From assembly GCA_018816335.1 (NCBI GenBank), contig JAHIVP010000024.1:1-60170 (forward strand): 60,170 nt of DNA, written 5' to 3'. Numbering within the stretch: the stretch's first letter is position 1; every line of letters begins with the position of its first letter. Below are positions 1 to 60,170 of the stretch, piece after piece. Source of the DNA: Nanobdellota archaeon. GTDB taxonomy: Archaea; Nanobdellota; Nanobdellia; Pacearchaeales; GW2011-AR1. The notes beneath the pieces were generated by a model. That model did no database searches. It was not told the DNA's origin and saw only the letters and a list, made by a program, of their open reading frames with translations. The position numbers and the translations under genes are program-made.

Positions 1-108
1 AAGATTAGTGTTAGGCCGGGTTATGATGGGGAGTATGGGGTTGCTGTTATTGGGGAAAAACAGGAGAATGATGTTAGTCTTTCTGGGGGACAGAAGACTT
101 TATTTTGA
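1..108 (+). CDS. 3' end of a CDS that starts upstream of the window (product uncertain)
   Basis: Frame 1 is open from the window edge to TGA 106-108: KISVRPGYDGEYGVAVIGEKQENDVSLSGGQKTLF*. The PGYDGxYG-type C-terminus vaguely recalls EndoQ/PHP-family proteins (memory only). Confidence 0.35.
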   Translation, partial: KISVRPGYDGEYGVAVIGEKQENDVSLSGGQKTLF

Positions 109-193
109 GAAAGAGCGAACTAAATTATTTTTTATTTTTAAATGTATGTTATATCACAATAATCTTTTTAAATGAGAGTTATTAGTTGTAGAT

Positions 194-640
194 ATGGCAG
201 ATGAATTAGAAGATTTGAGAGCACAGGTAGAAGAGAGAAAGATAGATGCTCGAGAAAAAAGGTTACTCCACAAAGCTGTTCTTGTTGCTGTAGAATTAGG
301 AATACAACTTTCTATGTCACATGATTATCGTTTTGATAGAGACGGATTGTCTATTGCTGCTAGTAGGGAATTAGACTGGGGCACTGGGGGAAAAGGGGTT
401 AAAATGCAAAAGGCAAATGTTCATTTTGATAATGGGTTAGTATATTCTCATGATTTTGATAGGCGATATGCTAGTAGCCATACTGATAGTATTGGTGCAT
501 ATAAACCTGGAGAGTGGACTGATGTGTTGGATAGATTTTATGATGTTGCTTTTGCGAAGGAAACTGCTAGGGATGAAGCTAAAGCAAGAGAGACTTGTGA
601 AGCTGAGATTGCAAGTCTTAAGGATTATTTTGGATTATAA
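194..640 (+). CDS. Lys-poor orphan protein A (function unknown)
   Basis: 148-aa ATG ORF in a genome where chance ORFs are short, with an AT-rich TATA-like tract upstream. The protein is poor in Lys/Ile/Asn and rich in Arg/Asp/Gly/Ala, unlike neighbouring housekeeping proteins. No family recognised. Confidence 0.6.
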   Translation: MADELEDLRAQVEERKIDAREKRLLHKAVLVAVELGIQLSMSHDYRFDRDGLSIAASRELDWGTGGKGVKMQKANVHFDNGLVYSHDFDRRYASSHTDSIGAYKPGEWTDVLDRFYDVAFAKETARDEAKARETCEAEIASLKDYFGL

Positions 641-665
641 TTTAGGAGTCTGAAATTTAAATTGA

Positions 666-788
666 TTATTGTTTTTTAGAATATGTTTTGAGAAACTTAT
701 AATGAGCATTTATCGTCGGTAAATCACAATGTTTTTCTTTCAAAGTGTATTTTTTGCACTTTTGACATTTTTTTAGTTTTGTTGGCAT
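666..788 (-). CDS. nop10: H/ACA RNP protein Nop10 (40 aa, below the ORF-track cutoff)
   Basis: Hand translation gives MPTKLKKCQKCKKYTLKEKHCDLPTINAHYKFLKTYSKKQ*. The CxxC..YTL...C...AH.(K/R)F pattern fits Nop10. It lies downstream of S27e and aIF2-alpha, a common archaeal gene order. Confidence 0.65.
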   Translation of the reverse strand: MPTKLKKCQKCKKYTLKEKHCDLPTINAHYKFLKTYSKKQ

Positions 789-826
789 TTTTTATTATTA
801 ACTTTTGGAATTTACTTCATATAAAA

Positions 827-894
827 CCTAACCCAACTCCCGACCCCACTCGTTGGTCGTTTTTTATCGCCGAGTGAAATCGCTCGCCCACCCT
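827..894 (-). repeat. GC-rich element GCE-1 (short form)
   Basis: The + strand reads cctaacccaactcccgaccccactcgttggtcgttttttatcgccgagtgaaatcgctcgcccaccct. Related copies lie at 1755-1854, 41611-41674 and 57606-57707. The strand given is the G-rich strand. Confidence 0.8.
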
Positions 895-980
895 GATAGC
901 TCTAGTAAATATTTATTAATAATCCACCAATTCATCCCGCAGATTTTGATTTAATTGATAATTATTTTTATTAATTAATC

Positions 981-1703
981 TTATTTTTTTCCTTCAATTA
1001 GCTTAAAATCTATTTTGTTCTTTTTTGCTTTAGTTTCAATTTCTTCTAGAATTTTATTAATTTGTATTTTTATTTCTTTGAAGTCTTTTCCTTCAATTCT
1101 CATTGTGTATTGGCCTGAGCCAAGATATAGAATTTCAACTTTATCTGTTTTAAGTAAGTCTTTGATTATGTTTATTCCTCCAGATGAATTTGTTGTAAGT
1201 TTGAATTCTTTTTTAATTTCAATTTTCTTTTCTTTTTTAGATTTTAGAATTATGTAAACTTTTTCTGCGTCTGGTTTTGGTATAAATTTTTCAAGAATTT
1301 TAGGATTTTCTTTTGCTTGTTTTAGAAATTCTGAAATTGAAGGAAATTCTGTTTTAATTTTATCTGAAGTTTCTTGTGCATTATCTTTTAATACTGTTTT
1401 TAGAATGCTAAAAGAAGATTTTTCTTGTTTATGTTGAGCCATAACTTCTTTTGTTTCTTTGAGATTTACTCTTCTAAGACTTAGTGTTACATTTCCTTGG
1501 GTTCCTCTGTTTGTTGTTAAAATTTTACAAACTATTTTTTTATTAGGTACAACATAATCTCTTAAATTTCTTATTCTTCCTGGAGATATTTCAGATACAA
1601 CTATTGTTCCTTCTCCATTTCCCTCAATTTCTACAAAAACTGTAGTTCCAACTATTTTTTTAACTGTGCATAAAACTAGATTTCCTTCTTCTAACTTTTC
1701 CAT
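981..1703 (-). CDS. eif2a: translation initiation factor aIF2 alpha subunit
   Basis: S1-domain N-terminus MEKLEEGNLVLCTVKKIVGTTVFVEIEG..EGTIVVSEISPGRIRNLRDYV...LSLRRV. Start moved to the internal ATG at 1703 because the tracked 5' extension (to 1763) runs into repeat GCE-2. Confidence 0.85.
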   Translation of the reverse strand: MEKLEEGNLVLCTVKKIVGTTVFVEIEGNGEGTIVVSEISPGRIRNLRDYVVPNKKIVCKILTTNRGTQGNVTLSLRRVNLKETKEVMAQHKQEKSSFSILKTVLKDNAQETSDKIKTEFPSISEFLKQAKENPKILEKFIPKPDAEKVYIILKSKKEKKIEIKKEFKLTTNSSGGINIIKDLLKTDKVEILYLGSGQYTMRIEGKDFKEIKIQINKILEEIETKAKKNKIDFKLIEGKK

Positions 1704-1741
1704 TTTTATTTTGGTGTTTTGTTTAATTTGTCTAAAATAAT

Positions 1742-1866
1742 TCCCTATAATAAACCCTCCCAACTCCCGACCTCACTTGTTGATCGTTTTTTATCGCTGG
1801 TGACTGCAAGTCTCGCACCTGCTCGACACTGACCTGAAATCACTCGCCCACCCTTTATTAGGGAAT
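1742..1866 (-). repeat. GC-rich element GCE-2 (long form) with flanking AT-rich stem
   Basis: The core 1755-1854 is nearly identical to 57606-57707. Flanks tccctataataaa / tttattaggga are inverted repeats. It sits between S27e and the aIF2-alpha start. Confidence 0.85.
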
Positions 1867-1908
1867 TATTAATTAGATTTTTTTATCTTCTCTGATGTTT
1901 TTAATTCT

Positions 1909-2085
1909 TTAGTTTAGTATTTCTACAACTCTTGCTTTAATCTTTGCTTTTCCTGCTTGTGGTTCTGTAAGTTCTTCTCCGCATTCGTTGCATGTTACTT
2001 TAGATGTTGCTTTTCCAAATATAATTTGTTCTTTTTTACATTTTGGACATCTTACTTTAATGAATTTTGATTTTCCTTTTACCAT
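1909..2085 (-). CDS. rps27e: ribosomal protein S27e (58 aa, below the ORF-track cutoff)
   Basis: Hand translation gives MVKGKSKFIKVRCPKCKKEQIIFGKATSKVTCNECGEELTEPQAGKAKIKARVVEILN*. This is the C4 zinc ribbon typical of eS27. Confidence 0.85.
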   Translation of the reverse strand: MVKGKSKFIKVRCPKCKKEQIIFGKATSKVTCNECGEELTEPQAGKAKIKARVVEILN

Positions 2086-2263
2086 AGAATTAGGTTGAAT
2101 TTAGGGTTTTTAAGGTTAATCCTCCTTAGGTATAGGATTAGATTTATTTTCATAATTTTTATAGTGTCCCTCTAACTTTCAACTTTGTTGATAACCCTCC
2201 CTATTTGTGCTTTGTATTTCCTAAAATTAGTATGAAAATTATAAAATTGGATAGAGAATATCT

Positions 2264-3580
2264 TTAAACTTTTACAGTTTCAATATCTAGAGTTTTTCTA
2301 ATTGCTTCTATGAATTCTGCTCCTTTTTCTTTTTCAATTATTGCTCCTGCTGCCATGCTGTGTCCTCCGCATTCTCCTCCGATTTTATTTGTTACTATAT
2401 TAAGTATTTCTTTTAAGTTTCTTCCTTTTCTTCCTGTTAATCTTGCTGAGACTTTTATTTTGTCTTTTGAGTATGCCATTGCTATTAAAATTGTTCCTTC
2501 ATCATATACAGATGAGTTGGATAGTATTGAAGCTACTGTTCCGATGATTGTGTCTTTTATTTTGTCTTGGGCATTTACAATTAGATATCCTTTTCCTTGG
2601 ATTTTTTGTAGTTTTTCTATACTGTTCAGTCCTGCAATTAAGTGTTGTTTGTAAGAAGCATATATTTCTTCTGCTCTTTTCCTGCAATCTTTATTTCCTA
2701 AACAAAATCCAATTGCTGTTTCAGGAGAATCTAGACGTCCGCATGCATTTATTAAAGCTGATAATTCTCTTGCATCTTCAAGTTTGTTGAAAAATTTTAC
2801 TAAGTATATGTTTCCGATTATATCTTCGTTATCTTTTTTCATTCTTCTTAATAAAATTCCTGTTATTAATTTTGAATTTTCTTCTTGAGTAAGTTCTATT
2901 ATTGATTTGTAGGGTTTGTTTCCTTTTGTTATTCCTGCTTCTTGTAAAATTTCAAAGACTCCGTTTGGGTTTCCTGTGACTCCTGGGATAAACATTGATG
3001 TTGAATATTCTAGTGATTTATTTATTGGACGTGTTGCAGGGTATATTAATAATCCTCTTTTTATTTTTACTTCTGAGTCTTTGATTAATTCGTTTGCATG
3101 TTTGCTAATATTTTGAGATAAGAAATCTCCAACTAATCCTATAACTCCTAAGGATGCTAGGTCTTTGTTGTTGTCATTTAAATTTTTTACAAATAAGTAT
3201 GTTAATCCTGATGCTGAGATTTCTTCTTTGTCTATTAAGTGAGGGTTTATTATGAAAATATTTTCTGGAATTTTTTTGATGTCTACTTCGTGATGGTCTA
3301 TTATGAATGTTTCTGTATTTAATTTTGAAAGAGATTCAATGTGTGATGATCCTAAGTCTAGGAATACTAAAATTTTATCTTCTGGTAATTTATCTATTGT
3401 TGGTTCTTCTAGTTGTTTTAAAATTTTAATTGAAAAAGAAAGGTCTTGTCTTTCTAGAGCTCTTGCAATTATTGCAGCTGAAGTTATTCCATCAGTATCA
3501 TGATGAGATATTATTAGAATTTCTTTATTCTTAGATAGTTCAATGAATTTATCAACAGTTTTTTTTAGAGTTTCTTCCAT
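2264..3580 (-). CDS. RecJ-like DHH/DHHA1 phosphoesterase (archaeal RecJ/GAN-type)
   Basis: DHH motif IISHHDTDGITSAAI and DHHA1 motif GGECGGHSMAAGA. Start set at the internal ATG (MEETLKK..), 20 nt downstream of the S15 stop. Confidence 0.7.
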   Translation of the reverse strand: MEETLKKTVDKFIELSKNKEILIISHHDTDGITSAAIIARALERQDLSFSIKILKQLEEPTIDKLPEDKILVFLDLGSSHIESLSKLNTETFIIDHHEVDIKKIPENIFIINPHLIDKEEISASGLTYLFVKNLNDNNKDLASLGVIGLVGDFLSQNISKHANELIKDSEVKIKRGLLIYPATRPINKSLEYSTSMFIPGVTGNPNGVFEILQEAGITKGNKPYKSIIELTQEENSKLITGILLRRMKKDNEDIIGNIYLVKFFNKLEDARELSALINACGRLDSPETAIGFCLGNKDCRKRAEEIYASYKQHLIAGLNSIEKLQKIQGKGYLIVNAQDKIKDTIIGTVASILSNSSVYDEGTILIAMAYSKDKIKVSARLTGRKGRNLKEILNIVTNKIGGECGGHSMAAGAIIEKEKGAEFIEAIRKTLDIETVKV

Positions 3581-3599
3581 ATTTTGCCTCTTTTGATTC

Positions 3600-3953
3600 T
3601 TATTCTTTTTTCTTATAATAGTTCTTAAGTTTTGTTCTTCTGGCAACTCTAATTATTAGTGATCTTCTAGCTGTTTGGTCTTTATGATTAGTTTCTAGAT
3701 GTTTTTGTATTTTCACAACTTTTTTCTCAACTTTATCTAGGTCTTTTTCAAATTCAACTTTATTTTCTTTTAGGATTTGAGATATTTTCTTTCCATATAG
3801 TTTAGTTGTTGGAATACCATGGTTATCTCTTAGAGTTAATCCTATTTTCTCTGGAGATTTTTCTGTTTTAGCTATGTCTAGGACTAGTTTTTCTAACTGT
3901 TTTTCTGTTGTTTTTAACCATACAGGCTTTTTTAGCTCTGTTTTTGTTGCCAT
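3600..3953 (-). CDS. rps15: ribosomal protein uS15 (S13e-type)
   Basis: MATKTELKKPVWLK...IGLTLRDNHGIP...TNHKDQTARRSLIIRVARRTKLKNYY matches the archaeal S15/S13e layout. Confidence 0.85.
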   Translation of the reverse strand: MATKTELKKPVWLKTTEKQLEKLVLDIAKTEKSPEKIGLTLRDNHGIPTTKLYGKKISQILKENKVEFEKDLDKVEKKVVKIQKHLETNHKDQTARRSLIIRVARRTKLKNYYKKKE

Positions 3954-4070
3954 GTTAATTGTTCGTTAGATTGGTTTAAAAATGTTGTGATTGAGGAGAT
4001 TTTGTCGACGATAAAATGATAATTTATGAATCAATTAACTTTATAAATTACTAATCTTATTGATAATCAT

Positions 4071-4143
4071 AGCCCCTTAGTCTAGTGGTCAAGGATCCTG
4101 CCCTTTGGAGGCAGGGACCCAGGTTCGAATCCTGGAGGGGCTA
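4071..4143 (+). tRNA. tRNA-Gln (anticodon TTG)
   Basis: Hand-folded cloverleaf: acceptor AGCCCCT/AGGGGCT, anticodon stem CTGCC/GGCAG, loop CTTTGGA, T arm CCAGG-TTCGAAT-CCTGG, discriminator A. Confidence 0.85.
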
Positions 4144-4145
4144 TT

Positions 4146-4277
4146 TATGCTATTGAAGATAGCAATTATTTTCATGATTTGAACCTGGAGGTTCGACGAG
4201 CATATTCACGAGTGGTGTGAGTTAGGGTATATCTAAATAAAAAGGCGAGTGAGTATGGGAGCACTGGAGGGGCTATT
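4146..4277 (+). repeat. tRNA-Gln trailer: GCE-related insert ending in a 14-nt copy of the tRNA 3' end
   Basis: ctggaggggctatt occurs at 4132-4145 (the tRNA end) and again at 4264-4277. The interior ggttcgacgagcatattcacgagtggt...aaaaaggcgagtgagtatgggagca aligns with the tRNA-Leu trailer and with the GCE repeats. Confidence 0.75.
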
Positions 4278-4329
4278 ATATATTTTCTGTTATATAAATT
4301 ATTAAAAAGGGGTCATTGTTTTATTTTTT

Positions 4330-5025
4330 ATGGGAAGATGGAAATCTATTAGTCCTTGGTCGCAAGATCATATGTATAAGCAGATTGTTAGAGAGGGTGG
4401 TTTTATTCTAACTAGGGGGGCTATGAATCTTAGTTTTGGAGATCCAGAAAATCATGCTCTTGGAGGGAGAGTAGCGATTCCTTCGTTTCAATTATTAAAG
4501 GTCCATAAAAAACATCCTATGAGGGTTATTGATTCTGGAAAAATTACAATTCGTCCTCAAGGGGATACTCGTTTAATGGGTCGAATTGTTGATGATCCTG
4601 ATCCTACTATTTATGATTCAGCGTCTGTTTTTGTTCTTCCTTTTCCTTATTCGTCTGATTCGGATCGAGATCTTAACCAAACTTTTGGAGGAGTGTGGGA
4701 ACTTTCTTGTGGCATGAAAAGAGAAGATAGAACAGAAACTGGAGTTACTGTTTTGTATCATGGAAAAAGGGGCCTTAGTATTGATGGTACTGAGGCTAGA
4801 ACTTGGAGTGTGGTTACCCCTTCTCAGATTCCAGATCATCTATTTCAATGGTTTTACCAAGGACAGAAGATTAATGCTTTTGATCAAGATAGACAAATTT
4901 ACACTCCCGCAGGTAGATTTGAATTTCCTGCAGAAATGGCTAGAGATTTAACAACTGGAGTATCTAGAAAATTAGAGAAAAGATTTAAGACAAGAATGAT
5001 TAGAGATACTACTTCTGGTTTTTAG
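4330..5025 (+). CDS. Lys-poor orphan protein B (function unknown)
   Basis: 231-aa ATG ORF preceded by a TATA-like tract (ttatataaattattaaaaa). Composition is atypical for the window. The 3' end overlaps the convergent Bud32 stop by 17 nt. Confidence 0.7.
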   Translation: MGRWKSISPWSQDHMYKQIVREGGFILTRGAMNLSFGDPENHALGGRVAIPSFQLLKVHKKHPMRVIDSGKITIRPQGDTRLMGRIVDDPDPTIYDSASVFVLPFPYSSDSDRDLNQTFGGVWELSCGMKREDRTETGVTVLYHGKRGLSIDGTEARTWSVVTPSQIPDHLFQWFYQGQKINAFDQDRQIYTPAGRFEFPAEMARDLTTGVSRKLEKRFKTRMIRDTTSGF

Positions 5026-5839
5026 TAGATCGTTTATATCTTCCTCTTTTTTCAACTGCTTCTAATCTTTCTAGAACTTGTTTAGAATTTTCTGAGTTTT
5101 TATATCCTTTTAGAAACGATTTGAGTAGAGCTTCATAATTTTGAAAGTGTTTTGCTTCTAGAGCTTGTTTTAGTAGATGGATGTCTACTGCTTTGTCTTC
5201 TAATTTATTTGAGATATATCCTAGGCCGAAGTCTATTAAGAATATTTTGAAATTTTCTGTAACCCCATATAAAACCCTCCCTCCCTCCCTTTTAATGGTG
5301 TTACTTTTTTTATTAAGTGAAGAAGGTTTTAATGATAGGTTGTGAGATTTGGTAGATTTAGTATCAATAGGATTATTTACTAGAATCATATTTGATGTTG
5401 TGAGGTCTCCGTGGATTATATCTGAATCGTGGAGTTTAGCAATATCTTGGCCTATTATTTGGGCTATTTTTTCTTGGGTTAATTTTTTTGCAACACTATG
5501 TAAAACCCTCCCGCCCTCCCTTTTAATAGTGTTGCTATTATTTTGAGATAATTTAATTTCTTTTTCAGTTGGATAATCATTGAGATTAGTTGATAGTTTT
5601 TGTCCATCTATAAATTCCATTTTTATTTCTGAAGTATTATTTGTTGAAATTAGGTTTGGAACATTGATTATTTTAGAAGCTTTTTCTAGAATTTTGTATT
5701 CTGATTTTGTTCTTCTTTTTCTTAGTTGGGTGTCTAGTTGAGGGTGTCTATATGATTTTTTTATTCTGTGTTTTAGAATTGTATTATTTGATTTAGAAAT
5801 TATTGCTTCTGCTCCTCTTCCTATTATTTCTTTACTCAT
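5009..5839 (-). CDS. bud32: Bud32/PRPK-type (Kae1-associated) protein kinase carrying two in-frame repeat insertions
   Basis: IGRGAEA N-terminus, catalytic loop HGDLTTSNMIL and LIDFGLG motif. It is 276 aa and encodes the peptide SNTIKREGGRVL twice, each from a PAL-C palindrome. Confidence 0.8.
   Translation of the reverse strand: MSKEIIGRGAEAIISKSNNTILKHRIKKSYRHPQLDTQLRKRRTKSEYKILEKASKIINVPNLISTNNTSEIKMEFIDGQKLSTNLNDYPTEKEIKLSQNNSNTIKREGGRVLHSVAKKLTQEKIAQIIGQDIAKLHDSDIIHGDLTTSNMILVNNPIDTKSTKSHNLSLKPSSLNKKSNTIKREGGRVLYGVTENFKIFLIDFGLGYISNKLEDKAVDIHLLKQALEAKHFQNYEALLKSFLKGYKNSENSKQVLERLEAVEKRGRYKRSTKNQK
5259..5304 (+). repeat. PAL-C palindrome inside Bud32 (copy 1)
   Basis: gtaaccccatataaaa-CCCTCCCTCCCTCCC-ttttaatggtgttac. 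The arms are inverted repeats. The C-tract at 5275-5289 reads GGGAGGGAGGGAGGG on the coding (-) strand. Confidence 0.85.
5490..5535 (+). repeat. PAL-C palindrome inside Bud32 (copy 2)
   Basis: gcaacactatgtaaaa-CCCTCCCGCCCTCCC-ttttaatagtgttgc. The architecture matches copy 1 but the arm sequence differs. Confidence 0.85.
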
Positions 5840-6296
5840 CTTTCATTCTATCAATTATATTTGTAGAAGAGTGATCTGGAATTCTATTGATTATATGAAT
5901 TCGTCCTCCATGCTTTTTGACTGTAGGAGCTTCTATACAATCTTTTCCATATTCTGATCCATTTGCATGAACATGAGGTTTTAATTTTTCTAGAAAGTTT
6001 ATAGGAGTTGTTTCGTTGAATATTAAAACATAATCTACTGGGTCTAGTGATGATAAGATTCTTGCTCTAGTTTCTTGGTCTTTTATTGGACGTGTTGGAC
6101 CTTTGTATTGTTTTATTGATGAATCTGAGTTTAGTCCTACAATTAAAACATCTCCTTGAGCTTTAGCTTGTTCTAAGATGTGTATGTGTCCTTTATGTAA
6201 AATATCAAAACTTCCGTTTATTGTAACAACTGTTTTATTTTCTTTTTTTAGTTTTTCTATAATAGGAATTAATTCTTCTACTGTTTTTATTGGCAT
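5832..6296 (-). CDS. cytidylyltransferase-fold nucleotidyltransferase (RfaE-II / RibL-like)
   Basis: GSFDILHKGHIHIL carries the (H/T)xGH signature. The ~150-aa single-domain size fits. It overlaps the Bud32 start by 8 nt. Confidence 0.65.
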   Translation of the reverse strand: MPIKTVEELIPIIEKLKKENKTVVTINGSFDILHKGHIHILEQAKAQGDVLIVGLNSDSSIKQYKGPTRPIKDQETRARILSSLDPVDYVLIFNETTPINFLEKLKPHVHANGSEYGKDCIEAPTVKKHGGRIHIINRIPDHSSTNIIDRMKDE

Positions 6297-6316
6297 GAGT
6301 ATGATTTGTGATAGAG

Positions 6317-6991
6317 TTATATTTGAATTTTTTCTCCAGGTGCAAATTCTTTTGTTTCTTCTAAACTTATAATTGTTATTGGTTTTAATCCTATTGCTTT
6401 GTAACTATTGTCTTCTTTTAAGAGTGCAGATACTTCTGGAATTGCTATGATGTTCCTATTTGTTTTTTTAATATATTCAATATGCTCTTGGATTTGATCT
6501 TCTTCAAAATGGCATTGGATATCATAATTTTTTATTAGGCTTAATCCTGTTGTGTCTTTTAGTTTTACTTTATTAACATCTGCGTCTTTACAAATTAGAG
6601 CAATGTTTATATCTCTTCCTAAGATTATTGCCCCTGCTGAACCGCCATATATAGTTCCACCAGCATTATAGTAATTGATTAATTTTTTTCCAAAATTACT
6701 GTCTTTGATTAGTTTGAGTAATTTAAAAGTATTTCCTCCGCCAATATAAATTGCATCGTATTTTGTTAATTCAATTTCTTTAGTTAAATCTATAAGCATC
6801 TCAATTTCTATTTCTTTCTTTTTATGCTGGGCCATGAGTTTTGTAAACCATTCTAAACAACTATTGTAATCTCCATTTGGCCATGCAAGAGGGATGTAGA
6901 GGATTGTATTAATATCTTTCATGAATATCTCATCTAGTGAATGAGTTTGTTTTTCATTTCCTCCTCCTGATAGAAATAATCTTCCTTTCAT
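6317..6991 (-). CDS. peptidase S51 (dipeptidase E-like) / class-I glutamine amidotransferase-like
   Basis: LFLSGGGNE..., IYIGGGNTFKLLKLI and GGTIYGGSAGAIILG are typical S51 motifs. Confidence 0.65.
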   Translation of the reverse strand: MKGRLFLSGGGNEKQTHSLDEIFMKDINTILYIPLAWPNGDYNSCLEWFTKLMAQHKKKEIEIEMLIDLTKEIELTKYDAIYIGGGNTFKLLKLIKDSNFGKKLINYYNAGGTIYGGSAGAIILGRDINIALICKDADVNKVKLKDTTGLSLIKNYDIQCHFEEDQIQEHIEYIKKTNRNIIAIPEVSALLKEDNSYKAIGLKPITIISLEETKEFAPGEKIQI

Positions 6992-6992
6992 T

Positions 6993-8366
6993 TTATATCC
7001 TCATCTTTTTTCCAAACTTCTTAGCTAATTTTTGCATTGTTTTTTGATCGAGTTGTCCGCCATTTAAAGCGTCTGCTGACATTCCTGAATTTGCAAATTC
7101 TTTGATTAATTTGTATTGTTTTAATAATGAACGAACATCTGATGATTTACATCCTGAGCCTTTTGCAATTCTTTGTAGTCTTGTTGTTTGTTTTTCTATT
7201 AGTTCTGGTTTTTGTTTTTCTTCTGGAGTCATTGATTGAATACAAAATTTCCATTTTTTCATTTTGTCTTCTTGGGTTCCTAAAAGATTTTCAGGAAGTT
7301 TTGCTTTTCCTAATCCGGGAATTAAACCTGCTATTTTAGATAGAGAGCCCATTGAGTTCATTGATTCTAATTGTTGATAGAAATCATCCATTGTGAATAT
7401 TCCTTTTTCAAGTCTTTTTTGTAGTTTTCCTTGAGTTTGTTTGTCTATTGCTGAGTTAACTTTGTCTAATAGTGTTTCTAGGTCTCCCATTCCTGTTAGT
7501 CTTGAGATAAATGCTGATGGGTTGAATTGTTCAATGTCATTTATTTTTTCACCGTTTGTTATAAATACAACCCCTGCTTCTGCTTCTTTACAAGCTGTTA
7601 GTGCTCCACCACCTTTTGCTGTTGAATCCATTCGTGTTATTATTACTGAATTTACTTTAGATGATTTTTTGAATTCTTCTGCTTGTTGTTTTGCAATTTG
7701 TCCAATGTCTGCTGGCATTACAAGAGTTGAATATGTTGGTTTGATTGTTTTTGTTAAATCTGTTATTTCTTTTACTAATTCTTTGTCTAAGTCATGTCTT
7801 CCTGCTGTGTCTACAATGACTAGATTATATTCTTTTAATTGTTCTTCAAATGATTTGTAGATTTTTATTGGGTCTGTTTCATTGTGATCTATAAAGACTT
7901 TTATTTTGTGTTGTTTTCCGAGTTGTTCTAATTGTTCTCTTGCAGCAGGACGATGAACATCTAAACCTACAATTGCTGTTTTGAATCCTCTTTTTTCATA
8001 GTAGTGTGCTAGTTTTGCTGTTGTTGTTGTTTTTCCTGCTCCGTATAATCCAACTAACACCACAACATTTTGCTTTTTTTTATTAAATTCATATTCTTGT
8101 TTTTCTCCACCTAATAGTTGTGTTAGTTCATCATGCATTATTTTTACTATTTGTTCTTTTTTCTCAACACCTTTTATTTTTTCATCTATAGCTGCTTTTT
8201 TTATTTTTTCTGTTAGTTCAAAAACTAGTTTTACATTTACATCTGCTTCAATTAAAGCTCTTTGTAAATCTTTTATTATAGAATCAATTGTTTTCTTGTC
8301 AACAAACACAGCTCCTGCTATTTTGTCGATTCCTTTCTTTAGTGCGTTTCCTAGACTTTCTAACAT
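6993..8366 (-). CDS. srp54: signal recognition particle protein SRP54
   Basis: N domain, G domain (GLYGAGKTTTTAKLA, DTAGR, TRMDSTAKGG) and a Met-rich M domain. Confidence 0.95.
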   Translation of the reverse strand: MLESLGNALKKGIDKIAGAVFVDKKTIDSIIKDLQRALIEADVNVKLVFELTEKIKKAAIDEKIKGVEKKEQIVKIMHDELTQLLGGEKQEYEFNKKKQNVVVLVGLYGAGKTTTTAKLAHYYEKRGFKTAIVGLDVHRPAAREQLEQLGKQHKIKVFIDHNETDPIKIYKSFEEQLKEYNLVIVDTAGRHDLDKELVKEITDLTKTIKPTYSTLVMPADIGQIAKQQAEEFKKSSKVNSVIITRMDSTAKGGGALTACKEAEAGVVFITNGEKINDIEQFNPSAFISRLTGMGDLETLLDKVNSAIDKQTQGKLQKRLEKGIFTMDDFYQQLESMNSMGSLSKIAGLIPGLGKAKLPENLLGTQEDKMKKWKFCIQSMTPEEKQKPELIEKQTTRLQRIAKGSGCKSSDVRSLLKQYKLIKEFANSGMSADALNGGQLDQKTMQKLAKKFGKKMRI

Positions 8367-8408
8367 GTTTTAACTAGAATTCTGATGGTTATTAAGTTTT
8401 TGGGTTTT

Positions 8409-8459
8409 TTAACAACCCCATAAAAACCTAAAACCCCCCACCCTTTAAATGGGATTGTT
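8409..8459 (+). repeat. PAL-C palindrome (variant loop aaaaccccccaccct)
   Basis: Arms taacaaccccataaa / tttaaatgggattgtta form an inverted repeat around a C-tract. It lies between the SRP54 start and orphan C. Confidence 0.7.
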
Positions 8460-8466
8460 AAAAGAA

Positions 8467-8480
8467 AAATTATATATATT
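8467..8480 (+). promoter_or_regulatory. TATA-box-like element upstream of orphan C (leaderless-type spacing)
   Basis: aaattatatatatt lies 21-34 nt upstream of the ATG at 8501. The same spacing recurs upstream of several other genes. Confidence 0.35.
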
Positions 8481-8500
8481 ATTATATATTAATCTATAAT

Positions 8501-8710
8501 ATGGTTTATGAAGGGTTAACTAAACAACAGAGAAGATTGGCAGAAGTATTTGCTGATTATGTTGCTAAGACTGGTGCTGAAGTTGTTACAAAAACTATTC
8601 CTTTTAGAGAACCTGCCCACACAGAGATTTGGGATTATATAGAAAGAGTTAGAAAGTGGCAAGAAGAATCTAGAAAATCTGATATTAGGGTTACAAATCG
8701 GGTTGCTTAA
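8501..8710 (+). CDS. Lys-poor orphan protein C (69 aa)
   Basis: ATG ORF with an upstream TATA-like box, wedged between SRP54 and FtsY. Its stop overlaps the FtsY stop. It is short, so coding status is less secure. Confidence 0.45.
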   Translation: MVYEGLTKQQRRLAEVFADYVAKTGAEVVTKTIPFREPAHTEIWDYIERVRKWQEESRKSDIRVTNRVA

Positions 8711-9816
8711 AGATCTAATTCTCTTAAAATATCATCTTTTTTAAAGGGTTTGAGGTCTTCGTAGTTTTGTCCTGTTCCCAAGAATAAGATTGGTTTGTTG
8801 ATTGCATTTGATACTGAGATTGCTACTCCACCTTTTTCATCAATATCTGCTTTGCTTAGAATTACTCCATCAATTCCTACTGCTTCATTAAATGTTTTTG
8901 CTTGTTCTATTACATCTGAACCTGTTGTTGATTCTCCTACAAAAACTTTTAGATCTGGTTTTGTGACTCTTACTATTTTTTCCATTTCTCTCATTAAATC
9001 GTTTTTTGTGTGCATTCTTCCTGCTGTATCTATTAAAACAGCGTCGATATTATTGGATTTAGCGTGTTTTATTGCATCAAAGGCTACTGCTGCTGGATCT
9101 GCTCCATAATCATGTTTTACTACTTTTATTCCAAGTTTAGAAGCGTGTTTTGAGATTTGTTCAATTGAAGCTGCTCTAAATGTGTCTGATGCTGCTAAGA
9201 CAGATGTTAGATTATTAGTTTTAAGATAATTAGCTAGTTTTGCAATTGAAGTTGTTTTTCCGCTTCCATTAATTCCAAAAAATAAAATTACAAATGGTTT
9301 TTTTGATTGAATTTTTTTAATTAAGTCTTCTTCTGGTTCTTGTAAAACATTGTATATTGCGTTTTTTAGAGCTAGTGAGATTGTGTGTTCTACATCAGAC
9401 TTGCTTACTTCTTTATTTATTAATTCTTTTTTTAGTTCTTCTTTAATTTTATCTATTGTTATAATTGGAACATTATTTTCTAGTAAAATTAATTCTAGTT
9501 GGTCAAATATTTCATTAAAATATTCATCGGTTATTTTATATTTTCCTACAATTGATTCTTTTATTCTACTAAAGAAGCCTTTTTTTTCAGGAGTTTGTTG
9601 TATTTCTTCTTGAACTTGTTTTGTAGGTATTTGTTCTTCTTTTTCTGTTATTTTTTGAGGTGTTATTGGTGGGGAGGTTGTGGTTTGTTTAGATAGCTTT
9701 TTCTTGGCTTTTTCTTTTATTGGAGCTTCGACTTTGATTTCTTTTGTTTTTTCCTCAACTTTGTCTTTTGAGGATTTTACCCAAGATTTTATTTTTTCTT
9801 TTAAAAATTTGAACAT
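8707..9816 (-). CDS. ftsY: SRP receptor FtsY
   Basis: NG domain with GINGSGKTTSIAKLA, DTAGRMH and LSKADIDEKGG. The N-terminal region is rich in Lys/Glu/Pro/Thr. Confidence 0.9.
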   Translation of the reverse strand: MFKFLKEKIKSWVKSSKDKVEEKTKEIKVEAPIKEKAKKKLSKQTTTSPPITPQKITEKEEQIPTKQVQEEIQQTPEKKGFFSRIKESIVGKYKITDEYFNEIFDQLELILLENNVPIITIDKIKEELKKELINKEVSKSDVEHTISLALKNAIYNVLQEPEEDLIKKIQSKKPFVILFFGINGSGKTTSIAKLANYLKTNNLTSVLAASDTFRAASIEQISKHASKLGIKVVKHDYGADPAAVAFDAIKHAKSNNIDAVLIDTAGRMHTKNDLMREMEKIVRVTKPDLKVFVGESTTGSDVIEQAKTFNEAVGIDGVILSKADIDEKGGVAISVSNAINKPILFLGTGQNYEDLKPFKKDDILRELDL

Positions 9817-9915
9817 TTTCTTATATCTTATATTAGAAATAGGTTGTTTTTAAGGCTTTTTAGAATATATTTTCTAGGATAATAATACTTATAACTATAG
9901 TAATTATTTAATTTT

Positions 9916-10341
9916 ATGGATAGATTTAATTTGTCAGAATTAGGTTTGTTGCTTAGGTCTGTTGAAGGATTTAGTAGGTTGAGTGAGGAATTATTAAGAG
10001 TTACTCATGTTAGGGGTACTGCACAAAAAGATATTCCTGTTATTCGTGGAGTTTCATTGACTTTGCAGGTTGATGAATCTGGGGGGTTTGGTTTGGAGGA
10101 TACAGAAGTGAGGGGTGGAGCAGAATATAGTTTTGCTGGAAATCCAGCATATATGGAAGCTGCTGAGACTGTTGCCAACCATTTTTCTGTCGGATTTGGA
10201 GGACAAAATAATTGCCAGTATTTTTTATTTAAACCTAAAACTCTTAATGATTTAAGATTAGGTATTCCAAGAGTTGCTGATGCTCAACAATATTTTGGAG
10301 AAAGAATGGAAAAAGAAGCAGCTAGGATTTCTGGAGTTTAG
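9916..10341 (+). CDS. Lys-poor orphan protein D (141 aa)
   Basis: ATG ORF between the divergent FtsY start and apgM. Rich in Gly/Arg/Glu/Val. No family recognised. Confidence 0.6.
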   Translation: MDRFNLSELGLLLRSVEGFSRLSEELLRVTHVRGTAQKDIPVIRGVSLTLQVDESGGFGLEDTEVRGGAEYSFAGNPAYMEAAETVANHFSVGFGGQNNCQYFLFKPKTLNDLRLGIPRVADAQQYFGERMEKEAARISGV

Positions 10342-10346
10342 GGAAG

Positions 10347-10357
10347 TTTTTTATATT
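10347..10357 (+). promoter_or_regulatory. TATA-box-like element upstream of apgM
   Basis: ttttttatatt lies 20-30 nt upstream of the ATG at 10377. Confidence 0.4.
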
Positions 10358-10376
10358 GTAAATTAGTATATATTCT

Positions 10377-11609
10377 ATGAAAGGGGTGTTTGTTTTAATT
10401 GATGGGTTGGGAGATATTCCACATAAAAAGTTGGGATGGCAGACTCCGTTGGAAGCTGCGAATACTCCGAATCTTGATGCTTTAGCTAGGCATAGTCGTC
10501 TTGGTGTTATGTTTTCTGTTAAAGAGAAGTTTATTCCTGGTACAAGTGATGCTGTTGTTTCTATTTTTGGAGAAGATTATGAAAAATATCCTCGGGGGTG
10601 GTTGGAGGCTATGGGTGTTGGGTTAAATATTAAAAAAGGAGATTTAGTTTTTCGAACTAATTTTGGAACTGTTGATGATATGAGGCATAGGAGAGTTATT
10701 GATAGGAGAGCAGGAAGAACATTATCAACAAAAGAAGCTACTAAATTAGCAGATGCGATTAATAAGGAAGTTAAACTTGATTGTAATTTTCTTTTTAAGA
10801 ATACATTACAACATAGAGGGGTTTTAGTTTTCAAAGGAAATTTTTCAGATAAATTAACAGGAAGTGATCCTGAATATAATAAAGGAAGTAATAAGTTTTT
10901 ATTTTCTAGACCTTTGGATAAAAATAAATTATCTAAAAAATCTTCAAAAATATCAAATGATTTTTTAGTTCAGAGTTTTGGAGTTTTGGAAGATCATGTA
11001 GTAAATGAAACAAGAAGAAAGAGAGGATTTTTTCCAGCAAATATTATTTTAAGTAGAGCTCCTGGAATTTATATTAAGAAGCTTAAGAAGTTTAATGATT
11101 GGGCTTGTACAACAGAGGTTCCTGTTATGAAAGGAATTTGTAATAGTTTAGGAATTAATCTTTTTGGTTATAAACATCCAACTTTTAAAGGACATGATGC
11201 GTATTCAAATTTTAATAAGAATTTGAAACTTACAATTAAGAAGTCTATAAAGATGATTAAAAAAAATAAGGATAAGTTTGATTATTTTTTTATTTATCTT
11301 AAAGAGACAGATGCTGCTGGACATGATAATAAGCCTGTTGAGAAAATGAAAATGGTTGAGTTGATTGATAAAAAGTTAATGAAGTTTTTGACAAAATTTG
11401 TTAAGGAAGGGGTTAAGATTGTTGTTACTGCTGATCATTCTACTCCGTGTGATTTAAAGGCTCATTCTTCTGCTCCTGTTCCACTTATGGTATTTGATCC
11501 TTTTGGTAAGAAAGTTGATGAGATGAATTTTTCTGAGAGAAATTGTAAAAAAGGAAGTTTGAATAAAGTTTTAGGAAAGAATTTATTGAAGAAAGTTGGG
11601 TTTAGGTAG
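10377..11609 (+). CDS. apgM: cofactor-independent phosphoglycerate mutase, archaeal ApgM type
   Basis: N-terminal VLIDGLGD, TDAAGHD and C-terminal TADHSTP metal-site motifs of the alkaline-phosphatase superfamily. About 410 aa. Confidence 0.8.
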   Translation: MKGVFVLIDGLGDIPHKKLGWQTPLEAANTPNLDALARHSRLGVMFSVKEKFIPGTSDAVVSIFGEDYEKYPRGWLEAMGVGLNIKKGDLVFRTNFGTVDDMRHRRVIDRRAGRTLSTKEATKLADAINKEVKLDCNFLFKNTLQHRGVLVFKGNFSDKLTGSDPEYNKGSNKFLFSRPLDKNKLSKKSSKISNDFLVQSFGVLEDHVVNETRRKRGFFPANIILSRAPGIYIKKLKKFNDWACTTEVPVMKGICNSLGINLFGYKHPTFKGHDAYSNFNKNLKLTIKKSIKMIKKNKDKFDYFFIYLKETDAAGHDNKPVEKMKMVELIDKKLMKFLTKFVKEGVKIVVTADHSTPCDLKAHSSAPVPLMVFDPFGKKVDEMNFSERNCKKGSLNKVLGKNLLKKVGFR

Positions 11610-11611
11610 TT

Positions 11612-11621
11612 ATATATATCT
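11612..11621 (+). promoter_or_regulatory. TATA-box-like element upstream of orphan E
   Basis: ttatatatat lies 19-28 nt upstream of the ATG at 11640. Confidence 0.35.
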
Positions 11622-11639
11622 GTGGAAGTTGTGTTTTTT

Positions 11640-11858
11640 ATGTCTACTGATGGAAGGTATAGAGAAATGTATAGACAAGTAAATGATTCTGGGAGTATGG
11701 GAGAGACTGTTAGAAGATTAAGAGCTAGAAGATTATTGATGGCTGAAGAGAGAACTGTTGAAACAGAAGAGCCCTTTCCATTTGATAATGTTGATACAGG
11801 ACATGCAGGAAATGGACATACTTATGTGAGAGTTAATGGTCACTTTCATCGTGTATAA
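11640..11858 (+). CDS. Lys-poor orphan protein E (72 aa)
   Basis: The tracked ORF starts at a GTG (11622). The first ATG (MSTDGRY..) has the usual TATA spacing. Rich in Arg/Glu/Gly/His. Confidence 0.45.
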   Translation: MSTDGRYREMYRQVNDSGSMGETVRRLRARRLLMAEERTVETEEPFPFDNVDTGHAGNGHTYVRVNGHFHRV

Positions 11859-11980
11859 TTTGATATCTTTCTTGTAGAACAATAATGCCAGACAACTACG
11901 TTTTCTGGCGCACTTTCCTTTTAGAAACTTATTGTGCAGAGCACAATAATCATTAAATACATGAATATGTCTTAGGGATT

Positions 11981-12538
11981 ATGATAACTTATAATGATTT
12001 ATATGAGGCATTGAGAAAAGAGAGATATAGTGAGCAGTTGCAGAATTTGCCTAAGGATTACATTTCTCAGATTGGAGCTTATCTTAATGATAAGAAGAAG
12101 ATGGCTGAGAAAGAGGATGATTTGTTTTCTGATGCAATTATTAAGACGAAGAAGCAGTTAGAGAATGCTGTTTCAATTTTTAAGGAATTGATTTTGAGAA
12201 GAAAGAAAAAGTTGTTGAATTTGGCTTTTATTGCTACTGAAACTGGGATTAGTAAGAGAGATTATGAGAATATGTTGGATTTTGAGAAAAAGATGTTTGA
12301 TAAGATTATGAGTTCTATGGATGAATCAGAGAAGGATCTTTCTGGAATATTAAGTTCTAATGGTGGGAAGAGTGTTAAGAAAAATAAGATGGTTTTGTTT
12401 AAGGAAGAGATGACTGAGCTTATGGGTTCTAATGGGAATAAGGTTGGGCCTTTTGAGAAAGGAGAGGTTGCTAATTTACCTTCTGAAATTGTAGATATTC
12501 TTAAGGAGTCTGGGAAGGTTGAGTTGATTGATGAGTGA
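11981..12538 (+). CDS. GINS subunit (Gins51-like)
   Basis: Helical N-domain (LYEALRKERYSEQLQNLPKDY..R.KK.L) plus a C-terminal small domain. The pattern VLFKEEM..L.G.NGNKVGPFEKGEVANLPSEIVDILKESGKVELI is typical of archaeal Gins51. Confidence 0.5.
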   Translation: MITYNDLYEALRKERYSEQLQNLPKDYISQIGAYLNDKKKMAEKEDDLFSDAIIKTKKQLENAVSIFKELILRRKKKLLNLAFIATETGISKRDYENMLDFEKKMFDKIMSSMDESEKDLSGILSSNGGKSVKKNKMVLFKEEMTELMGSNGNKVGPFEKGEVANLPSEIVDILKESGKVELIDE

Positions 12539-12580
12539 ATAAGCAAAACTTTAAATACAAATTTATATAATTTAAATCAA

Positions 12581-12683
12581 GCCTCCGTAGCTCAGTGGTA
12601 GAGCAATTGCCTTGTATGTGACTAAGGCTGAAATTAGTCAAAAAGAGAGCAATAGGTCGCAGGTTCAAATCCTGCCGGGGGCT
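12581..12683 (+). tRNA. tRNA-Thr (anticodon TGT) with an intron of ~31 nt after position 37
   Basis: Acceptor GCCTCCG/CGGGGGC, D arm GCTC-AGTGGTA-GAGC, anticodon stem ATTGC...GCAAT. The intron contains the helix GACTAA/TTAGTC. T arm GCAGG-TTCAAAT-CCTGC. Confidence 0.8.
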
Positions 12684-12707
12684 TATATTGTTTATTAGAA
12701 TAAGTAA

Positions 12708-13415
12708 TTATTTCTTCTCTTCTTTTTTTGTTGTCTTTTTCTTTACTTCTTTTTTCTCTTCTTTTTCTGGTTTGTCTTCTTTTTCTTTTTTTGGCTTTTT
12801 TTCTTCTTTCTCAGGTTTGTCTTCTTTTGAATCTATTTTCTCTTCTTTTTCTGGCTTGTCTTCTTTTGGTTTTATTTCCTTTCTGATTTGTGTTTTTTCT
12901 TTAACTATTGCTTGTCTAATTTCACAAAATCCTAGAGGATATATTTTTTTTAATTTTAAGCTTAGTGTTTTTTGTAATTTTCCTGTAAGTATATCTCCCA
13001 TAATTTCATCTGTTTTTTTATCTCCACAATATTCTTTAAGATATTTTTGACTGTTATTTCTTAATCCTGTTTTTACTTTTCTTGAAACTCTTTTTCTTGT
13101 TATTAAAAATGGTTTTAGTAATATATTTCCGTCTTGAGTATTTGCTAAAAATGAGTCTTCAATATTATCTGTTGATTTTCTTATAGACCTTCTGATGTAA
13201 TAAGGCATTAATATTAATTTTGTAACTTCTCCTTCTGGTTTTTCTGTATCAATTCTAACTTTAAATGTTCCTTCAAGACTTCTTCCTTTAAGAGCTCTTG
13301 TTAAATCTAGTTTTATTGTTTGGCCTTTTAAATTTTCTTTAGTTGTAGATAATATTTTTAATGTTTTACTAAGTAAAGGTATTTCAATTTCAAAGAATTT
13401 TTTTCTTATGGCCAT
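12708..13415 (-). CDS. rps3ae: ribosomal protein S3Ae (eS1) with a Lys/Glu-rich repetitive C-terminal tail
   Basis: MAIRKKFFEIEIPLL...GRSLEGTFKVRID.. is the S3Ae core. The tail holds three EDKPEKEEK repeats encoded at ~12740-12880. Confidence 0.85.
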   Translation of the reverse strand: MAIRKKFFEIEIPLLSKTLKILSTTKENLKGQTIKLDLTRALKGRSLEGTFKVRIDTEKPEGEVTKLILMPYYIRRSIRKSTDNIEDSFLANTQDGNILLKPFLITRKRVSRKVKTGLRNNSQKYLKEYCGDKKTDEIMGDILTGKLQKTLSLKLKKIYPLGFCEIRQAIVKEKTQIRKEIKPKEDKPEKEEKIDSKEDKPEKEEKKPKKEKEDKPEKEEKKEVKKKTTKKEEKK

Positions 13416-13726
13416 TATTCTATCATTATCTTGCTAACTCTTTTTGAATGTTTAGCTTGTTTAGATTTTTTACATTCTTGACATTTATATATTAGAACAT
13501 TTCTTTTTGTTGATTTTGTTTTTCTTTTCCATTTTGATGCTGCTGGTTTACTTCCACCTTTTGGTTTGTTACCCATTCCAGGATTTACTCCTCTTAATTT
13601 ACCTCTTGCGATTGAACCTCTTGCTAGTGTTCTTCTTTTTCCTCCAGTGGACATTAAAGTAACTTTTTGTTCTGTTCTTTTCTTACAATATGGACAGTAT
13701 CTTGTTTGTTTTTTTGGAACTTTCAT
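13415..13726 (-). CDS. rpl44e: ribosomal protein L44e (eL42)
   Basis: MKVPKKQTRYCPYCKKRTEQKV...YKCQECKKS shows the C4 zinc-ribbon pattern of L44e. Confidence 0.85.
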   Translation of the reverse strand: MKVPKKQTRYCPYCKKRTEQKVTLMSTGGKRRTLARGSIARGKLRGVNPGMGNKPKGGSKPAASKWKRKTKSTKRNVLIYKCQECKKSKQAKHSKRVSKIMIE

Positions 13727-13845
13727 TTTTCTGTAATTAGGTTTAATGTTTTTGGTTTTTAAAGTTTGTGTTTGTATGGACTGGTAGTTATTTTTATAAA
13801 TGCTTTTAATTTATTAGTTACATCCTATATATTATTTTTATGTTT

Positions 13846-13913
13846 GGGTTTTTATCCCACCCTCCACACCCTATTACCAGCAACTTCGTTGCTGGATATA
13901 TTATGAAAAACCC
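13846..13913 (+). repeat. PAL-C variant with an extra inner hairpin
   Basis: Outer arms gggttttt/aaaaaccc, C-tract tcccaccctccacaccct, and an inner hairpin ccagcaa-cttcgt-ttgctgg. It lies upstream of the L44e start. Confidence 0.6.
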
Positions 13914-13955
13914 AAACTGAATTAATTTGAGATATAGTCTAATTTAGTTTAGAAA

Positions 13956-14234
13956 ATGGAACAAAGAGTTAAGTTTAGAAAAGGAGAACAAAGGAAATTT
14001 ATTAAGTTAGTTTTAGATAAAATTTTAGCTCCTTCGTTGAGGTCTTTGAGAAATTTTGGTATTGATGTTAGTTATTCTACTCTTAAAAATTATTATCAAG
14101 AGAAAAATTTAATGTCTTTGGGATTAGTTAGGGATTTGTGTGGTTTGAGTGGGATTAGATTTGATTCTTTAGGTGTGGAGATTTTAGGTGGGGGGTGGGG
14201 GCAGGTTAAAGGTGGGAAAAAGTCTAAGAGGTGA
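13956..14234 (+). CDS. hypothetical small basic protein
   Basis: 92-aa ATG ORF with host-like composition. No family recognised. Confidence 0.4.
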   Translation: MEQRVKFRKGEQRKFIKLVLDKILAPSLRSLRNFGIDVSYSTLKNYYQEKNLMSLGLVRDLCGLSGIRFDSLGVEILGGGWGQVKGGKKSKR

Positions 14235-14371
14235 TTATTGTTTTATTGCTGTTATATGTTTTTTTATAAAATAAAAAACAAGCCAAAACTGCAAGTGGTT
14301 TTTCTAAAAGAAAAATTGGTGTAGAGTTGATTTTTGGACACATTTTTAAAATACTATAACCTTCTAATTTT

Positions 14372-14794
14372 ATGGATAATATATTTATGAAGTTGGCGAT
14401 TGAAGAAGCAAAAAAATCTTCAGAACCTTTAAAATGTGGAGTAGTTATTGTTAAGGGTGAGCAAGTTATTGCTAAGGCTTATAATTCTCAGAGAAATTCA
14501 AATAATGCATCGGCACATGCTGAAATCAATGCAATTAAAATGGCTGGAGAAAATATAGGTAATAAGAACTTGGAGAGATGTTCAATCTATTGTACTTGCG
14601 AACCCTGTATTATGTGTTTATCTGCTATAGCTTTTGCCAAGATTGGTAGATTGGTATACGGTTTATCCTTAAATGATGTTACTCCTCCTGAGAAAATGAT
14701 TAATATAGATATTAATGAGTTTTTGGCAAAAGCGCCTAATAAATTTAAGGTTCTGGGAAACTTTATGAAAGAGGAGTGTAGCCAACTTCTTTAG
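14372..14794 (+). CDS. CMP/dCMP-type zinc deaminase (TadA / nucleoside deaminase-like)
   Basis: HAEINAI and PCIMC zinc-ligand motifs of the cytidine-deaminase fold. Confidence 0.75.
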   Translation: MDNIFMKLAIEEAKKSSEPLKCGVVIVKGEQVIAKAYNSQRNSNNASAHAEINAIKMAGENIGNKNLERCSIYCTCEPCIMCLSAIAFAKIGRLVYGLSLNDVTPPEKMINIDINEFLAKAPNKFKVLGNFMKEECSQLL

Positions 14795-15077
14795 ACCAAA
14801 AATCTATTGCGATGAACATCGGGGATAAGGGAAGTTGGATTTTTGAGAGTGGAGCGGAACCTCACAGGCTCGAGCTGGAAGAAGAATTTGGGTGGAGAAG
14901 TCAGCAGGACTTCGGAACTCTTTATCGCTGTTATGTGTTTTTTCTGCAAGAAAAAATGACGACTGAAAGGAGGCACAGTATGACGCAGGTCAGCCCCGTA
15001 TTATAATAAGGTTTAAAAGATACAACAAATTTCCAAAATATATAAGATTTTAGAATAAATCAATATAAGGAGATATC

Positions 15078-15896
15078 ATGATAAGCGTAATTACACCATG
15101 TTTGAACATCTGTAAGGATGGTCGACTTGAGTACTTCGAGAAGATGATGGAAAGTATTCATAATCAAACTTGGACTGATTTAGAACATCTGGTGATTGAT
15201 GGAGGTTCAACAGATGGAACTATTGAAATATTAAAACAGTATCAAATCAAAGGATGGATAAATCATCTTGTTTCAGAAAAAGATTCTGGACTTTATTCTG
15301 CAATGAATAAAGGAATAAGGGCGTCTCATGGAGAATATATTCATATAATGAATACAGATGATTTTTTTCTTGATTTAGATTATTTTAAAAGAAGCATGGA
15401 AGTTTTAGAAGATGGAGAATATGATTTTACTCATGCTGATAGAGTTATTAAATCAAGAAAAGGAAAACCAGATAAGGTTAAAAAAGGTGACGAAAGAGTT
15501 GCATTTTTTAGAATGCCCTTTCGACATCAAACAATGATTGTTAGTAGGGATGTATTTGATGAAGTGGGAATGTTTGATGAAACTTATCAAATAGCAGCTG
15601 ATTATAAATTTGTTTTACAAATGTTATTAGCTGGAAGAAAGGGATCTCATTTTCCTGAAACAGTTTTATGTTCTTTAGATGGTGGAGCTTCTTCAAATCG
15701 AGAAAAATGCATTCAAGAAGTGAGTCAAGTAATCTTTGAGACATATGGTCATAGAAATGGTTTAACGCATGATGATTGTGGGGCAATCTATCGGAGAATG
15801 ATATCTCCTGAACTTAATTCTAAAATCTTATCAAATGTAAGAGAACAGAGAATAATTGATTCTTTGGAAATTTGTTATCAACAGAGTAATCCTTAA
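15078..15896 (+). CDS. family-2 glycosyltransferase
   Basis: ISVITPCLN..., VIDGGSTDGT and MNTDD (DxD-like) are GT-A fold motifs. Codon style (more C- and A-ending codons) differs from neighbouring + strand genes. Confidence 0.8.
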   Translation: MISVITPCLNICKDGRLEYFEKMMESIHNQTWTDLEHLVIDGGSTDGTIEILKQYQIKGWINHLVSEKDSGLYSAMNKGIRASHGEYIHIMNTDDFFLDLDYFKRSMEVLEDGEYDFTHADRVIKSRKGKPDKVKKGDERVAFFRMPFRHQTMIVSRDVFDEVGMFDETYQIAADYKFVLQMLLAGRKGSHFPETVLCSLDGGASSNREKCIQEVSQVIFETYGHRNGLTHDDCGAIYRRMISPELNSKILSNVREQRIIDSLEICYQQSNP

Positions 15897-15999
15897 GGGG
15901 CTGACCGAGTAATATTGCACATAACATAATCATAACACTAGTTTATTAGTGTTATGATACTACTGAGGGATTTTAATAATAGTTTATCATAACTTTTGA

Positions 16000-16572
16000 T
16001 TATCTTTTTTCAGCAGTTATCCTCATAAAAAAAGGATGAGATGATGTGTTTGTAATTTTAAAACCTTGTTTTTTTAACATTTTTATTATAACTGATTGAG
16101 GTTCTGTTCTTTCATATATGTCTCCTATTAGTTTTGGAATTCTGCTTTTGAAAACCCATGAACGAACATCAACTAAATAAAAAGTCCCTTGTTTTTTTAA
16201 GACTCTATAAACTTCTGAGAAAACTTTTTCATAAGGAGGGATGTGGTGGAGGACATTTATTGAATAAGCTGCATCAAATGAATTATTTTTGAATGGAAGT
16301 TTTGTAGCATCAACTATTTTGAAAGTGGCATTTTTTATATTTTCTTTAGCGTGTTTAATTTGTTTTTTATCTAAATCTATTGCTGTTATTTTTGCTTTAT
16401 CTGCTAATTTTTTTGTCATCTCTCCGCTTCCACATCCGACTTCGAGAATTTTATTTTTCTTTTTTAATTTTGATTTAAGTGCTTGAATAAGTGTATTATA
16501 ATTTGAGTTTGCACTAAATGGGCCTATTATTTTGTTTACAAAAAATCTTTCAACTTTATTCATTTCTGCCAT
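16000..16572 (-). CDS. class I SAM-dependent methyltransferase
   Basis: Motif I ILEVGCGSG and the acidic loop AIDLD. Size and layout fit the Methyltransf_11 type. Confidence 0.8.
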   Translation of the reverse strand: MAEMNKVERFFVNKIIGPFSANSNYNTLIQALKSKLKKKNKILEVGCGSGEMTKKLADKAKITAIDLDKKQIKHAKENIKNATFKIVDATKLPFKNNSFDAAYSINVLHHIPPYEKVFSEVYRVLKKQGTFYLVDVRSWVFKSRIPKLIGDIYERTEPQSVIIKMLKKQGFKITNTSSHPFFMRITAEKR

Positions 16573-16585
16573 TTTTATTATGTTA

Positions 16586-16657
16586 TGGGCCTGCGCAGAA
16601 TTGAACTGCGGATCTTGTCCACGTCAAGGACACGTCATACCACTTGACCACAAGCCC
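16586..16657 (-). tRNA. tRNA-Val (anticodon GAC)
   Basis: Reverse complement gggcttgtggtcaagtggtatgacgtgtccttgacgtggacaagatccgcagttcaattctgcgcaggccca folds as a cloverleaf: anticodon stem TGTCC/GGACA, loop TTGACGT. Confidence 0.85.
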
Positions 16658-16709
16658 TTAAATTATCTAAATTAATAATGTTTATATATTTGGTGATATT
16701 ATTTGTTAT

Positions 16710-16916
16710 ATGAATCTTAAAGGTAAATTAATTAGTTTTAAAGAAGGAGAAGCTAGAGATAGATGGATGAAAGCAGTTTCTCAAATGAGGAGAGCTGTTG
16801 ATGCTGAGGAACAAAGAAGAGATGCAGGTAGGGAAGCTGCACGTTATGATGCTCAAGATGCAAGAAAAAAACATGTTTATGAAGAAGCAAGAAAATTAAG
16901 AAAACAATTAGCTTGA
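16710..16916 (+). CDS. Lys-poor orphan protein F (68 aa, Arg/Glu/Ala-rich, likely helical)
   Basis: ATG ORF with a TATA-like tract upstream. Short, so coding status is uncertain. Confidence 0.4.
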   Translation: MNLKGKLISFKEGEARDRWMKAVSQMRRAVDAEEQRRDAGREAARYDAQDARKKHVYEEARKLRKQLA

Positions 16917-16953
16917 TTATTATTCTAATAATATTTATATATACACTATTCGT

Positions 16954-18819
16954 ATGTTTTTTATGATATCTAAAAGAGGACAGGTCGCTATATTCATAAT
17001 TATAGCAATTATTATAGTTGCAGGAGTAATTGTGTATTTTCTTGTAAAAGATAGGACAAGTTATTCTAATATTCCTAGTGAATTTCAGCCTGTTGAAGAT
17101 TATTTTCTAAGTTGTATTGAAGATATAGTAAGAAATGGGAAAGATGTTATGGGGACGCAAGGAGGATATATTGAGCCTCCAAATTTTGACCCGGGTAGTG
17201 ATTTTATGCCTTTTTCATCTCAATTAAATTTTTATGGTTGGCCTGTTCCGTATTGGTATTATAAATCAGGTGTCAATATAATTAAAGAGCAAGTTCCATC
17301 GAAAGATGATATGGAGGAAGAGTTGAATAAATATATTCAAGATAGAGTTGGTGATTGTGATTTTGGAGATTTTGTTGTAGAGGGTTTTATTGTTGAAAGA
17401 GAGGAAGGTGTTAGAGTTCAGACAGATATTGGTGTTAATCAAATTTTTGTTAATTTGAATGCTCCTATTAATGTTAATAGAGGAGAGGAGAGTGTTAGAA
17501 TAGAGGAACATGAAGTTCAGTTAGATACAAAGTTTGGTAAGTTTTATGATTTGGCTGTTGATATTTATGATTATGAGAAAGAGGAAATGTTTTTAGAAAA
17601 TTATGCTGTTGATGTTTTGAGATTGTATGCTCCTGTTGATGGTTTTGAAATTCAGTGTAGTCCGTTGATTTGGGCTTTTAATGAAGTAGTTGATGAGGTT
17701 AAACAAGGGTTGAGTGGAAATATGCAAGCAATTAGATTGACAGGAGATTATTATGATGATTCTCATGATTATTTTGTTCAGGATTTGAGAAGTGATGAGG
17801 CTGTTAGATTTTTGTATGATCCAAGTTGGCCTACTAGAATTGAAGTTTGGCCTTCTGATAGTGGGATTTTAATTGCAGAACCTGTAGGAACTCAAGAAGG
17901 TTTAGGAATTTTAGGATTTTGTTATGTTCCTTATCATTATGTTTATGATTTGAATTATCCTGTTTTAGTTCAAATTTATGATGAAGCAGAATTGTTTCAG
18001 TTTCCTGTTGCTGTTATAATTGATAAGAACAGACCTAGGGAGGCTTTGCCTGCAACAGAAGTTAGAGATGCTACAACTGAATTGTGTAAATATAGAAATT
18101 CTAGAATGGAAGTTTATACTTATGATACTGGATTGAATCCTGTTGAAGCAGATATTAGTTTTAAATGTATTTCTGATAGTTGTTATATTGGAAAGACACA
18201 GATTAGTGGTAGTGATGCTAAGTTATCTGAGAATTTTCCTCAGTGTGTGAATGGACATGTTGTTGCTAAAGCAGAGGGTTATGTAAATAAAAAGCATCAG
18301 GTTTCAACTAATGTTGATGGACAGGTTGTTGATATTGTTTTAGATAAAATATATGATATTGGTCTTAATTTGAAGTTGGATGGGAGAGATTCAGATAGTA
18401 TGGCTGTTATTTATTTTCAATCTGAAGATTATTCTGCAACTGTATCTTGGCCTCAGCAAAGAAGTATAAGTTTAGCTCAAGGAGATTATAATGTAACTGT
18501 TTATGTTTATCAAAATTCTAGTTTGAAATTAGAAGGTTATACAACTGAAAAATGTACTGATGTTCCTAGAGAGGGTTTGTTGGGAATGTTTGGTTTAACA
18601 ACTGAAAAGTGTTTTGATATTTCTGTTCCTGATCAAATAGTTTCAATGAGTTTGTCAGGAGGGGGAAAAACTCAAGAATATATTGTTGATACAAATCTTA
18701 GAGATTATAGTGTTATAGAAATATCTGTAGAGAGTATGCCAAAACCTACAACCCTTGAAGAGCTACAAGATAATTATAATTTGTTTGAATATAAAAGAGT
18801 TTATGTTGAATATAAATAA
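16954..18819 (+). CDS. large extracellular protein with a type IV pilin-like (class III) signal peptide
   Basis: N-terminus MFFMISKRGQ-VAIFIIIAIIIVAGVIVYFLV has KRG(Q) followed by ~20 hydrophobic residues, as in archaeal prepilin-peptidase substrates. The remaining ~590 aa are Cys-containing and acidic. No family recognised. Confidence 0.6.
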   Translation: MFFMISKRGQVAIFIIIAIIIVAGVIVYFLVKDRTSYSNIPSEFQPVEDYFLSCIEDIVRNGKDVMGTQGGYIEPPNFDPGSDFMPFSSQLNFYGWPVPYWYYKSGVNIIKEQVPSKDDMEEELNKYIQDRVGDCDFGDFVVEGFIVEREEGVRVQTDIGVNQIFVNLNAPINVNRGEESVRIEEHEVQLDTKFGKFYDLAVDIYDYEKEEMFLENYAVDVLRLYAPVDGFEIQCSPLIWAFNEVVDEVKQGLSGNMQAIRLTGDYYDDSHDYFVQDLRSDEAVRFLYDPSWPTRIEVWPSDSGILIAEPVGTQEGLGILGFCYVPYHYVYDLNYPVLVQIYDEAELFQFPVAVIIDKNRPREALPATEVRDATTELCKYRNSRMEVYTYDTGLNPVEADISFKCISDSCYIGKTQISGSDAKLSENFPQCVNGHVVAKAEGYVNKKHQVSTNVDGQVVDIVLDKIYDIGLNLKLDGRDSDSMAVIYFQSEDYSATVSWPQQRSISLAQGDYNVTVYVYQNSSLKLEGYTTEKCTDVPREGLLGMFGLTTEKCFDISVPDQIVSMSLSGGGKTQEYIVDTNLRDYSVIEISVESMPKPTTLEELQDNYNLFEYKRVYVEYK

Positions 18820-18820
18820 A

Positions 18821-21800
18821 ATGAAAGATATAAAAATAAATAAGATTGGAATTTTTTTAGTTGGAGCTATGTTTATTTTAACTTTGTGTATGCCTTTTAT
18901 TTTTGCAATTGATAGTTCTTCTACAACAACTTCTACATTTCCTAATAATCCTTCTTCAAGTTCAAGTGTTTCTGGGTTTTCAGGAACTAGTCCTTCATAT
19001 TCTAATTTTCCTGATAATAGTCAGTTTTGGCCGATTTATGGGAATCAAGATACTTGTTATGCTACTCAAGATTTTATTTTGAATATTCCCCTAGGTGGTT
19101 GTAGTCCTGCAATTGTTAGGAGTGATTTATTAGAAGAACAACCTGTTCCTGTTTTTTGTAAAGTTGATGCTTTGAAAATTAATCCTTTTGCTGATATTTC
19201 TATGATTAAGGGTGTGACTTTTTCTGCGAGAAGTTATCCTCCTGAAGTTTCTGGAATTGGGTTTCATCCAATAAGAAGTGCTTTAAGAGTTCAAGATCAG
19301 GTTTTAGATACTCCGTTTTATGGAAGTATTGGTTATTTGGTTGTTACATTAAAAAGAATTCCTGCTGAGAGAGATATGCCTGAGTGGATACAAGTTAATT
19401 TGACTGGAAAGTTAGGGTATGATGTTAGTAGATATGCTGGGCCAGGACAAAATGAATATTATTTGGAATTGTTGACTGAAGATGAATGGAAGCAGAAGTA
19501 TAAAGATAATAATTTATTGAAAGGAAAAGCTTATATTCGAGCTGAGTGGATTGAAAATGATGAAGCTGAGATTGGATTGTATGATGAGAATTTACAGCAA
19601 GTTCAAAAAGTTAAGTTGAAACAAGGACAGACTTCTGATGATATTTATATGCCTGGATTTTATTGTAAAGTTGGTTTGAGAATTACATTGAGTGCTATGA
19701 CTTATGCTGATAGAGAAGCAAAGTTAGAAATTGATAATAATATTCAGTGGGTAAGAGTTGGAACAAGATTTTTAGATGATAGATGTAGGGTTTTGGGAAT
19801 TGATGTTGCTAATAAAAAAGTTAGAATTGAGTGTGCTCCTCCTAGAAAATCTTTTGAATTGAAATTGAAAGGTTCAAGTGGAACTGAGATTAATAATGGA
19901 ATTAATAATATTAATGTTAATGTAGGTGAGGTTGTTAATCCTAGTGAGCAAGATGTTACTAAGAGATATTGGTCTGTTTATTCAGGAAGTGTTCCTAAAA
20001 ATTTAGATGCAACAGAAGAGAAGTTTTTGATATTAGTTAAAAATGTTTCTTCAAGTCATATTGAAAATTTAAGAGTTAAACAATCTACTTTGAGTGCTAT
20101 AACTACTAAAATTGAGAGAATTAGTGCGAAGACTCAACAAGAATATTTGAATAAACTTTTAGAGATAAAAGATGTTTTTGGAAATAATTTTGATGTTAAT
20201 AATATTAAACTTTTAAAAGTAGGTGAGAAGGATTCTGAGTCTGGATTTATTTATAATAAACCAACTTCTGGTCCTGATAAAGATTTTTCAGGTGGAAGTA
20301 ATCCTAATGCTGGTAGAATTTTGAATGAGTATTATAATGAAGCAAAAGCAACAGCTGAGAATTTAGATCAGATGTATGGTGGAGAGGCTTGTGTTGAAGG
20401 AAAATGTGGGGAAGTTGGTTTGAGAGAGTTAGTTCAGTTGTCAGGAGCTATTGGAAAACAATATACTAGAAATCAGATTAATCAGAGATTAGGTGAAGGA
20501 TATAATGTTGGTTTAGCAAATGATAATGTTGATACTAGTGATGCTTCGATTCAATTTGAACTTGATGGGAGATTTCATACTGTTAGATTGTTAGATGTTA
20601 AAGATAGTGCTCAGTCTGGGAATTATGGGGATTTTACAATTGTTGAAGGTGGAACAAGTAAACCAAAGAGGATTGGAATTGGGCAGTATATTGATAATCA
20701 AGCATTGATTAAATTAATTGATTTGAAAGATGATAGAGCTACTTTTGAATATTTTGAAAAAGATCAGAATAGTAATGATATTAGGAAGACTTCTGTTGTT
20801 CAGTTATATTCAACTGTTAATATTTTAGGAAATGTTATAACTTTTAATGATGTTAAGTTGAAGAAGGTTGCTAAGGTTAGTGTGAATACAAATTCTCCTG
20901 CTGGTTTTACAGATACTAATTTTACTTTTAAGATTGCTATTGAGAAAAGAGCAATTGAGTTGTCTCCTAATAAGACAAGTAAGTTGATTGATAAGATTAA
21001 TAAGACAGTTCAAAAGTTGGAAGATATTAGTGAGAAATTAGGAGAGGTTGTTAAGGTTATGAAGTTAGCTTGTTTTGCAACATCTACGATTCTAACTGTT
21101 AAGACATTTTTTGAAAATTTAGGTGGAAGAGGAATGGCTAGACAAAAAGTTATGGGTTATTGGTATGATAATTGTGAGCAAGAGTCTCAGGGAGATAAGA
21201 ATTTATTTAATGCTTGTTTGAAAAATAATAATGCTCAGATTGAAGGAGATATTAATAATTATGCTGGGAATTTGCAGTCTGTTAATAATAATTTACAAAA
21301 TATTCAGAATAATAATTTGAATCCTGCTAATGGAGCTGTTGATGGGTCTAAGGCTTTGGCTGCGTATAAGATTTATATGAATAAATATGTTGGAACTACA
21401 ACATTTACTACTGAGAGTGGGAAGACAGTTTCTGTTACTGCTGATATGATTAATAGTGCTGGAACATTGCAAGAATTAAGAGATTTAGAATTAGCTGCTT
21501 TGAATTCTAAAGCTGGAGCAAGCACTGGAAAAGCAGGGAATAATGAAGGCTATGGTGTTGCAAATAGATTGCAGCAAAGAGTTGCTATTGATAATTCTAA
21601 TCAAAATGCTCAGTCAATATTTGGAAATGGGATTAGTGTTGATTTAGATTATAGTGCTAATGGAACTGTTATTAGAGGTTATCATGGGCAGAGTTGGAAG
21701 AATTTTAGAGATGCTGGATTTTCTATTTCTGGAAATGATGGAACTGTTAAAGATGAGACTCCTGCTCAAGCATTGACTGTTGGAGGTCTTTCTTATATTG

Positions 21801-24800
21801 CTATTTTAGGAAAAAGAATTTCTGGTGTTGGAAGTTATAATGCTGTTTCTTGGTATGAAGTTGGAAGTGGTAAATCATTAACTGCTCCTCTTAGTAGAGA
21901 AGAGGTAGATAGAAGGGGATTGAGTAGTATTCAGTTTGCTCGAAGAGATCCTAGTGCTTTGGTTAATCCGTGGAGAAATCCAACAGTAAGATTTTATGAT
22001 TCTGGGAATTTTAAGGGATTGCCTGCTGTTGTTCCTTTAGGAAGGAGATTAGGAGAACAAGAAGGTTGGTATGTTGCTACTATGCCTTTTAGTATTGAGA
22101 ATAAAAATACAAAGGCTTATACTGATGCTGGACAGATGAGGAATTTTTATATTTGTAATGTTGGAGCAAATGGTTTAGAGGAATTTGAAAGTTCTTTAAG
22201 AGATGATCAGTGTCAGTTTATTAATTTAGATATTAGAAAACCTGATAATGTTTTGGGATTGCCTGTTCAGAAATCTAATGAGTTGGTTGATAAATCTGAG
22301 AAAGCTTTGCGTCAGGCTGCTGAAGGTTTTGCTAATATAAAACCTGGTGAAGATGCTTATATAACTATTTTAGATGGAAGATATAAAGTTGGGAAGCCTG
22401 GAAGAAAGAAGGGAGGAAGGTGTCAGGATTTTATGTCTCCTCAAGATTGTTATATTTTGTTTAATGTTTGTGATCCTGTTATTTGTCCTCCATCAAGATG
22501 TGATATGGGTGGGGCTTATCCTGTAGATGATGTTATTCAGACAGGAATTGTTGGGAGTATTGCTTTATGTTTACCAAATATTAAAGAGGGAATTATGGTT
22601 CCTGTTTGTATTTCTGGTATTCATGCTGGTATAGAAGGTTTGACAAGTATTTTGAGGGCAACTAGAGATTGTATGGTTGAGAGTTTGAAGACAGGACAGA
22701 ATATTGGGATATGTGATGAGATTCAATCAATTTATCTTTGTGAGTTTTTATGGAGACAGTTAACTCCAATTATGAATATGTTGATTCCTGCGATGATTGA
22801 AAGTACTTATGGGCAGGGGACAAGGGGAGGAGGGGAATATTTGACTGTTCAGAATGCATGGCAAAATGTCGAGGGTTCAATTGATTATATGACTAACCAA
22901 TATGCTGTAAATGCTTTTAATGCTTTCAAAGCTCGAAGTACTGATGATGTTGGTGGAGAAATATGTAAGATGTTTATATCAGCAAGATATCCTTCTAATA
23001 AAGATTTTTTTGATGCTTTGCTTGAGCCAGAGAGTCCTCATCAATTTTCTGCTTGGTTCCATGAGATTCCTTATAGTGAGGCAACAACTCCTGCAACTTC
23101 ACAATATAAAGTTTATTATCATATTTATGCTGGAAAAAATAGAGGTGTTTATTATTCTGTTTATTTAAGAGATCCTCCTGAATCAAGTCAGTATAATGTT
23201 CAGCCTATGATTGTGGTTGATACTGGATTTATTGGAGTTGGACAGTATGCTGATCAGGCTAAAGATTTTACAGCTCCTAAAGGATATAAGCAATTGTGTG
23301 TTAGAATAGATAATAAGGAAGAGTGTGGGTTTAAGCAAGTTTCAAGTGATTTTGCTTTGAATATTATTAAAGATACTTATGCTAGTGAGCAAGCGACTCA
23401 GAGGGCGACTTCAACTCAGACTTGTGTTGGTGGGACAGCAAGTATTTATGCGTTTTCTTCTTTAAATATTCAGGAAGGAGCACAAGAAGCTTTGAATCCT
23501 GAAATGGGGAAGAGAGGAATTGTTAGGGTTTGTGCAACTGATAATCCTGGGAAATCTACTAATGCTGCTAGATGGACTGATGTTGGTGTTTGTGATGAAC
23601 CTGATATGAAGTGTTGGCTTGATACAGATTCTGTTAAAAATGCTATCACAGCTAGGAATATAGAGAACCAGACTTTGCAAGCTGCTGGATTTAATGTAAC
23701 TCAATATTTTGATTCAACCGGAGTTTATACTCCTCAATATACAAATAGTATGTTGGTTAATTTGAAAATTAAACTTGCTGAAATTAATTTTAATTCAGCT
23801 TATGGTGAGAGATTAGTTAATGAAGGTGGGACAAGTGCTGCTGGTTATTCAGAAACTGAGTTTGGAAGATTGATTAGAGATATTAAGGACTTACAAGAAA
23901 GAGCTCATAATAATAATTATAAGGCTCGGGCAATGTTGTTAGAGTTCCAGGCATATGAGAGAGCTGTTAGAGCTGTTTATTTGAAATATTTTGGTAAAGA
24001 GCATGATGTTGAACATGCTCCTGTTACTTCTGGGGATTCTGCAACTGAGGGGGTCTATGGGTTGAGATCAGAAGATTTTAATGCTGGAGAGCAGAGAGTT
24101 ATTGCTGGAATAAAAATATATTCTGGAGAAGTGTATACTGGTATTTTTATTGTTAGACATGTAAATGAGGAGATTATATATATTACTGATGGTAATTTGC
24201 CTAGAAGTATTGGGAGAGTTATAAATGGTGTATTGGACATTAATATTAATCAAATTCCTGAAAGTAAAATTAATATTAAAAAATATGCTGCAGCAGTTGA
24301 TAATGCTAGAGTAGATTTAAATGTATTAAGTATTGTCTTGGCTGCTTCGAGTAGTTCAAGTGGTGGAAGTTCGACATCAAGTACATCAACAAGTGGAACA
24401 GGAACTCAAACTCCTGAGAATATAATTAAAAGTTTTAATAGGTATCCTTATTTTGATAGTTATAAAAGATTTCTTGTTAATTTAGGAAACGATGAAAATG
24501 GAAATGTTGTTGGAGTTTATGCTTTGGATTCAAGTAGAAATTTGGTTTGGAGTTCTGATGGAAGTGATTTTACAAGTGTTGAAGCTGATATTGCTAATGG
24601 TGATGCTTGGAAGACTCAGTTGAAAGGAGAGTTACTTGATTTGTTTAATAGACAGTTGACTTTGATTCCTAGTGAGATTTTAGTTGGAGATGAATTAATA
24701 GATAAGAATGGAGTATTTTATGTTGTTGATGTTGCTAGAGAGATTGAGGGAACTGTGGGAAGAGTTTTTTTTATACATAAGTTTGATGATAGTAGTAAAA

Positions 24801-24874
24801 CAATTACTTTTAGGTGGGAAGAAGAAGTTGGAATTGATGAATTGTCTCAGATATATGCTAAGAAGATGAATTGA
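18821..24874 (+). CDS. giant secreted Cys-rich protein (~2017 aa)
   Basis: The ATG at 18821 follows the upstream stop by one nt. Signal peptide MKDIKINKIGIFLVGAMFILTLCMPFIFA, Ser/Thr-rich linkers (SSSTTTS; SSSSSGGSSTSSTSTSGTGT), and a Cys-dense segment CQDFMSPQDCYILFNVCDPVICPPSRCD. The tracked 18755 start is a TTG extension. Confidence 0.7.
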   Translation: MKDIKINKIGIFLVGAMFILTLCMPFIFAIDSSSTTTSTFPNNPSSSSSVSGFSGTSPSYSNFPDNSQFWPIYGNQDTCYATQDFILNIPLGGCSPAIVRSDLLEEQPVPVFCKVDALKINPFADISMIKGVTFSARSYPPEVSGIGFHPIRSALRVQDQVLDTPFYGSIGYLVVTLKRIPAERDMPEWIQVNLTGKLGYDVSRYAGPGQNEYYLELLTEDEWKQKYKDNNLLKGKAYIRAEWIENDEAEIGLYDENLQQVQKVKLKQGQTSDDIYMPGFYCKVGLRITLSAMTYADREAKLEIDNNIQWVRVGTRFLDDRCRVLGIDVANKKVRIECAPPRKSFELKLKGSSGTEINNGINNINVNVGEVVNPSEQDVTKRYWSVYSGSVPKNLDATEEKFLILVKNVSSSHIENLRVKQSTLSAITTKIERISAKTQQEYLNKLLEIKDVFGNNFDVNNIKLLKVGEKDSESGFIYNKPTSGPDKDFSGGSNPNAGRILNEYYNEAKATAENLDQMYGGEACVEGKCGEVGLRELVQLSGAIGKQYTRNQINQRLGEGYNVGLANDNVDTSDASIQFELDGRFHTVRLLDVKDSAQSGNYGDFTIVEGGTSKPKRIGIGQYIDNQALIKLIDLKDDRATFEYFEKDQNSNDIRKTSVVQLYSTVNILGNVITFNDVKLKKVAKVSVNTNSPAGFTDTNFTFKIAIEKRAIELSPNKTSKLIDKINKTVQKLEDISEKLGEVVKVMKLACFATSTILTVKTFFENLGGRGMARQKVMGYWYDNCEQESQGDKNLFNACLKNNNAQIEGDINNYAGNLQSVNNNLQNIQNNNLNPANGAVDGSKALAAYKIYMNKYVGTTTFTTESGKTVSVTADMINSAGTLQELRDLELAALNSKAGASTGKAGNNEGYGVANRLQQRVAIDNSNQNAQSIFGNGISVDLDYSANGTVIRGYHGQSWKNFRDAGFSISGNDGTVKDETPAQALTVGGLSYIAILGKRISGVGSYNAVSWYEVGSGKSLTAPLSREEVDRRGLSSIQFARRDPSALVNPWRNPTVRFYDSGNFKGLPAVVPLGRRLGEQEGWYVATMPFSIENKNTKAYTDAGQMRNFYICNVGANGLEEFESSLRDDQCQFINLDIRKPDNVLGLPVQKSNELVDKSEKALRQAAEGFANIKPGEDAYITILDGRYKVGKPGRKKGGRCQDFMSPQDCYILFNVCDPVICPPSRCDMGGAYPVDDVIQTGIVGSIALCLPNIKEGIMVPVCISGIHAGIEGLTSILRATRDCMVESLKTGQNIGICDEIQSIYLCEFLWRQLTPIMNMLIPAMIESTYGQGTRGGGEYLTVQNAWQNVEGSIDYMTNQYAVNAFNAFKARSTDDVGGEICKMFISARYPSNKDFFDALLEPESPHQFSAWFHEIPYSEATTPATSQYKVYYHIYAGKNRGVYYSVYLRDPPESSQYNVQPMIVVDTGFIGVGQYADQAKDFTAPKGYKQLCVRIDNKEECGFKQVSSDFALNIIKDTYASEQATQRATSTQTCVGGTASIYAFSSLNIQEGAQEALNPEMGKRGIVRVCATDNPGKSTNAARWTDVGVCDEPDMKCWLDTDSVKNAITARNIENQTLQAAGFNVTQYFDSTGVYTPQYTNSMLVNLKIKLAEINFNSAYGERLVNEGGTSAAGYSETEFGRLIRDIKDLQERAHNNNYKARAMLLEFQAYERAVRAVYLKYFGKEHDVEHAPVTSGDSATEGVYGLRSEDFNAGEQRVIAGIKIYSGEVYTGIFIVRHVNEEIIYITDGNLPRSIGRVINGVLDININQIPESKINIKKYAAAVDNARVDLNVLSIVLAASSSSSGGSSTSSTSTSGTGTQTPENIIKSFNRYPYFDSYKRFLVNLGNDENGNVVGVYALDSSRNLVWSSDGSDFTSVEADIANGDAWKTQLKGELLDLFNRQLTLIPSEILVGDELIDKNGVFYVVDVAREIEGTVGRVFFIHKFDDSSKTITFRWEEEVGIDELSQIYAKKMN

Positions 24875-24885
24875 TTTTTGAAGAA

Positions 24886-25020
24886 TGCGGGGAGAAAGAT
24901 GCTCGAGACCCCGCTCGCCTTTTCGTGCTTTGTTATCCCACCAAGAATACCACTCGCGAAATCTCTCGTCGAACCCTTGGTTCTTATCCAAATATAAAAT
25001 CCTATCTTTGATAGGAGGTA
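24886..25020 (-). repeat. tRNA-Leu trailer: GCE-related insert ending in a 15-nt copy of the tRNA 3' end
   Basis: tgcggggagaaagat occurs at 25021-25035 (the tRNA 3' end on the - strand) and again at 24886-24900. The interior (- strand) gggttcgacgagagatttcgcgagtggt...aaaaggcgagcggggtctcgagca aligns with the tRNA-Gln trailer. Confidence 0.75.
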
Positions 25021-25104
25021 TGCGGGGAGAAAGATTTGAACTCTCGTAGGCACTAAGCCACTAGGTCCTAAGCCTAGCCCGTTTGACCGCTCCGGCATCC
25101 CCGC
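25021..25104 (-). tRNA. tRNA-Leu (anticodon TAG), long variable arm
   Basis: Reverse complement gcggggatgccggagcggtcaaacgggctaggcttaggacctagtggcttagtgcctacgagagttcaaatctttctccccgca. Anticodon stem CTAGG/CCTAG, loop CTTAGGA. Confidence 0.85.
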
Positions 25105-25150
25105 TTAAGAATAGTAGATATATTTGTTTTATAAGGGTTTTGATTTAGAA

Positions 25151-26086
25151 TTATTTAGATTTCTTTTTAGATTTTTCTTCAGCTTCCTTTATCTTAATTT
25201 TGTCTGTTAGGTGTAGTCTTTCAATTAATTCTTTGTATCTATTTCTAATTGTAACCTCTGTTATTCCTGCTACATCTGCAACTTCTCTTTGAGTTTTTTT
25301 CTCGTCGTTAATTAAAGCTGCAACATATAAAGCAGCTGCTGCAATTCCTGCTGGACCACGACCTGAAGTTAATTCAGAGATATCTGCTTTTTTTAGGATT
25401 TTAATTGCTTCGTTTTGTGTTTTTGGAGAGAGATGTAATATTGAAGCAAATCTAGAGATATAATCTTTAGGAGATGAAGGAGTTACTTTAATTTGTAGTT
25501 TTCTCATTATGAATCTGTATGTTCTTCCGATTTCTTTTCTTTCTACATCTGAAGCATTTGCAATTTCATCTAGTGTTCTTGGGATGTCATATGATCTGCA
25601 AGCTGCATAAATACAAGCTGCGATTACTGATTCCATACTTCTTCCTCTAACTAAACCTCTTTGTAATACAAAGTTGTATATTCTTGAAGCTTCATCACGA
25701 ACAACTGAGGGTAGGCTTAGGAATGCTGCAACTCTTCTTAGTTCTGCCATTGCTAATCTTAAATTTCTTTCAATAGATGTTGATACTCTTTCTTGCCATT
25801 TTTTTAATCTTAAGAATTTTCTTGTTTGTCCTGCATCTAATTTATAGATATCTGAAATTTCTCCAACATTTGTTGTTAATCCTTTGTCGAATTTTTGCAT
25901 GCTCATTGGAGCTCCGCCTCTACCTTTTTTTTCTTTAGAATCTGATTGAGAATGAAGCTCTTGGCCTGTGTCTACCATTTTTTCTTCAATAACTAGACCA
26001 CATTCACCACAAATTACTTCTCCTCTTTGTTCATCATAAACTAGATGTGTAGAACCACATTCTGGACATGATTTTTTATTTGCCAT
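25151..26086 (-). CDS. tfb: transcription initiation factor TFB (TFIIB homologue)
   Basis: N-terminal zinc ribbon CPECGS...CGECG, B-linker, and two cyclin-fold repeats (..RGRSMESVIAACIYAACR.., ..GRGPAGIAAAALYVAA..). Confidence 0.95.
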   Translation of the reverse strand: MANKKSCPECGSTHLVYDEQRGEVICGECGLVIEEKMVDTGQELHSQSDSKEKKGRGGAPMSMQKFDKGLTTNVGEISDIYKLDAGQTRKFLRLKKWQERVSTSIERNLRLAMAELRRVAAFLSLPSVVRDEASRIYNFVLQRGLVRGRSMESVIAACIYAACRSYDIPRTLDEIANASDVERKEIGRTYRFIMRKLQIKVTPSSPKDYISRFASILHLSPKTQNEAIKILKKADISELTSGRGPAGIAAAALYVAALINDEKKTQREVADVAGITEVTIRNRYKELIERLHLTDKIKIKEAEEKSKKKSK

Positions 26087-26207
26087 TTTAGAATTTACGA
26101 TTTAAATTTAAGACCATCGTAAGGTTTTTAAAGTTTTTGGTTATATAAAGGTTTCTATTATCTTAGACTATAATAATCTTTTTATACTTTATGTTTGTTT
26201 GTGAATT

Positions 26208-26810
26208 ATGAATAATCAATATGTTGATGATTTGTTGCGAGGTGTTGAAGGGCATCAAGGGGGAATAACTGTTAGTCCTGATGAAATGGGTAGAATTGGA
26301 AAAGCATTATTAGGTTTTCAGTTTCCACGTAATTATGGTTTTAGTGTTTCTTTACCTCCTTCTCGTGATTTTCGTGTTGGTCCAAAAGGTTCTGGACAGA
26401 TAGAACATGGGACATTATATTTCCGAAGAATTTTATTTAATAGAAATTCTGGATTGTGGAGAAAGGAATGTGCTTTTATGAGGGGGTTGAGGGGAATTAC
26501 AGAAGCTGCTGGTTTTTATGATTCTGATTATATGGTTAATAGGATGATGGTTAATCCTGGGGTGAGACAAGCTATTGAGGATTCATCTTCTGATGTTTCT
26601 ATGCTAGGGGTTTTTAGGCTTGTTGATTGGAGAGATCAGAAAAGTGAGGGAGTTGAACTAGAACCGTTTTTAGCGATTCCTGGAGCTGATCCAACAGTTG
26701 TAAGAGAATGGGAAAAGAAGTATTATAGATTTTGGGGTAAAGGAAGAGGTTTAGGAGTGTTGTCTTCAATAAAAGCTGTGAAAGCAGAAAGAATGTTTGC
26801 TACTGTTTAA
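26208..26810 (+). CDS. Lys-poor orphan protein G (200 aa)
   Basis: ATG ORF between TFB and S8e, both on the - strand. TATA-like ggttatataaagg lies upstream. The 3' end overlaps the S8e stop by 11 nt. Confidence 0.65.
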   Translation: MNNQYVDDLLRGVEGHQGGITVSPDEMGRIGKALLGFQFPRNYGFSVSLPPSRDFRVGPKGSGQIEHGTLYFRRILFNRNSGLWRKECAFMRGLRGITEAAGFYDSDYMVNRMMVNPGVRQAIEDSSSDVSMLGVFRLVDWRDQKSEGVELEPFLAIPGADPTVVREWEKKYYRFWGKGRGLGVLSSIKAVKAERMFATV

Positions 26811-27183
26811 TTTCTTTTTCTATAACTAAAATAGCATTAATTGAGCCTTCTTGAGATGGACGGTTTGTAATTTTAGCTTTTCCTGCTTCTGTTTCAATTA
26901 TTGCTCCTTTTTGTAGGATGTTTTGTCTTGCTAAGAAACGATTTTGAGGAGTTTCTAAAACGTTTTTTATTTTTGTCTTTGTTGTTTTTTTAGTTGTTTG
27001 ATTTGTTATGTTCACAATATTTGTAGTTAGTAGAATTGTTCTTTTTTTTCCACCTCTTGCTCTGAGTTTCTTATTTTTTGTTGCACTAAGTTTGACTGTT
27101 CTTTTTTGTCTTATTCTTTCATGTTTTCTTGTTTTTCTAATCTTGTGGTATTTCCCACCTGAGATTTTTCTTCCTTTATTCAT
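26800..27183 (-). CDS. rps8e: ribosomal protein S8e
   Basis: MNKGRKISGGKYHKIRKTRKHE...RARGG..K matches the eS8 pattern. Confidence 0.85.
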   Translation of the reverse strand: MNKGRKISGGKYHKIRKTRKHERIRQKRTVKLSATKNKKLRARGGKKRTILLTTNIVNITNQTTKKTTKTKIKNVLETPQNRFLARQNILQKGAIIETEAGKAKITNRPSQEGSINAILVIEKEIKQ

Positions 27184-27261
27184 AATTTGATTAGATAATT
27201 TTGGTTTTTAAATCTTGGGGTTTATAGTAAGTTTTATAAACTAAACTGAAGGAGATAGATT

Positions 27262-27513
27262 ATGGTTAATGGAATTGAAAGACCTCTGGACCTTTTGAAT
27301 CAATCGAAGGGTAAAGAGATTTTGGTGCAGTTGAAAAGTGGAAATCAACTTGTTGGAACTTTGTTAGCATTTGACATACACATCAATGTTGTGTTAGATA
27401 ATGCAAAGGAAATGCAAGACGGAGAAATGAAAAGAAGTATTGGTTTGTCTTTTTTGAGAGGAGATACGATAATTTTTATTTCGCCTGCATCTGTGTCTAC
27501 TGATAAGAAATAA
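27262..27513 (+). CDS. archaeal Sm-like (LSm) protein
   Basis: Sm1/Sm2 motifs: PLDLLNQSKGKEILVQLKSGNQLVGTLLAFDIHINVVLDNA....IGLSFLRGDTIIFI. Confidence 0.85.
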   Translation: MVNGIERPLDLLNQSKGKEILVQLKSGNQLVGTLLAFDIHINVVLDNAKEMQDGEMKRSIGLSFLRGDTIIFISPASVSTDKK

Positions 27514-27596
27514 TAACAAGCGTTTCTGTGTTGATTTTCGCTGCAGAGTGTTCTTGTTTTTTAGGGTTAGTGGGAACTTCGGAAGATTTACAATAA

Positions 27597-27644
27597 TTTT
27601 TCCTACACAATAAACCCTCCCTCCCACCCTTTATTGTAGGAAAA
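27597..27644 (+). repeat. PAL-C palindrome
   Basis: ttttcctacacaataaa-CCCTCCCTCCCACCCT-ttattgtaggaaaa, between the convergent Sm and RNase Z genes. Confidence 0.8.
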
Positions 27645-27693
27645 AATTAACTCTAAAATTATTTTTTAATAGAAAATTTTTATGTACTTAGAA

Positions 27694-28602
27694 CTAAATC
27701 TCAACAACCATCAAATCCTTAGCTAACTTTGTATTCTTGAAAACAGATTGAGCTTCTTTGAGAATTAATTTATCTTTGTGTTCGTATCTTTGGGAAATGT
27801 GAGTTAGGATTAATTCTTTTGCTTTGCTTGATTTTGCAATTTGAGCTGCTTGTTTTGCTGTCATGTGTTTGTATTCTTCTGCTAATTGTTTTCCATTATC
27901 TGAATTATCTAGGAATGTTGATTCACAAATCAATAAGTCTGAATTTTCTGCTAGTGTTTTAATTGAAGGATTTGTTTTTGTATCCATAATTATTGTTAGT
28001 TTTTTCCCTGGTTCTTTATATGTTAAATCTGAAGCTTTGATTGTTTTTCCATTTAGATTAATATTTTTTCCTTGAGCTAGTTGGCCTATTAGTTTTGAGT
28101 TTGGTATTTTTAGTTTTGCTAATTTCTTTTTATCTATTCTTATTTTTTCTTTTTCTTCTATTGAGTAAGCTAAGCTTGGAGCTCCGTGGTTCATTGGGCG
28201 AGAATTAATTAAAAGATCTTTTGTTTCTGCTACTTTTCCTGAAGTGATTTCTTTTATTTTCATTTTGAGTTTGTTTTTAAATTTGAAGATATTAAGTATC
28301 TCTTTGATGTATTTTGATGTTCCTTTAGGTCCGTAGATTTCTAATTCTTTTTTATAGCCGTTTAATGCTAATGTTTGAAATAATCCTGGGAGTCCTAGGA
28401 TGTGATCTCCGTGCCAGTGAGTTATTAGGATTTTTGTTATTTTTCCTGGGTTGATTTTTGCTTTACGAAATTGTCTTTGAGTTCCTTCTCCACAATCTAT
28501 TAGAATGTTTTCTTCATTGTACTGAACTAGAATTGCTGTGTGGTTTCGACTAGCTGTTGGGATTTGTCCGCTTGTTCCTAAAAAGGTTATGTTTATTTTC
28601 AT
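27694..28602 (-). CDS. rnz: ribonuclease Z (tRNA 3' endonuclease)
   Basis: MKINITFLGTSG.., metallo-beta-lactamase motif ITHWHGDHILGLPGL, C-terminal LTHIS. The tracked 5' extension to 28638 runs into a PAL-C repeat. Confidence 0.85.
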   Translation of the reverse strand: MKINITFLGTSGQIPTASRNHTAILVQYNEENILIDCGEGTQRQFRKAKINPGKITKILITHWHGDHILGLPGLFQTLALNGYKKELEIYGPKGTSKYIKEILNIFKFKNKLKMKIKEITSGKVAETKDLLINSRPMNHGAPSLAYSIEEKEKIRIDKKKLAKLKIPNSKLIGQLAQGKNINLNGKTIKASDLTYKEPGKKLTIIMDTKTNPSIKTLAENSDLLICESTFLDNSDNGKQLAEEYKHMTAKQAAQIAKSSKAKELILTHISQRYEHKDKLILKEAQSVFKNTKLAKDLMVVEI

Positions 28603-28611
28603 TTTGTTATT

Positions 28612-28660
28612 TTTACACCATACAAATAACCCTCCCACCCACCCTTATTTATGGTGTAAA
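28612..28660 (+). repeat. PAL-C palindrome
   Basis: tttacaccatacaaataa-CCCTCCCACCCACCCT-tatttatggtgtaaa, immediately upstream of the RNase Z start. The gene-sense strand reads GGGTGGGTGGGAGGG. Confidence 0.8.
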
Positions 28661-28726
28661 ATTTATTTATTATAGTAGTGAAAGTTTGTTTATATAATTT
28701 TGTTTTAGAATTAATTTAAACTAAAT

Positions 28727-28844
28727 GGCCCCGACAGGTCCTAAAAATATTTCATATTTTTGGTCCTCTAAACTCTGCTGTGCCTTTGCACAGATTAGAT
28801 TTATCGTTTAGAGTATTTGAACCTGCTTCTTGGTTCAAACTAAA
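28727..28844 (-). repeat. tRNA-Arg trailer: interrupted second copy of the T arm plus acceptor 3' half
   Basis: On the - strand: GCAGGTTCAAAT, then a ~75-nt insert with helices CTCTAAAC/GTTTAGAG and CTGTGC/GCACAG, then CCTGTCGGGGCC. The 12-nt ggccccgacagg is duplicated at 28727-28738 and 28846-28857. Confidence 0.7.
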
Positions 28845-28919
28845 CGGCCCCGACAGGATTTGAACCTGCGACCTCTTACTTAGAAGGCAAGCGCTCTATC
28901 CAGGCTGAGCTACAGGGCC
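28845..28919 (-). tRNA. tRNA-Arg (anticodon TCT)
   Basis: Reverse complement ggccctgtagctcagcctggatagagcgcttgccttctaagtaagaggtcgcaggttcaaatcctgtcggggccg. Anticodon loop CTTCTAA. Confidence 0.85.
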
Positions 28920-28976
28920 TTAAATTTTATAAGAAATAAAGGTTTTTTAAACTTTAGTTTATTGATGTTTTAGAAA

Positions 28977-29381
28977 ATGAAGGTGATGTTTATTTGTAAG
29001 CATAATAGATTTAGAAGTAAGGTAGCTGAGTCTATTTTTGCAAACTATGCAAATGGAAGGCATCAGGTTCGGAGTAGGGGGTTGATTATTGATATGGATG
29101 TTCATCCTAATGTTAAGAAGGCTTTGAAATCTATTGGAGTTAAGTTGAAGGTTGATGGTTCTCGGTCTCTTTCTGTTGAAGATTTTAATTGGGCTGATAT
29201 TGAAGTTATTGTTGCTGATGATGTTCCGAAGAAATTGTTTTTGCAATATGATACAAAGATTATTGTTTGGAAAATTAGAGATACTCACCAGACTAATTAT
29301 AAAGGTATTTTAGCTAGAGTTAAAGATATAGAGAAGAGGGTTAAGAAGTTGGTTGAAGAGCTGGATAATAAGAAATACTAA
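28977..29381 (+). CDS. low-molecular-weight phosphotyrosine phosphatase / ArsC-like
   Basis: N-terminal P-loop VMFICKHNRFRS (CX5R-S) and ~130-aa size. Confidence 0.75.
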   Translation: MKVMFICKHNRFRSKVAESIFANYANGRHQVRSRGLIIDMDVHPNVKKALKSIGVKLKVDGSRSLSVEDFNWADIEVIVADDVPKKLFLQYDTKIIVWKIRDTHQTNYKGILARVKDIEKRVKKLVEELDNKKY

Positions 29382-29414
29382 AGTTTTTAAGTTGTAAAAT
29401 TCTAGTTGCAATAT

Positions 29415-29456
29415 GCGCGGATGGAGAGATTAAAAATCTCAGTATCCTCGCGAGAC
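29415..29456 (+). repeat. 5' flank of tRNA-Cys starting with a 10-nt copy of the tRNA 5' end
   Basis: gcgcggatgg occurs at 29415-29424 and again at 29457-29466 (the tRNA 5' end). The spacer contains the hairpin gagat-taaaa-atctc. Confidence 0.6.
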
Positions 29457-29530
29457 GCGCGGATGGCGAAGTGGTTAACGCGTTCGGCTGCAACCCGGAT
29501 ATTCCAAGGGTTCGAATCCCTTTCCGCGCT
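29457..29530 (+). tRNA. tRNA-Cys (anticodon GCA)
   Basis: Acceptor GCGCGGA/TCCGCGC, anticodon stem TTCGG/CCGGA, loop CTGCAAC, T arm AAGGG-TTCGAAT-CCCTT, discriminator T. Confidence 0.85.
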
Positions 29531-29632
29531 TATGGATTCGAAACGAGGAGTGAATTGCGAAGCAAGAGAACCTAGGTTCTGGATGCTGGAGTAACTAGAA
29601 CCCGCAGGAGGTTCTAGGTTTGAATCCCTTTC
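29531..29632 (+). repeat. tRNA-Cys trailer ending in a second copy of the T arm plus acceptor 3' half
   Basis: gaatccctttccgcgctta recurs at the end of the trailer (tRNA copy at ~29514-29532, trailer copy ending ~29632). The interior starts ggattcgaaacgaggagtgaat (T-loop-like) and contains the palindrome agaacctaggttct and the hairpin ctagaacc/ggttctag. Confidence 0.7.
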
Positions 29633-29661
29633 CGCGCTTAAACTTGTGAGAAGATTTTAAA

Positions 29662-30213
29662 ATGACAAAAAAAGTAATTTTGGTTCATGGATGGGGTGGA
29701 AGCCCAAAAGAAGATTGGTATAACTGGCTTAAAAAGGAGCTAATCAAAAAAGGTTATGAAGTTGAAGCCCCGGAGATGCCTGATACATTAAATCCTAAAA
29801 TTGATGCTTGGGTGGGTAAACTTGAAGAAGTATTTAAAGAATCTGAGGAAGTTTATTTGGTGGGGCATAGTATTGGTTGCCAAACTATAATGAGATTTCT
29901 TGAGAAAAATAATATTAAACTAAAAAAAGTTATACTTGTTGCTCCTTGGCTTTCTTTAACAGATGAAACTTGGGATGAAGATTATACTGAGGAAAAAGCT
30001 AAACCTTGGATTGAAACCCCTATTGATTTTGATAATGTAAAAACCAAAGCAGAGAAATTTGTGGTTGTTTATTCTGAAACAGACCCATATGTTCCTAAAG
30101 ATGACCCCTTTGTTTTGAAAGATAAATTAGGGGGGGAATTAATTAATATGGGGGATGGAGGACATTTAGATAGGGAAGAGTTTCCTGAGATTGTTGAGGA
30201 GATCGAGAAATGA
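29662..30213 (+). CDS. alpha/beta hydrolase, YdeN/RBBP9-like serine hydrolase (paralogue 1)
   Basis: ILVHGWGG.., nucleophile elbow GHSIGC, later D and H residues. About 180 aa. Confidence 0.7.
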   Translation: MTKKVILVHGWGGSPKEDWYNWLKKELIKKGYEVEAPEMPDTLNPKIDAWVGKLEEVFKESEEVYLVGHSIGCQTIMRFLEKNNIKLKKVILVAPWLSLTDETWDEDYTEEKAKPWIETPIDFDNVKTKAEKFVVVYSETDPYVPKDDPFVLKDKLGGELINMGDGGHLDREEFPEIVEEIEK

Positions 30214-30797
30214 CAAAAAAAGTAATTTTGGTTCATGGATGGGGTGGAAATCCTGAGAATAATTGGTTTCCGTGGCTGAAAAAGAATTTAGAAGAAAAAG
30301 ATTTTGAGGTTATAGTTCCTAAGATGCCGAATGCTGAAGAACCTGAAATTAATTCTTGGGTTGAGAAACTAAGAGAAGTTTCTGGAGATGTTAATGAAAA
30401 TGTTTATTTTATTGGACATAGTATTGGTTGTCAGACTATTATGAGGTATTTAGAACAATTGCCTGCTGGATCTAAAGTTGGGGGAGTTATTTTTGTTGCT
30501 GGATTTTTTAATTTGCCTAATTTGGAAACTGATGAAGAAAAGGAAATTGCTAAGCCTTGGCTTGAAACCCCTATTGATACTGATAAAATTAAGAGGATTA
30601 CAAATGATATTGTTGCTGTTTTTTCTGATGATGATCCGGATGTTCCTTTAGATGATTCTAAGTTGTTTCAGGAGAGATTAGGAGCTAAGATTGTTATTGA
30701 GCATGAGAAGGAGCATTTTTCTGATGATGCTGGGATTAAGGAGTTACCAATTGTTCTAAATGAGTTTTTTGTTATGGCTGGGATGGATGGCAATTAG
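30210..30797 (+). CDS. alpha/beta hydrolase, YdeN/RBBP9-like serine hydrolase (paralogue 2)
   Basis: Same motifs as paralogue 1. ATGA start/stop overlap with it. The first 40 nt are identical to those of paralogue 1. Confidence 0.7.
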   Translation: MTKKVILVHGWGGNPENNWFPWLKKNLEEKDFEVIVPKMPNAEEPEINSWVEKLREVSGDVNENVYFIGHSIGCQTIMRYLEQLPAGSKVGGVIFVAGFFNLPNLETDEEKEIAKPWLETPIDTDKIKRITNDIVAVFSDDDPDVPLDDSKLFQERLGAKIVIEHEKEHFSDDAGIKELPIVLNEFFVMAGMDGN

Positions 30798-30850
30798 GTA
30801 CCACAAAGAAAGATTTAAATAGTTATTTGTAGTGGGTAAGGTATAGATGG

Positions 30851-30960
30851 GATTTTTATCCTAGTAATAACCTAAAAAATTTTATTCCACACAATAAACT
30901 CTCCCACCCACCCTTTATTGTGGAATAAAATAATCCTTGTGTTATTTAGGATAAAAATTA
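30851..30960 (+). repeat. nested PAL-C palindrome upstream of glyS
   Basis: Inner element ttattccacacaataaa-CTCTCCCACCCACCCT-ttattgtggaataaaa. Outer arms gatttttatccta / taggataaaaat. Confidence 0.8.
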
Positions 30961-30973
30961 ATTTGAAAATAAG

Positions 30974-32632
30974 ATGGCATTTATTGTAAAAAAGAAAATT
31001 AATGGAAAGGATTATTATTATCTTAGGAAGAGTGTTAGAGAGGGGAATAAGGTTAGGGCTGTGAATATTGCTTATCTTGGAAAGACAAAGAAGGATGCTG
31101 AGGAAAAGTTTAAGAAGATGGAAAAGAAGAAGAATAGTATGGAAAATAAAAATGTGAAGAAGGCTGATTATGAGAGTACTGATATTTCAATAGAGGATAT
31201 GACAAATTTTTGTAAGAGAAAGGGGTTTGTTTATCCTAGTGGAGATATTTATGGAGGGTTGGCAGGTTTTTGGGATTTTGGGCATCTTGGTGTTGAGATG
31301 AAAAAGAATTTGAAAAATGATTGGTGGAAATTTCATGTTCAGGAAAGAGAAGATATTGTTGGGATTGATGGGAGTATAATTACTAATCCAGAAGTTTGGA
31401 AAGCTTCAGGACATGTTGATAGTTTTTCAGATATTTTTGTTGTTTGTAAAAAGTGTAAGAAACCAAATAAGATTGATAAGAATGAGTTAGGGAAAGTGAA
31501 GTGTGATGATTGTGGAGGAGAGTATGATGAAGAGACTGCTAAAGAGTTTAAGTTGATGTTTAAGACAAATGTTGGGGAAGATGGGTTTGCTTATCTTAGG
31601 CCTGAAACTGCTCAATTGATTTTTACTAATTTTAAGTATGTTCAGGAAAATGCTAGAATGAAGTTGCCTTTTGGAATTGCTCAGATTGGAAAAGCTTTTA
31701 GAAATGAGATTGCTCCTAGAGATTTTATGTTTCGAAGTAGAGAGTTTGAGCAGATGGAGATTGAGTATTTTGTTGATCCTAAAGAAAAATGTCCTTATGA
31801 GATTGGAGATTCAGAGATTTTAGTTTATTCTGATGAAAATCAAGAGAAAGAAGAAGAACCAAAGAAGATGAAGTTTAAGGATGCGTTGAAGAAGGGAGTT
31901 ATTAAGACAGATTGGCATGCTTATTGGTTAGAGCAAGAGCTTTTGTGGTTTGTTAATTTAGGAGCTAATTCTGATAAGTTTAGAATTAGGCAGCATACTA
32001 AAGATGAGAAGAGTCATTATGCTTTAGATACTTGGGACTTGGAATATAAGTTTCCTTTTGGTTGGAAAGAGTTGCAAGGAATGGCTAATCGAAGTGATTT
32101 TGATTTATCTCAACATCAAAAATTTTCTAAGACAAGTATGGAGATTTTAGATAAAGATGAGAAAAAGATTCTTCCACATGTTGTTTGTGAACCTTCTCAA
32201 GGAGTTGAGAGAGGGTTTTTAGTTTTTCTTTTTGATGCTTATGAATATGATAAGGAAAGAGATAATGTTGTTTTGCATTTACATCCTAAATTAGCTCCTG
32301 TTAAGGTTGGTATTTTTCCAATTGTTAAGAAAGAAGAGATGTTGAAAGTTGCTGAGGATGTTAGAGATGATTTGAAGAAAGAGTTTAATGTTTTTTATGA
32401 TACAGGGGGTTCGGTGGGGAGGAGGTATGCTAGGCAAGATGAAGCTGGAACTCCTTATTGTGTTACAATTGATGGAGATTCTATTAAAGGGAAAGATGTT
32501 ACAATTAGAGATAGAGATACAGAGAAGCAGATAAGAGTTAAGATTGAAGATTTGAAAGATGTTATAACACAAGGATTAAGGGGAGAAGATATTATGAAGA
32601 TGGGAAAGATGGTTGATACTAGGAAGAAGTGA
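30974..32632 (+). CDS. glyS: glycyl-tRNA synthetase (alpha2, archaeal/eukaryotic type) with a ~55-aa N-terminal extension
   Basis: Core begins ..KRKGFVYPSGDIYGGLAGFWDFGHLG.. Class II motifs (FRNEIAPR, ..GVERG..) and an anticodon-binding C-terminus. The extension MAFIVKKKINGKDYYYLRKSVREGNKVRAVNIAYLGK is not part of canonical GlyRS. Confidence 0.9.
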   Translation: MAFIVKKKINGKDYYYLRKSVREGNKVRAVNIAYLGKTKKDAEEKFKKMEKKKNSMENKNVKKADYESTDISIEDMTNFCKRKGFVYPSGDIYGGLAGFWDFGHLGVEMKKNLKNDWWKFHVQEREDIVGIDGSIITNPEVWKASGHVDSFSDIFVVCKKCKKPNKIDKNELGKVKCDDCGGEYDEETAKEFKLMFKTNVGEDGFAYLRPETAQLIFTNFKYVQENARMKLPFGIAQIGKAFRNEIAPRDFMFRSREFEQMEIEYFVDPKEKCPYEIGDSEILVYSDENQEKEEEPKKMKFKDALKKGVIKTDWHAYWLEQELLWFVNLGANSDKFRIRQHTKDEKSHYALDTWDLEYKFPFGWKELQGMANRSDFDLSQHQKFSKTSMEILDKDEKKILPHVVCEPSQGVERGFLVFLFDAYEYDKERDNVVLHLHPKLAPVKVGIFPIVKKEEMLKVAEDVRDDLKKEFNVFYDTGGSVGRRYARQDEAGTPYCVTIDGDSIKGKDVTIRDRDTEKQIRVKIEDLKDVITQGLRGEDIMKMGKMVDTRKK

Positions 32633-32699
32633 GATGGGTATTAATTCTCAAATAGTAACATTATAGAAACTTTTAAAAACTATAAAATTATGAAAAGAT

Positions 32700-33518
32700 A
32701 TGGAAGATTTGTTAGGTAGGTTATTGGAAACAGCAGAAGATATTGTTTTAATGAGAGATGTTCCTGCTTTAAATTCAGACCAAGTTAGTTTTGCTGTTCC
32801 TTTGAGAGGTAAATTAGCAAGGGAAGTTTTTGATGAATCTTTAACACATGATAGAGGATTACCTGAGTTTCAGAGATATTGGAGTTTTGATAAATCTAGC
32901 GGACATATTAAAGGTTTGAGTGTTTATTTAGGAACAAGATTAGATAGTAGAGTTTTGAGACCTGAAGGATTAAGAATGTTGGGTGTTAGAGAATTACAAA
33001 GTTTAGGGGGTAAAGGAAAATTAGCTGATGGGTTTTGGAGAGATGCAGGAATTGTTGTTTATTCTGCTGGAACTCCAAATCTTAATACTGCGAGAGCATT
33101 GTGTCAAAAGGGAGTTGAGGGAGAATTGGATTTGCCTTTGATATGGGGTTTTTCTGATTTGGATTATGTTCCAAAAGATGGTGGGGTTGGAATAGTTTCT
33201 ATTGAAAATCCTCAGAGGGTTATTTTAGGAGAAGAAGCTGTTAAAGTTCTTGAGGATATTGAAGCTTATCAAGGAAATAAAAAAGGTGCTTGTAGGTTGA
33301 GTCGGGGCGGGGGTGGTGATTGGGGTGCCGACTGGGTTGTTTTTGCTGATTCGGACGCTGGCTGTCTGGTGGATTGGGTTTGTGGAGAAGCCACGCGCGA
33401 AAAATTACTCCAGGCTTATAATGGATTGAGTGAGAGAGTTTATGGAGATCAAATTGAAGAGTTGCAAACAAAAAGGGATTCCTCAAGACATGAGTTTTTA
33501 GCTGAATTAGATAGATAA
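32700..33518 (+). CDS. DGR-type variable (target) protein; Lys-poor orphan H
   Basis: 272-aa ATG ORF. Residues ..GACRLSRGGGGDWGADWVVFADSDAGCLVDW.. are encoded by the variable repeat 33285-33372. The matching template encodes GACRLNRNRDGDWNANWDDFANSNANCLMA. Confidence 0.8.
   Translation: MEDLLGRLLETAEDIVLMRDVPALNSDQVSFAVPLRGKLAREVFDESLTHDRGLPEFQRYWSFDKSSGHIKGLSVYLGTRLDSRVLRPEGLRMLGVRELQSLGGKGKLADGFWRDAGIVVYSAGTPNLNTARALCQKGVEGELDLPLIWGFSDLDYVPKDGGVGIVSIENPQRVILGEEAVKVLEDIEAYQGNKKGACRLSRGGGGDWGADWVVFADSDAGCLVDWVCGEATREKLLQAYNGLSERVYGDQIEELQTKRDSSRHEFLAELDR
33285..33380 (+). repeat. variable repeat (VR) of a DGR-like cassette
   Basis: Aligned by hand to 33741-33836 (offset 456). Over 33285-33372 all 72 positions that are not A in the partner copy are identical. 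The 16 mismatches are all partner-A to G (14) or T (2). Confidence 0.8.
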
Positions 33519-33740
33519 TTATAAAAACTTATTTTTCTTTTTATGATTCCTAGCCATATGGTTAGGCCACACGTTGACTAATTAGTCCATCATTAAGGTT
33601 TATTTTAAGGCATGAAATTCAACTGCGACAATTAGTAGTGATGATCTTTTGAGGGATTGTGAATATTGAAGCAGTGGTGCTCTGTCATATTGACACTAGG
33701 AGGCTCCTTTTTAGGAGAGATTAGTTGGCTACAAAGTTGG

Positions 33741-33836
33741 GGTGCTTGTAGGTTGAATCGGAACAGGGATGGTGATTGGAATGCCAACTGGGATGATTTT
33801 GCTAATTCGAACGCTAACTGTCTAATGGCTTAAATA
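33741..33836 (+). repeat. template repeat (TR) of a DGR-like cassette (non-coding)
   Basis: This is the A-rich copy of the VR. In the VR reading frame it carries six AAY (Asn) codons and ends in TAA. It lies in an ORF-free region 223 nt downstream of the target-gene stop. Confidence 0.8.
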
Positions 33837-34090
33837 TGGTTAGGATTTTTTTAATAATCTTTTGTCTTTATTTAGTTGTCATATAAGTTTAAATTCTAAA
33901 GTGTAATATGAATATGTCAAATTTTGATTATACAATTTGATAAAAAATATAGAAATGTAAAGGGGTGATTCAAATGGCAAAGAAAAAAGGTGCTAAGAAG
34001 AAGAAATAGTGTTTAGGTATTAATTAATATTATATTTTTTATTTTTATTTTTCGTTATGTTTTTATATTCTTGTTATTTATTTTAAAATT

Positions 34091-34300
34091 ATGGAATTAT
34101 TTGAGATGCCTGATGATCCGAAAGATAGAAAGAGAAGATTTGTTCTTGGAGCTTATGCTTTGGCTGGGTTGGGAGTCAGTGATTCATCTGCAAGGAGATT
34201 ATTAAGTTGTAAATTTAGCGGTGCTTTGAGAGTTGATATTGGAGTGTTTAGGAGAAAATTAAGTACTTTATATGGTGTTGAATTGGGAGATAGATTTTAA
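34091..34300 (+). CDS. Lys-poor orphan protein I (69 aa)
   Basis: ATG ORF ~255 nt downstream of the TR, rich in Arg/Leu/Gly. Short, so uncertain. Confidence 0.4.
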   Translation: MELFEMPDDPKDRKRRFVLGAYALAGLGVSDSSARRLLSCKFSGALRVDIGVFRRKLSTLYGVELGDRF

Positions 34301-34461
34301 TAAAGCTGGGAAGTTGATATAGAAATATTTATAAATAGTTGTTTTTTAGATGAGGAATGGTAATTGATACAAGTCAAGGATTAGGAGTTTATTTACAATA
34401 AGAATTAGGAGGAGAGTTAGTTGGTAATTCTAAAGATTCTGTTGCAGATGGATCAAGTAAT

Positions 34462-34677
34462 ATGGTTAGAGATGTTAGAGGATCAACTCTTCCAAAAGTT
34501 ACAAGATTAGTTAGGGGTTTCTATGGGGTCCTAGGATTTTCGGATCATCCAGTTGTGGATCCAGTAGATCAAGGACATTTGCCTTTACAAGATTCTGAAG
34601 AAAGAGGGAGAAGTATAACTGTAAGTTATGATTTAGAGATAGTTCGTGTTACTTGTTCTGCTATTGGTGTGAGATAA
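34462..34677 (+). CDS. Lys-poor orphan protein J (71 aa)
   Basis: ATG ORF, rich in Val/Arg/Gly/Asp. No clear TATA at the usual spacing. Uncertain. Confidence 0.35.
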   Translation: MVRDVRGSTLPKVTRLVRGFYGVLGFSDHPVVDPVDQGHLPLQDSEERGRSITVSYDLEIVRVTCSAIGVR

Positions 34678-34707
34678 ATTTAAAACTTCTTTTATATTAA
34701 TCTATTC

Positions 34708-34770
34708 ATGTCGTGGTATGAAGTTGAAACAAAAGTAAGAAAAGGATTTGAAATTTGTTTTGTTATATAA
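34708..34770 (+). pseudogene. 5' fragment resembling the start of a CYTH-domain gene
   Basis: atgtcgtggtatgaagttgaaacaaaagta.. encodes MSWYEVETKVRKG.. then stops after 20 codons. The intact CYTH gene at 35922 starts MSWYEVESKLKVK. A TATA-like cttttatattaa lies just upstream. Confidence 0.4.
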
Positions 34771-34869
34771 TATAACAAATAGTAGTATTATTCTTATTTT
34801 TGTTGTATATTATTATAAATCCTTTATTATAACAGAAAAGCTTAAAAAGTTGTTTTTTGTTATATAATA

Positions 34870-35217
34870 ATGAATGAAGAGATTAAGAAAGATTTAGAGG
34901 AAAATGCTAAGGAGTATTATAAGAATGCTTTGGAAGCTGAGGTTAGAGGAGAATATAATACTTCTGTAACTTTATTTTTTAAAACTATTTCATCTTTGTG
35001 TGATTTATTCATTGTTGTTAAAAAAGGGATTATGCCTTCAAATCATTCAGAGAGATTTAGAATACTTGAAACTAATTTTTATGAGATTTATGTTTTGATG
35101 GATAAAGCTTTTCCTGTTTATCAGGAAAGTTATAAAATAAAATTAGAGAAATCTTCATCTGAAAAATTAAAAAATGATGCAAAAAAATTATTTGAATTAC
35201 TTGATATCAAAGTCTAG
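34870..35217 (+). CDS. HEPN-like helical protein (putative partner of the downstream nucleotidyltransferase)
   Basis: 115-aa all-helical pattern (..YYKNALEAEVRGEYNTSVTLFFKTISSLCDLF....SNHSERFRIL..). It overlaps a minimal-nucleotidyltransferase gene, as in HEPN/MNT pairs. Confidence 0.45.
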   Translation: MNEEIKKDLEENAKEYYKNALEAEVRGEYNTSVTLFFKTISSLCDLFIVVKKGIMPSNHSERFRILETNFYEIYVLMDKAFPVYQESYKIKLEKSSSEKLKNDAKKLFELLDIKV

Positions 35218-35749
35218 AAAGTTTGCTAAGAAGTATAAGATTTTTGATATTATTTTGTATGGGTCTGCTGTAAAAGGCAAATTAGAACCCAGAGACATAG
35301 ATATTCTTATAATCTTAGAAAATGAAGATTTGGATAAGAGAGATTTATCTTATGAATTCAAGAATATTTTAAAAGAGAAAATTAAAGAGGTGGATATTAA
35401 AACAATAAAGTTATCAGAATTTTTTGACTCTAAATTTCTTGCTAGACAGGGTGTTTTAATTGAGGGTTATAGTTTAGTAGATAAAGTTTCTTTATCTGGG
35501 AAATTTGGTTTTGATGGTTTTACTCTTTTTACATATGATTTAAAAAATTTAGATCATAATAAAAAAACTCAGTTTGTATATGCGCTTTTGGGAAGAAAGG
35601 GTCAAGGGTTAATAAAAAAATTGAATGCTGTTAAGTTAAGTAGGGGTGCTTTTTTGATTCCTATTGAAAATAGTAATATTTTTGAAGATTTTCTTGATAA
35701 TTGGAAGATAAATTATGTAAAAAAGAAAACGTTGGTATCAAAATTATAA
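35174..35749 (+). CDS. minimal nucleotidyltransferase (MNT) domain protein
   Basis: LYGSAVKGKLEPRDIDILI matches the GSx10-11(D/E)xD pol-beta-fold signature. Confidence 0.7.
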   Translation: MMQKNYLNYLISKSRKFAKKYKIFDIILYGSAVKGKLEPRDIDILIILENEDLDKRDLSYEFKNILKEKIKEVDIKTIKLSEFFDSKFLARQGVLIEGYSLVDKVSLSGKFGFDGFTLFTYDLKNLDHNKKTQFVYALLGRKGQGLIKKLNAVKLSRGAFLIPIENSNIFEDFLDNWKINYVKKKTLVSKL

Positions 35750-35925
35750 TGAACAAGAAATCAATTAAATATTTTGTTGAAAAAGAAAAAAAGAAAATTG
35801 GAGTAGAAGCTATAAAGAAGATTAATGTTTTAGTAGAGGATTATGTTGAGAAAATTGTAAAGAAAGCTTGTAGGAATGCTGATTTTGCAGGAAGGAAGAT
35901 TTTAAAAGAGGAAGATATAAAATGA
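35749..35925 (+). CDS. histone-fold protein (archaeal histone-like, 58 aa)
   Basis: MNKKSIKYFVEKEKKKIGVEAIKKINVLVEDYVEKIVKKACRNADFAGRKILKEEDIK. The C-terminal A..AGRK.I..EDI matches the HMf-type histone pattern. The start shares one nt with the MNT stop. Confidence 0.55.
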   Translation: MNKKSIKYFVEKEKKKIGVEAIKKINVLVEDYVEKIVKKACRNADFAGRKILKEEDIK

Positions 35926-36557
35926 GCTGGTATGAAGTTGAATCAAAATTAAAAGTCAAAGATGAAAAAGAGATGAGGAAGAAGATTAAGAGCATAGCTA
36001 GGTTTGTGAAGAAAGAGGTTAAGAGAGATACTTATTATGCAATTGTTAAGAATGGTTATCCTAAAAAGGCGTTTAGGATTAGGAAGGTTAAGGATGATTG
36101 GGTGATGAATTTTAAAGTTTGGAATAAAAAGTATTGGGATAAACATATTGTTGTTAAGGAAGAGTATGAAATTGAGTTAGGAGATAAGGAGTCTTTTTTG
36201 AAGTTTCTTGAAGATTTGAATTTTAGAAAATGGGTTGAGAAAGTTAAGCATTCAGAATCATATATTGTTAAATATGATTCTTCTCCTGCAAAATCAAAGA
36301 CTGCACCTTCGCGCAGATCAGGTAAAAATTTTGCAGGTTGTGAAAATTATAAGACTAAGAATGGAGTTAATATTGAATTGTCGAGGGTGGAGGGGTTGGG
36401 GTGGTTTATGGAGATTGAAGTTTTAGCTAAGGAGAAGGATATTTTGAATGCTAAGAAAAAGATTAGAAAAGTGTTTTTGGATTTAGAAATTAAGGGTTAT
36501 GATATGATTGATAATACTGGTTATACTAAGATGTTGTGGAAGAAAAGGAGAAAATGA
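35922..36557 (+). CDS. CYTH-domain protein (CyaB/thiamine-triphosphatase-like) with an in-frame PAL-K insertion
   Basis: N-terminal EVESKLK (ExExK) and C-terminal VEGLGWFMEIEV, also seen in the paralogue at 57033. An extra ~28 aa (..SSPAKSKTAPSRRSGKNFAGC..) is encoded by the palindrome 36286-36337. Confidence 0.7.
   Translation: MSWYEVESKLKVKDEKEMRKKIKSIARFVKKEVKRDTYYAIVKNGYPKKAFRIRKVKDDWVMNFKVWNKKYWDKHIVVKEEYEIELGDKESFLKFLEDLNFRKWVEKVKHSESYIVKYDSSPAKSKTAPSRRSGKNFAGCENYKTKNGVNIELSRVEGLGWFMEIEVLAKEKDILNAKKKIRKVFLDLEIKGYDMIDNTGYTKMLWKKRRK
36286..36337 (+). repeat. PAL-K palindrome inside the CYTH gene
   Basis: cctgcaaaat-caaaga-CTGCACCTTCGCGCAG-atcaggtaaaa-attttgcagg, with perfect 10-bp outer arms. 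Confidence 0.8.
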
Positions 36558-37603
36558 AAATACTTTACGGATTAGCAGGAGAGGGTTTTGGCCATAGTTC
36601 TAGGGCTAAGGCAATTATTCCTTATTTAGAGAAAAGAGGACATAAAGTTAAAGTTGTAACTTATGGGCAAGCAGTTGATGTTTTGAAAAAAGAAAAATAT
36701 GATGTGTTTGAGATCAAGGGATGTGAGTTTGTTTTTGAAAAAGGGAGATTGAAGAAGTCTAAGACTTTGTATAAGAGTTGGAATAATTTCTTTGATAATA
36801 TTAAGAAGAGTAAAGAAATTTATGATTTGATGTTAGAGGATTTTGATTTATTGATTTCAGATATGGAGCCTTTAGTTTCTATTTTGTCTAATTGGTATAG
36901 GTTGCCTTTGTTAAGTTTAGATAATCAGCATAGGTTGACTAATTTGGATTTGAATGTTCCTGAAGAATATAAAATAGATTTTGAGATGGCTAGATTTGTT
37001 GTTAATTTATTTTGTAGGTCTGCTGATTGGTATATAATTGTTAATTTTGCTAATTCTAAAGTTAATAAGAAATGGAAAGAGATAACTTTTCAGGTTCCTC
37101 CAATTATTAGGCCAGATGTTAGAAAGTTGAAACCTAAAAAGAAGGATTATGTTCTTGTTTATTTAAGTAAGAAAGATAGGAAGATTGTTAATTTGTTGAA
37201 GAAGATTGATGATAATTTTGTTGTTTATGGGATGGATAAAGAAGGGAAGGAAGGGAATATTGTTTATCATAAAAAAGGGTTTGGATTTGTTAATGATTTG
37301 AAAGATTGTAAGGCGATTGTTGCTTCTGCTGGATTTAGTTTGATTGCAGAGGCGTTGTATTTGAATAAGCCGTATTTTGCTTTGCCATTGAAAGGACAGT
37401 TTGAGCAGATGTTGAATGCTATTGAGTTAAGGGGGGCGGGGTTTGGAGATTATAGTGTTGGTTTGAAAAACAGAGAAGTTGAAGATTTTTTATCTGATTT
37501 AAAGAAATATGAAATTAAGTTGAAGAAGTATAAACCTGATTATGATTTGTTATTTAAGAAACTTGATGTTGTTATTAGGAAGGTTAAGAATAATAAAAGT
37601 TAA
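36554..37603 (+). CDS. GT-B fold glycosyltransferase (MurG/UDP-glycosyltransferase-like)
   Basis: MKILYGLAGEGFGHSSRAKAI.. is a N-terminal Gly-rich loop. C-terminal motifs ..ASAGFSLIAEALYLNKP...P...QFEQ..NA. ATGA overlap with the CYTH gene. Confidence 0.65.
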   Translation: MKILYGLAGEGFGHSSRAKAIIPYLEKRGHKVKVVTYGQAVDVLKKEKYDVFEIKGCEFVFEKGRLKKSKTLYKSWNNFFDNIKKSKEIYDLMLEDFDLLISDMEPLVSILSNWYRLPLLSLDNQHRLTNLDLNVPEEYKIDFEMARFVVNLFCRSADWYIIVNFANSKVNKKWKEITFQVPPIIRPDVRKLKPKKKDYVLVYLSKKDRKIVNLLKKIDDNFVVYGMDKEGKEGNIVYHKKGFGFVNDLKDCKAIVASAGFSLIAEALYLNKPYFALPLKGQFEQMLNAIELRGAGFGDYSVGLKNREVEDFLSDLKKYEIKLKKYKPDYDLLFKKLDVVIRKVKNNKS

Positions 37604-37609
37604 ATAGTT

Positions 37610-37939
37610 ATGTTATATGGTTATATCATGATTGATAGAACAGAAGGGATTAATTGTGAAGATACTATGTCTACTGGGGGTTTTGGTGGTGGAGGGGTGT
37701 TTTGGGAGGCACTTAATGATTTAGGGAGACAGGGAAGGGTGGTGGTTTGCGGTAGGAATGTTTCTAGGGTTGCTTATGAGCAGGATAAAGGGGTTTATGA
37801 TGGGATGCAAAGAAAATATGAAGAAGCAGTGAGAAAGATGGTAGAAGCAAGCAAAGCAGCAGCAGGTGCGAGGGTGATACCTACTTCTTTATGTAGGAGG
37901 AGTGGGACAGAATATGCAAGACAAGTGGCAAGATGCTAG
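37610..37939 (+). CDS. Lys-poor orphan protein K (up to 109 aa; start uncertain)
   Basis: ORF with a very G-rich, C-poor coding strand (e.g. 27 G and 3 C in 37681-37740, counted by hand). Alternative ATGs at 37628 and 37667. Confidence 0.5.
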   Translation: MLYGYIMIDRTEGINCEDTMSTGGFGGGGVFWEALNDLGRQGRVVVCGRNVSRVAYEQDKGVYDGMQRKYEEAVRKMVEASKAAAGARVIPTSLCRRSGTEYARQVARC

Positions 37940-38054
37940 AAGATTGGCAGGATTGAATCATAGTGATGAGATGTATGAGAGAAATAGAGCTGGTTCTGTT
38001 TAATCTTATTTATAGTAGATAAAAATTTATATAGTTTGATAATTATTGATTATT

Positions 38055-38336
38055 ATGGGAAAATTATCTACACTGGGATTTGTTCCAGCTATTTTGAAAG
38101 GAGTTGGGAGATTTAATACTCTTGAAATTTCTGGTGACAGAAGAGGTGTGGCTCCTTTAAGTCGTGGTAATTTTTGTCAAAGTACATCTGTTCCTGCTCT
38201 TGGAAGGAGATTGTTTGCTAGGGTTGAGGCTGCACGAAGAGCAGTAATAGTTTATGATGTTTCTATTATTGGGATTGTTGAGAGAGTTTTTAGTGAAGGT
38301 GGAGAATATTCTAGGAAGTTTTTTGATTATAATTAA
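38055..38336 (+). CDS. Lys-poor orphan protein L (93 aa)
   Basis: The first ATG is at 38055 (the tracked start 38046 is TTG). TATA-like aaaaatttatatagtt lies ~20-33 nt upstream. Confidence 0.5.
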   Translation: MGKLSTLGFVPAILKGVGRFNTLEISGDRRGVAPLSRGNFCQSTSVPALGRRLFARVEAARRAVIVYDVSIIGIVERVFSEGGEYSRKFFDYN

Positions 38337-38348
38337 ATTTATATATTT
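38335..38348 (+). promoter_or_regulatory. TATA-box-like element upstream of the HIT gene
   Basis: aaatttatatattt lies 19-32 nt upstream of the ATG at 38367. Confidence 0.4.
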
Positions 38349-38366
38349 CTTTTATTCTGGAGTTAT

Positions 38367-38774
38367 ATGAAAGACTGCTTATTTTGTAAGATAATTAAGA
38401 AGGAAATTCCTAGTGAGATTATTTATGAAGATGAAGCAGTTGTGGTTTTTTTAGATATTAATCCTGTGAATAAAGGACATGCTCTTGTTGTGCCTAAGAA
38501 ACATTTTGAAACTTCACTTGATTTGCCTGATTCTATTTTATGTGATGTTATTCAGATTGCGAAGAGGGTTGCGATGAAACAAATGAAAGAGTTGAAGTGT
38601 GGAGGAGTGAATTATATTATGAATAATTTTAAAGCTGCTGGGCAGGAAGTTCCTCATGCTCACCTACATGTTATTCCTAGATTTGATGAAGATGATTTGG
38701 TTTTTTTGCAGGGGAATAAATCTGGATATGAAGATGATATTGGTGAGTTTAGAGAGAAGTTGAATATAGTTTAA
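38367..38774 (+). CDS. HIT-family (histidine triad) nucleotide hydrolase
   Basis: CLFCKII.., [12 protein letters not shown] and the histidine triad HAHLHVIPR. Confidence 0.85.
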
Positions 38775-38971
38775 ATCTTATTTTCTTTAACTAATTCAGC
38801 AAATTTTTTAAAACTTCTGTCATAGGTTTTTTCTATGTCATTTGAGAAGCAACATGCTGGGAGTTCTTTTCTAGAAAGATGATATGATAAACATCCACAA
38901 CATTTTCCTTTTTTATCACAAGGATATGTACAATTGCAGTTTGAGCTGTTTTCTTGTTTTTTGCATTCCAT
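38771..38971 (-). CDS. small cysteine-rich protein (66 aa)
   Basis: [42 protein letters not shown].. contains 9 Cys. The tracked ORF (to 39049) is an artefactual extension into tRNA-Met. Confidence 0.5.
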
Positions 38972-38991
38972 TTTATTTTTGTGAATAGAAG

Positions 38992-39063
38992 TGGCTGCGG
39001 TGGGAGTTGAACCCACGACCTCTTGCTCATGAGACAAGCGTTCTGCCACTGAACTACGCAGCC
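38992..39063 (-). tRNA. tRNA with anticodon CAT (elongator Met, or Ile2 after modification)
   Basis: Reverse complement ggctgcgtagttcagtggcagaacgcttgtctcatgagcaagaggtcgtgggttcaactcccaccgcagcca. Anticodon loop CTCATGA. The acceptor stem is not of the archaeal initiator type. Confidence 0.8.
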
Positions 39064-39140
39064 ATGAAATTAGGTAGATTATTGTGTTTAAAAGTTTAAT
39101 GATTCATAAGATATAAAAACAAAGAATTCTATAGGAAGTT

Positions 39141-39374
39141 ATGGTAGGTGTAGAAGAGTTGCCAGCAAATATAACTAATTATATTCCTGAATCTGTTTTG
39201 CATAATATTGATTTTTTGATAACTATGCTCCAGGCTTTAGGAATTATTATTCTTGCTTATTTAGTTTTTAATGTTATTAGTTTGATTATGCAGAGAAAGA
39301 GATTGAAGGAATTGAAAGAGATAAACCAACGGCTAATTAGAATTGAGAAAAAATTAAAAATCTCAAAAAATTAA
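39141..39374 (+). CDS. small single-pass membrane protein
   Basis: One hydrophobic helix (LITMLQALGIIILAYLVFNVISLIM) followed by a basic coiled tail. Confidence 0.45.
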   Translation: MVGVEELPANITNYIPESVLHNIDFLITMLQALGIIILAYLVFNVISLIMQRKRLKELKEINQRLIRIEKKLKISKN

Positions 39375-39382
39375 ATAATAAA

Positions 39383-39547
39383 TTATCCTGTGCGTATTGT
39401 TGAAGGCCTATAGTTTCCTGGAAGTGCTTCTCTTATCATTCTTGCTCCTTCATCTGCTAATATATATTTACGCACATGGTTCTTCCAAGCATCTGTAGCA
39501 CTAACATATCTTCCGTTTCCTTCTTCTTGTCTTTGTTCTTCTGCCAT
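39383..39547 (-). CDS. small Lys-poor orphan protein (54 aa, below the ORF-track cutoff)
   Basis: Hand translation gives MAEEQRQEEGNGRYVSATDAWKNHVRKYILADEGARMIREALPGNYRPSTIRTG*. This is the only member of the Lys-poor class seen on the - strand. Confidence 0.35.
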   Translation of the reverse strand: MAEEQRQEEGNGRYVSATDAWKNHVRKYILADEGARMIREALPGNYRPSTIRTG

Positions 39548-39773
39548 TTTGTTTTATCTCCTATGATTTAATTAAGATTTCACAGAATTGTCAATAGACC
39601 TTTAGATTTTTGTGAATTAAGTTAAATTGTTAGAATCAAAAGGTCATCAGCAGATTACTGTGAGACCTTTGAATTCGCAACTACGTATTTTGCATTAGAT
39701 GCATTAATAATAGTTGCTATTTTCATGTTTTATCTAAGAGTATGTTTTATTTAAGTCTTTCTAAAAATAAAAT

Positions 39774-40091
39774 TTATTTTTTCTGAAGTGCTATTGCTAT
39801 TGTTGAGACATTTATTCTTTTTCCTTCTTTGTTTTCAAAATCTTCAGAATCGATTTTGATATCTCTTACTGAAACATTGTGTTCTTTTAGGAATCTTTTT
39901 GTTGCTACTTCTGATACGTCAACAGCTCTAGAAATAAATTTTCCTCTTGCTTTTATGAAAACTTCTTTGTATCCTTTTGTTGTAAATTGCATCACAACTC
40001 CTGTAACATAGTTCATGAAAGGTTTGTTTCCAATAAACACAGAGTTTTCATTTTTGTCAATCTCTTTTGTATTTTCTGTCATCTTTGTCAC
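39774..40091 (-). CDS. albA: Alba (Sac10b) DNA/RNA-binding protein
   Basis: ..NSVFIGNKPFMNYVTGVVMQF...EVFIKARGKFISRAVDVSEV...V....I shows the Alba fold pattern. Confidence 0.85.
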   Translation of the reverse strand: MTKMTENTKEIDKNENSVFIGNKPFMNYVTGVVMQFTTKGYKEVFIKARGKFISRAVDVSEVATKRFLKEHNVSVRDIKIDSEDFENKEGKRINVSTIAIALQKK

Positions 40092-40116
40092 CGTTTGTTT
40101 AACTTGTTGTTAATAA

Positions 40117-40311
40117 CTATTTATCTTTTTCCTTTTCTTCTACTAATTTTAGCCTTGCTAAATATCCTGCAATTTTGTTTCTTATTTTCTTAGAAGGCAT
40201 GCTATTACCTAAGAGTTTCTTATTGTGATCAAATGTCCCATCAAATTTGTTTTCTAATTTGAGTAAGTTTTTTGATGTTCTTTTAACTAGTGTTGGTTTT
40301 ATTCTTCCCAT
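40117..40311 (-). CDS. rps17e: ribosomal protein S17e
   Basis: MGRIKPTLVKRTSKNLL...F..NKK.L......SKKIRNKIAGY matches eS17. Confidence 0.85.
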   Translation of the reverse strand: MGRIKPTLVKRTSKNLLKLENKFDGTFDHNKKLLGNSMPSKKIRNKIAGYLARLKLVEEKEKDK

Positions 40312-40351
40312 GTTATTAATGTTGTTTTAGGGTATTTAAGGTTTATTGTGT

Positions 40352-40410
40352 TAATTTTTTAATCCTATATAAAACCCTCCCTCCCTCCCTTTTTTAGGAT
40401 TAAAAAATTA
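40352..40410 (+). repeat. PAL-C palindrome
   Basis: taattttttaatcctatataaaa-CCCTCCCTCCCTCCC-ttttttaggattaaaaaatta, with 15-bp arms, upstream of the S17e start. Confidence 0.85.
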
Positions 40411-40427
40411 TTTTATCTTCTTGTTAC

Positions 40428-41459
40428 CTATATCTTCTTGAATTTTAATAAATTTTTCCATTCACTTAAAAACAACCCTGCTTTTTTAACAACTTCTCCA
40501 GGAGAGATAAATAAAACTGGAAGTTTTTCTGATGTTGATTTTTGCATTGCTACAGCAAAATCGTTTTCTGTTATTTTCTTTTTATCCTTTGCTATTATGA
40601 GGTATTCAATTTTTCCAATATCTGAGTTTATTCTTATTTTACCTTGATATTCTCTTTTTTTTGAAATTGTTTCTTCTAATAATTCTAAATCTTCTTTTTG
40701 TAATAGTTCAATTATGTCTTTAACAAAATTCTTTTCTTGTATTTTTGGAGTTGGTGGTTTTTCTGGTTCTTTTTCTTCTGTAACTTTTTCTTCTGGAGTA
40801 GATTCAATTTTTGGTTTTTCAGGAATTATTTGTTGTAGAGGTTTTTCAAATTGAGGTTTTTGTCTTGGAATTTCTTGTATTATACTTTGTTTTTCTTCTG
40901 GTTTTTTTTCTTGTATTATTTCTTTTTGTGGTTCAGTAGGAGATTCTGAAGGTGTTTGGGATGGTGTTAGTATGGTTGTTGAGGAGGGAGTAGGTTTCTT
41001 TTCTTCTGTGTTGATTCTTTCTTTAGCTTTTTCTATTATTTCTTTAGCTTTGTTTTCATCAATTGAATATATTCTCCAGTATAATTTTCCCTTGTGTTCT
41101 AATGAATAAGCAAAATCTTTTATGTTTCTTAGAGCAACTCTTATTGGAGGAATTTGAGATTCATCATTTAAAACTTGTTTTTCTTTGAGTTTTTGAAAAG
41201 CTTCTTGTTCTTTTTCTTCTAAATGTTTTGTAAAATTTTCTAATTGTGATTTATGATGGGGAATATAGTATAAAGGTGAACCTCCAACTTTTAGATTTGA
41301 TATTGTAATTTGTTTATCTCCTAAAAGTTCTGATAAAAAAGCTGATGAGAATAACATTGATAGTCCTGTCTCATTTGCAACATGAACTGGAAGGCATGGA
41401 CCTCTAGTTTTGAGAATTTCTAGAATTTTTCCTTTTTTGTCTTGGAATTTGTTTTCCAT
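40428..41459 (-). CDS. hypothetical protein with an N-terminal winged-helix-like domain and a Pro/Glu/Lys-rich linker
   Basis: The N-terminus ..ILEILKTRGPCLPVHVANETGLSMLFSSAFLSELLGDK.. looks wHTH-like. The central region is low-complexity PTPSSTT..EKKPEEK. No confident family. Confidence 0.4.
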   Translation of the reverse strand: MENKFQDKKGKILEILKTRGPCLPVHVANETGLSMLFSSAFLSELLGDKQITISNLKVGGSPLYYIPHHKSQLENFTKHLEEKEQEAFQKLKEKQVLNDESQIPPIRVALRNIKDFAYSLEHKGKLYWRIYSIDENKAKEIIEKAKERINTEEKKPTPSSTTILTPSQTPSESPTEPQKEIIQEKKPEEKQSIIQEIPRQKPQFEKPLQQIIPEKPKIESTPEEKVTEEKEPEKPPTPKIQEKNFVKDIIELLQKEDLELLEETISKKREYQGKIRINSDIGKIEYLIIAKDKKKITENDFAVAMQKSTSEKLPVLFISPGEVVKKAGLFLSEWKNLLKFKKI

Positions 41460-41470
41460 TTTTTATTTTG

Positions 41471-41524
41471 AATTTTTATCTCATATAAAACCCTCCCACC
41501 CTCCCTTTTAATGAGATAAAAATT
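41471..41524 (+). repeat. PAL-C palindrome
   Basis: aatttttatctcatataaaa-CCCTCCCACCCTCCC-ttttaatgagataaaaatt. Confidence 0.85.
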
Positions 41525-41610
41525 AATTCAATTTATTATTAACAGATAAATGGTGGTGGAGGTTATAAAGATTATTGGGGTGGAGTACTTCTTAATTTAT
41601 ACCAGGTAAT

Positions 41611-41674
41611 AACCCAACTCCCAACCACGCTCGTTGGTCGATTTTCATCGCCTCGCGTAATTGCTCGCCCTCCC
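41611..41674 (-). repeat. GC-rich element GCE-3 (short form)
   Basis: The + strand reads aacccaactcccaaccacgctcgttggtcgattttcatcgcctcgcgtaattgctcgccctccc, which aligns with GCE-1. Confidence 0.75.
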
Positions 41675-41732
41675 ATTCTTATTATGGGATAAATTAAGTA
41701 AACTTTTTAAATCTGAGATGATAGTTTATATT

Positions 41733-41936
41733 ATGATAATACCAGAATATGTTAGGGCTGATGAAATATTAGATAGTCCTCAGAGAACTGATATAGCTTC
41801 GAGAGTTAAAGAACAAATGAGAAGAGACGGGACAATGAAGAGACTTGATGAGTATATACATCGAGAGATGAAAGATTTCTGTGATTTAATGCATCAACCT
41901 GTTTGTGGATGTGATAGTTGCAGTAGGATGAGTTAA
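41733..41936 (+). CDS. Lys-poor orphan protein Q (67 aa)
   Basis: The first ATG is at 41733 (the tracked start 41661 is a TTG inside GCE-3): MIIPEYVRADEILDSPQRTDIASRVKEQMRRDG...CGCDSCSRMS. The stop overlaps the endA stop. Confidence 0.4.
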   Translation: MIIPEYVRADEILDSPQRTDIASRVKEQMRRDGTMKRLDEYIHREMKDFCDLMHQPVCGCDSCSRMS

Positions 41937-42493
41937 GGTTTAGTCCACTTAACTTCATAATAAGTAACATCTCCTTCGTCGTCAACAATAGCGATTAATA
42001 GGTTCTTTTTTGTTGAGTGTGCAACTCTGTTTTTTCCTGAGAATTCGTGCCATGTTAGAGGATCTGATTCGTGAACTGGATAAAGAATCCACTTTGCGTG
42101 ATCTTGTCCTGGTTTAACACCTTTTTCATAAACTCTAAACTCTGCTCCAAATTTTAAAGCTGTTTTTACTAAATATCCTCTTTGTCTCATATCTTTGAAT
42201 ACAATATAATTTGTATTAATTTTTTTATCTATATCTTCTATTTTTTCTTTGAATTTTCTTGCTGAGATTTTCTTTGATTTTTCTTTTATTTCCATTTTCT
42301 TTTTCTCTATTAAATATAGTGCTTCAACTAAAGAGTATTGTATTTTTTCATCTACTGGTTCTCCGAATCTTGATTTTGCATAGAGATTTTTTGCTTCTGT
42401 TGAATTTGAAGTTGCGTTTTTGCCAGAGAAAACTGCGTTTATAATTTTTGATTCTGTTTTTGATTTCTTAGTTGTTTTCTTTTTCATTACCAT
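41933..42493 (-). CDS. endA: tRNA-splicing endonuclease
   Basis: The C-terminal catalytic domain ..ALKFGAEFRVYEKG......HAKWILYPV......VAHSTKK.LLIAIVD carries the Y/H/K triad pattern. Confidence 0.85.
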   Translation of the reverse strand: MVMKKKTTKKSKTESKIINAVFSGKNATSNSTEAKNLYAKSRFGEPVDEKIQYSLVEALYLIEKKKMEIKEKSKKISARKFKEKIEDIDKKINTNYIVFKDMRQRGYLVKTALKFGAEFRVYEKGVKPGQDHAKWILYPVHESDPLTWHEFSGKNRVAHSTKKNLLIAIVDDEGDVTYYEVKWTKP

Positions 42494-42545
42494 AAGTATC
42501 TATAGGAAAATATATATTTAAATATAATGATTTTTTTGTTTAGGC

Positions 42546-43364
42546 ATGAAAAAGAAAGAGAGTTTGTTTAGTTTGTTTGTAGGTGTTGATAAGAGATTTT
42601 TTCTTAGTTTGATTATTGGATTGATTAGTTTTGTTTTTTCTTTGTATGTTATTTATGTTTTTGTTATGAAAGTTTTATCTAAGACTTTGATTTATATTTC
42701 TGATTTAGGAGGGTTGTCTCATATTGTTTTAAATGAAGAAGTAAGTAAGATGTTGCTTTATTTTATTACAATAACTACTTCGAATGCTTTTCTATTAGGA
42801 GGTTTGTTAGTTTTTGTTGTTGGAAAGTTTTTTACTTCTTTAATCTGGAAAAAAGTTGCTAAAAAAGAATTTTCAATAAGTTATTATATTAAGTTTTCAG
42901 TTTTCAGCTTTATATTTATGTTGATATTTTCTGTTTTTATTTATTTAGGGTTGTATATTTTTCTTTCTGGGATTTATTTATTATTATTTTTAATTCTAAT
43001 AATAATCTTAGTTTTATTGAACTGTTATTATGTTGGATTATATTTTTTAGTTGAGAAGGATAATTTTGCTATAGCTATCAAAGAAGGATTTAGAAATGGA
43101 ATTAAATTAAATAAATATTGGAAATTGTTTGTTGTTTTTGTTTTTTTTGGAATTGTTTATTTTTTAATTGGAACTTTATTATATAAACATTATATTGGAT
43201 CTGGATTTGGAGGATTAGGTCAAGCTGATTTAAGGGCATTGTTAGTTTTAATTGTTAAAGGATTTATTCCTTTTTTAATTTGGATGTTAGGAATTTTGGT
43301 TGTTATTTTTTCTTATACTAGGGTGTTGTACTACGAAGCTCTTTCTAAAATGAGATTTTTGTAA
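42546..43364 (+). CDS. multi-pass membrane protein (unknown function)
   Basis: About six long hydrophobic segments. No family recognised. Confidence 0.5.
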   Translation: MKKKESLFSLFVGVDKRFFLSLIIGLISFVFSLYVIYVFVMKVLSKTLIYISDLGGLSHIVLNEEVSKMLLYFITITTSNAFLLGGLLVFVVGKFFTSLIWKKVAKKEFSISYYIKFSVFSFIFMLIFSVFIYLGLYIFLSGIYLLLFLILIIILVLLNCYYVGLYFLVEKDNFAIAIKEGFRNGIKLNKYWKLFVVFVFFGIVYFLIGTLLYKHYIGSGFGGLGQADLRALLVLIVKGFIPFLIWMLGILVVIFSYTRVLYYEALSKMRFL

Positions 43365-43401
43365 TCGGTGATTTTAAAAATATCTCTTATTTAATATAAA
43401 G

Positions 43402-45942
43402 ATGGTTTATAACTTTAAAAAAATAGAAAAGAAATGGCAGAAAGAGTGGGAGAAGTCGAAGATTTTTGAAGTGAAAGAAGATTCAAAGAAAAAAAAATAT
43501 TATGTTCTTGATATGTTTCCGTATCCTTCAGGAGAGGGGTTGCATATTGGGCATGCTTTTACTTTTTCTTTAGGAGATATTTATGCTCGGTTTAAGAGAA
43601 TGCAAGGATATAATGTTCTTTATCCTGTAGGTTATGATTCTCTTGGACTTCCAGCTGAGAATGCTGCAATAAAAGCAAAAGAGCATCCTTTAGATTATAC
43701 TAAGAGATCTATGAAAAATTTTATGAAGCAAGAGAAAGCAATGGGATGGAGTTATGATTGGAGTAGAGTTGTTGCTAGTCATGATCCTGAATTTTATAAA
43801 TGGGATCAGTGGATTTTTTTGAAGATGTTTGAGAAAGGAATTGCTTATAGGAAAAAAGCTCCTGTTAATTGGTGTAGGAAGTGTGATACTGTTTTAGCTA
43901 ATGAGCAGGTTACAGATGGAAAGTGTTGGAGGCATGAGGATACAGATGTTGAAATTAAACATTTAGAGCAGTGGTTTTTTAAGATTACAGATTATGCTGA
44001 TGAATTGCTTGAAGGACTTGATAAAATTGATTGGCCAGATAATGCTAAGAAGAGACAGAGAAATTGGATTGGGAAGAGTCATGGGGTTGAGATTGATTTT
44101 GAAATAAATAATGAGAAATGGGGAATTTTTACAACAAGGCCAGATACAATTTATGGTGTTACATTTATGGTTGTTTCTGCTCAACATGCTAGATTAGATG
44201 AACTTGTGACTGATGAAAAGAAAAAAGATGTTGATAAATTTTTGAAGAAGTTGAAGAGTGTTTCTGAAAAAGAGTTGGGAGATATGGAGAAGGAAGGAGT
44301 TTTTACTGGAAGTTATGCTATTAATCCTGTTAATGGGGAGAAGATTCCTGTTTATGCTGGGAATTTTGTTTTAGCTGATTATGGTAGTGGTATGGTGATG
44401 GCTGTTCCTGCTCATGATCAAAGAGATTTTGAATTTGCTAAGAAGTATTCTATTCCAATTAAAGTTGTGATTAATCCTGCTGAATATGATTTAGATGCTG
44501 ATAAAATATCAAGAGCTTATACTGCTGATGGAAGATTGATTAATTCTTCAGACCCTCGGAAATCAAAAATTTCCGGGGCCACAAAATCTAAGACTGCGCC
44601 TACGCGCAGGGATGGCGAGGATTTTGATGGTTTTGATAATTGGAATTCTAGAGAAGCTATTGAAGGTATTTCTGATTTTTTAGAGAAAAAGAAATTTGGA
44701 AAGAGAGTTGTTCAGTTTAAGTTGAGGGATTGGTTGATTTCTAGACAGAGATATTGGGGAACTCCTATTCCGATTATTTATTGTGATGATTGTGGGATTG
44801 TTCCTGTTTCTGAAAAAGATTTACCTATTGAACTTCCTAAAAATGTTAAGTTTGGAAAAGGAAATCCTTTGGAAACTAATAAAAAATTTGTTGAAGTGAA
44901 ATGTCCAAAGTGTGGGGGAAAGGGGAGGAGAGAGACAGATACAATGGATACTTTTGCAAATTCTTCTTGGTATTATTTGAGATATGCTGATCCTAAAAAT
45001 TCTAAAAAGATTTTTGATGAGAAAAAGGCAAATTATTGGGCTCCGATTGATCAGTATATTGGTGGGCCAGAGCATATTACTATGCATTTGATTTATGTTA
45101 GATTTTATACAAAGTTTTTGAGGGATTTAGGATTGTTGAAATTTGATGAGCCTGCTTTGAAATATTTTACTCAAGGAATTGTTCATGCAGCTGATGGAAG
45201 TAGGATGAGTAAGTCAAAAGGAAATATTATTGAGCCTTTGGATATGATTAAAAAATATGGAGCTGACACTTTGAGATTGGCTCTTGTTTCATTTGCTTCT
45301 CCTGATAAAGATACTAATTGGGATGAAAAAATAGTTTTAGGAAATCATAAGTTTTTGAATAAAGTTTGGGATTATTTTTCTGATTTAAAGAATATTAATG
45401 GAAAAGTTGATTTGAAAGTCGAGAGTAAGTTGAATAAGACTATTAAGGAAGTTACTGGTTATGTTGATAAGTTTAAACACAATCTTGCTATAATTAGACT
45501 TAGAGAGTTGTTTGATTGTTTTGATAAGATTGATAAGAAGACAGCTGAGAAATTTTTGATTATGTTGCATGTTTATTGCCCGTTTATAACAGAAGAATTA
45601 TGGAACAAGATTGGAAATAAAGGATTTATTTCACAAGCTAAGTGGCCAAAATTTGATGAGAAGAAGATTGATGAAAAGTTTGAGAAAGCTGAGAAAGAGA
45701 GTGATGGATTAGTTGGAGATATAAATAATTTGTTGAGGATTATGGAAGAGAAAAAGCAGAAAGTCGAGAAGGTTTATGTTTATGTTCTTCCGAATGAAGT
45801 TGATAATTATTTTGCTGAAGAGTTGAGTAAGCGTTCTCATACAGAGGTTGTGGTTTATTCTGTTGCTGATAAAGATAAGTATGATCCTGAAGGTAAGAGT
45901 AAGAAGGCGAAGCCTGGGAAGCCGGGGATTTATTTGGAGTAA
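43402..45942 (+). CDS. leuS: leucyl-tRNA synthetase, bacterial-like type, with an in-frame PAL-K insertion
   Basis: PYPSGEGLHIGHAF (HIGH), NWCRKCDTVLANEQV..GKCWRH, QRNWIGKS and SRMSKSKGN (KMSKS). An extra ..SDPRKSKISGATKSKTAPTRRDGED.. precedes FDGFDNW. Confidence 0.9.
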   Translation: MVYNFKKIEKKWQKEWEKSKIFEVKEDSKKKKYYVLDMFPYPSGEGLHIGHAFTFSLGDIYARFKRMQGYNVLYPVGYDSLGLPAENAAIKAKEHPLDYTKRSMKNFMKQEKAMGWSYDWSRVVASHDPEFYKWDQWIFLKMFEKGIAYRKKAPVNWCRKCDTVLANEQVTDGKCWRHEDTDVEIKHLEQWFFKITDYADELLEGLDKIDWPDNAKKRQRNWIGKSHGVEIDFEINNEKWGIFTTRPDTIYGVTFMVVSAQHARLDELVTDEKKKDVDKFLKKLKSVSEKELGDMEKEGVFTGSYAINPVNGEKIPVYAGNFVLADYGSGMVMAVPAHDQRDFEFAKKYSIPIKVVINPAEYDLDADKISRAYTADGRLINSSDPRKSKISGATKSKTAPTRRDGEDFDGFDNWNSREAIEGISDFLEKKKFGKRVVQFKLRDWLISRQRYWGTPIPIIYCDDCGIVPVSEKDLPIELPKNVKFGKGNPLETNKKFVEVKCPKCGGKGRRETDTMDTFANSSWYYLRYADPKNSKKIFDEKKANYWAPIDQYIGGPEHITMHLIYVRFYTKFLRDLGLLKFDEPALKYFTQGIVHAADGSRMSKSKGNIIEPLDMIKKYGADTLRLALVSFASPDKDTNWDEKIVLGNHKFLNKVWDYFSDLKNINGKVDLKVESKLNKTIKEVTGYVDKFKHNLAIIRLRELFDCFDKIDKKTAEKFLIMLHVYCPFITEELWNKIGNKGFISQAKWPKFDEKKIDEKFEKAEKESDGLVGDINNLLRIMEEKKQKVEKVYVYVLPNEVDNYFAEELSKRSHTEVVVYSVADKDKYDPEGKSKKAKPGKPGIYLE
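44555..44626 (+). repeat. PAL-K palindrome (double hairpin) inside leuS
   Basis: Hairpin cggaaat-caaaa-atttccg, then caaaatc-taaga-CTGCGCCTACGCGCAG-ggatggcgag-gattttg. Confidence 0.8.
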
Positions 45943-45989
45943 GTTTTATAAAGATATTATTCTGTGTATTTATATAAAAGAGGAATAAA

Positions 45990-46538
45990 ATGGGTTTATT
46001 AGATGTTGTGCAGTTTTCACCTGATGATTTGATTGGAAATGATAGTTTGATTGGTGGTAATGAGATTATATCTTCTTTTGATCCTGCTTTTGTTATCTTT
46101 TTATTTATGTTTATCTTTTTGATAATTGTTGGAGTTTATGTTTATTTTTCTTTAGCTTTTATGAATATTGCTAAAAGAGTTAATAAAACAAAGCCTACTG
46201 GTATTGCATGGATTCCTTTTTTAGGTCCTGAAATTATAAAATGGCATGCTTCTGGAATGCATTGGTGGCCTTGGTTATTATTTATTGGTATGTTAATTCC
46301 TATTTTGAATTTGGGTTTTATAATTACTATTGTAGTTTTTTCTTATATTTGGGCGTGGAAGACTTATAAGGTGATGGGGAGGCCGGGGTGGTGGGTTTTG
46401 ATTCCTTTGATAGGAGGGGTTATTTATATTCCTGGATTTGCTTTAGTTGGATTTTCAATTGCTGGAATTTCTTATATTGTTAGTTTTATACTTCTAGGAA
46501 TTGTTGCTTGGGGAGAACCTTCAAAAAAGAAAAAGTAA
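45990..46538 (+). CDS. multi-pass membrane protein (unknown function)
   Basis: Four to five hydrophobic helices, Trp-rich loops and a KKKK tail. Confidence 0.5.
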   Translation: MGLLDVVQFSPDDLIGNDSLIGGNEIISSFDPAFVIFLFMFIFLIIVGVYVYFSLAFMNIAKRVNKTKPTGIAWIPFLGPEIIKWHASGMHWWPWLLFIGMLIPILNLGFIITIVVFSYIWAWKTYKVMGRPGWWVLIPLIGGVIYIPGFALVGFSIAGISYIVSFILLGIVAWGEPSKKKK

Positions 46539-46545
46539 TTTAGTA

Positions 46546-46558
46546 AATTTTATATATA
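46546..46558 (+). promoter_or_regulatory. TATA-box-like element upstream of 46578
   Basis: aaattttatatat lies 20-32 nt upstream of the ATG. Confidence 0.4.
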
Positions 46559-46577
46559 ACTTATACGTCTATAAAAT

Positions 46578-46892
46578 ATGGTTAAAAAGAAAGTTGTAAA
46601 GAAAAAAGCTGAAGAAAAAGAAGATTCTAAATCTGAAGACTTGGGAAAGGAAGTTGGTCGAGTTGTAAACTATTTTGATAAGATTGGTGTAGCTGTGATA
46701 GATTTGTCAAAAGTGTTGAAAGTTGGAGCTAAGATCAAGATGCATGGGATGAATACAGGAACTGATTTTGAGATGGAAGTTAAGAGCATGCAAGTTGAGC
46801 ATAAGGAAGTTGAGAAAGCTAAGAAAGGTGATTCAATTGGAATGAAGACTGACAAGCCTGTTAAGAGAAATGATAAAGTTTATTTGATTTAG
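46578..46892 (+). CDS. small beta-barrel protein resembling EF-Tu domain 2 (translation-factor-like)
   Basis: VGRVVNYFDKIGVAVIDLSKVLKVGAKIKMHG....E.EVKSMQVEHKEVEKAKKGDSIGMK shows a translation-protein beta-barrel pattern (recognised from memory). Confidence 0.4.
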   Translation: MVKKKVVKKKAEEKEDSKSEDLGKEVGRVVNYFDKIGVAVIDLSKVLKVGAKIKMHGMNTGTDFEMEVKSMQVEHKEVEKAKKGDSIGMKTDKPVKRNDKVYLI

Positions 46893-46927
46893 TTAGATTT
46901 ATTAAGTTGTTCTTTGTGAGATTATTT

Positions 46928-47302
46928 ATGAGTACTGATGTTTGTGATGAGAGGGGTGTAAGGGTTTCTGATACTGTTGATATTCCGTGGAGTGATTTAG
47001 CTACTGCAATTGTGGCAATTCAAGGAGAGATTCTTAGGACTCCTAGGAGGACGAGGAAAGAGGTTGAAGCTTATCATGCTGGGATTGTTGTGAGATTAGA
47101 TTCTGGAGAAAGAGTTCCTGTTCAAAGTACTGCTCATAGAAACTTACATGAGATGATGTGGTTAATGGCGCATCAGATTTATGGTGGTTTTGAAACTCCT
47201 GAAGATGCTATGCCTCATTTTTTTAATCCTGATAATGGAGATTGTTCTCAGAGAGATAGATTTAATGATTGGTATACTGAAACTTATGGTGTTGTGAATT
47301 AG
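46928..47302 (+). CDS. Lys-poor orphan protein M (124 aa)
   Basis: The first ATG is at 46928 (the tracked start is TTG), with a TATA-like tract ~22-32 nt upstream. Rich in Arg/Asp/Val/His. Confidence 0.55.
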   Translation: MSTDVCDERGVRVSDTVDIPWSDLATAIVAIQGEILRTPRRTRKEVEAYHAGIVVRLDSGERVPVQSTAHRNLHEMMWLMAHQIYGGFETPEDAMPHFFNPDNGDCSQRDRFNDWYTETYGVVN

Positions 47303-47370
47303 AAATTCTAATTTTAAAATATATTTTCTAGTATACAAGTTGTTTTTAAGGTTCTTTTTATGTTTGAATT

Positions 47371-48417
47371 ATGAAACGAGGGTATAAACATAAAACAGGG
47401 GTTTTTGGTGCTGATTCTGAGGCTTATGCTTCTAGATTATTTTGGATGTTGAGAAATCCTCAAGGAAGTAATAGGCCTGATTTGTTGAGTGTTGATGGGA
47501 GGTTTGATCCAAAGAAACTTTCGATTGAGTTGAAATCTGGAAGAAATAAAAAAGGAGTTTTAGTTGATTATCAATTACATTATGCTGTTACAACTGCAGA
47601 TGACTATGTTGAGCTTTTTGGAGAGGACCCAAAAGTGCTTGGAGGAATGTTGCCTGGAATGAGTAATGGAGATAAGCATCTGCTTTCTAGCAAGGTTGCT
47701 TATTATTATAATGTTATTAATCGTGCTGATGAGTTAAAAGCAGGAGATGTTAATAAACCGTTTTCTTCTGTACAGATTGTTTGGGGAGATCAGTTTATGG
47801 TTCCTCATCAATTTGCTTTTTATAATTTTGCTGTTAATGTTGCTAGAAGAACAGGAAATGAGATTGGGGGTGTTGTGCATGATCTTTGGGATATGATAAG
47901 AGAGGATGTAGAGCATCATAGGAATGGTAGTTTTTTAAATTATAGTGATAGAAAAGGTTCAAAGCAATCTTGGCAAGATATTCATGGTAGAGATATTGAA
48001 GCAATTTTCAAGCAAGATATGGGAATTGCTACTAAATTTGGAGTGGAGAGAATGGAAATTATGCGGGAGATTTGGCCTGCTATGGATGATTTAGTTAGGG
48101 TTGAAATTCCTGCTCCTAATGGGACAACTATTTATGTTTTAGCAAATTGTGATGATGTTGATCTTTTTGAAGGGCCTTTTAGAGGGGTTGTTGAAGAGAG
48201 GAATCCTGTTATTGAGAAAATTCATCGGCAGAGAAGAAGAGCTGTTTCTTTGTTAGATAAGATCACATTTGAATCACATCCAAGTTTTTTTGATATGAAT
48301 GATACAAGATTGGTTAATAGTTTGAGTGTAGAAGAAATTAGAAAATTGAGTCGATTAGTTAATTGGATGGATGAGGGAGAGGAAGATATAACTGTTGGAG
48401 ATTATGTTCCTTTTTAG
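47371..48417 (+). CDS. Lys-poor orphan protein N with a possible N-terminal PD-(D/E)xK nuclease motif
   Basis: 348-aa ORF. ..GADSEAYASRLF...RPDLLSVDG.......SIELKSGRNKK has the spacing of a PD...(D/E)xK / Hjc-like core. The C-terminal ~230 aa are unrecognised. Confidence 0.65.
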   Translation: MKRGYKHKTGVFGADSEAYASRLFWMLRNPQGSNRPDLLSVDGRFDPKKLSIELKSGRNKKGVLVDYQLHYAVTTADDYVELFGEDPKVLGGMLPGMSNGDKHLLSSKVAYYYNVINRADELKAGDVNKPFSSVQIVWGDQFMVPHQFAFYNFAVNVARRTGNEIGGVVHDLWDMIREDVEHHRNGSFLNYSDRKGSKQSWQDIHGRDIEAIFKQDMGIATKFGVERMEIMREIWPAMDDLVRVEIPAPNGTTIYVLANCDDVDLFEGPFRGVVEERNPVIEKIHRQRRRAVSLLDKITFESHPSFFDMNDTRLVNSLSVEEIRKLSRLVNWMDEGEEDITVGDYVPF

Positions 48418-48453
48418 AAAATAATAAAAAAATAAAAATTTTTGCTTCATTTA

Positions 48454-48603
48454 TTATCTATCTCTATCTTCTCTTTTCTGAATTGTATGCCCGCATTCTG
48501 AGCATTTCCATTTTTCAAATACATCTTCTTTAAATGAAAAAGGTAGTAAAACTCCTTTGTCACATTTTGTGCATTTTGGAAATATTCCGTTTTCGTCTGC
48601 CAT
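48454..48603 (-). CDS. small zinc-ribbon protein (49 aa, below the ORF-track cutoff)
   Basis: Hand translation gives MADENGIFPKCTKCDKGVLLPFSFKEDVFEKWKCSECGHTIQKREDRDR*, with two CxxC pairs. Confidence 0.45.
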   Translation of the reverse strand: MADENGIFPKCTKCDKGVLLPFSFKEDVFEKWKCSECGHTIQKREDRDR

Positions 48604-48707
48604 GTTTATTTATCTCCTTTGATTTAATCCACCCTATTTCTCCCGCCATTTTTGGGTGAGAATGAGTTATTTACTATTAAGAAGTTGAGTATATAAATTT
48701 TTGTTTG

Positions 48708-49379
48708 CTAAAATTTTGCATTAGATAAGACTACTAGAAATCCTAAAGGAATTAATGTGATTAAAAAAGTAATTATTGTTAATATGATGATTGCTATTTT
48801 CCTTTTTTTAGAATATTCTTGTGCTAATAATATTGTTAAAGCATTAATTATCCCCAAAATTAGAGAAGGAGTTAATAACAATAAAAATATTAAATTATAA
48901 AATAAAAATTTTACATTAGGTATTAAAAGAATAACTGGAAGTGATAGTGTTAGGATTACTAATAATGCTCTATCTAACTTTCTTGAGTCCTCTTTAAGAA
49001 TTGCTATTAGAGAAAGAATGATTGTCAATGGGAAAATAATCAGCACTAAAATAATAGATATCCATTTTGATACTAGATTCGATGGTGAACTTACTATCAT
49101 TGAAAGAAATAATCCTAAGATAAAAACTATAATTAATACTCTAGATACAATATATACTTTTTTAGTATGATACATATGTCTTAGAAATTCTATTAGCCAT
49201 CCTATAATAACCCCAATTAATGTAAAACATATTGTAAAGATGATGATACCAATTATGATTTCATTTGATGAAGGGTTTGGTCCAAATATCTCACTTGTAG
49301 CATCTCTTGGATCAATCATAGTTCCGATAAATCCAATAATTCCTGTTACTATTCCTAAAATTAATGGCCAATATTTCAT
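48708..49379 (-). CDS. multi-pass membrane protein (unknown function)
   Basis: Six to seven hydrophobic helices, rich in Ile/Leu. Confidence 0.5.
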   Translation of the reverse strand: MKYWPLILGIVTGIIGFIGTMIDPRDATSEIFGPNPSSNEIIIGIIIFTICFTLIGVIIGWLIEFLRHMYHTKKVYIVSRVLIIVFILGLFLSMIVSSPSNLVSKWISIILVLIIFPLTIILSLIAILKEDSRKLDRALLVILTLSLPVILLIPNVKFLFYNLIFLLLLTPSLILGIINALTILLAQEYSKKRKIAIIILTIITFLITLIPLGFLVVLSNAKF

Positions 49380-49409
49380 ATGAAGTCTAAGATTATTTAT
49401 TTTATAAAT

Positions 49410-51167
49410 TTATTCCAGAACAGCTTTAATTCTCCTAACCCCTTGAGAACTTGATTCTTCTTTTTTAATTTTGAAATGCCCAATCTCTCTTGTATTGCTG
49501 ACATGCGGACCTGTGCAGATTTCTTTGCTGATAATATTGTTGGGTTCTTCTCCGATTGTGAAGACTGAAACTTTGTTCCCGTATTTGTCATCAAACAATC
49601 CCATTGCTCCTGATTCTTTTGCTTCTTTCGGAGTCATTTCTGCTTTTTTTACTTCATGGCTTTCTTGTATCCATTGGTTTACTAAATCTTCTGTTTCTTT
49701 TTTTTGTTCATCAGTCATTTTTTCTGAATGTGTGAAATCAAATCTTAATCTTTCAGAAGTTATGTTTGAACCTTTTTGTTGAATATGATATCCTAAAACT
49801 TTTTTTAGAGCTGCTTGAAGTAAGTGAGTTGCTGTATGTAATTTTGCTGTTTGTTTTGAGTTGTCTGCTAGTCCTGATTTGAATTTTCCTGCTGAAGATG
49901 TTCTTGATAGTTCCTGGTGTTTTTCTTGTTCTTTGTTGTAACTTTCTAAATCAATTTTTAATTTGTGTTCTTGTGCTAAATCTTCTGTCATTTCAATTGG
50001 GAATCCATAACTTTGGTAGAGTAAGAAAGCTTGTTCTCCTGAGATGGTTTTATTTTTTGATTGTTTTGCTATTTGTTCAAATTTGCTTAATCCTTGTTGT
50101 AAGGTTTTTTTGAAGTTTTCTTCTTCATCAACTAGAATTTTTAAAATTTCTTTTTTATTTTTTAGTTCTGGATAATCTTCTTCATAAATTGGAAAAACTG
50201 ATTCTGCTATTGATTTTAAGGTTTTAATATCTAGACTCTGAGCATATCTAAAAGCTCTTCTAATTAATCTTCTTAAAACATATCCATGCTCTGTATTTGA
50301 AGGTTTTATTCCTGCTGCAATTATCATGACTGATGCTTTTACATGATCAGCAATGATTCTCATTGTTCTTTGATTTTGAGGATAGAGTTGTTTTGATAGT
50401 TTTTCTATTTTTTTTATTATTGGAAGGAAGGTGTCTGTTAGATAATGATCACTTACTCCATTTAGAATAGCAACTGTTCTTTCAACTCCCATTCCAGTGT
50501 CTACATTCATTTGTTTTAGAGGTTCATATTTTCCTTGTGCAGTTTTGTTGTATTGCATGAATACATCATTCCAAATTTCTCTCCATTCATCTGGGTTTGA
50601 TTCTACATTTCCTTTTGGAGTGTTTTTTCCGATCCAGTAAAACATTTCAGTATCAGGACCACAAGGTCCTTTGTTTCCTGCTATCCACCAATTATCTTTT
50701 TTTCCTAAGAAAGCTATTCTTTGTTTTGGAATTCCTAAAGATTCCCATGTTCCTGCAGCTTCATTATCTTTTGGAGCATCTTTGTCTCCTTTGAAACATG
50801 TTACTGCTAATTTTTCTATTGGGATTTCCAAAACGTTTGTTAGAAATTCAAATGAGTATTCTATTGCCTCTTTTTTGAAGTAATCTCCTAAACTCCAGTT
50901 TCCTAACATTTCAAAGAATGTGTGATGAGATTCATCTCCAACTTCATCTATATCTCCTGTTCTAATACACTTTTGAACATTGGTGATACGGGGACCTTCT
51001 GGGTGGGATTCTCCTAATAAAAAAGGTACAAGCGGATGCATTCCTGCTGTTGTAAATAAAACTGTGGGATCATTTTCAGGAACTAAAGAAGCTGAGGGAA
51101 TTACTTTATGATTTTTACTTCTAAAGAAATCTAGATATTTTTTGATTAGTTGTTTTCTGTTTATCAT
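49410..51167 (-). CDS. alaS: alanyl-tRNA synthetase, bacterial-like and short (585 aa; no C-terminal C-Ala domain)
   Basis: The N-terminus FFRSKNHKVIPSASLVPENDPTVLFTTAGM....HHTFFEMLGNWSLGDYFK is collinear with bacterial AlaRS. Editing-domain motifs HTATHLL and CTGPHV are present. The ORF ends soon after. Confidence 0.85.
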   Translation of the reverse strand: MINRKQLIKKYLDFFRSKNHKVIPSASLVPENDPTVLFTTAGMHPLVPFLLGESHPEGPRITNVQKCIRTGDIDEVGDESHHTFFEMLGNWSLGDYFKKEAIEYSFEFLTNVLEIPIEKLAVTCFKGDKDAPKDNEAAGTWESLGIPKQRIAFLGKKDNWWIAGNKGPCGPDTEMFYWIGKNTPKGNVESNPDEWREIWNDVFMQYNKTAQGKYEPLKQMNVDTGMGVERTVAILNGVSDHYLTDTFLPIIKKIEKLSKQLYPQNQRTMRIIADHVKASVMIIAAGIKPSNTEHGYVLRRLIRRAFRYAQSLDIKTLKSIAESVFPIYEEDYPELKNKKEILKILVDEEENFKKTLQQGLSKFEQIAKQSKNKTISGEQAFLLYQSYGFPIEMTEDLAQEHKLKIDLESYNKEQEKHQELSRTSSAGKFKSGLADNSKQTAKLHTATHLLQAALKKVLGYHIQQKGSNITSERLRFDFTHSEKMTDEQKKETEDLVNQWIQESHEVKKAEMTPKEAKESGAMGLFDDKYGNKVSVFTIGEEPNNIISKEICTGPHVSNTREIGHFKIKKEESSSQGVRRIKAVLE

Positions 51168-51204
51168 TTTTCTTATTTTTTAACAACACTATAATAAAAC
51201 CCAA

Positions 51205-51290
51205 AATTTTACTCCACACAATATCCCCCCACCCACCCGTTATTGTGGAATAAAATAAACTCCTCCACCATTTTAATGAGGTAAAAATTA
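51205..51290 (+). repeat. composite PAL-C palindromes upstream of alaS
   Basis: ctccacacaata-TCCCCCCACCCACCCG-ttattgtggaataaaataa has the same right arm as the copy at 30917-30935. A second C-tract ctcctccacca with an ttttaatgagg arm follows. Confidence 0.75.
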
Positions 51291-51324
51291 ATTCTTTGAT
51301 ATTTATGTTTAGAATAAGGGATAT

Positions 51325-51669
51325 TTAAAGTTTATTTTCATATGTTAATCTTTCAAGTTTCATTCTTATTTCTTGAATTTCGTTTTCGAGTATGTCTTCT
51401 TTTGTTTCTTTTTGTTTTTCTTCTTTTCCTTTTACTGGTTGTTCTGTTGGAAGAGGAGGAAGAAATTCTTCAAATTTTTTAACTCGTTCTTTCATATCTT
51501 TTAGAACTTTTTTATATGTTTGTTTTTGAAGGAGTTCTAGTTTTCTTAGCTTCTTATAAGTTTGAATGTGTTTTTGAATTCTTATAACTGATTGTTCATT
51601 TAGTAATAGATCTCTTTTTCCTCCAAGTAAACTTCCATAATCTCTCATTACATGTAAAGAATTTGCCAT
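51325..51669 (-). CDS. coiled-coil protein (unknown function)
   Basis: 114 aa with Lys/Glu/Leu heptad-like composition. It shares one nt with the upstream gene. Confidence 0.45.
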   Translation of the reverse strand: MANSLHVMRDYGSLLGGKRDLLLNEQSVIRIQKHIQTYKKLRKLELLQKQTYKKVLKDMKERVKKFEEFLPPLPTEQPVKGKEEKQKETKEDILENEIQEIRMKLERLTYENKL

Positions 51670-52274
51670 TATCCTACTTTGTTGAAAACATTTTCTTCAA
51701 TTGATTCTAATCTTGATTTAATGTTTTCTACTTCAGATTCCCATTCTCTTATTTCATTGTCTTCTTTTTCTTTTATTTCTTTCATATCAATCATTAATTC
51801 TTCTAGCATAGAAATTGTTTTTTTGATTTCTTTAACGTCGTTAATTCCTGATTTGAATTTATCTATTCTTACAAAAACTGGTTTTGAGGTATTAATTGTA
51901 GAAGAGTCTGATGATTCATTTAATAAAGTTCTTGATTCATTTGGTATTTCATCAAAATGAATGTGGTGTTTTTCAATATGATGTTCTATTTTGGGGAATT
52001 CATGATTCATTTCTTCTGGGAAATCAGAATCTAATTCCATTGTTCTTGGTTTTGATATACCCTCGATTCTTTCTGGAGAAATATTATCTTTTACAGCTTG
52101 TTGAGTTATTTTATCTCCTAACTCATTATTTGGAAAGCTTGGAAGTGATTGAGGAGGCATGTCATTTTCAATTTCTTTGCTTCTAGGAGGAATTGGAACT
52201 AGAGGTTTATGTTCATAATTTAATTCAGGTAATTTTGGTGGTTCCTCTTTTTTCTTTTTGCTAAATAGTCCCAT
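51669..52274 (-). CDS. hypothetical protein with an MGLFSKKKK N-terminus and a coiled-coil C-terminus
   Basis: Start set at the internal ATG (MGLFSKKKKEEPPK..). Pro-rich middle and an acidic coiled-coil end. No family recognised. Confidence 0.45.
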   Translation of the reverse strand: MGLFSKKKKEEPPKLPELNYEHKPLVPIPPRSKEIENDMPPQSLPSFPNNELGDKITQQAVKDNISPERIEGISKPRTMELDSDFPEEMNHEFPKIEHHIEKHHIHFDEIPNESRTLLNESSDSSTINTSKPVFVRIDKFKSGINDVKEIKKTISMLEELMIDMKEIKEKEDNEIREWESEVENIKSRLESIEENVFNKVG

Positions 52275-52413
52275 GATATAATTAAAATAAGAAAAATATT
52301 TATAAAGACTTGCTTTCATTATTAAATGATAACAGAACAAACCGAAAGATTTTTAATAATGCTGTTCTGCAATCTATAATGGTACAATAAAAATTGTATC
52401 AAATTATACTAAA

Positions 52414-53178
52414 ATGCTTAATAAATTTTTAATTCAAGTTGTTGATAATGTTGTTGGTAGACTAGGAAGTGAGATTGTTGGTTTATTATACAAAAAGAAA
52501 GATGTAAATGAGTTTAACATCGCTAAGAAACTTAAATTAACAATTAATCAGACTAGGAATATTTTATATAAACTAAGTGATGCAGGATTGATATCTTTTA
52601 ATAGAAAGAAAGATAAAAAGAAAGGATGGTATACTTATTTTTGGACATTGGATGTGAAGACTTCTTTGAAATATTTGAAAAAGATATTATTAAAGAATTT
52701 GGAGAGTACTAGAAATCAATTGAAGAGTAGAGATACAAAGAGATTTTATGTTTGTGATTATTGTAATATTGAGATAAGTGAAGAAAATGCTTTGCTTAAT
52801 AATTTTACTTGTACTGAATGTGGGGAGATATATGAATTGCAAGATAATACTAAACTTGTAAAAGATTTGAAAAATATTATTGATAAAACAGAGAAGGAAA
52901 TTGAATTTATTGATTTAGAGATTGTAAAGATAGATGTTGTTGATGTTAGGAAATTAGAAAGAGATATGAAAAAGGAAAAAGCTGAAAAGAAATTAGCTCG
53001 TGCTATAGCAAGAAAGAAATCTGCAAAATTGAAAGCTAAATTAAATGGCACTGTTGTTAAGAAACCAACTAAGAAGAAAGTTAAGAAAAAAGTTAAAAAG
53101 AAAGTTGTTAAGAAAAAAGTTAAAAAAAAGGTAGTTAAGAAAAAGAGTTTGTTGAAAAGATTGATTGGAAAGAAGTAG
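52414..53178 (+). CDS. tfe: transcription factor TFE (TFIIE-alpha homologue) with a Lys/Val-rich repetitive tail
   Basis: Winged helix (..FNIAKKLKLTINQTRNILYKLSDAGLISF.R.....GWYTYFW) plus a zinc ribbon CDYC...CTEC. The tail is KKKVKKKVKKKVVKKKVKKKVVKKK. Confidence 0.85.
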   Translation: MLNKFLIQVVDNVVGRLGSEIVGLLYKKKDVNEFNIAKKLKLTINQTRNILYKLSDAGLISFNRKKDKKKGWYTYFWTLDVKTSLKYLKKILLKNLESTRNQLKSRDTKRFYVCDYCNIEISEENALLNNFTCTECGEIYELQDNTKLVKDLKNIIDKTEKEIEFIDLEIVKIDVVDVRKLERDMKKEKAEKKLARAIARKKSAKLKAKLNGTVVKKPTKKKVKKKVKKKVVKKKVKKKVVKKKSLLKRLIGKK

Positions 53179-53208
53179 TTATTTAAACATTAGGTATTTA
53201 ATTATTCT

Positions 53209-53913
53209 ATGAATTATCGAATTATTAAAACAAAACAAAAGAAGAAAAGTTCTGCTTTTAGATTTTTTAAAAATCTTTCAGCGACAAATTGGATTATTTT
53301 AGTTAATGTTTTAGTTTATATTTCAATTCTTATTTTGATTGTTAATGAAGTTAATTTTGTGGATTATTTTGCTTTAAAACCAGCTGATATTTTGCAAGGA
53401 AAATATTTATGGACTTTGATAAGTCATATGTTTACACATGTTATGTTTCTTCATTTGTTTGTTAATATGTTGTCATTGTTTTTTATTGGAAATTTTATTG
53501 AAAAGATAATTGGGAAGAAAAGATTTATTCCGTTTTATTTAATTGCTGGGCTTATTGCTGGTTTGGCTTCTGTTTTTTTATCAGCTTTGATTGGTGATTC
53601 TTCTTTTTTTGGAACTAGTTTAAGTATGCCTTCTGTTGGTGCTTCAGGAGCTTTGTTTGCTGTTGCTGGTTTAATGATGTTATTGATCCCTGATTTGCCA
53701 CTTTATGTTATGTTTATTCCTATTCCTATTAAGGCTAAGTTTGCTATTCCTGGAATTTTAATTTTCTTTGCTGTGTTATCTGCTTTTTCAGGATTGCCAG
53801 TTGGAAATACTGCTCATTTCGGAGGGTTGATTGTTGGATTAATATACGGAATATATTTAAGGAAGAAATATAGTAATAAAGTAAGGATGTTAAATAAGAT
53901 ATTTATACATTAG
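53209..53913 (+). CDS. rhomboid-family intramembrane serine protease
   Basis: HMFTHVMFLHLFVNM, catalytic GASGALFAV and a later HFGGL, with six TM segments. Confidence 0.85.
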   Translation: MNYRIIKTKQKKKSSAFRFFKNLSATNWIILVNVLVYISILILIVNEVNFVDYFALKPADILQGKYLWTLISHMFTHVMFLHLFVNMLSLFFIGNFIEKIIGKKRFIPFYLIAGLIAGLASVFLSALIGDSSFFGTSLSMPSVGASGALFAVAGLMMLLIPDLPLYVMFIPIPIKAKFAIPGILIFFAVLSAFSGLPVGNTAHFGGLIVGLIYGIYLRKKYSNKVRMLNKIFIH

Positions 53914-53924
53914 GTTAATAAAAG

Positions 53925-54494
53925 ATGGGGATAAAAGAAGAGTATAGGCAGACATGGAAATTTATGAAAGAGTCTAAGATTTATTTTTTAGTTATAGTTT
54001 TGTTGTTTTTTGGGACTGCTATTATTGGGTTTTTGTTTCCTGTTTTTTTTGTTGATACAATTATGGATTTATTGAGAGATATATTTAGTCAGATAGAAGG
54101 AATGAGTGGAGTTGGGTTGACATTGTTTATTATATTAAATAATATTATGACTTCTTTGATGGGAATGGTGTTGGGAATTTTATTAGGAATTATCCCAATT
54201 GCTCTTACTATTTTGAATGGTTATGTTTTAGGGTTTGTTTCAAATATGGCTGTTAATGAAAGCGGGTTTGGAGCATTGTTAAATTTAGTTCCTCATGGAA
54301 TATTTGAGTTGCCTGCTTTGTTTATTGCTTTGGGTGTTGGGTTGAAAATTGGGTTGAGTTTGTTTTATAAAAATCCTGGAGATACTTTGAAATATAATAT
54401 TATAAATTCTTTTAAGGTGTTTGTTTTAATTGTTATTCCTTTGTTGGTGGTGGCTGGGGTTATTGAGGGGTTGTTGATTGTTTTTTTTAGTTAG
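53925..54494 (+). CDS. SpoIIM-like (DUF95-type) membrane protein
   Basis: Topology and the motifs ..NN....L.....G......NG...G..... and PHGIFELPA are typical of the stage II sporulation protein M family. Confidence 0.6.
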   Translation: MGIKEEYRQTWKFMKESKIYFLVIVLLFFGTAIIGFLFPVFFVDTIMDLLRDIFSQIEGMSGVGLTLFIILNNIMTSLMGMVLGILLGIIPIALTILNGYVLGFVSNMAVNESGFGALLNLVPHGIFELPALFIALGVGLKIGLSLFYKNPGDTLKYNIINSFKVFVLIVIPLLVVAGVIEGLLIVFFS

Positions 54495-54550
54495 GTGGGA
54501 TGGGGGTTGGAGTTTTACTATTTAATCTTGATGAAAATTTATGGGGAAAG

Positions 54551-54560
54551 TTTTTATATT
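54551..54560 (+). promoter_or_regulatory. TATA-box-like element upstream of orphan O
   Basis: tttttatatt lies 20-29 nt upstream of the ATG at 54580. Confidence 0.4.
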
Positions 54561-54579
54561 TTATATTCTTTAGTTAAGA

Positions 54580-55584
54580 ATGGATGCTTTGGAAGAGTTA
54601 AGAAAACAAGAAGAGGAGAGTGCTACTGGCGCGAGAAACCAATTTTTTTATAGAGCTGTTGGAGAAGCTAGAAATCCTGAATTAGCTATGGCTCTGTTAG
54701 GTGCTATTTGTCGTAGTGGAGATGGGGGGATGATGCAGTCTTTAGCAGAAGGGCTTGGTGTTGAGAGAGCAGAAGTTGAAAGAACTGCGGCACATTTAGC
54801 AGAAAGGGGGTTGGTTTATGTAAGTAGACATGAGTCTAAATCAATATCTTTGAGAGATCTTGGATTTATTAGTTCTGTTGCACGTCGTGAGGGAGTTAGA
54901 CATCCTGAATGGGATTCAATTTTTATTCCTCGAGAAATAAGCGAAGATTTGGATAATTTTTTAGTTTCTGATTTAGGCTATGGGCCTATTCATGTTTTTG
55001 ATCTTAAGGAATTACCAATGGAAAAGGCAAGGACTTTAATGAAAGGGGTTGAAGATTTGGTTAGGTTTTATTATACAAAAAGCTTTCAGTTTCCTTTGGA
55101 ACCTTTGGAAGCTCTGAGAGAAAGAACTAAGGAAGAGATAGAAGCAATCAGAAGAGTTGAAAGAGATTTTATCCATAGAAATTTAGGGGTTCCAGCTAAT
55201 TATGATTCTGGAGAATTAACTTTTGTTTATAATCATGATGCAACTAATGTAGAAGGCTATTCTAGAAGTCATTTTGATTTTTCAGGAAAATTTCCTAGCG
55301 TTGATGATGCATTTAAGGTCGGATTTGATTCTGCTAATGGCTATCCTGTATCTGGAGTTAAATGGGTTCCTCGTTTTTTTAAAGAAGAAGTAGATACCTA
55401 TTGTCCTGGAGTTGAAGTTAGGAAAATAACAACTGACGGAAGTGAGACTTATGGATTTAGGTTAGAAATTAATCGATGGCAATATGCTCATCAGATTCAG
55501 CCACTAATTGTTCAGAGAGATGTTAAAAAAACAATGGACACTTTAGTTGAAAGAGTTGGAAAGATAGTTGAAGTTTTAGATTAA
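54580..55584 (+). CDS. Lys-poor orphan protein O with a probable N-terminal winged-helix domain
   Basis: 334-aa ORF. ..MQSLAEGLGVERAEVERTAAHLAERGLVYVS.. looks MarR/wHTH-like. The rest is unrecognised. The stop overlaps the stop of the convergent gene. Confidence 0.7.
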   Translation: MDALEELRKQEEESATGARNQFFYRAVGEARNPELAMALLGAICRSGDGGMMQSLAEGLGVERAEVERTAAHLAERGLVYVSRHESKSISLRDLGFISSVARREGVRHPEWDSIFIPREISEDLDNFLVSDLGYGPIHVFDLKELPMEKARTLMKGVEDLVRFYYTKSFQFPLEPLEALRERTKEEIEAIRRVERDFIHRNLGVPANYDSGELTFVYNHDATNVEGYSRSHFDFSGKFPSVDDAFKVGFDSANGYPVSGVKWVPRFFKEEVDTYCPGVEVRKITTDGSETYGFRLEINRWQYAHQIQPLIVQRDVKKTMDTLVERVGKIVEVLD

Positions 55585-56828
55585 AAAAACTGAGTTAACC
55601 TAGATTGTTTACCAAATTCTTTTAATAAACTACTTTGAGATGTGAATAAATTTATAGGAAGTTTTAATTTTTTTTGTGCGGTTTGTAATGTTTCATTTAG
55701 TGTTGAAAATTTTTCTGGTTTTTTTGTGAAAGCATGGCGAGTTGCTTCTCTTAAGATTCCTATTCCGCAAGGAGCATAGTATTCTGGACGACATTCACGG
55801 AGAACTAAACATGATGCTTGTCTTTTTATCTTGATTAGAAATTCTGTGAGTGCTAATCTGTTGGCATAGTAAGCTCCTGTTACATTATCTGCGTATTTTT
55901 TTCTTCCTCTAAATGATTCATAATCTTTTGAAATATATATTTTTGAATTTGTATCTGGGTTCCATAAAGTTCCTGGAATTTCAGCTTCCATAACTTCAAA
56001 TGAGAATTTATCTGGGAGTAGAATTATTTCATAATGGTTCCCGAGATAGTAAGAAGTGAATAAATAGAATTCTGATATTTCTGAGAAGTATTTAATCTTG
56101 CTTAGTAGCTGTTTTGATAGTGTGTCATCTGTTGCTGTGATTGCCCATCTTGTTGGAACTAATTTTCTGTTTTTTGCTATTCCTAAAAGGCCTGCTGATA
56201 GAATTTTTATTATGTTTGAGGTTGGTATTTTTGATTTGTATAATTCTTTCATTGCTGTTACTGATTTTACATCGTAATCATTTGTTAAGTAGTCAACTTT
56301 TTTATGGACTTTTGGATTTTCTTGAAGGCGGGCTTTTAGGAGGGGGGCAGGGTTTCCTATGATTGGCATTTCGCTTGTTAGGTATATATTTTGATTTGGA
56401 AGTTTTTTTAGAAATATTTCTGTGTCTACTGGTTTGTATGCCATTGAAATTTCTTGCATTATTTGAAGTGGTCTTGGTATTTTTGAATTTAGTTTTGGTA
56501 AATTATTTCTTACTGATTTGATTGAGCTTTTGAATCTTCCATAAATTAATTTTCCTCTTGAGTTTAATATTTGTTCAATTGAAAATTTGTTTGAATGCCA
56601 TTGTTCTGGCATGCTTAGGGTTTCAGCTTCATCTGTGTGTTCTTGAGGAGCTAAGATTCCTGTGTTTACTTGAGGATAGTTGAATCTTCCTACAAATATT
56701 TCTGGAGGAGAGTTTCCTGAGAAATGAAGTTTTGGTTTTGGCATTGATGCTTTAAACTTGTTTATTATTGGACATGGTTTTCCACATAATCCTTTTCCTT
56801 TACACTTGATGCAGAGGTCTATGTTCAT
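55581..56828 (-). CDS. Nre-family (archaeal DNA-repair-associated) protein
   Basis: The N-terminal Cys cluster MNIDLCIKCKGKGLCGKPCP and ~415-aa length match my memory of archaeal NreA/NreB-type proteins. Confidence 0.55.
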   Translation of the reverse strand: MNIDLCIKCKGKGLCGKPCPIINKFKASMPKPKLHFSGNSPPEIFVGRFNYPQVNTGILAPQEHTDEAETLSMPEQWHSNKFSIEQILNSRGKLIYGRFKSSIKSVRNNLPKLNSKIPRPLQIMQEISMAYKPVDTEIFLKKLPNQNIYLTSEMPIIGNPAPLLKARLQENPKVHKKVDYLTNDYDVKSVTAMKELYKSKIPTSNIIKILSAGLLGIAKNRKLVPTRWAITATDDTLSKQLLSKIKYFSEISEFYLFTSYYLGNHYEIILLPDKFSFEVMEAEIPGTLWNPDTNSKIYISKDYESFRGRKKYADNVTGAYYANRLALTEFLIKIKRQASCLVLRECRPEYYAPCGIGILREATRHAFTKKPEKFSTLNETLQTAQKKLKLPINLFTSQSSLLKEFGKQSRLTQFF

Positions 56829-56871
56829 TTTTCTTTTTTTGAAATTTGTGCTTTATTATTAACTCTCTCCC

Positions 56872-56933
56872 AAAATTTTAATACCTTACACAATACCCCT
56901 CCCTCCCTCCCTATTAAATAAAGTATTAAAATT
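56872..56933 (+). repeat. PAL-C palindrome
   Basis: aaattttaatac...-CCCCTCCCTCCCTCCCT-...gtattaaaattt with 12-bp outer arms, upstream of the Nre-like gene start. Confidence 0.8.
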
Positions 56934-57032
56934 TAAATCTCCTATAATTTATGGTATAAAAATTAAATTATTAAGATAAATCTTTAGAAGTATATATTGA
57001 TTTGTATAATATTATATAAACTTTGAAAGTTT

Positions 57033-57551
57033 ATGTTAGTTGTGGGACATGTGAATATTGAGATTAAGGCAAAGTGTGAGAATCATGAGAAGATAAGGGT
57101 GATTTTGAAAGGGAGGGGGGCAGAGTTTAAAGGAGAGGATCATCAGATAGATACTTATTTTAAAGTTGGAAATGGGAGACTGAAACTTCGGGAGGGGAAT
57201 ATAGAGAATTATTTAATTTTTTATGAGAGAGAGGATAAAGAAGGACCAAAGCAGTCTGATGTTATTTTGTTTAAAACTTCGCCTAATTCTGAGATAAAAG
57301 AAATTTTGAAAAAGAGTGTTGGTGTTTTGGTTGTAGTTGATAAGAAGAGGGAAATTTATTTTATTGATAATGTGAAGTTTCATATTGATATTGTTGAGGG
57401 GTTGGGGAGTTTTATTGAGATAGAGGCTATTGACAAAGAAGGAAATATCGGGAAAGATAAGTTGTTGGAACAATGTAATAGTTATCTTGAGATGTTTAAT
57501 ATTCCTAAAGAGAATTTAATTACTAATTCTTATAGTGATTTGATTATATAG
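57033..57551 (+). CDS. CYTH-domain protein (class IV adenylyl cyclase / CyaB-like)
   Basis: NIEIKAK (ExK), ..DTYF......LKLRE.., and FHIDIVEGLGSFIEIEA. Confidence 0.75.
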   Translation: MLVVGHVNIEIKAKCENHEKIRVILKGRGAEFKGEDHQIDTYFKVGNGRLKLREGNIENYLIFYEREDKEGPKQSDVILFKTSPNSEIKEILKKSVGVLVVVDKKREIYFIDNVKFHIDIVEGLGSFIEIEAIDKEGNIGKDKLLEQCNSYLEMFNIPKENLITNSYSDLII

Positions 57552-57605
57552 AATACTGTCAACTTAAAGTATTATGCTTCTAAAAAATTAATAATATCTT
57601 ATGAT

Positions 57606-57707
57606 AAACCCTCCCAACTCCCGACCCCACTCGTTGATCGTTTTTTATCGCTGGTGACTGCAAGTCTCGTACCTGCTCGACACTGACCTGAAATCGCTCG
57701 CCCTCCC
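57606..57707 (-). repeat. GC-rich element GCE-4 (long form)
   Basis: Nearly identical to 1755-1854, with only a few substitutions by eye. Flanked by AT-rich partial inverted repeats. Confidence 0.85.
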
Positions 57708-57810
57708 TTTTCTAGGGTTGTTAATAAGAAGATATTTTCTAAAATATATAATAAATCAATATACTAAATTCAAAATAAGAAAATCTAATTTTTGTTAAGA
57801 TTAGGTAGGT

Positions 57811-57996
57811 TTATCCTTTTAGATCAGAGATTCCAAGTAATAAGAATAGTAATCCTATCATGATTACAAACCACACAATTCCACCTTTAAGGAATTCTAG
57901 TGCTGCTTCTCCAAATCCGTAGTAGTTAAGTCCCCAGACCCAAACTGCTCCGAGTATTAGGATTAAACCTATTAAAATTTCAGCCCATTTATTCAT
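57811..57996 (-). CDS. small two-helix membrane protein
   Basis: 61 aa with two hydrophobic helices (ILIGLILILGAVWVW; VWFVIMIGLLFLLLGI). Confidence 0.45.
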   Translation of the reverse strand: MNKWAEILIGLILILGAVWVWGLNYYGFGEAALEFLKGGIVWFVIMIGLLFLLLGISDLKG

Positions 57997-58047
57997 CTTA
58001 TTATTTTGACAATTTTAGGATATATAAACATTATTGTTGTTGATTTT

Positions 58048-58993
58048 TTGTGCACGCAGGTGACATATGTCACCCCCTAAAATAATTTAGCAAAATCAAA
58101 GTAAACCTGAGCAGGAGTTTTATTACTAAGGCTCTTATGTCCTCTGAAATGATTATATCTCATCCTAAATTCATTAATATCTTTACAGAAAGATAATTCT
58201 CTTTTAATTGTCTGAAATAATCTCTCTACCTTTCCACAAGTGGTTGGACTATGAACAGCACTACGAATATGCTTTATCCCTCTACGCCTGCACCATCTAT
58301 CGAACTTTGAATGTTTACTCTTTGATCCATAAGCAGATCCATTATCTGATAATATTTGTTTAGGTTTACCATGAATTTTTATTAGATCATCTAAGATTTT
58401 AGTCACAACTCTTGTTGTGACTCTATTAACTGCTAATAATCCAATACTATAACGAGAACAATCATCAACCACAGATATTAACCATTTATCTTTAACCTTT
58501 TGATCGCTGTGGTCTATTTGCCATAATGAGTTAGGATGTTTTCTTTCAAATCTGATATAATTATTTCTCTTCTTCTTTCTTTTAGATGGACTTGTAAGAT
58601 TATGTTTATTTAGAATTTTGTTTACAGACCAATGACTTACATTAACATAATCTTGAATTCTCTCTTGTCCCCATCCTGTTTTTTGTCTAATTTTAACGAT
58701 TTTGTTTTCTATTTCAGAAGTTATTTTTGAGTATGTTGTCTTCGGTGCTCTAGATTTATCACTTAAATCCCAATTGTCTTCATTTAACTTTTTGCTCCAA
58801 CGATATAACGTTCTTAATGTTACTTCGTAATCAAACTTTGCTTTGAGTATCCTCTTACATTGATTGTAAGAATGATGTTTTATTCTTAGTTTAAAGAACT
58901 CTTTTCTTATTTCTTCTTTTTTCATTAGATTCGCAAGTTATCACTTGCGAACTAATTTTCGGTTAGCTACTGACATATGTCAGTTGCTTCTAC
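58048..58993 (-). mobile_element. insertion sequence (~0.95 kb) encoding an rve-type DDE transposase
   Basis: Bounded by the 16-bp direct repeat attgttgttgattttt (58032-58047 and 58994-59009). Both ends carry the palindromic core TGACATATGTCA (58060-58071 and 58971-58982). Confidence 0.75.
58077..58925 (-). CDS. DDE transposase, integrase-core (rve) type, IS481/IS3-superfamily-like
   Basis: N-terminal HTH region, then LWQIDHSD (D), ILSDNGSAY (D) and GKVERLFQT (E) with typical spacing. Confidence 0.8.
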   Translation of the reverse strand: MKKEEIRKEFFKLRIKHHSYNQCKRILKAKFDYEVTLRTLYRWSKKLNEDNWDLSDKSRAPKTTYSKITSEIENKIVKIRQKTGWGQERIQDYVNVSHWSVNKILNKHNLTSPSKRKKKRNNYIRFERKHPNSLWQIDHSDQKVKDKWLISVVDDCSRYSIGLLAVNRVTTRVVTKILDDLIKIHGKPKQILSDNGSAYGSKSKHSKFDRWCRRRGIKHIRSAVHSPTTCGKVERLFQTIKRELSFCKDINEFRMRYNHFRGHKSLSNKTPAQVYFDFAKLF

Positions 58994-59083
58994 ATTGTTG
59001 TTGATTTTTATGTTCTTTTGATAATATAATAATAGTTATTATAATATAATAATGTTTATAAATTGTAGATATTTGGTTTATTT

Positions 59084-59308
59084 ATGAAATGTAATGAAAG
59101 ATCCGATTTAAGAGATTCTTTGCCGGTAAGAAATGTTTTGCAGAGAGGCGAGTTAAAGAGAGTAGCAAGTTATTTTGTTGGTTATGTGCGTGCATTCAAA
59201 CGTGCTGTATCAGAGGAATTAAATTATTTGAGACATAAATGGGATCAGCCTATGAGATTTCCTTTACAACCTGGATTTTTTGATGATTATGATTTTAGTG
59301 TGGATTAA
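59084..59308 (+). CDS. Lys-poor orphan protein P (74 aa)
   Basis: ATG ORF right next to the IS, rich in Arg/Val/Phe/Asp. Short, so uncertain. Confidence 0.4.
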   Translation: MKCNERSDLRDSLPVRNVLQRGELKRVASYFVGYVRAFKRAVSEELNYLRHKWDQPMRFPLQPGFFDDYDFSVD

Positions 59309-59527
59309 TGTTATGTTCTGTTTTTATGTTGAGGAAGGAGAATAATTAAGTAATCTACTGAAATAATTAAACAGGTTAGGAAAAGAATCTGTTTTGTTAT
59401 TAAATCAAATTTTCTGTTAAAATAGATAATAGAGTTGCTATTACAATCACAGCTATAAAATTTATTAAGGGATTTTTAGTTAGATAACTCCTATTAGTCT
59501 TAGAAGAATAAATTTTTTTGATAATTT

Positions 59528-59656
59528 GGTTCTGTTGAAAAAGTTCTAGAATTTTAATTTTTTTGGATTAGCCCCCCACTCAACCCTGAAACTCCTTTGG
59601 AGTTTTAATATTAATTAATTTCAAAAACCTTTCAAAAAAATATTTTCAACAGAGCC
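59528..59656 (+). repeat. large palindrome enclosing a PAL-C-like C-tract
   Basis: Arms ggttctgttgaaaa / ttttcaacagagcc match 13 of 14. The interior holds gccccccactcaaccct and the hairpin aaactcc-tttg-gagtttt. Confidence 0.65.
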
Positions 59657-59685
59657 TGATAACTTCAATCCTTTTTGAAATTGCA

Positions 59686-59752
59686 CTTCAAAATCTCCCC
59701 CTCCTAGCTACAAACTTCCCATAGGTTCAAAGGATTTTGAAGTCTTCACTGG
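59686..59752 (+). repeat. palindrome with a C-tract loop
   Basis: Perfect 10-bp arms cttcaaaatc / gattttgaag around tccccctcctagctacaaacttccc... Confidence 0.65.
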
Positions 59753-59789
59753 CTTTAAATAGTATTTATTTTTAGTTAGTTTAAGATAA

Positions 59790-59841
59790 CTCAAACTCTT
59801 AAGACTGCACCTACGCGCAGAATTAATTGAGCGAGTTTGAG
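59790..59841 (+). repeat. PAL-K palindrome (intergenic copy)
   Basis: ctcaaactc-ttaaga-CTGCACCTACGCGCAG-aattaattgagc-gagtttgag, with 9-bp outer arms. Confidence 0.8.
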
Positions 59842-59898
59842 ACAACGAAAATTTCAAAGAAATTTTCGAGCATTTAAACTCTTACGAGTTCAAATAAA

Positions 59899-60170
59899 AT
59901 GAAAAACGATAAATACATAATGATAGGAATGGATGATGAGAGATCTGAACATGTAGCTGAAGTTATGAAAAATAAGACATGTAAAAAGATAATTGATTAT
60001 TTAGCTGATTATGGTGATTCTAGTGAGAATGATATTTCAAAAGGTTTAAGTGTTCCTATTAATACTATAGAGTATAATCTTCAGAAGTTAATTAAGGCTG
60101 GATTGGTTGAGAAAGCTAAGAAACATTTTTGGAGTGTAAAAGGGAGGAAGATTGATATATATAAATTGGC
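59899..60170 (+). CDS. ArsR-type winged-helix transcription regulator (5' part; runs off the window)
   Basis: ATG at 59899, open to the window end: MKNDKYIMIGMDDERSEHVAEVMKNKTCKKIIDYLADYGDSSENDISKGLSVPINTIEYNLQKLIKAGLVEK.. The pattern fits an ArsR/SmtB HTH. Confidence 0.6.
   Translation, partial: MKNDKYIMIGMDDERSEHVAEVMKNKTCKKIIDYLADYGDSSENDISKGLSVPINTIEYNLQKLIKAGLVEKAKKHFWSVKGRKIDIYKL

Follow-up and report, generated by a model that had tools for sequence, protein, structure and literature searches.

PAL-C, a strand-polarized palindromic repeat of AT-rich DPANN genomes that behaves like a replication-oriented mobile element

The stretch of DNA analysed here (the window; 60,170 nucleotides from a Nanobdellota archaeon, GCA_018816335.1 JAHIVP010000024.1:1-60170) contains a real family of dispersed palindromic repeats, PAL-C, in which an AT-rich stem of about 19 bp closes a 15-nt loop, CCCNCCCNCCCNCCC. 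The explanation that we consider best, and to which we give about an even chance of being correct, is that PAL-C is a selfish mobile palindromic element resembling REPs and RPEs, whose mobilisation or retention is specific for one replication strand. This reading starts from direct observations: the repeat family itself, the covariation of the hairpin arms, the polarity and its link with strand asymmetry, the patchy distribution, the turnover of sites and the insertions in frame within genes.

Ten canonical PAL-C copies lie in the window, together with three long forms, a variant and a truncated remnant; in all of them the C-rich loop is on the + strand (Table 1). Two further canonical copies lie just upstream on the same contig. 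The original prediction had listed 12 copies of a single design; ten of these spans are canonical and one (13846-13913) is a variant, but 59528-59656 was rejected as an unrelated MITE-like element of 129 bp with 14-bp terminal inverted repeats, lying beside an rve transposase gene, while the three long forms and the remnant at 51257-51295 had been missed. The shared design and the four-tract loop held up well: the loop pattern occurs seven times in the window, always on the + strand, and in none of 100 shuffles. The claim of one fixed strand orientation was also borne out: when 78.7 kb was searched on both strands with a profile, there were 12 matches at E <= 1.4e-4, all on the + strand, and the - strand gave no match up to E = 10. 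An assembly artefact is unlikely, since an independent assembly (Logan SRR6514274; L002) is 100% identical to the window over 4,625 bp spanning two copies. The distances between neighbouring copies vary irregularly from 0.2 to 13.8 kb, and the density of about one copy per 5-6.5 kb extrapolates to a load of about 150-200 copies per Mb-scale genome. There are no identical pairs and there is no sign of a recent burst. Nested and interrupted copies both occur; the copy at 30879..30931, for example, lies within the loop of an outer PAL-C-like palindrome (30851-30960).

Table 1. PAL-C copies and associated features, in window coordinates.
Feature	Coordinates	Strand	Evidence or remarks
PAL-C short, inside Bud32	5259..5304	+	in-frame reading NTIKREGGRVLYGV; profile match
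PAL-C short, inside Bud32	5490..5535	+	in-frame reading NTIKREGGRVLHSV; profile match
PAL-C short, loop partly decayed (CCTAAAACCCCCCACCC), 41 nt upstream of start codon of SRP54 (- strand gene)	8407..8463	+	profile E = 1.4e-4
PAL-C variant	13846..13913	+	outer palindrome GGGTTTTTAT...ATGAAAAACCC, C-tracts CCCACCCTCCACACCC; fold z = -5.1
PAL-C short, between convergent LSm and RNase Z genes	27597..27645	+	profile match, exact loop
PAL-C short, 8 nt upstream of probable ATG of RNase Z (- strand)	28611..28661	+	profile match, exact loop
PAL-C short, loop CTCTCCCACCCACCC	30879..30931	+	profile match
PAL-C short, between 343-aa gene and S17e gene (both -)	40352..40410	+	profile match; identical in L002
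PAL-C short, 12 nt upstream of ATG of 343-aa gene (-)	41471..41524	+	profile match; identical in L002
PAL-C short, loop CCCCCCACCCACCC, 39 nt upstream of AlaRS start codon (-)	51206..51256	+	profile match
5'-truncated, decayed PAL-C remnant (CTCCTCCACC-ATTTTAATGAGGTAAAAATTAATT)	51257..51295	+	weak profile match; sequence resemblance only
PAL-C short, divergent spacer between Nre gene (-) and CYTH gene (+)	56873..56934	+	profile match, exact loop
PAL-C long form, outer arms degenerate	807..911	+	C-tracts CCCAACTCCCGACCCC ... CGCCCACCC split by insert
PAL-C long form, outer arms intact (CTTAATTTATACC...GGGATAAATTAAG)	41591..41698	+	fold z = -2.7
PAL-C long form with further internal insertion	57586..57728	+	sequence comparison
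Host gene Bud32/TP53RK, KEOPS kinase, 276 aa	5009..5839	-	contains two in-frame PAL-C copies
rve IS, only IS in window	58077-58925		ends GGYTCTGTTGAAAA, unrelated to PAL-C

The arms of each hairpin are matched to one another rather than to the family at large. The stem score has a median of 12 when the two arms of the same copy are paired and of 4 when arms from different copies are paired, with only 0.4% of cross pairings reaching 12, and the stems together comprise 476 Watson-Crick pairs and 26 mismatches. The predicted compensation between arms is thus real, and the arms do differ between copies while remaining complementary within each, but they vary less freely than had been supposed: they follow a family consensus, AATTTTTAYYYCAYAWAAA, and 104 of the 110 C:G stem pairs have the C in the 5' arm and the G in the 3' arm. 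The copies are clearly paralogues that belong to a single family with sub-families, and copy-paste therefore has a part in their origin, contrary to the proposal that the hairpin is maintained or generated “rather than” by plain copying. The compensation can arise through selection on source copies that are hairpin-competent.

The loop contains exactly four C3 tracts on one strand, which gives the motif G3N1G3N1G3N1G3 on the other. This motif is present on the - strand of 7 of the 10 window copies, and four tracts of at least C3, or equivalent C7 runs, are found in 27 of the 35 copies of a wider set that was partly ascertained with the four-tract pattern. The C3 tracts are kept while the spacers accept all four bases, a pattern that fits a structural constraint. 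The loop formally satisfies the G-quadruplex (G4) motif and may form a G4 or an i-motif; when folding is computed with G4 energies, the stem of the G strand is predicted to be capped by a three-tetrad quadruplex. The short form (about 50 bp) is a single hairpin, whereas the long form (about 105 bp) has extra internal mini-hairpins; in the long form at 807..911 the C-tracts are separated by a conserved insert of about 50 nt, and the variant at 13846..13913 carries an extra GC mini-hairpin, CCAGCAAC-TTCG-TTGCTGG.

The polarity of the family extends beyond the window. On each of the contigs with multiple copies (12, 5, 3, 3 and 2 copies) the orientation is uniform, and about 50 PAL-C copies include none that is reversed, whether intact or decaying. 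At 24 loci, of which 21 are independent, the G-rich strand carries the C-loop whichever direction the genes run, and in the 21 independent loci the C-loop strand is the G/T-rich strand. The carrier genomes have an extreme strand asymmetry that is independent of the genes, with a GC skew at third codon positions of +0.79 in co-oriented genes and +0.41 in opposite genes; their non-carrier relatives do not have it. Neither this genome-wide association nor the long forms had been noticed in the original prediction. No origin or skew switch occurs within the sequence examined. By analogy with bacteria, with archaea that have mapped origins and with mitochondria, the skew probably marks the direction of replication, and the C-loop strand would be the lagging-strand template, which is single-stranded for longest. 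Given the strict polarity, either insertion or retention must distinguish between the replication strands.

PAL-C is patchily distributed and its sites turn over. In a scan of a genome collection, all 11 matches in AT-rich DPANN genomes share the PAL-C design and none of the 37 bacterial matches does; 12 metagenome loci with the design, also AT-rich, were found. The carriers are other Pacearchaeota and Woesearchaeota assemblies, across which the loop is conserved between distant lineages while the stems vary, and PAL-C is absent from seven syntenic Pacearchaeota loci. As to whether copies are orthologous or lineage-specific, comparison with relatives indicates that they come and go: one relative (L157) has a copy at an orthologous site where the window has none, another (L030) lacks both window copies around RNase Z (27597..27645 and 28611..28661) at the orthologous sites, and a third (L111) has a canonical copy at the site of the variant 13846-13913. 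Non-orthologous copies in different species are 81-91% identical, as against 67-80% for the flanking genes.

Seven of 37 surveyed copies lie within ORFs, a class of insertion that had not been seen in the first reading of the sequence. The copies at 5259 and 5490 do not lie 5' of a gene but are both inside the Bud32 kinase gene, the sense strand of which is the G-rich strand of the copies. The former lies within a 40-residue insertion between HGDLTTSNM and LIDFG, as judged against solved TP53RK/Bud32 structures and minimal homologs, and the latter lies within a 28-residue insertion that is in none of the 20 other homologs displayed of a 43-sequence alignment. A relative about 80% identical (L118, protein P0002) shares the copy at 5490..5535, and in the nucleotide alignment only two loop spacers differ. 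In MGMT an in-frame copy puts 20 residues in place of 3 immediately before PCHRV, and further in-frame insertions are found in PolB and in an ERCC4 nuclease. Coding copies are always read in a single open frame (..IKREGGRVL..) of the G-rich strand, and those in essential genes look like tolerated accidents.

Under the preferred explanation, PAL-C would be a small non-coding element that has become dispersed in certain genomes of Pacearchaeota and Woesearchaeota (DPANN), with each copy folding as a single strand into a stem-loop with the C-rich loop as its recognition or structure-forming part. New copies would be made from existing hairpin-competent copies, which would result in sub-families with compensating arm changes. 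Mobilisation would occur as a single-stranded hairpin at the replication fork, probably on the lagging-strand template, in the manner of IS200/IS605 and REP/RAYT; copies would survive where they are tolerated, in short spacers beside promoters and stop codons, or inside genes when the open frame is in register at a surface loop. There are precedents for these steps, since Y1 HUH transposases use single-stranded hairpins as substrates and work on the lagging-strand template (PMC6006769, PMC5027513), and RPE insertions within genes keep the reading frame (PMC10969869). REP systems of the RAYT type have so far been reported from bacteria alone (PMC6006769). For PAL-C, both the single-strand mechanism and the enzyme responsible are what we infer. 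A crude regular-expression search of 406 kb of AT-rich loci gave no ORF with HUH and Y motifs, and no transposase or other dedicated enzyme came to light; PF01797 is absent from the precomputed Pfam lists, no parent element was identified, and neither a target-site duplication nor a clean empty/filled junction could be made out, since the ends of the element are rich in A and T and the relatives have diverged too far. The C3 tracts persist on a strand strongly depleted in C, and this persistence, together with the spacer-only change in the Bud32 copy of L118, suggests that individual copies are under selection, something that a purely selfish model would not need. In the known Y1 systems it is the stem and a flanking tetranucleotide, rather than the loop, that are recognised.

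Other readings have to be weighed against this one. It is very improbable that PAL-C acts in transcription or translation, whether through G4s in the 5' regions of - strand genes, as originally proposed, or as bidirectional terminators or insulators. A - strand gene start does lie to the left of 20 of the 30 intergenic copies, compared with 43% of spacers, the copies are enriched in divergent and depleted in convergent spacers, and three copies have their AT-rich 3' arm 24-31 nt ahead of an ATG, which is where a leaderless gene would have its TATA box. However, copies are found in each of the four kinds of spacer (<E> 9, <E< 8, >E> 7 and >E< 2) as well as inside genes, and the context survey confirmed the earlier statement that their orientation is independent of the flanking genes. 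The T-run precedes the hairpin instead of following it, the spacers are so short that any tolerated insertion lands no more than about 50 nt from a start or stop codon, and the placement is not conserved, the same promoters in relatives lacking the copies (L030). A 5'-UTR regulatory role is therefore not supported. An intrinsic terminator or a known RNA family was also rejected, given the indifference to gene direction and the result from Rfam, which gave no match at the gathering score and, in a relaxed search, only a chance-level match (E = 0.44).

Two further readings concern the polarity itself. PAL-C could be a polar host signal read by the replication, repair or segregation machinery, comparable to Chi, KOPS, the sso of rolling-circle plasmids or mitochondrial OriL, which we regard as unlikely; the same doubt applies to its chromosome-wide version, in which a C-loop hairpin on the lagging-strand template and a very stable G4 on the leading-strand template would be read by the machinery of replication, repair or recombination and would be tied mechanistically to the exceptionally strong and mitochondrion-like asymmetry found only in carriers. 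Such a signal may have spread by transposition before being co-opted, and would offer a possible link to the extreme asymmetry that carriers have and non-carrier relatives lack. It would also suit the complete polarity at the observed density, the conservation of the loop across distant lineages, the C3 tracts kept against the mutational bias between free spacers, and a pyrimidine-loop hairpin on the strand expected to stay single-stranded longest, a placement that OriL and sso share. The irregular spacing, the failure of copies to be kept at orthologous sites, the close syntenic relatives that manage without PAL-C and the accident-like copies in essential coding sequences tell against it, as does the skew: G/(G+C) and T/(T+A) at third positions show no trend between one copy and the next (rho about 0), whereas a saw-tooth is predicted if the copies are the sole priming sites. 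It is quite unlikely, in turn, that the polarity arises from an orientation filter, by which copies insert in both orientations and those that put the very stable short-loop G4 motif, or else the C-rich strand, on the wrong template strand stall forks or break and are purged. Completeness of the polarity would agree with this, and G3N1 quadruplexes are, in the account given in PMC6614823, the most stable and genetically unstable class and depleted in genomes, while G4 and i-motif sequences are described in PMC10646557 as stalling replisomes in a strand-dependent way. But a filter would be expected to leave some reverse or decaying reverse copies, and the surviving orientation puts the G4 motif on what would be the leading-strand template, which in systems of the eukaryotic type is the side that causes problems; since the + strand loses C, mutational decay by itself would favour the reverse orientation.

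The selfish mobile element, which would be a new replication-oriented one, can be placed among known systems by its structure and behaviour. It shares conserved tracts and free spacers with canonical short-loop G-quadruplex motifs, but in PAL-C the motif always coincides exactly with the loop of a long AT-rich inverted repeat and is part of a repeat family. Like sso, the phage G4 origin and OriL, it is an orientation-specific hairpin with a conserved loop and variable stems. Those initiation hairpins act only on a displaced single strand, and OriL does so in a genome with very strong strand skew; they number one or few per replicon, whereas PAL-C is dispersed. A single-strand initiation signal is not supported: PAL-C lies on the predicted strand, but there is no skew gradient with distance. 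A classical DDE-mobilised MITE was likewise rejected, the whole element being one palindrome with no evident flanking direct repeats and with ends unrelated to those of the rve IS. [quoted passage not shown] PAL-C has this polarity feature, but IS200/IS605 elements have two different subterminal hairpins, a specific 4-5 nt target and tnpA and/or tnpB, while the short form of PAL-C is a single hairpin and lacks the two-hairpin architecture of PATEs.

The closest likenesses are to REPs and RPEs. REPs and REPINs are, like PAL-C, high-copy imperfect palindromes of 20-50 bp, mostly extragenic and with sub-families, and the presumed mobilisation of REPs as single-stranded hairpins is ascribed to a Y1 HUH enzyme with one gene per genome (PMC6006769); PAL-C correspondingly numbers 12 short copies over 78.7 kb, the majority of them in spacers. 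REPs have, as outlined in PMC3733652, a conserved GTAG or CGTC tetranucleotide at the foot of the stem; PAL-C ends AATTTTTA.../...TAAAAATT, with no GTAG or CGTC there in the 35 listed copies. REPs are also often inverted doublets without strand polarity, whereas PAL-C is polar and its loop is the conserved part. RPEs and PAL-C are both short palindromic repeats found in spacers and in frame in unrelated conserved genes, in the reduced genomes of host-dependent microbes and with insertions at tolerated loops (PMC10969869). In-frame palindromes in unrelated genes are represented for PAL-C by Bud32 (twice), MGMT, PolB and the ERCC4 nuclease, a match of behaviour for which no homology is claimed. 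To our knowledge, RPEs lack a loop with a quadruplex motif, and they are not known to show strict replication polarity. RPEs are bacterial, about 100-150 bp in length and unrelated in sequence, while PAL-C is archaeal, about 50 bp in length and read in one frame of one strand.

The window lies within a 124-kb metagenome contig (ENA ERZ27247128 k141_799519; record coordinate = window coordinate + 12,950) from an archaeon with a G+C content of 31.5%, the proteins of which match Pacearchaeota/Nanoarchaeota (DPANN) sequences. The organism is present in groundwater metagenomes (JGI 3300014656 and 3300014613, SRR6514274, ERZ27247128, ERZ27247121). The analysed stretch was widened to 78.7 kb using the flanks of the same contig. 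The palindromes of the PAL-C family, repeats of about 50 bp in which AT-rich arms close a C-tract loop, are unlikely to be assembly artefacts, because a second run, assembled independently, matches the contig at 100% identity across a 4,625-bp stretch that takes in two PAL-C elements. The shared design described in the original prediction, an AT-rich arm, four C3 tracts with single-base separators and a complementary arm, is found in canonical form in 10 of the 12 spans listed there; one span is a variant, and another is ruled out as a member, being 129 bp long, bounded by 14-bp terminal inverted repeats and adjacent to an rve transposase gene. The sequence CCCNCCCNCCCNCCC occurs seven times in the window, on the + strand every time, and in none of 100 dinucleotide-preserving shuffles. 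When a profile made from 35 PAL-C copies was searched against both strands of the 78.7 kb, it gave 12 hits at E <= 1.4e-4, all 12 on the + strand, and, with the threshold relaxed to E = 10, still none on the - strand, so that the proposed pattern scan bears out the single fixed orientation claimed. Three long forms, a truncated remnant and the nesting of one copy had been overlooked (see the table). The internal segment of the long forms (ACTCGTTGGTCGTTTTTTATCGCC..CGTGAAATCGCTCG) contains two small hairpins, is 76-84% identical between species, and is also seen in the compared loci L106, L108 and L118. Neither short nor long forms have a match in Rfam.

Coordinates of PAL-C forms and of other features, in the window unless L003 (the upstream flank of the same contig) is given
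Feature	Position (strand)	Remarks
PAL-C variant	13846-13913	Extra GC mini-hairpin; orthologous site in a related species holds a canonical copy
PAL-C long form	807-911	Conserved insert of about 50 nt interrupts the C-tracts
PAL-C long form	41591-41698	Same insert
PAL-C long form	57586-57728	Same insert
Truncated PAL-C remnant	51257-51295	
Nested PAL-C copy	30879-30931	Enclosed by a PAL-C-like palindrome, in whose loop it sits
Short motif TTTTGGGTTTT / AAAACCCAAAA	8398-8408, 13850-13858, 13903-13911, 51196-51205	Directly adjoins several PAL-C copies
MITE-like element	59528-59656	Terminal inverted repeats GGTTCTGTTGAAAA / GGCTCTGTTGAAAA (other strand)
rve-family (DDE) transposase gene	58077-58925	About 600 bp from the MITE-like element; other assemblies also have it, on several short contigs
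KEOPS kinase gene Bud32	5009-5839 (-)	Contains the PAL-C copies at 5259 and 5490
272-aa ORF	32700-33518	No Pfam match; directly followed by the RT-16 match
RT-16 RNA	33549-33737 (+)	Strong Rfam match (RF03019, 91 bits, full length); motif described beside reverse-transcriptase genes, none visible nearby
tRNA	12581-12683 (+)	103-nt Rfam match missed by ARAGORN; probably contains an intron
tRNA-splicing endonuclease gene	41933-42493	
Very large ORF	18755-24874 (+)	2039 aa
Very large ORF	L003 829-6903	2024 aa; no match among precomputed Pfam assignments
LAGLIDADG intein in RadA	L003 1-326	

In single-strand folding, a stem of about 19 bp closes a 15-nt loop that coincides exactly with the C-tract. 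By sequence definition (four C3 tracts, single-base spacers) the loop is indeed a short-loop G4 motif, and with quadruplex energies on, the prediction for the complementary strand is the same stem with a three-tetrad G4 as its cap. A MAFFT alignment yields no consensus fold, because indels shift the arms out of register, and direct stem scoring with a cross-copy control was used in its place. The stems hold 476 Watson-Crick pairs versus 26 mismatches, too few for the asymmetry between C.A and T.G mismatches to discriminate the strand of folding. The median stem score is 12 within a copy versus 4 across copies, with 0.4% of the cross pairs reaching 12. The claim of variable, compensating arms therefore stands as regards pairing, which is copy-specific, but the arms are not free, since they follow the consensus AATTTTTAYYYCAYAWAAA. 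This consensus, together with the presence of C on the 5' arm in 104 of 110 C:G pairs, shows the copies to be paralogs that differ chiefly by compensated transitions. Within the loop the C3 tracts are retained, and the spacers vary as T, A, G, C or AA.

Each of the multi-copy contigs (12, 5, 3, 3 and 2 copies) keeps one orientation throughout, and this orientation holds regardless of gene direction, as had been proposed: with arrowheads for the directions of the genes flanking an element E, the elements fall in spacers of the types <E> (9), <E< (8), >E> (7) and >E< (2). Starts of opposite-strand genes are only modestly over-represented beside them (20/30 versus 43% of spacers). When the window and 23 other carrier loci (21 of the 24 independent) are oriented with the C-loop on the + strand, the GC skew of that strand is +0.46 for + genes and +0.03 for - genes, rising at third codon positions, in + strand letters, to +0.79 and +0.41 respectively; the third positions of both gene groups also show the + strand to be T-rich. 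The C-loop therefore always lies on the G/T-rich strand, irrespective of transcription. Such a strong skew is unusual among archaea. Seven non-carrier syntenic loci are nearly symmetric, with skew confined to the coding strand and a mean of the two gene groups between -0.21 and +0.05; extreme strand asymmetry and PAL-C therefore co-occur. By analogy with bacteria, origin-mapped archaea and mitochondria, the asymmetry would mark the replication strands, the G/T-rich strand being the lagging-strand template; the sequences examined include no origin, skew switch or orc1/cdc6 gene. Mutational decay is ruled out as the cause of the polarity, C being the depleted base on the very strand that bears the C-loops.

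A prokaryotic scan with AACCCTCCCNCCCNCCCTT, using one genome per species, gave 48 hits, in which the hairpin design, with different arms, is present in 11 of the 11 hits in AT-rich DPANN assemblies (Pacearchaeota ARS1180, ARS103 and ARS1285, one Woesearchaeota MAG and two unclassified archaea) and in 0 of the 37 bacterial hits. Scanning metagenomes added 12 AT-rich loci with the hairpin amid many chance C-rich hits. An origin in viruses or plasmids was rejected, as both hits in the viral collection are without the hairpin. In other Pacearchaeota, 0 of 7 loci that share synteny with the window have PAL-C; these loci were retrieved through Bud32 homologs and hence independently of the motif. 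The comparison of relatives that had been suggested shows copies being gained and lost at orthologous sites: the locus L157 has a copy after the SpoIIM gene where the corresponding site of the window has none, and L030, itself a carrier, is missing both copies that flank RNase Z in the window. Non-orthologous copies are 81-91% identical across species, versus 67-80% for the genes of those species.

Some copies lie in frame within genes. The two Bud32 copies translate as NTIKREGGRVL(Y/H). One is inside a 28-residue insertion which is common to the relative L118 and which none of the other homologs displayed in a 43-sequence alignment has; the other is inside an insertion of 40 residues that separates the catalytic loop from DFG, a stretch of about 3 residues in solved structures and in minimal homologs. 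In many Pacearchaeota this HGDLTTSNM-DFG loop is hypervariable and a hot spot for insertions, which add anything from 0 to about 80 residues and are often rich in Gly/Arg. The PAL-C-negative loci L181, L185 and L186 carry GGGGCGGGAGGGCGGG-type sense-strand motifs in it, near position 10,200-10,550 of each locus, which may be relics of old insertions. Other carriers have in-frame copies in MGMT (3 residues replaced by 20, directly before PCHRV), in a family-B DNA polymerase and in an ERCC4 nuclease domain. The PolB ORF of L106 (862 aa) has PAL-C inside an insertion of about 94 residues (residues ~129-222), which, by comparison with Pfu-type polymerases, falls where the N-terminal domain meets the exonuclease domain. 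Only one frame of the element's G-rich strand is open, and it is the frame used in the Bud32, MGMT, PolB and ERCC4 cases, while direct reading of the C-rich strand of a typical copy finds all three frames stopped; a deoxyhypusine synthase owes its C-terminal tail to one opposite-sense copy. LAGLIDADG inteins are found in RadA of this contig, in SRP54 (L182, L184) and in an MJ0043_C-family protein (L182), so that the core genes of these small genomes harbour selfish insertions of several kinds.

A selfish, insertional repeat would account for the paralogous family with its patchy phyletic distribution, turnover and nesting, and for the insertions in frame within coding sequence. Single-strand hairpin transposition at the replication fork, as in IS200/IS605, leads to a fully polar arrangement on whichever strand is most exposed as ssDNA (PMC5027513, PMC6006769), and by analogy PAL-C would most likely have spread in this manner, its hairpin possibly being maintained by selection on transposition-competent source copies. 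Several points weigh against such transposition: REP/RAYT systems are bacterial, a target duplication is not definable, the conserved part of PAL-C is the loop rather than the foot of the stem, and the C-tracts endure despite a strong C-depleting bias. A crude test on partial genomes found no Y1 HUH transposase motifs in the AT-rich loci examined. Three 272-aa ORFs considered as a repeated transposase are unrelated proteins, which rules them out.

The polarity could alternatively arise from a filter that purges one orientation, which is possible, although no reverse copy, intact or decayed, is seen. Neither action through the 5' regions of - strand genes, as originally suggested, nor more generally a role as 5'-UTR, promoter or terminator element accounts for an orientation independent of genes, copies within coding sequence, or positions that are not conserved. 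Were the elements OriL-like sole priming sites, a saw-tooth in skew would be predicted between copies, and the third-position skew is flat, which rules this out. Room is left for a host-level function by the persistence of the C-tracts against the C-depleting bias and by the Bud32 copy shared with L118, a relative of about 80% identity: the two versions differ solely at two loop spacers, one of the changes being non-synonymous, while synonymous sites within the G-tracts are unchanged. PAL-C would offer a marker of replication direction in uncultured archaea.

That PAL-C co-occurs with extreme skew of both GC and AT suggests that replication or repair follows an unusual regime in the carrier lineages, and some 50 independent copies in one orientation offer a natural system for studying how very stable G4/i-motif sequences coexist with replication. 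Repeat insertion remodels essential proteins (PolB, Bud32, MGMT and the ERCC4 nuclease) in reduced archaeal genomes, as it does in Rickettsia. Specialists would be surprised by the exact quadruplex-motif loop and the complete strand polarity, and further by the occurrence in DPANN with extreme skew and by in-frame insertion in core replication/repair genes. A literature search found no description of PAL-C; to our knowledge and on the basis of that search, PAL-C would be the first palindromic family of REP/RPE type on record for DPANN archaea, and the first such family in which a quadruplex-motif loop is the conserved part and orientation is wholly locked to genome strand asymmetry. Single-strand origins share the strand specificity of PAL-C, but PAL-C fails the skew-gradient test. 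PAL-C works like the REP and Rickettsia palindromic (RPE) elements but belongs to neither and has no sequence relation to them: the GTAG/CGTC tag and the doublet habit of REP are absent and no RAYT gene was found for it, while the Rickettsia elements resemble it in their in-frame coding insertions (PMC10969869).

Follow-up and report, generated by a model that had tools for sequence, protein, structure and literature searches.

A diversity-generating retroelement cassette with an RT-16 template RNA, and no reverse transcriptase found beside it, in a DPANN archaeon

Organization of the locus

Near the middle of the window, the 60,170-nt stretch of archaeal DNA that was analysed, a gene for a 272-residue protein is followed on the same strand by a structured RNA, a noncoding copy of part of the gene and a run of thymines. 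The features are as follows, all on the forward strand.

32700..33518, forward: target gene, an ORF of 272 aa; member of a family of ~260-280 aa that recurs as a target of diversity-generating retroelements (DGRs) in DPANN archaea
33285..33372, forward: variable repeat (VR), codons 196-225 of the ORF, delimited by base-by-base comparison with the template repeat
33381..33395, forward: target-site hairpin TGTGG-A-GAA-G-CCACG, within the C-G-E-A-T codons just past the VR; impaired
33519..33527, forward: TATA-like box TTATAAAAA, found by inspection, its centre ~26 nt upstream of RT-16 nucleotide 1
33549..33737, forward: RT-16 RNA (Rfam RF03019), from a covariance-model match of 91 bits
33741..33828, forward: template repeat (TR), noncoding, starting 3 nt past RT-16, with seven AAY codons in the VR frame
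33826..33844, forward: 3' strand of the closing helix (TGGCTTAA + ATATGGTTAGG), from the MFE and centroid folds of 33549-33846
33846..33852, forward: run of seven T directly past the closing strand, read from the sequence

To our knowledge, prokaryotes have no system of targeted protein hypermutation other than DGRs, in which DPANN archaea and CPR bacteria are particularly rich.

Adenine-restricted divergence of the repeats

Compared base by base over 88 nt, VR and TR differ at 16 positions, every one of them an adenine in the TR, as a sequence-only reading of this DNA had reported. Re-alignment also reproduced its tally of the 22 TR adenines, of which 14 read G in the VR, two read T and six are unaltered, and it placed no mismatch at a non-adenine template position (0/66). 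Two other counts had to be amended: the non-adenine positions, all identical in the VR, number 66, the 72 given earlier being the total of identical positions, and the AAY codons of the downstream copy come to seven instead of six. Under random placement, the hypergeometric probability that all 16 mismatches land on the 22 adenines is 5.2e-13. The changes occupy codon positions 1 and 2 of AAY codons, and 15 of the 16 alter the amino acid.

The upstream copy lies in frame within ORF 32700..33518; the downstream copy, read in the same frame, runs into a stop codon at 33831-33833. Weaker homology does continue to ~33380 and ~33836, as had been noted, with four extra differences at A sites and one at a non-A site. 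The first 21 nt of the repeat occur at two sites in the window and no others (chance expectation 0.01), and an adenine-tolerant scan of both strands found no third copy. Across the clade, TR adenines are replaced by G in 239 cases, by T in 92 and by C in five (27% A>T), a spectrum that the window's 14 G and two T match, which counts in favour of a DGR.

RT-16 as part of a template RNA

RT-16 occupies the interval from the target gene to the TR. Its match spans the whole Rfam model (positions 1-158 of 158) and scores 91.0 bits, where the gathering score is 50 (E = 1.4e-14). The RNA includes a sarcin-ricin-like loop, AGUA/GAA, at 33634-33637 and 33661-33663; such a loop in RT-16 was noted in a 3D-motif scan (PMC13085918). 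RT-16 was originally described as a motif near RT genes, with no function given, by Weinberg et al. 2017 (PMC5737381), who speculated that some of their RT motifs belong to DGRs, and in later literature it features only in Rfam tables and the 3D-motif scan. The copy in the window departs from that description in having no RT nearby.

In 29 of 31 other RT-16 loci, all of DPANN origin, RT-16 is followed by a TR/VR pair whose mismatches are confined to adenines, and the detected TR begins within ~6 nt of the RT-16 3' end in 27 of the 29; 31 of the 40 closest RT loci contain RT-16. Because a TR/VR pair follows RT-16 with this regularity, comparative sequence analysis indicates that, in a DPANN clade, the DGR template RNA has RT-16 as its 5' portion. 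By inspection, most of the 29 loci have an A/T-rich TATA-like element at -24 to -31 relative to RT-16 position 1, and TTATAAAAA is its putative counterpart here, a candidate archaeal promoter of the template RNA.

At the other end of the unit, 33826-33844 pairs with the initial 21 nt of RT-16 (33549-33569) in a 19-bp 5'-3' helix that is common to the MFE and centroid folds of 33549-33846 and encloses both the RT-16 core and the TR. Cognate closing duplexes are more stable than non-cognate ones (-16.6 versus -10.7 kcal/mol, n = 14 loci, p = 5e-5), and the same holds in a wider set (-10.7 versus -6.6, n = 29, p = 1e-5). By analogy, this covarying helix is probably the counterpart of the "cPRT Stop" duplex of Bordetella. 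The seven-T run just beyond it is a putative archaeal terminator of a template RNA of ~300 nt. T runs of at least five stand at the end of the closing strand in five of 13 RT-less cassettes and in three of 50 RT-linked ones (Fisher p = 0.007), a comparison that includes some near-duplicate loci. What appears to be new about RT-16, then, is its position directly before a TR and ~26 nt past a TATA-like box, together with its predicted pairing with the TR 3' flank, which gives an orphan Rfam family an interpretation, as the 5' scaffold of a DGR template RNA in a large archaeal clade.

A recurrent target family and its hairpin

The family to which the target belongs numbers 94 representatives found here, and its HMM matches the gene upstream of RT-16, TR and RT at no fewer than 10 loci; the family, in other words, recurs in complete DGRs. 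Five scaffold residues that lie on adenine-free TR codons (G196, R202, W208, W212 and S218) are at least 90% conserved in the family, and the family's variable columns coincide with the adenine-bearing codons of the TR (p = 7e-5). The VR is internal: a 47-residue tail follows it, and a long C-terminal helix spans residues 233-271. Read by eye, the sequence contains no signal peptide or transmembrane segment.

C-type-lectin scaffolds are thought to be near-universal for VRs, and a C-type-lectin or Ig-like scaffold had been suggested for this protein. Foldseek matched neither to the AF2 model, which is a confident one (pLDDT 94.2, pTM 0.89); the best E values were 0.24 in PDB and 0.18 in BFVD, with TM at or below 0.2. 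Neither the target nor the small downstream ORFs has a Pfam, NCBIfam or PHROG match, and no FGE-sulfatase or other lectin Pfam match occurs in 40 family members. Since AvpA, a DPANN target compared below, itself eluded sequence-based prediction, the protein may yet adopt a very divergent lectin-like fold. The family thus stands as a recurrent DGR target with a confidently predicted structure and no detectable likeness to C-type-lectin scaffolds.

Most cassettes carry, 10-17 nt past the VR, a GC-rich and covarying stem of 5-8 bp with a GAA or GGA triloop. In the window, A33386 stands opposite G33390 at the place where relatives have a C-G pair closing the GAA triloop. That closure is intact in 8/8 examined relatives of the window's subfamily and broken in the window alone, and the window's hairpin folds no better than shuffled sequence (z = 0.27). 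The lesion at A33386 is a single synonymous base, and could be tolerated or polymorphic.

Taken together, the adenine-only mismatches, the full-length RT-16 before the TR and the same architecture in 29 of 31 loci, along with a target family that recurs in complete DGRs and varies on adenine-bearing codons, make it almost certain that the locus is a genuine DGR cassette of a DPANN-archaeal class with an RT-16 template RNA. The template/variable pair recognised by the sequence-only reading is borne out by this wider context, and the locus itself is one more DPANN DGR cassette.

Search for a reverse transcriptase and accessory gene

Neither the 60-kb window nor contig positions 3144-81875 yielded an RT ORF, motif or remnant. 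This span amounts to 78.7 of the contig's 124.4 kb, about 35-42 kb either side of the cassette, or ~8% of the genome if its size is taken as ~1 Mb, a figure assumed from typical DPANN genomes. When four cognate RTs were compared by tblastn with six frames of the window and 18.5 kb of flanks, the best E value was 0.64; the window has no [YF]xDD motif in an RT-like context, and RVT_1 matched none of the genes called on contig 3144-81875. In relatives the RT begins ~8-45 nt past the closing strand, and the same space in the window is AT-rich noncoding DNA. Since neither the window nor the 78.7 kb contains an RT, what the evidence establishes is a DGR cassette rather than a live DGR. The accessory protein Avd was likewise absent from the window in a tblastn search with the Avd-like ORF of locus L074 (E up to 1); jackhmmer on the relative loci, the window not included, detected Avd in bacterial loci and in L057, L070 and L074 only.

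Several candidates for further traces were considered and set aside. A second, degenerate cassette was suspected at 34036-34480, where the sequence resembled the RT-16 3' end and the closing strand to the eye, but its local alignment score was 41, within the shuffle range (mean 37, maximum 58), and ORF 34091-34300 failed as a target remnant, the family HMM matching only the TR's own reading frame. A permissive Rfam scan of 37400-38450, a region of odd GC-rich ORFs, returned nothing credible. The closest GlyRS relatives of the window are Pacearchaeota/Woesearchaeota MAGs, and a gene-order test of RT loss foundered on them: the closest GlyRS loci (at most 70% identity) have no gene order in common with the window and no cassette. 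Among L197, L199 and L215, which come from the same JGI samples, no partner RT could be tied to the window's organism. L215 is RT-less, and appears to be the same cassette as L018, judging by identical TR/VR statistics alone. A protein search with the RT fragment of L316 returned short ORFs only, of which the nearest, that of L317, originates in a different sample and is interrupted by an insertion.

Reverse transcriptase loss and RT-less cassettes among relatives

Of 15 GTDB loci, 10 have a cognate RT (motif IRYVDDF) after the TR, and of 42 metagenome loci 28 include an RT. RT-less cassettes make up about a fifth to a quarter of those with RT-16 and mostly look pristine; L187, L200, L202, L215 and L223, for example, have 0-1 non-adenine mismatches each. 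As a group, the RT-less cassettes have a somewhat higher rate of such mismatches (~1.4% versus ~0.35%). Damaged RTs occur as well. L316, from the same assembly as the window, has a truncated RT and two different clean VRs; the RT of L317 is broken after residue ~178 by an insertion that by eye resembles a mobile element; L220 carries an RT fragment, and L295 and L313-L315 have split RTs. Layout is similarly varied: L220 and L205 are tandem multi-cassette arrays, and in L036, L055 and L060 the RT-16/TR unit lies on the strand opposite the RT, which implies that co-transcription with the RT is not required. One MAG holds both the RT-less L012 and the RT-linked L295, which share the same 5' strand on different contigs; the RT of L295 is frameshifted, and L012 has two non-adenine mismatches.

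With a sizeable share of RT-16 cassettes lacking an adjacent RT, surveys that begin from the RT would undercount DGR targets. Such surveys are blind to RT loss and to use in trans, and RT-anchored DGR finders cannot detect RT-less cassettes.

An orphaned cassette, or one served in trans

We envisage the following arrangement. The target gene would carry the VR and its target-site hairpin, and a separate noncoding transcription unit of ~300 nt would lie downstream, consisting in order of the TATA box, RT-16, the TR, the 3' strand that pairs with the RNA 5' end, and the oligo-T run. An RT would copy the template RNA and misincorporate opposite template adenines, and the resulting cDNA would replace the VR (homing). 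The RT that wrote the present VR would then have been lost from the locus, bringing diversification to a halt or greatly reducing it. The adenine-only mismatches, the RT-16 match, the covariation of closing helix and target hairpin, the absence of an RT from the 78.7 kb and the hairpin lesion are direct observations, whereas we infer that the RNA is transcribed, that an RT binds it and that homing takes place, as well as when and how the RT was lost.

We favour, at about even odds, the view that the cassette was recently orphaned by RT loss. This view draws on the lack of an RT in 78.7 kb and a hairpin closing pair broken in the window alone, on the frequency with which RTs decay beside intact cassettes in the clade (L316, L317, L220, L295 and L313-L315), and on the somewhat greater load of non-adenine mismatches in RT-less cassettes. 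With TR, RT-16 and closing helix still intact, the loss would have to be recent. The same integrity can be held against orphaning, since every cis part of the template RNA is in place (RT-16 at 91 bits, the 19-bp helix, the TATA-like box, T7, and 0/66 non-adenine mismatches). In addition, many RT-less cassettes are pristine, so that RT loss would have to be very rapid if all were relics; oligo-T runs are enriched after RT-less cassettes, and some RT-16/TR units are antisense to the RT. The RT search reached ~8% of an assumed ~1-Mb genome, and the hairpin lesion is but one synonymous base.

Alternatively, the cassette may be an autonomous template-RNA gene, equipped with its own promoter, closing helix and terminator and served in trans by an RT from another genomic locus or a co-resident element, with the VR still diversifying. 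We regard this as credible, if somewhat short of an even chance. An intact template RNA unit with 0/66 non-adenine mismatches is what such a gene would have, and RT-less cassettes recur, mostly in pristine form (L187, L200, L202, L215 and L223), with oligo-T runs enriched after them (p = 0.007). The cassettes antisense to an RT and the tandem arrays of L220 and L205 fit too, as does L316, whose RT is truncated yet whose two VRs are different and clean. There is also a precedent for action in trans, in that Bordetella avd-TR-brt works from a plasmid (PMC5758913). The MAG that pairs RT-less L012 with RT-linked L295, same 5' strand in both, cuts both ways: it is the sole same-genome example, but the RT of L295 is frameshifted and L012 has its two non-adenine mismatches. 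Against an RT in trans, moreover, stand the absence of an RT in 78.7 kb, the hairpin damaged in the window alone, and a VR that shows no variation: ENA ERZ27247128 and JGI 3300014613 are 100% identical over 2225 nt including the VR, though the two may sample the same population, and the target's 90% protein cluster has a single member.

A broader proposal is more tentative still, namely that RT-less RT-16/TR cassettes, the window's included, are template-RNA genes in their own right, complete with TATA box, 5'-3' closing helix and oligo-T terminator, which an RT encoded at another site uses in trans as part of a distributed DGR, and that the target displays its variable residues on a scaffold other than a C-type lectin or Ig fold. 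If true, template-RNA genes served in trans would constitute a distributed DGR architecture missed by RT-anchored finders.

It is very improbable that the window holds a complete DGR whose cis RT, highly divergent, split or unannotated, was overlooked. Split RT ORFs of the kind found in relatives could escape a naive ORF scan, but tblastn of the four cognate RTs over six frames and the 18.5-kb flanks gave nothing below E = 0.6, neither a [YF]xDD motif in an RT-like context nor an RVT_1 match on contig 3144-81875 was found, and the zone where the RT usually starts is AT-rich and noncoding.

A non-DGR origin, by decay of a duplication or by an adenine-specific process acting on one copy (deamination-type editing, for example), is effectively refuted by the RT-16 context and the family-wide pattern. 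Adenine deamination would give the A>G found in 14 of the 16 changes but not A>T, which occurs twice here and makes up 27% of changes clade-wide. The adenine restriction has P = 5e-13 under random placement, the changes fall at the first two positions of AAY codons within a conserved scaffold, and a DGR-associated structured RNA immediately precedes the downstream copy. The earlier rejection of simple drift in a decaying duplicate is upheld.

Comparison with known systems

The DGR cassette of the window shares much with that of Bordetella phage BPP-1 (mtd VR/avd/TR/Sp/brt), including TR-to-VR divergence restricted to adenines, a template rich in AAY whose scaffold codons lack adenine, and a GC-rich hairpin, impaired in the window, just 3' of the VR. 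In both, sequences upstream and downstream of the TR in the template RNA pair with one another; in BPP-1 these form the avd:Sp duplex, and the avd:Sp "cPRT Stop" duplex has been predicted in 207 of 278 Avd-containing DGRs (bioRxiv 10.1101/2023.10.23.563531). A structured RNA with a sarcin-ricin-like loop also adjoins the TR in each case, RT-10 in BPP-1 (PMC5737381, PMC13085918) and RT-16 here. The differences lie partly in layout, for the large structured RNA is 3' of the TR in BPP-1 and 5' of it in the window, and the 5' strand of the closing helix, immediately before the TR in BPP-1, is placed here at the start of the RNA, ~190 nt before the TR. Unlike BPP-1, the window has no cis RT and no Avd, its hairpin has a GAA triloop and lies inside coding sequence, its VR is internal with a 47-residue tail, and its target has no recognisable C-type lectin fold. 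Wu et al. 2018 (PMC5758913) established that DGR components need not adjoin and that action in trans is possible. In the remote-target DGRs of that study, the TR stays with the RT and the target is remote, whereas in the window the TR and RNA scaffold stay with the target and the RT is missing.

A second comparison is with the AvpA-type DGRs of Nanoarchaeota/DPANN (PDB 5IOO; PMC5006420), which resemble the window's cassette in their DPANN host, in a target of ~256-272 aa whose VR lies ~45-50 residues from the C-terminus and is followed by a helical tail, and in a target-site hairpin within coding sequence; they differ in that the window has no RT. Homology between AvpA and the window's target family was rejected. 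For instance, hhalign against the AvpA homologue of locus L201 gave a probability of 0.4%, a profile of 40 family members retrieved nothing relevant from PDB sequences, and 5IOO was absent among the 50 Foldseek matches listed, none of which had an E value below 0.24. To the AvpA motifs GxxVVVYAH, HPxxxPFxG and RFxGV the window's target bears only a loose likeness (G-I-V-V-Y). The targets of L016, L019 and L074 were also considered as AvpA and proved not to be. The L201 target is an AvpA homologue (E = 2e-71 to 5IOO), and the next features downstream of it are an RT-16-type core motif and a same-clade RT.

Adenine-restricted divergence between template and target

Diversity-generating retroelements (DGRs) are already well known in DPANN archaea, and the window almost certainly holds a DGR cassette. 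Base-by-base alignment of the variable repeat (VR, 33285-33372), read in frame inside the target gene ORF 32700..33518, with the non-coding template repeat (TR, 33741-33828) runs gapless over 88 nt with 16 mismatches, every one at a TR adenine (14 A>G, 2 A>T); random placement would confine 16 mismatches to the 22 adenines with a probability of 5.2e-13. In these respects, including the six adenines left unchanged, the alignment of the sequence-only reading was reproduced, and a check for non-A mismatches gave 0 over 88 nt. Two of its counts need correction: non-adenine positions, identical throughout, number 66 rather than 72, and the TR contains seven AAY codons rather than six. Its interpretation as a DGR repeat pair is supported by the adenine-only pattern, by a full-length RT-16 RNA before the TR and by the same layout in relatives. 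All but one of the 16 VR changes alter the amino acid, falling at codon positions 1 and 2 of AAY, GAT, AGG and ATG codons; the scaffold residues have adenine-free codons. An adenine-tolerant scan of both strands found no further repeat copy in the window.

RT-16 as part of a predicted template RNA

Between the target stop codon and the TR lie 222 nt, much of which is filled by RT-16. The predicted RNA unit comprises:
33519-33527, + strand: TATA-like box TTATAAAAA, an A/T-rich putative promoter element
33549-33737, + strand: RT-16 (RF03019), whole-model Rfam match, 91 bits (gathering score 50)
33846-33852, + strand: run of seven Ts directly 3' of the closing strand

RT-16 was described by Weinberg et al. 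in 2017 as one of 19 motifs near reverse transcriptase (RT) genes, with no function assigned; RT-10 was tied to the Bordetella phage DGR, and DGR membership of other RT motifs was speculated (PMC5737381). In the later literature its mentions are confined to Rfam tables and a 3D-motif scan reporting a sarcin-ricin-like loop (PMC13085918). A core-pattern scan of GTDB species genomes recovered 18 loci, 15 of them Rfam-confirmed and almost all from Pace-, Woese-, Nano- and Micrarchaeota. A protein search with the RT found 3' of these elements returned at least 582 relatives, and 31 of the 40 closest RT loci carry RT-16 at the gathering threshold. Among the 31 RT-16 loci analyzed, 29 possess a VR whose mismatches are adenine-restricted, in most cases upstream and on the same strand; the detected TR starts no more than about 6 nt from the RT-16 3' end in 27 of these 29, and non-adenine mismatches number zero in 23 and one or two in six. 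RT-16 is a marker of a DGR clade. Clade-wide, the substitution spectrum is 239 A>G, 92 A>T and 5 A>C, so the strong G bias of the window is normal for this RT clade and no sign of deamination.

The first nucleotides of RT-16, which in most loci begin 24-31 nt 3' of a TATA-like box, are complementary to a segment a few nt past the TR, and both sides covary between loci: CCTAGCCATAT/ATATGGTTAGG in the window; CCTCGGTC/GACCGAGG, TCTTAG/CTAAGA, CCTGGCTATGC/GCATAGTCAGG and CTCCGGGTGCAA/TTGCATTCCGGAG elsewhere. Duplex stability is higher for cognate 5'/3' strands than for non-cognate combinations (-16.6 vs -10.7 kcal/mol, n=14, p=5e-5; in a larger set -10.7 vs -6.6, n=29, p=1e-5). For the predicted 298-nt window RNA, both MFE and centroid folds contain a 19-bp helix (33549-33569 / 33826-33844) enclosing the RT-16 core and the TR. 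The avd:Sp 'cPRT Stop' of the Bordetella phage DGR, an essential duplex of TR-upstream and TR-downstream sequences, is the probable counterpart of this closing helix; similar duplexes have been predicted for 207 of 278 Avd-containing DGRs (bioRxiv 10.1101/2023.10.23.563531). RT-16 cassettes differ from the Bordetella system in having a large structured RNA 5' of the TR and the upstream duplex strand at the very start of the transcript. The functional reading of RT-16 as the scaffold of a template RNA is one of three points that lift this locus above the ordinary.

A recurrent target family

At word-index sensitivity, the 272-aa target product matched only itself among 5.8 billion sequences. 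An exhaustive HMMER search defined a family of 94 cluster representatives of about 260-280 aa, with the consensus SGVxRLxRxxxGxWxAxWxxLxxSxxxGRVDWVCGEATR over the VR. Variability is far higher in the columns facing adenine-bearing TR codons, at 2.45 bits as against 1.03 bits elsewhere (p = 7e-5), and in many loci the gene directly 5' of RT-16/TR/RT matches the family HMM. Where the context is usable, the closest homologues belong to RT-carrying DGR cassettes, one with two tandem targets and an intact RVT_1 RT (comparison locus L310), the other with one target and an RT split over two ORFs (L313).

No Pfam, NCBIfam or PHROG model matches the target, nor does any PDB sequence match the family profile. 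The target resembles AvpA (5IOO) in size, VR position and tail. A true AvpA homologue occurs as the target of locus L201, in the same DGR clade; kinship of the window family with it was rejected, hhalign giving a probability of 0.4%. The AlphaFold2 model is confident (pLDDT 94.2, pTM 0.89), and Foldseek found no match to it: the best E was 0.24 in the PDB, at a TM of about 0.15, and 0.18 in BFVD. The VR scaffold would be a lectin-like fold that has diverged very far, or else a new one. A recurrent DGR target family with a confident model and a fold without match is the second point that lifts this locus above the ordinary.

A cassette without a nearby reverse transcriptase

The window is positions 12951-73120 of a 124,378-bp contig, of which 3144-81875 was read, reaching 42.5 kb beyond the cassette on its upstream side and 35 kb on its downstream side. 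No gene in this stretch matches RVT_1, and no [YF]xDD motif stands there in an RT-like context; tblastn with four cognate RTs, run over the window and 18.5 kb of flanks, gave a best E of 0.64. The window has no Avd accessory gene either. Of 15 GTDB loci, 10 have a cognate RT after the TR, and 28 of 42 metagenome loci contain an RT; where the RT is linked, its start codon is about 8-45 nt 3' of the closing strand. The corresponding position in the window, 33853-34090, contains no detectable RT remnant. These roughly 240 non-coding nt directly after the T-run have a GC of about 0.19-0.25 and hold an 11-codon ORF, MAKKKGAKKKK, just preceded by GGGGTGAT. RT-less cassettes are found repeatedly at loci whose flanks are informative (L018, L020, L022, L026, L012, L187, L198, L200, L202, L215, L223). 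Their recurrence, out of reach of RT-anchored surveys, is the third point that lifts this locus above the ordinary.

The target-site hairpin is also affected. Most clade cassettes have a GC-rich hairpin 10-17 nt past the VR (stem of 5-8 bp, GAA or GGA triloop, C-G closing pair) inside codons for x-G-E-A-x, with covarying stems (GTGGC/GCCAC, GCGCC/GGCGC, ACGCC/GGCGT, GTCGC/GCGAC, GTTGGC/GCCAAC). It corresponds to the hairpin/cruciform of Bordetella, also noted for AvpA (PMC5006420), and is intact in all eight examined relatives of the window's own subfamily. The window version is impaired:
33381-33395, + strand: hairpin TGTGG-A-GAA-G-CCACG

Here a synonymous GGC>GGA sets A33386 opposite G33390, leaving five stem pairs and a five-base loop.

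We give roughly even odds to recent orphaning of the cassette by loss of its RT. The hairpin lesion, unique to the window, favors this reading, as does the identity of both available assemblies of the locus, VR included. RT-less cassettes as a class point the same way, with more non-adenine mismatches (about 1.4% vs 0.35%) and the canonical hairpin kept less often (about 6/12 vs 34/42), and RT genes are inactivated strikingly often next to clean cassettes (L316, L317, L220, L295, L313-L315). Service in trans by an RT encoded elsewhere is a serious possibility that we hold somewhat more tentatively. It is favored by the fully intact RNA unit of the window, by the 0-1 non-adenine mismatches of most RT-less cassettes, and by oligo-T directly after the closing strand in 5/13 RT-less vs 3/50 other loci (p = 0.007, some loci redundant). 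Moreover, the RT-16/TR unit can be antisense to the RT (L036, L055, L060), tandem cassette arrays exist (L220, L205), and one Pacearchaeota MAG combines RT-less L012 with RT-linked L295 on another contig, sharing the same 5' strand.

Damaged, split and arrayed relatives

Locus L316 6001-8394 (ENA ERZ27247128 contig k141_367118, from the same assembly as the window) has two tandem window-family targets, then RT-16, TR, closing strand and an RT ORF that is RT-like over its first 102 residues only; in its two VRs all changes, 9 and 13 respectively, are at adenines. Neighboring T4SS-pilin and TraC-like genes, a ParE toxin and methylases suggest a mobile element. In L317 5483-5883, a short hairpin-containing insertion of mobile-element appearance breaks the RT frame after residue ~178, and the frame ends soon after; by eye, the adjoining ORF may be an IS200/IS605-type transposase. 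Tandem arrangements comprise L220 2434-5110, in which a 62-aa RT fragment comes after the first cassette and a complete RT after the second, and L205 49-1115, with two RT-16 cores 1 kb apart.

In L313 7130-8312, L314, L315 and L295 2501-3399, the RT is spread over two ORFs that overlap in different frames; it is likewise split in L013, L017, L015, L195, L224 and L225. An identical split recurs in three independent assemblies (L313, L314, L315) and so is not a sequencing error; programmed frameshifting, an RT made of two pieces or a pseudogene that they share may explain it. An Avd-like gene lies between the RT-16/TR region and the RT in Aenigmatarchaeota loci L057 and L070 (~2258-3014); among the RT-16 loci of Pace-, Woese- and Nanoarchaeota that were checked (L009-L106), only L074 showed an Avd-like ORF, so Avd use seems to vary within one RT/RNA clade.

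Other features of the contig

12581-12683, + strand: 103-nt tRNA (Rfam 64.8 bits; not reported by ARAGORN), probably an intron-containing archaeal tRNA
18755-24874, + strand: giant ORF of about 2,030 aa without Pfam match
34870-35749, + strand: 115-aa helical ORF overlapping an MntA-like nucleotidyltransferase, directly 3' of the cassette
58077-58925, - strand: rve-family integrase/transposase (HTH_32 + rve)
L006 (contig upstream of the window) 829-6903: giant ORF of about 2,030 aa without Pfam match
L006 1-326, contig start: 874-aa RadA/Rad51 with an intein and LAGLIDADG endonuclease domain

The two giant ORFs could be large surface proteins, as in other DPANN genomes. The pair beside the cassette looks like a HEPN/MNT-type toxin-antitoxin, its first ORF having no significant family match. 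The integrase/transposase has identical copies at the protein level on several short contigs that come from the same samples.

Follow-up and report, generated by a model that had tools for sequence, protein, structure and literature searches.

PAL-K: short, probably non-autonomous two-hairpin mobile elements of DPANN archaea with in-frame copies in unrelated genes

How could the same palindromic sequence come to reside, with the reading frame preserved, in two unrelated protein-coding genes and also in the intergenic DNA of a single archaeal contig? The question is raised by a stretch of 60,170 nt (hereinafter, the window) from a DPANN archaeon, Pacearchaeota/Woesearchaeota-like, in which a 20-nt core, AAGACTGCRCCTWCGCGCAG, occurs three times against 0 occurrences expected. 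The core motif CTGCRCCTWCGCGCAG, at 36301-36316, 44594-44609 and 59805-59820, is absent from 100 of 100 dinucleotide shuffles. All three core copies lie where the initial annotation had placed them, and each of the arms quoted around them (cctgcaaaat/attttgcagg; caaaatc/gattttg with cggaaat/atttccg; ctcaaactc/gagtttgag) was found. The core appears invariant in part because the copies were collected by searching with it.

Element anatomy and covariation

The window contains two intragenic and two intergenic PAL-K copies, which are listed here together with their main parts:

28739..28814, + strand: copy 4, intergenic, diverged; covariance model 20.2 bits, E = 0.005-0.011
36251..36337, + strand: copy 1, type I, in frame in a CYTH (class IV adenylate cyclase-like) gene; 87 nt; covariance model 35.5 bits
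36338..36351, + strand: native target sequence 3′ of copy 1, TTGTGAAAATTATA, from comparison with the empty site
44554..44631, + strand: copy 2, type I, in frame in leuS; 78 nt, 26 codons; covariance model 99.8 bits
44554..44578, + strand: hairpin A of copy 2, CCTCGGAAAT-caaaa-ATTTCCGGGG, from predicted folds
44579..44630, + strand: hairpin B of copy 2, lower stem CCACAAAATCT / GGATTTTG(A)TGG, from folds and covariation
59778..59880, + strand: copy 3, intergenic, type II, a three-way-junction variant of ~103 nt; covariance model 25.1 bits

The initial annotation located the elements correctly but gave spans that fall short of the inserted units (78 nt in leuS, with a 1-nt ambiguity of the boundary, and 87 nt in the CYTH gene). 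In both genes the unit includes a 5′ hairpin A, which in copy 1 (AGAATCATAT/ATATGATTCT, 36254-36263/36272-36281) had been overlooked. A type I element is 76-87 nt long and consists of two hairpins, A followed by B, which form subterminal imperfect palindromes at both ends without terminal inverted repeats. The stem of hairpin A reads RAAATC/GATTTY. The lower stem of hairpin B resembles it, and the loop of hairpin B bears the GC-rich core hairpin, AAGA-CTGCRC-CTWC-GCGCAG. In copy 1, the lower stem of hairpin B occupies 36286-36295/36328-36337 and the core 36297-36316; in copy 2, the core is at 44590-44609, and hairpin B comprises an internal loop of AAGA by 9 nt, an upper stem CTGCGC/GCGCAG and a CTAC tetraloop. 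Type II elements have the reverse order, B then A, and an extra outer closing stem. In copy 3, followed downstream by a wHTH regulator gene starting at 59899, the closing stem AGTTTAA/TTAAACT encloses hairpin B (lower stem 59790-59798/59833-59841, core 59801-59820), the trinucleotide ACA and hairpin A (59846-59855/59859-59868).

The outer arms had been described as different in each copy. Their sequences do differ, but the arms are homologous (CAAAATC/CAAAATC/CAAACTC) and covary through compensatory changes. Across five full copies, 7 of the 24 pairs are compensatory and 97.5% of the cells are paired, and none of 500 shuffles matched the observed pairing or covariation score. When 17 copies are considered, double-sided changes are found in 18 of the 24 pairs, including all seven pairs of the hairpin A helix, and 93.5% of the cells are paired, compared with at most 47% when the partners are slid. 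In the diverged copy 4, which a covariance model added to the three copies annotated initially (hairpin A, CCTAAAAATAT/ATATTTTTGG; lower stem of hairpin B, CTCTAAAC/GTTTAGAG), the upper stem CTGTGC/GCACAG is a compensatory change relative to CTGCGC/GCGCAG. The fold z-scores of the copies range from -2 to -6. Compensatory changes in DNA palindromes may also arise mutationally, through template-switch 'correction', without selection. A search with the Rfam covariance models yielded nothing at the gathering score and only chance-level matches at E up to 10.

In-frame insertion in unrelated genes

Copy 1 spans residues 110-139 of the CYTH protein and adds 29 codons; the translation KSKTAPSRRSG given previously is correct (ORF 35922-36557). 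As had been noted, the segment is missing from the CYTH paralogue at 57033; it is likewise present in none of the best 44 of 60 aligned homologues. In a syntenic relative (L054; 80% nucleotide identity), the CYTH gene is a precise empty site, relative to which the window has 87 extra nucleotides. Copy 2 encodes residues 385-410 of LeuRS, PRKSKISGATKSKTAPTRRDGEDFDG (26 aa), within which KSKTAPTRRDG was likewise translated correctly (ORF 43402-45942). The initial annotation gave the junction as contiguous in bacterial-type LeuRS. The segment is present in none of the 120 closest LeuRS homologues, and the LeuRS of T. thermophilus (1H3N) is contiguous across the site (residues 387/389). Conservation of the KSKTAP segment in the LeuRS of relatives, which the initial annotation had named as a refutation, was thus not observed. 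A census of the core across sequence collections extended the distribution to intergenic DNA and four more protein families of other DPANN genomes, the element being again in frame. The hosts elsewhere are ribosomal protein uL2, archease, a CoA ligase, a SAM methyltransferase and two small basic ORFs, and the host protein families were confirmed with Pfam. The uL2 copy is identical in one MAG and four other metagenome contigs. PAL-K is present or absent between close relatives, and several genomes carry it both in unrelated genes and between genes. The earlier proposal of an element family that colonizes coding DNA while keeping the frame is supported by the absence from homologues, the empty site and the census.

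A short peptide rich in K, S, T and R could, in principle, be a lineage-specific protein motif or a convergent low-complexity segment, with no mobile element involved. This explanation is contradicted by the present data and is exceedingly improbable: 20 identical nucleotides, synonymous positions included, are common to unrelated genes and intergenic DNA, the intergenic copies contain stops, homologues lack the segment, and a close relative retains the empty site.

The nine coding copies, distributed over eight genes, are all inserted on the same strand and in the same frame, ..KSKTAP[ST]RR.., and consist of a whole number of codons without a stop; the intergenic copies have stops in this frame. 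Of the six frames, about three are open; the copies use the most hydrophilic of these (GRAVY -1.0 to -1.7). To judge from the sequence, the in-gene copies are probably transcribed and translated together with the host protein, although one might suppose that the element is instead transcribed and then cut from the mRNA in an intron-like manner, with the archaeal splicing endonuclease acting on a bulge-helix-bulge or through other RNA processing, to leave proteins without the peptide. The host is an archaeon that encodes an intron-containing tRNA (12581-12683) and EndA (41933-42493), the element would be strongly structured as RNA if transcribed, and the in-gene copies are all in the sense orientation. 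A bulge-helix-bulge places a 4-bp helix between two 3-nt bulges at the boundaries. From the folds and by inspection, no such structure can be drawn for PAL-K: the hairpins lie side by side and keep the insertion boundaries apart, and hairpin B has a 4 x 9 nt symmetric-side internal loop instead of two staggered 3-nt bulges. Furthermore, excision does not require a stop-free, single-frame sequence with a length that is a multiple of three, yet all nine coding copies combine these properties, so that intron-like removal appears very unlikely. The one metatranscriptome in which this genome is represented contained no contig over any PAL-K copy.

Under the reading that we favor, namely tolerated translated inserts, the peptide would be a disordered loop at the protein surface, basic and hydrophilic (..SKISGATKSKTAP[ST]RR..DF.G), and accommodated by analogy with the Rickettsia palindromic elements. 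In the AlphaFold model of the CYTH protein (mean pLDDT 87), the insert is a coil between strands 101-117 and 148-156, with pLDDT below 50 for residues 122-143, and is predicted to be a disordered surface loop compatible with the fold. In archease, by comparison with 4N2P, the 26-aa insert is located in the last beta-hairpin turn. Selection would leave only those insertions that use the single strongly hydrophilic open frame. A TGA trinucleotide is found at offset 4 past the element in 6 of 13 copies (post hoc P = 6e-7), and a preference for insertion directly before NNNTGA, a position that within genes (NNT|GAN) corresponds to a codon boundary, might additionally funnel copies into that frame.

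A functional role of the peptide, as a mobile, basic, disordered arm for RNA binding or other interactions that is selected on RNA-handling proteins (LeuRS, uL2, archease, the methyltransferase and CYTH), would be compatible with the favored explanation as a later domestication. Such a role is suggested by the use of a single frame in all nine cases although about three are open, the predominance of RNA- or nucleotide-binding proteins among the hosts, the fixation of the uL2 insertion in contigs from several samples, and the invariant K-T-A-P-x-R-R in the peptide alignment, although the invariance of the core is inflated because of the way the copies were found. DPANN genomes, however, consist largely of information-processing genes, so the list of hosts may be unremarkable. 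Besides, each insertion is confined to a single lineage (as the LeuRS and CYTH homologues illustrate), the insert is unstructured in AlphaFold, and hairpin complementarity is intact in the coding copies, which suggests recent insertion as opposed to long upkeep at the protein level. On balance, selection for a peptide function seems unlikely.

Relationship to known palindromic elements

PAL-K is a new family that is RPE-like by functional class and is set apart from RPE-1 to RPE-10 by host and architecture; with an archaeal host, it is not proposed as a member of the Rickettsia families, and no sequence relationship to them is expected. RPE-1 to RPE-10 are palindromic and occur both in intergenic regions and in frame in conserved genes (Ogata et al. 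2000, per PMC10969869, PMC2229807), which provides a precedent for translated in-frame palindromic elements. As described there, PAL-K shares with the RPEs and the protein-coding palindromic repeats of Wolbachia the presence of multiple palindromic copies between genes and in frame in conserved, often essential genes, and with the RPEs one conserved peptide per family in a single frame (9/9 in PAL-K) and inserts that are predicted to fit the host fold (for PAL-K, the CYTH coil and the archease hairpin turn, both predictions). In both cases, the hosts are small-genome, host-dependent organisms. The differences are that PAL-K inhabits archaea (DPANN) and the RPEs alphaproteobacteria, and that, again as far as the RPE accounts go, type I PAL-K measures 76-87 nt versus 105-146 nt and forms two adjacent hairpins, in contrast to one long stem-loop with terminal inverted repeats. 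Translation of an RPE has been shown for the host gene gmk, according to the same accounts, whereas for PAL-K it is predicted from the DNA.

Palindromic repeats of Euryarchaeota reportedly also occur both in intergenic DNA and as in-frame fusions within protein-coding genes; they are archaeal like PAL-K but from a different lineage.

The IS200/IS605 elements have subterminal imperfect palindromes and insert, via circular ssDNA, on the 3′ side of a particular tetra- or pentanucleotide (PMC3597680); PATEs, the palindrome-associated transposable elements, are miniature derivatives of these (PMC3597680, PMC3119063). PAL-K resembles both in having an imperfect hairpin near each end in place of terminal inverted repeats. 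PAL-K also shows one duplication-free insertion (copy 4), a short conserved motif adjacent to one end and same-strand copies within a contig. The A-B and B-A permutations would be readily reached through a circular intermediate, as in IS200/IS605. Unlike in IS200/IS605, the flank motif of PAL-K is 3 nt off the element end and present in only about half of the copies, type II is closed by an inverted repeat, and the CYTH copy may have a duplication. We know of no description of PATEs that are translated in frame.

REPs lie outside genes, and one end of their palindrome bears a GTAG or CGTC tag (PMC3733652). PAL-K shares with the RAYT-mobilized REP/REPIN elements (PMC3733652) short, GC-rich, imperfect, repeated palindromes that are recognized (in PAL-K, probably) as structures, but has CTAC/GTAG in the loop only, is largely AT-rich and is often intragenic. 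Membership in REP/REPIN was rejected upon inspection of the sequences, which revealed no end tag and a distribution that is not extragenic only, as was membership in the bulge-helix-bulge introns, given that the folds consist of two independent hairpins with boundaries that are not juxtaposed.

Mode of mobility

We consider it likely that PAL-K elements are short (~76-110 nt), non-autonomous, two-hairpin mobile elements of DPANN that are tolerated as translated inserts and probably move as single strands. Most likely, mobility would proceed via a folded single strand recognized by its structure and not by terminal inverted repeats. This step, the weakest of the scheme, is proposed because of the hairpins at both ends, the covarying stems, one clean insertion, the flank motif and the co-orientation of copies. 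The clean insertion is copy 4, which is antisense to both flanking genes and interrupts a duplicated 33-nt fragment of the tRNA-Arg 3′ end exactly, with no duplicated target bases. Orientation, which bears on the lagging-strand specificity expected of an IS200/IS605-derived element, is uniform within contigs (4/4 in the window, 3/3 in L034 and 2/2 in L038) but is confounded with gene orientation. The enzyme would be a Y1/HUH transposase encoded elsewhere that performs 'peel and paste' of the IS200/IS605 (PATE-like) type. A Pfam scan of the window ORFs, a weak negative that covers the window only, detected neither a Y1/HUH transposase (TnpA) nor TnpB.

The sole transposase in the window is IS481-like (58077-58925), a DDE enzyme located 870 nt from copy 3. 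PAL-K could also be seen as a classical cut-and-paste MITE with terminal inverted repeats and target-site duplications. The type II copies, which lack the TGA flank, are closed by a stem that resembles terminal inverted repeats (AAATTTAAGTA / GCATTTAAATTT), and around the CYTH copy there is an imperfect direct repeat of 14 nt: TTGTGAAAATTATA, downstream of the element, matches TTCAGAATCATATA (36251-36264) at 9 of 14 positions, and the empty site holds one TTGTGAAACATATA only. From the sequence, a target duplication at copy 1 is possible and, if real, would not fit IS200/IS605; a match of at least 9/14 at that spacing occurs at 1.6% of the window positions. However, type I lacks terminal inverted repeats, the stems covary instead of preserving a constant transposase-binding sequence, and the IS481-like element has inverted repeats of its own (58049-58072/58971-58994) that are unrelated to the ends of PAL-K. 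Nor is a duplication of fixed length seen, copy 4 having none and copy 1 only the imperfect repeat. Taken together, these features make a DDE-mobilized MITE improbable.

Returning to single-strand transfer, a stronger version would hold that PAL-K is a DPANN-specific, structure-recognized single-strand element with a circular intermediate, whose sequence and target rule (insertion before NNT|GAN) are tuned such that copies landing in genes yield a basic disordered arm, since kept on RNA-handling proteins. We regard this version as speculative and improbable; if it were true, the transposon would act as a portable protein module and not as tolerated junk. A circular intermediate would account for both the duplication-free insertion and the permuted A-B and B-A forms, of which the latter, type II, is represented beyond the window by three more copies in unrelated gene contexts (L026, L030 and L044).

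Insertions in leuS and the CYTH gene

The genome that carries PAL-K, a family of palindromic elements, is that of a low-GC DPANN archaeon. The GC content of the window is 31%, its archaeal housekeeping genes encode TFB, S8e, aIF2-alpha, SRP54, FtsY, GINS, Alba, TFE, Nre and EndA, the top LeuRS matches (at most 73% identity) are named Pacearchaeota, Woesearchaeota or Nanoarchaeota, and parts of it recur unchanged in metagenome contigs of one groundwater sample set (Ga0180007/8). The initial annotation described a core enclosed by inverted arms, inserted in frame in leuS and in a CYTH gene and present once more between genes; this feature is real and was correctly read. All three copies sit exactly at the reported positions, the core CTGCRCCTWCGCGCAG occurs at 36301, 44594 and 59805 on the + strand (0 matches in 100 dinucleotide-preserving shuffles), and the quoted arms and both quoted translations are accurate. 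The outer arms, said to differ in each copy, do differ in sequence but are not unrelated: once the copies are aligned, the arms are homologous (CAAAATC..ATTTTG, CAAAATC..GATTTTG and CAAACTC..GAGTTTG), with a compensatory pair setting the third apart.

The LeuRS junction, given in the initial annotation as contiguous in bacterial-type LeuRS, is so in proteins without the element: in a MAFFT alignment, 120/120 closest homologues read ungapped through ..NSxxF.., and the 26 extra residues, PRKSKISGATKSKTAPTRRDGEDFDG, are confined to the window protein. The insertion spans 44554-44631 (78 nt), at a site flanked in Thermus thermophilus LeuRS (1H3N) by residues 387 and 389. The DPANN LeuRS homologues P0005, P0031, P0044, P0060, P0074, P0079, P0097, P0108 and P0110 carry a different, much larger insertion of about 130-250 aa, in some cases with a NUDIX domain (PF00293); it lies where the editing domain ends, upstream of the PAL-K site by about 15 residues. 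The region around the PAL-K site seems to be an insertion hotspot.

The extra segment of the CYTH protein is an insertion as well, being present in none of the 44 closest homologues displayed (60 aligned). L054, a contig of the same metagenome, is syntenic with the CYTH region (DNA 80% identical) and reads ..GTTAAGCA directly into TTGTGAAACATATAGG.., where the window adds 87 nt (36251-36337). This filled/empty pair is the strongest single evidence for recent mobility of PAL-K. An imperfect 14-nt repeat flanks the CYTH copy; its two occurrences match each other at 9/14 positions (background for such a match at this spacing, 1.6%) and the single empty-site sequence at 11/14 and 12/14. The AlphaFold2 model of the CYTH protein (52 homologues) is confident, with a mean pLDDT of 87; residues 122-143, between the strands 101-117 and 148-156, are modeled as coil with pLDDT <50. 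No Pfam match was obtained for the protein with the insert (ORF 35922-36557) at E <= 0.001, although PF01928 is on record for many homologues that lack the insert. Together with sequence divergence, the insert appears to hide the CYTH domain from routine annotation; PAL-K-like inserts can weaken Pfam detection of host domains.

Architecture and distribution of PAL-K

PAL-K consists of two hairpins, A and B, arranged A-B in type I, which comprises the coding copies and some intergenic ones, or B-A in type II. Hairpin A is exemplified in type I by CCTCRGAAATC-AAA-GATTTCYGGGG. Hairpin B combines a singly bulged 11-bp lower stem (CCACRAAATCT / AGATTTYG-N-TGG) with an internal loop (AAGA vs about 9 nt) and a 6-bp GC upper stem capped by a tetraloop. 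Both the A stem and the lower B stem contain the word RAAATC/GATTTY. In the four type II copies (copy 3 and those of contigs L026, L030 and L044), which lie in four different gene contexts, an outer closing stem is followed by B, ACA and A, so that the module order is permuted relative to type I. The direct repeat AAACTCTTAAGACT/AAACTCTTACGAGT flanking copy 3 was rejected as a signal: no other type II copy has it, and the closing stem most likely gave rise to it. A core-less double hairpin occurs at L038 5213-5264.

With a covariance model, a fourth window copy was found at 28739-28814 (20 bits, E about 0.005-0.01). Its upper stem, CTGTGC/GCACAG, is compensatory relative to CTGCGC/GCGCAG, and because this stem diverges with compensation, the apparent invariance of the core results in part from the core-based search. 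RNA fold z-scores of PAL-K range from -2 to -6. When five full copies are aligned without gaps, 97.5% of the cells are paired and 7/24 pairs show double-sided changes, with 0/500 shuffles matching the observed pairing or covariation score; in a covariance-model alignment of 17 copies, which is fitted to the structure, 93.5% are paired (at most 47% in slid controls) and double-sided changes affect 18/18 pairs in hairpin A plus the lower B stem. Such covariation is to be read with the caveat that DNA palindromes can be 'corrected' mutationally. No Rfam family corresponds to PAL-K. An H/ACA guide RNA was considered, given that ACA follows the lower stem in 4/4 type II copies, and rejected, since type I lacks ACA and the apical K-turn or K-loop is absent; a K-turn at the internal loop was likewise discarded, GA lying beside the upper stem on one strand only.

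The 20-mer core census, with one scan of GTDB species genomes and one of JGI metagenomes, extends the initial annotation to other genomes: low-GC DPANN contigs yield clear whole-element homologues, both coding and intergenic. Chance matches in GC-rich bacteria account for 19/21 GTDB genome matches and about half of the metagenome matches; these, many of them in one conserved gene, were dropped on GC content and context. Host genes were named by translation and Pfam.

PAL-K copies in other contigs
L006: ribosomal protein uL2, 84-nt insert, identical in four further contigs
L018: archease, adjoining RtcB
L046: CoA ligase
L049: SAM methyltransferase
L034: lysine-rich ORF with two copies
L038: small ORF
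L023, L024, L026, L030, L034, L044: intergenic copies

The archease insert comprises 26 aa at the last hairpin turn (compared with Pyrococcus horikoshii archease, 4N2P). In L038 (5117-5524) and L034 (minus strand, about 1040-1640), small, very basic ORFs are made up mainly of PAL-K-type units, two in each contig, one of those in L038 being core-less; these ORFs may be genes built from elements or spurious ORFs across element clusters. The source sample's deepest DNA run gave 11 assembler contigs with >=80% likeness to the 78-nt unit, and about five of these share the depth of the window's genome, which therefore has PAL-K copies beyond those in the window. A phmmer search of 1.8 billion representatives with the 30-aa insert gave no matches because the query is too short and the cluster representatives lack the insert. 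A doubled-peptide profile run against a 5.8-billion set gave 1888 word-sharing candidates, none at E <= 10, and the sole match among viral contigs was GC-rich and due to chance.

Reading frame, movement and relationships

The coding copies are, in 9/9 cases, on the coding strand, in the same frame, stop-free and a multiple of three in length, whereas in the intergenic copies stops interrupt that frame. Typically 3/6 frames of PAL-K are stop-free, and the one used is by far the most hydrophilic (GRAVY -1.0 to -1.7; the other two score about -0.3 and +0.4). Taken together, the absence of stops, the lengths and the single frame argue that the inserts are probably translated. Survival of the Rickettsia palindromic elements (RPE) is limited to insertions that form a flexible surface loop (PMC10969869, PMC2229807), and the hydrophilic frame and the predicted disordered loop of the CYTH protein fit this picture of tolerated inserts. 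Immediately after the terminal GG of the element, the flank reads NNNTGA in 6/13 copies (2.7% expected at a fixed offset; post hoc P = 6e-7), and TGA lies <=7 nt from the element end in 8/13. The five coding cases of the motif are phased NNT|GAN, and therefore the insertion point is a codon boundary; target choice may thus add a second contribution to single-frame use.

Removal from RNA was considered as well. Because a splicing endonuclease is encoded in the window, a bulge-helix-bulge was sought, and an intron of this kind was rejected: the folds keep the boundaries apart, and the loops are not staggered 3-nt bulges.

Splicing-related features
12581-12683: intron-containing tRNA (Rfam match, not detected by ARAGORN)
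41933-42493: tRNA-splicing endonuclease gene (EndA), 185 aa, homotetramer-size, just upstream of leuS

The groundwater metatranscriptome X3, the only one with this genome, contains parts of leuS and the 5' half of the CYTH gene, in contigs that cover 0 elements; no RNA run matched in searches with the element and with the uL2 copy.

The final 33 nt of the tRNA-Arg(TCT) region (AAACTAAAYGGCCCCGACAGG+ATTTGAACCTGC) occur twice. Copy 4 splits the upstream occurrence, lying exactly between its two parts with 0 bases duplicated.

The tRNA-Arg(TCT) 33-nt fragment
28837-28869: intact
28718-28738 and 28815-28826: split

This partial tRNA duplication is of a kind that integrating elements leave behind. 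Type I copies have no terminal inverted repeats and carry an imperfect hairpin near each end, and all copies of a contig share one strand (4/4 in the window, counting copy 4, antisense to the genes beside it; 3/3 in L034; 2/2 in L038). Elements of the IS200/IS605 type, which transpose as single strands, have subterminal palindromes, pass through a circular ssDNA intermediate and insert strand-specifically, adjacent to a specific short motif (PMC3597680). PAL-K resembles these elements in its end-near hairpins and may do so in its flank motif and shared strand; copy 4 has no target duplication. PAL-K might accordingly be moved by single-strand transposition, as are the palindrome-associated transposable elements (PATE), miniature derivatives of IS200/IS605; a circular intermediate would make the A-B/B-A permutation easy to reach. 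However, the CYTH copy has its imperfect 14-nt flanking repeat, and type II copies, closed by an inverted repeat, lack the TGA flank; neither a Y1 transposase nor TnpB is encoded in the window. A PATE-like mechanism is the leading but unproven one, and because the points against it stand, PAL-K is classified by behaviour, as RPE-like. An origin from the neighbouring IS481-like element was rejected, its inverted repeats being unrelated to PAL-K.

IS481-like insertion sequence adjoining copy 3
58049-58994: entire element
58077-58925 (-): DDE 'rve' transposase
58049-58072 and 58971-58994: inverted repeats

In-frame palindromic elements are familiar from Rickettsia and Wolbachia, and one precedent among archaea, in the methanogen Methanocaldococcus jannaschii, is cited in PMC2229807; full-text literature searches found none in DPANN archaea. 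PAL-K is a new family within this well-known kind. In-frame palindromic selfish DNA in essential genes thus recurs in another reduced-genome, host-dependent lineage, and PAL-K explains to annotators the odd 26-29-aa inserts of DPANN LeuRS, uL2, archease and similar proteins. Filled/empty pairs, together with the clean insertion into a tRNA fragment, make it a tractable case for the movement and frame preference of hairpin elements.

Other repeats and a retroelement in the window

A diversity-generating retroelement is located at 32700-33831; no intact reverse-transcriptase ORF follows in 33.8-34.9 kb.

Components of the retroelement
33285-33375: variable repeat, at the 3' end of ORF 32700-33518
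33549-33737: RT-16 RNA, between the variable and template repeats (Rfam RF03019, 91 bits)
33741-33831: template repeat, with 16/17 differences at template adenines (14 A>G, 2 A>T)

A second hairpin family has ten copies, mostly intergenic, with the loop CCCTCCCTCCCWCCC, a G-quadruplex-type G3N1 run on the opposite strand, and enclosing inverted repeats that vary by copy. Two of these hairpins lie in ORF 5009-5839 (-), the RIO-kinase match of which is weak and partial.

Second hairpin family
5269-5313, 5500-5544, 27609-27653, 28624-28668, 30893-30937, 40369-40413, 41485-41529, 51218-51294, 56891-56935

A third repeat family, TAACCCAACTCCCGACC..CGTTGGTCGTTTTTTATCGC.., without an Rfam match at E <= 1, has four copies of about 65-128 nt (829-893, 1736-1863, 41610-41674 and 57590-57717), one pair being 91% identical over 128 nt. 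Finally, the region 29647-30797 contains tandem paralogous serine-hydrolase genes (29662-30213 and 30210-30797), the DNA of which is 72% identical over about 190 nt.
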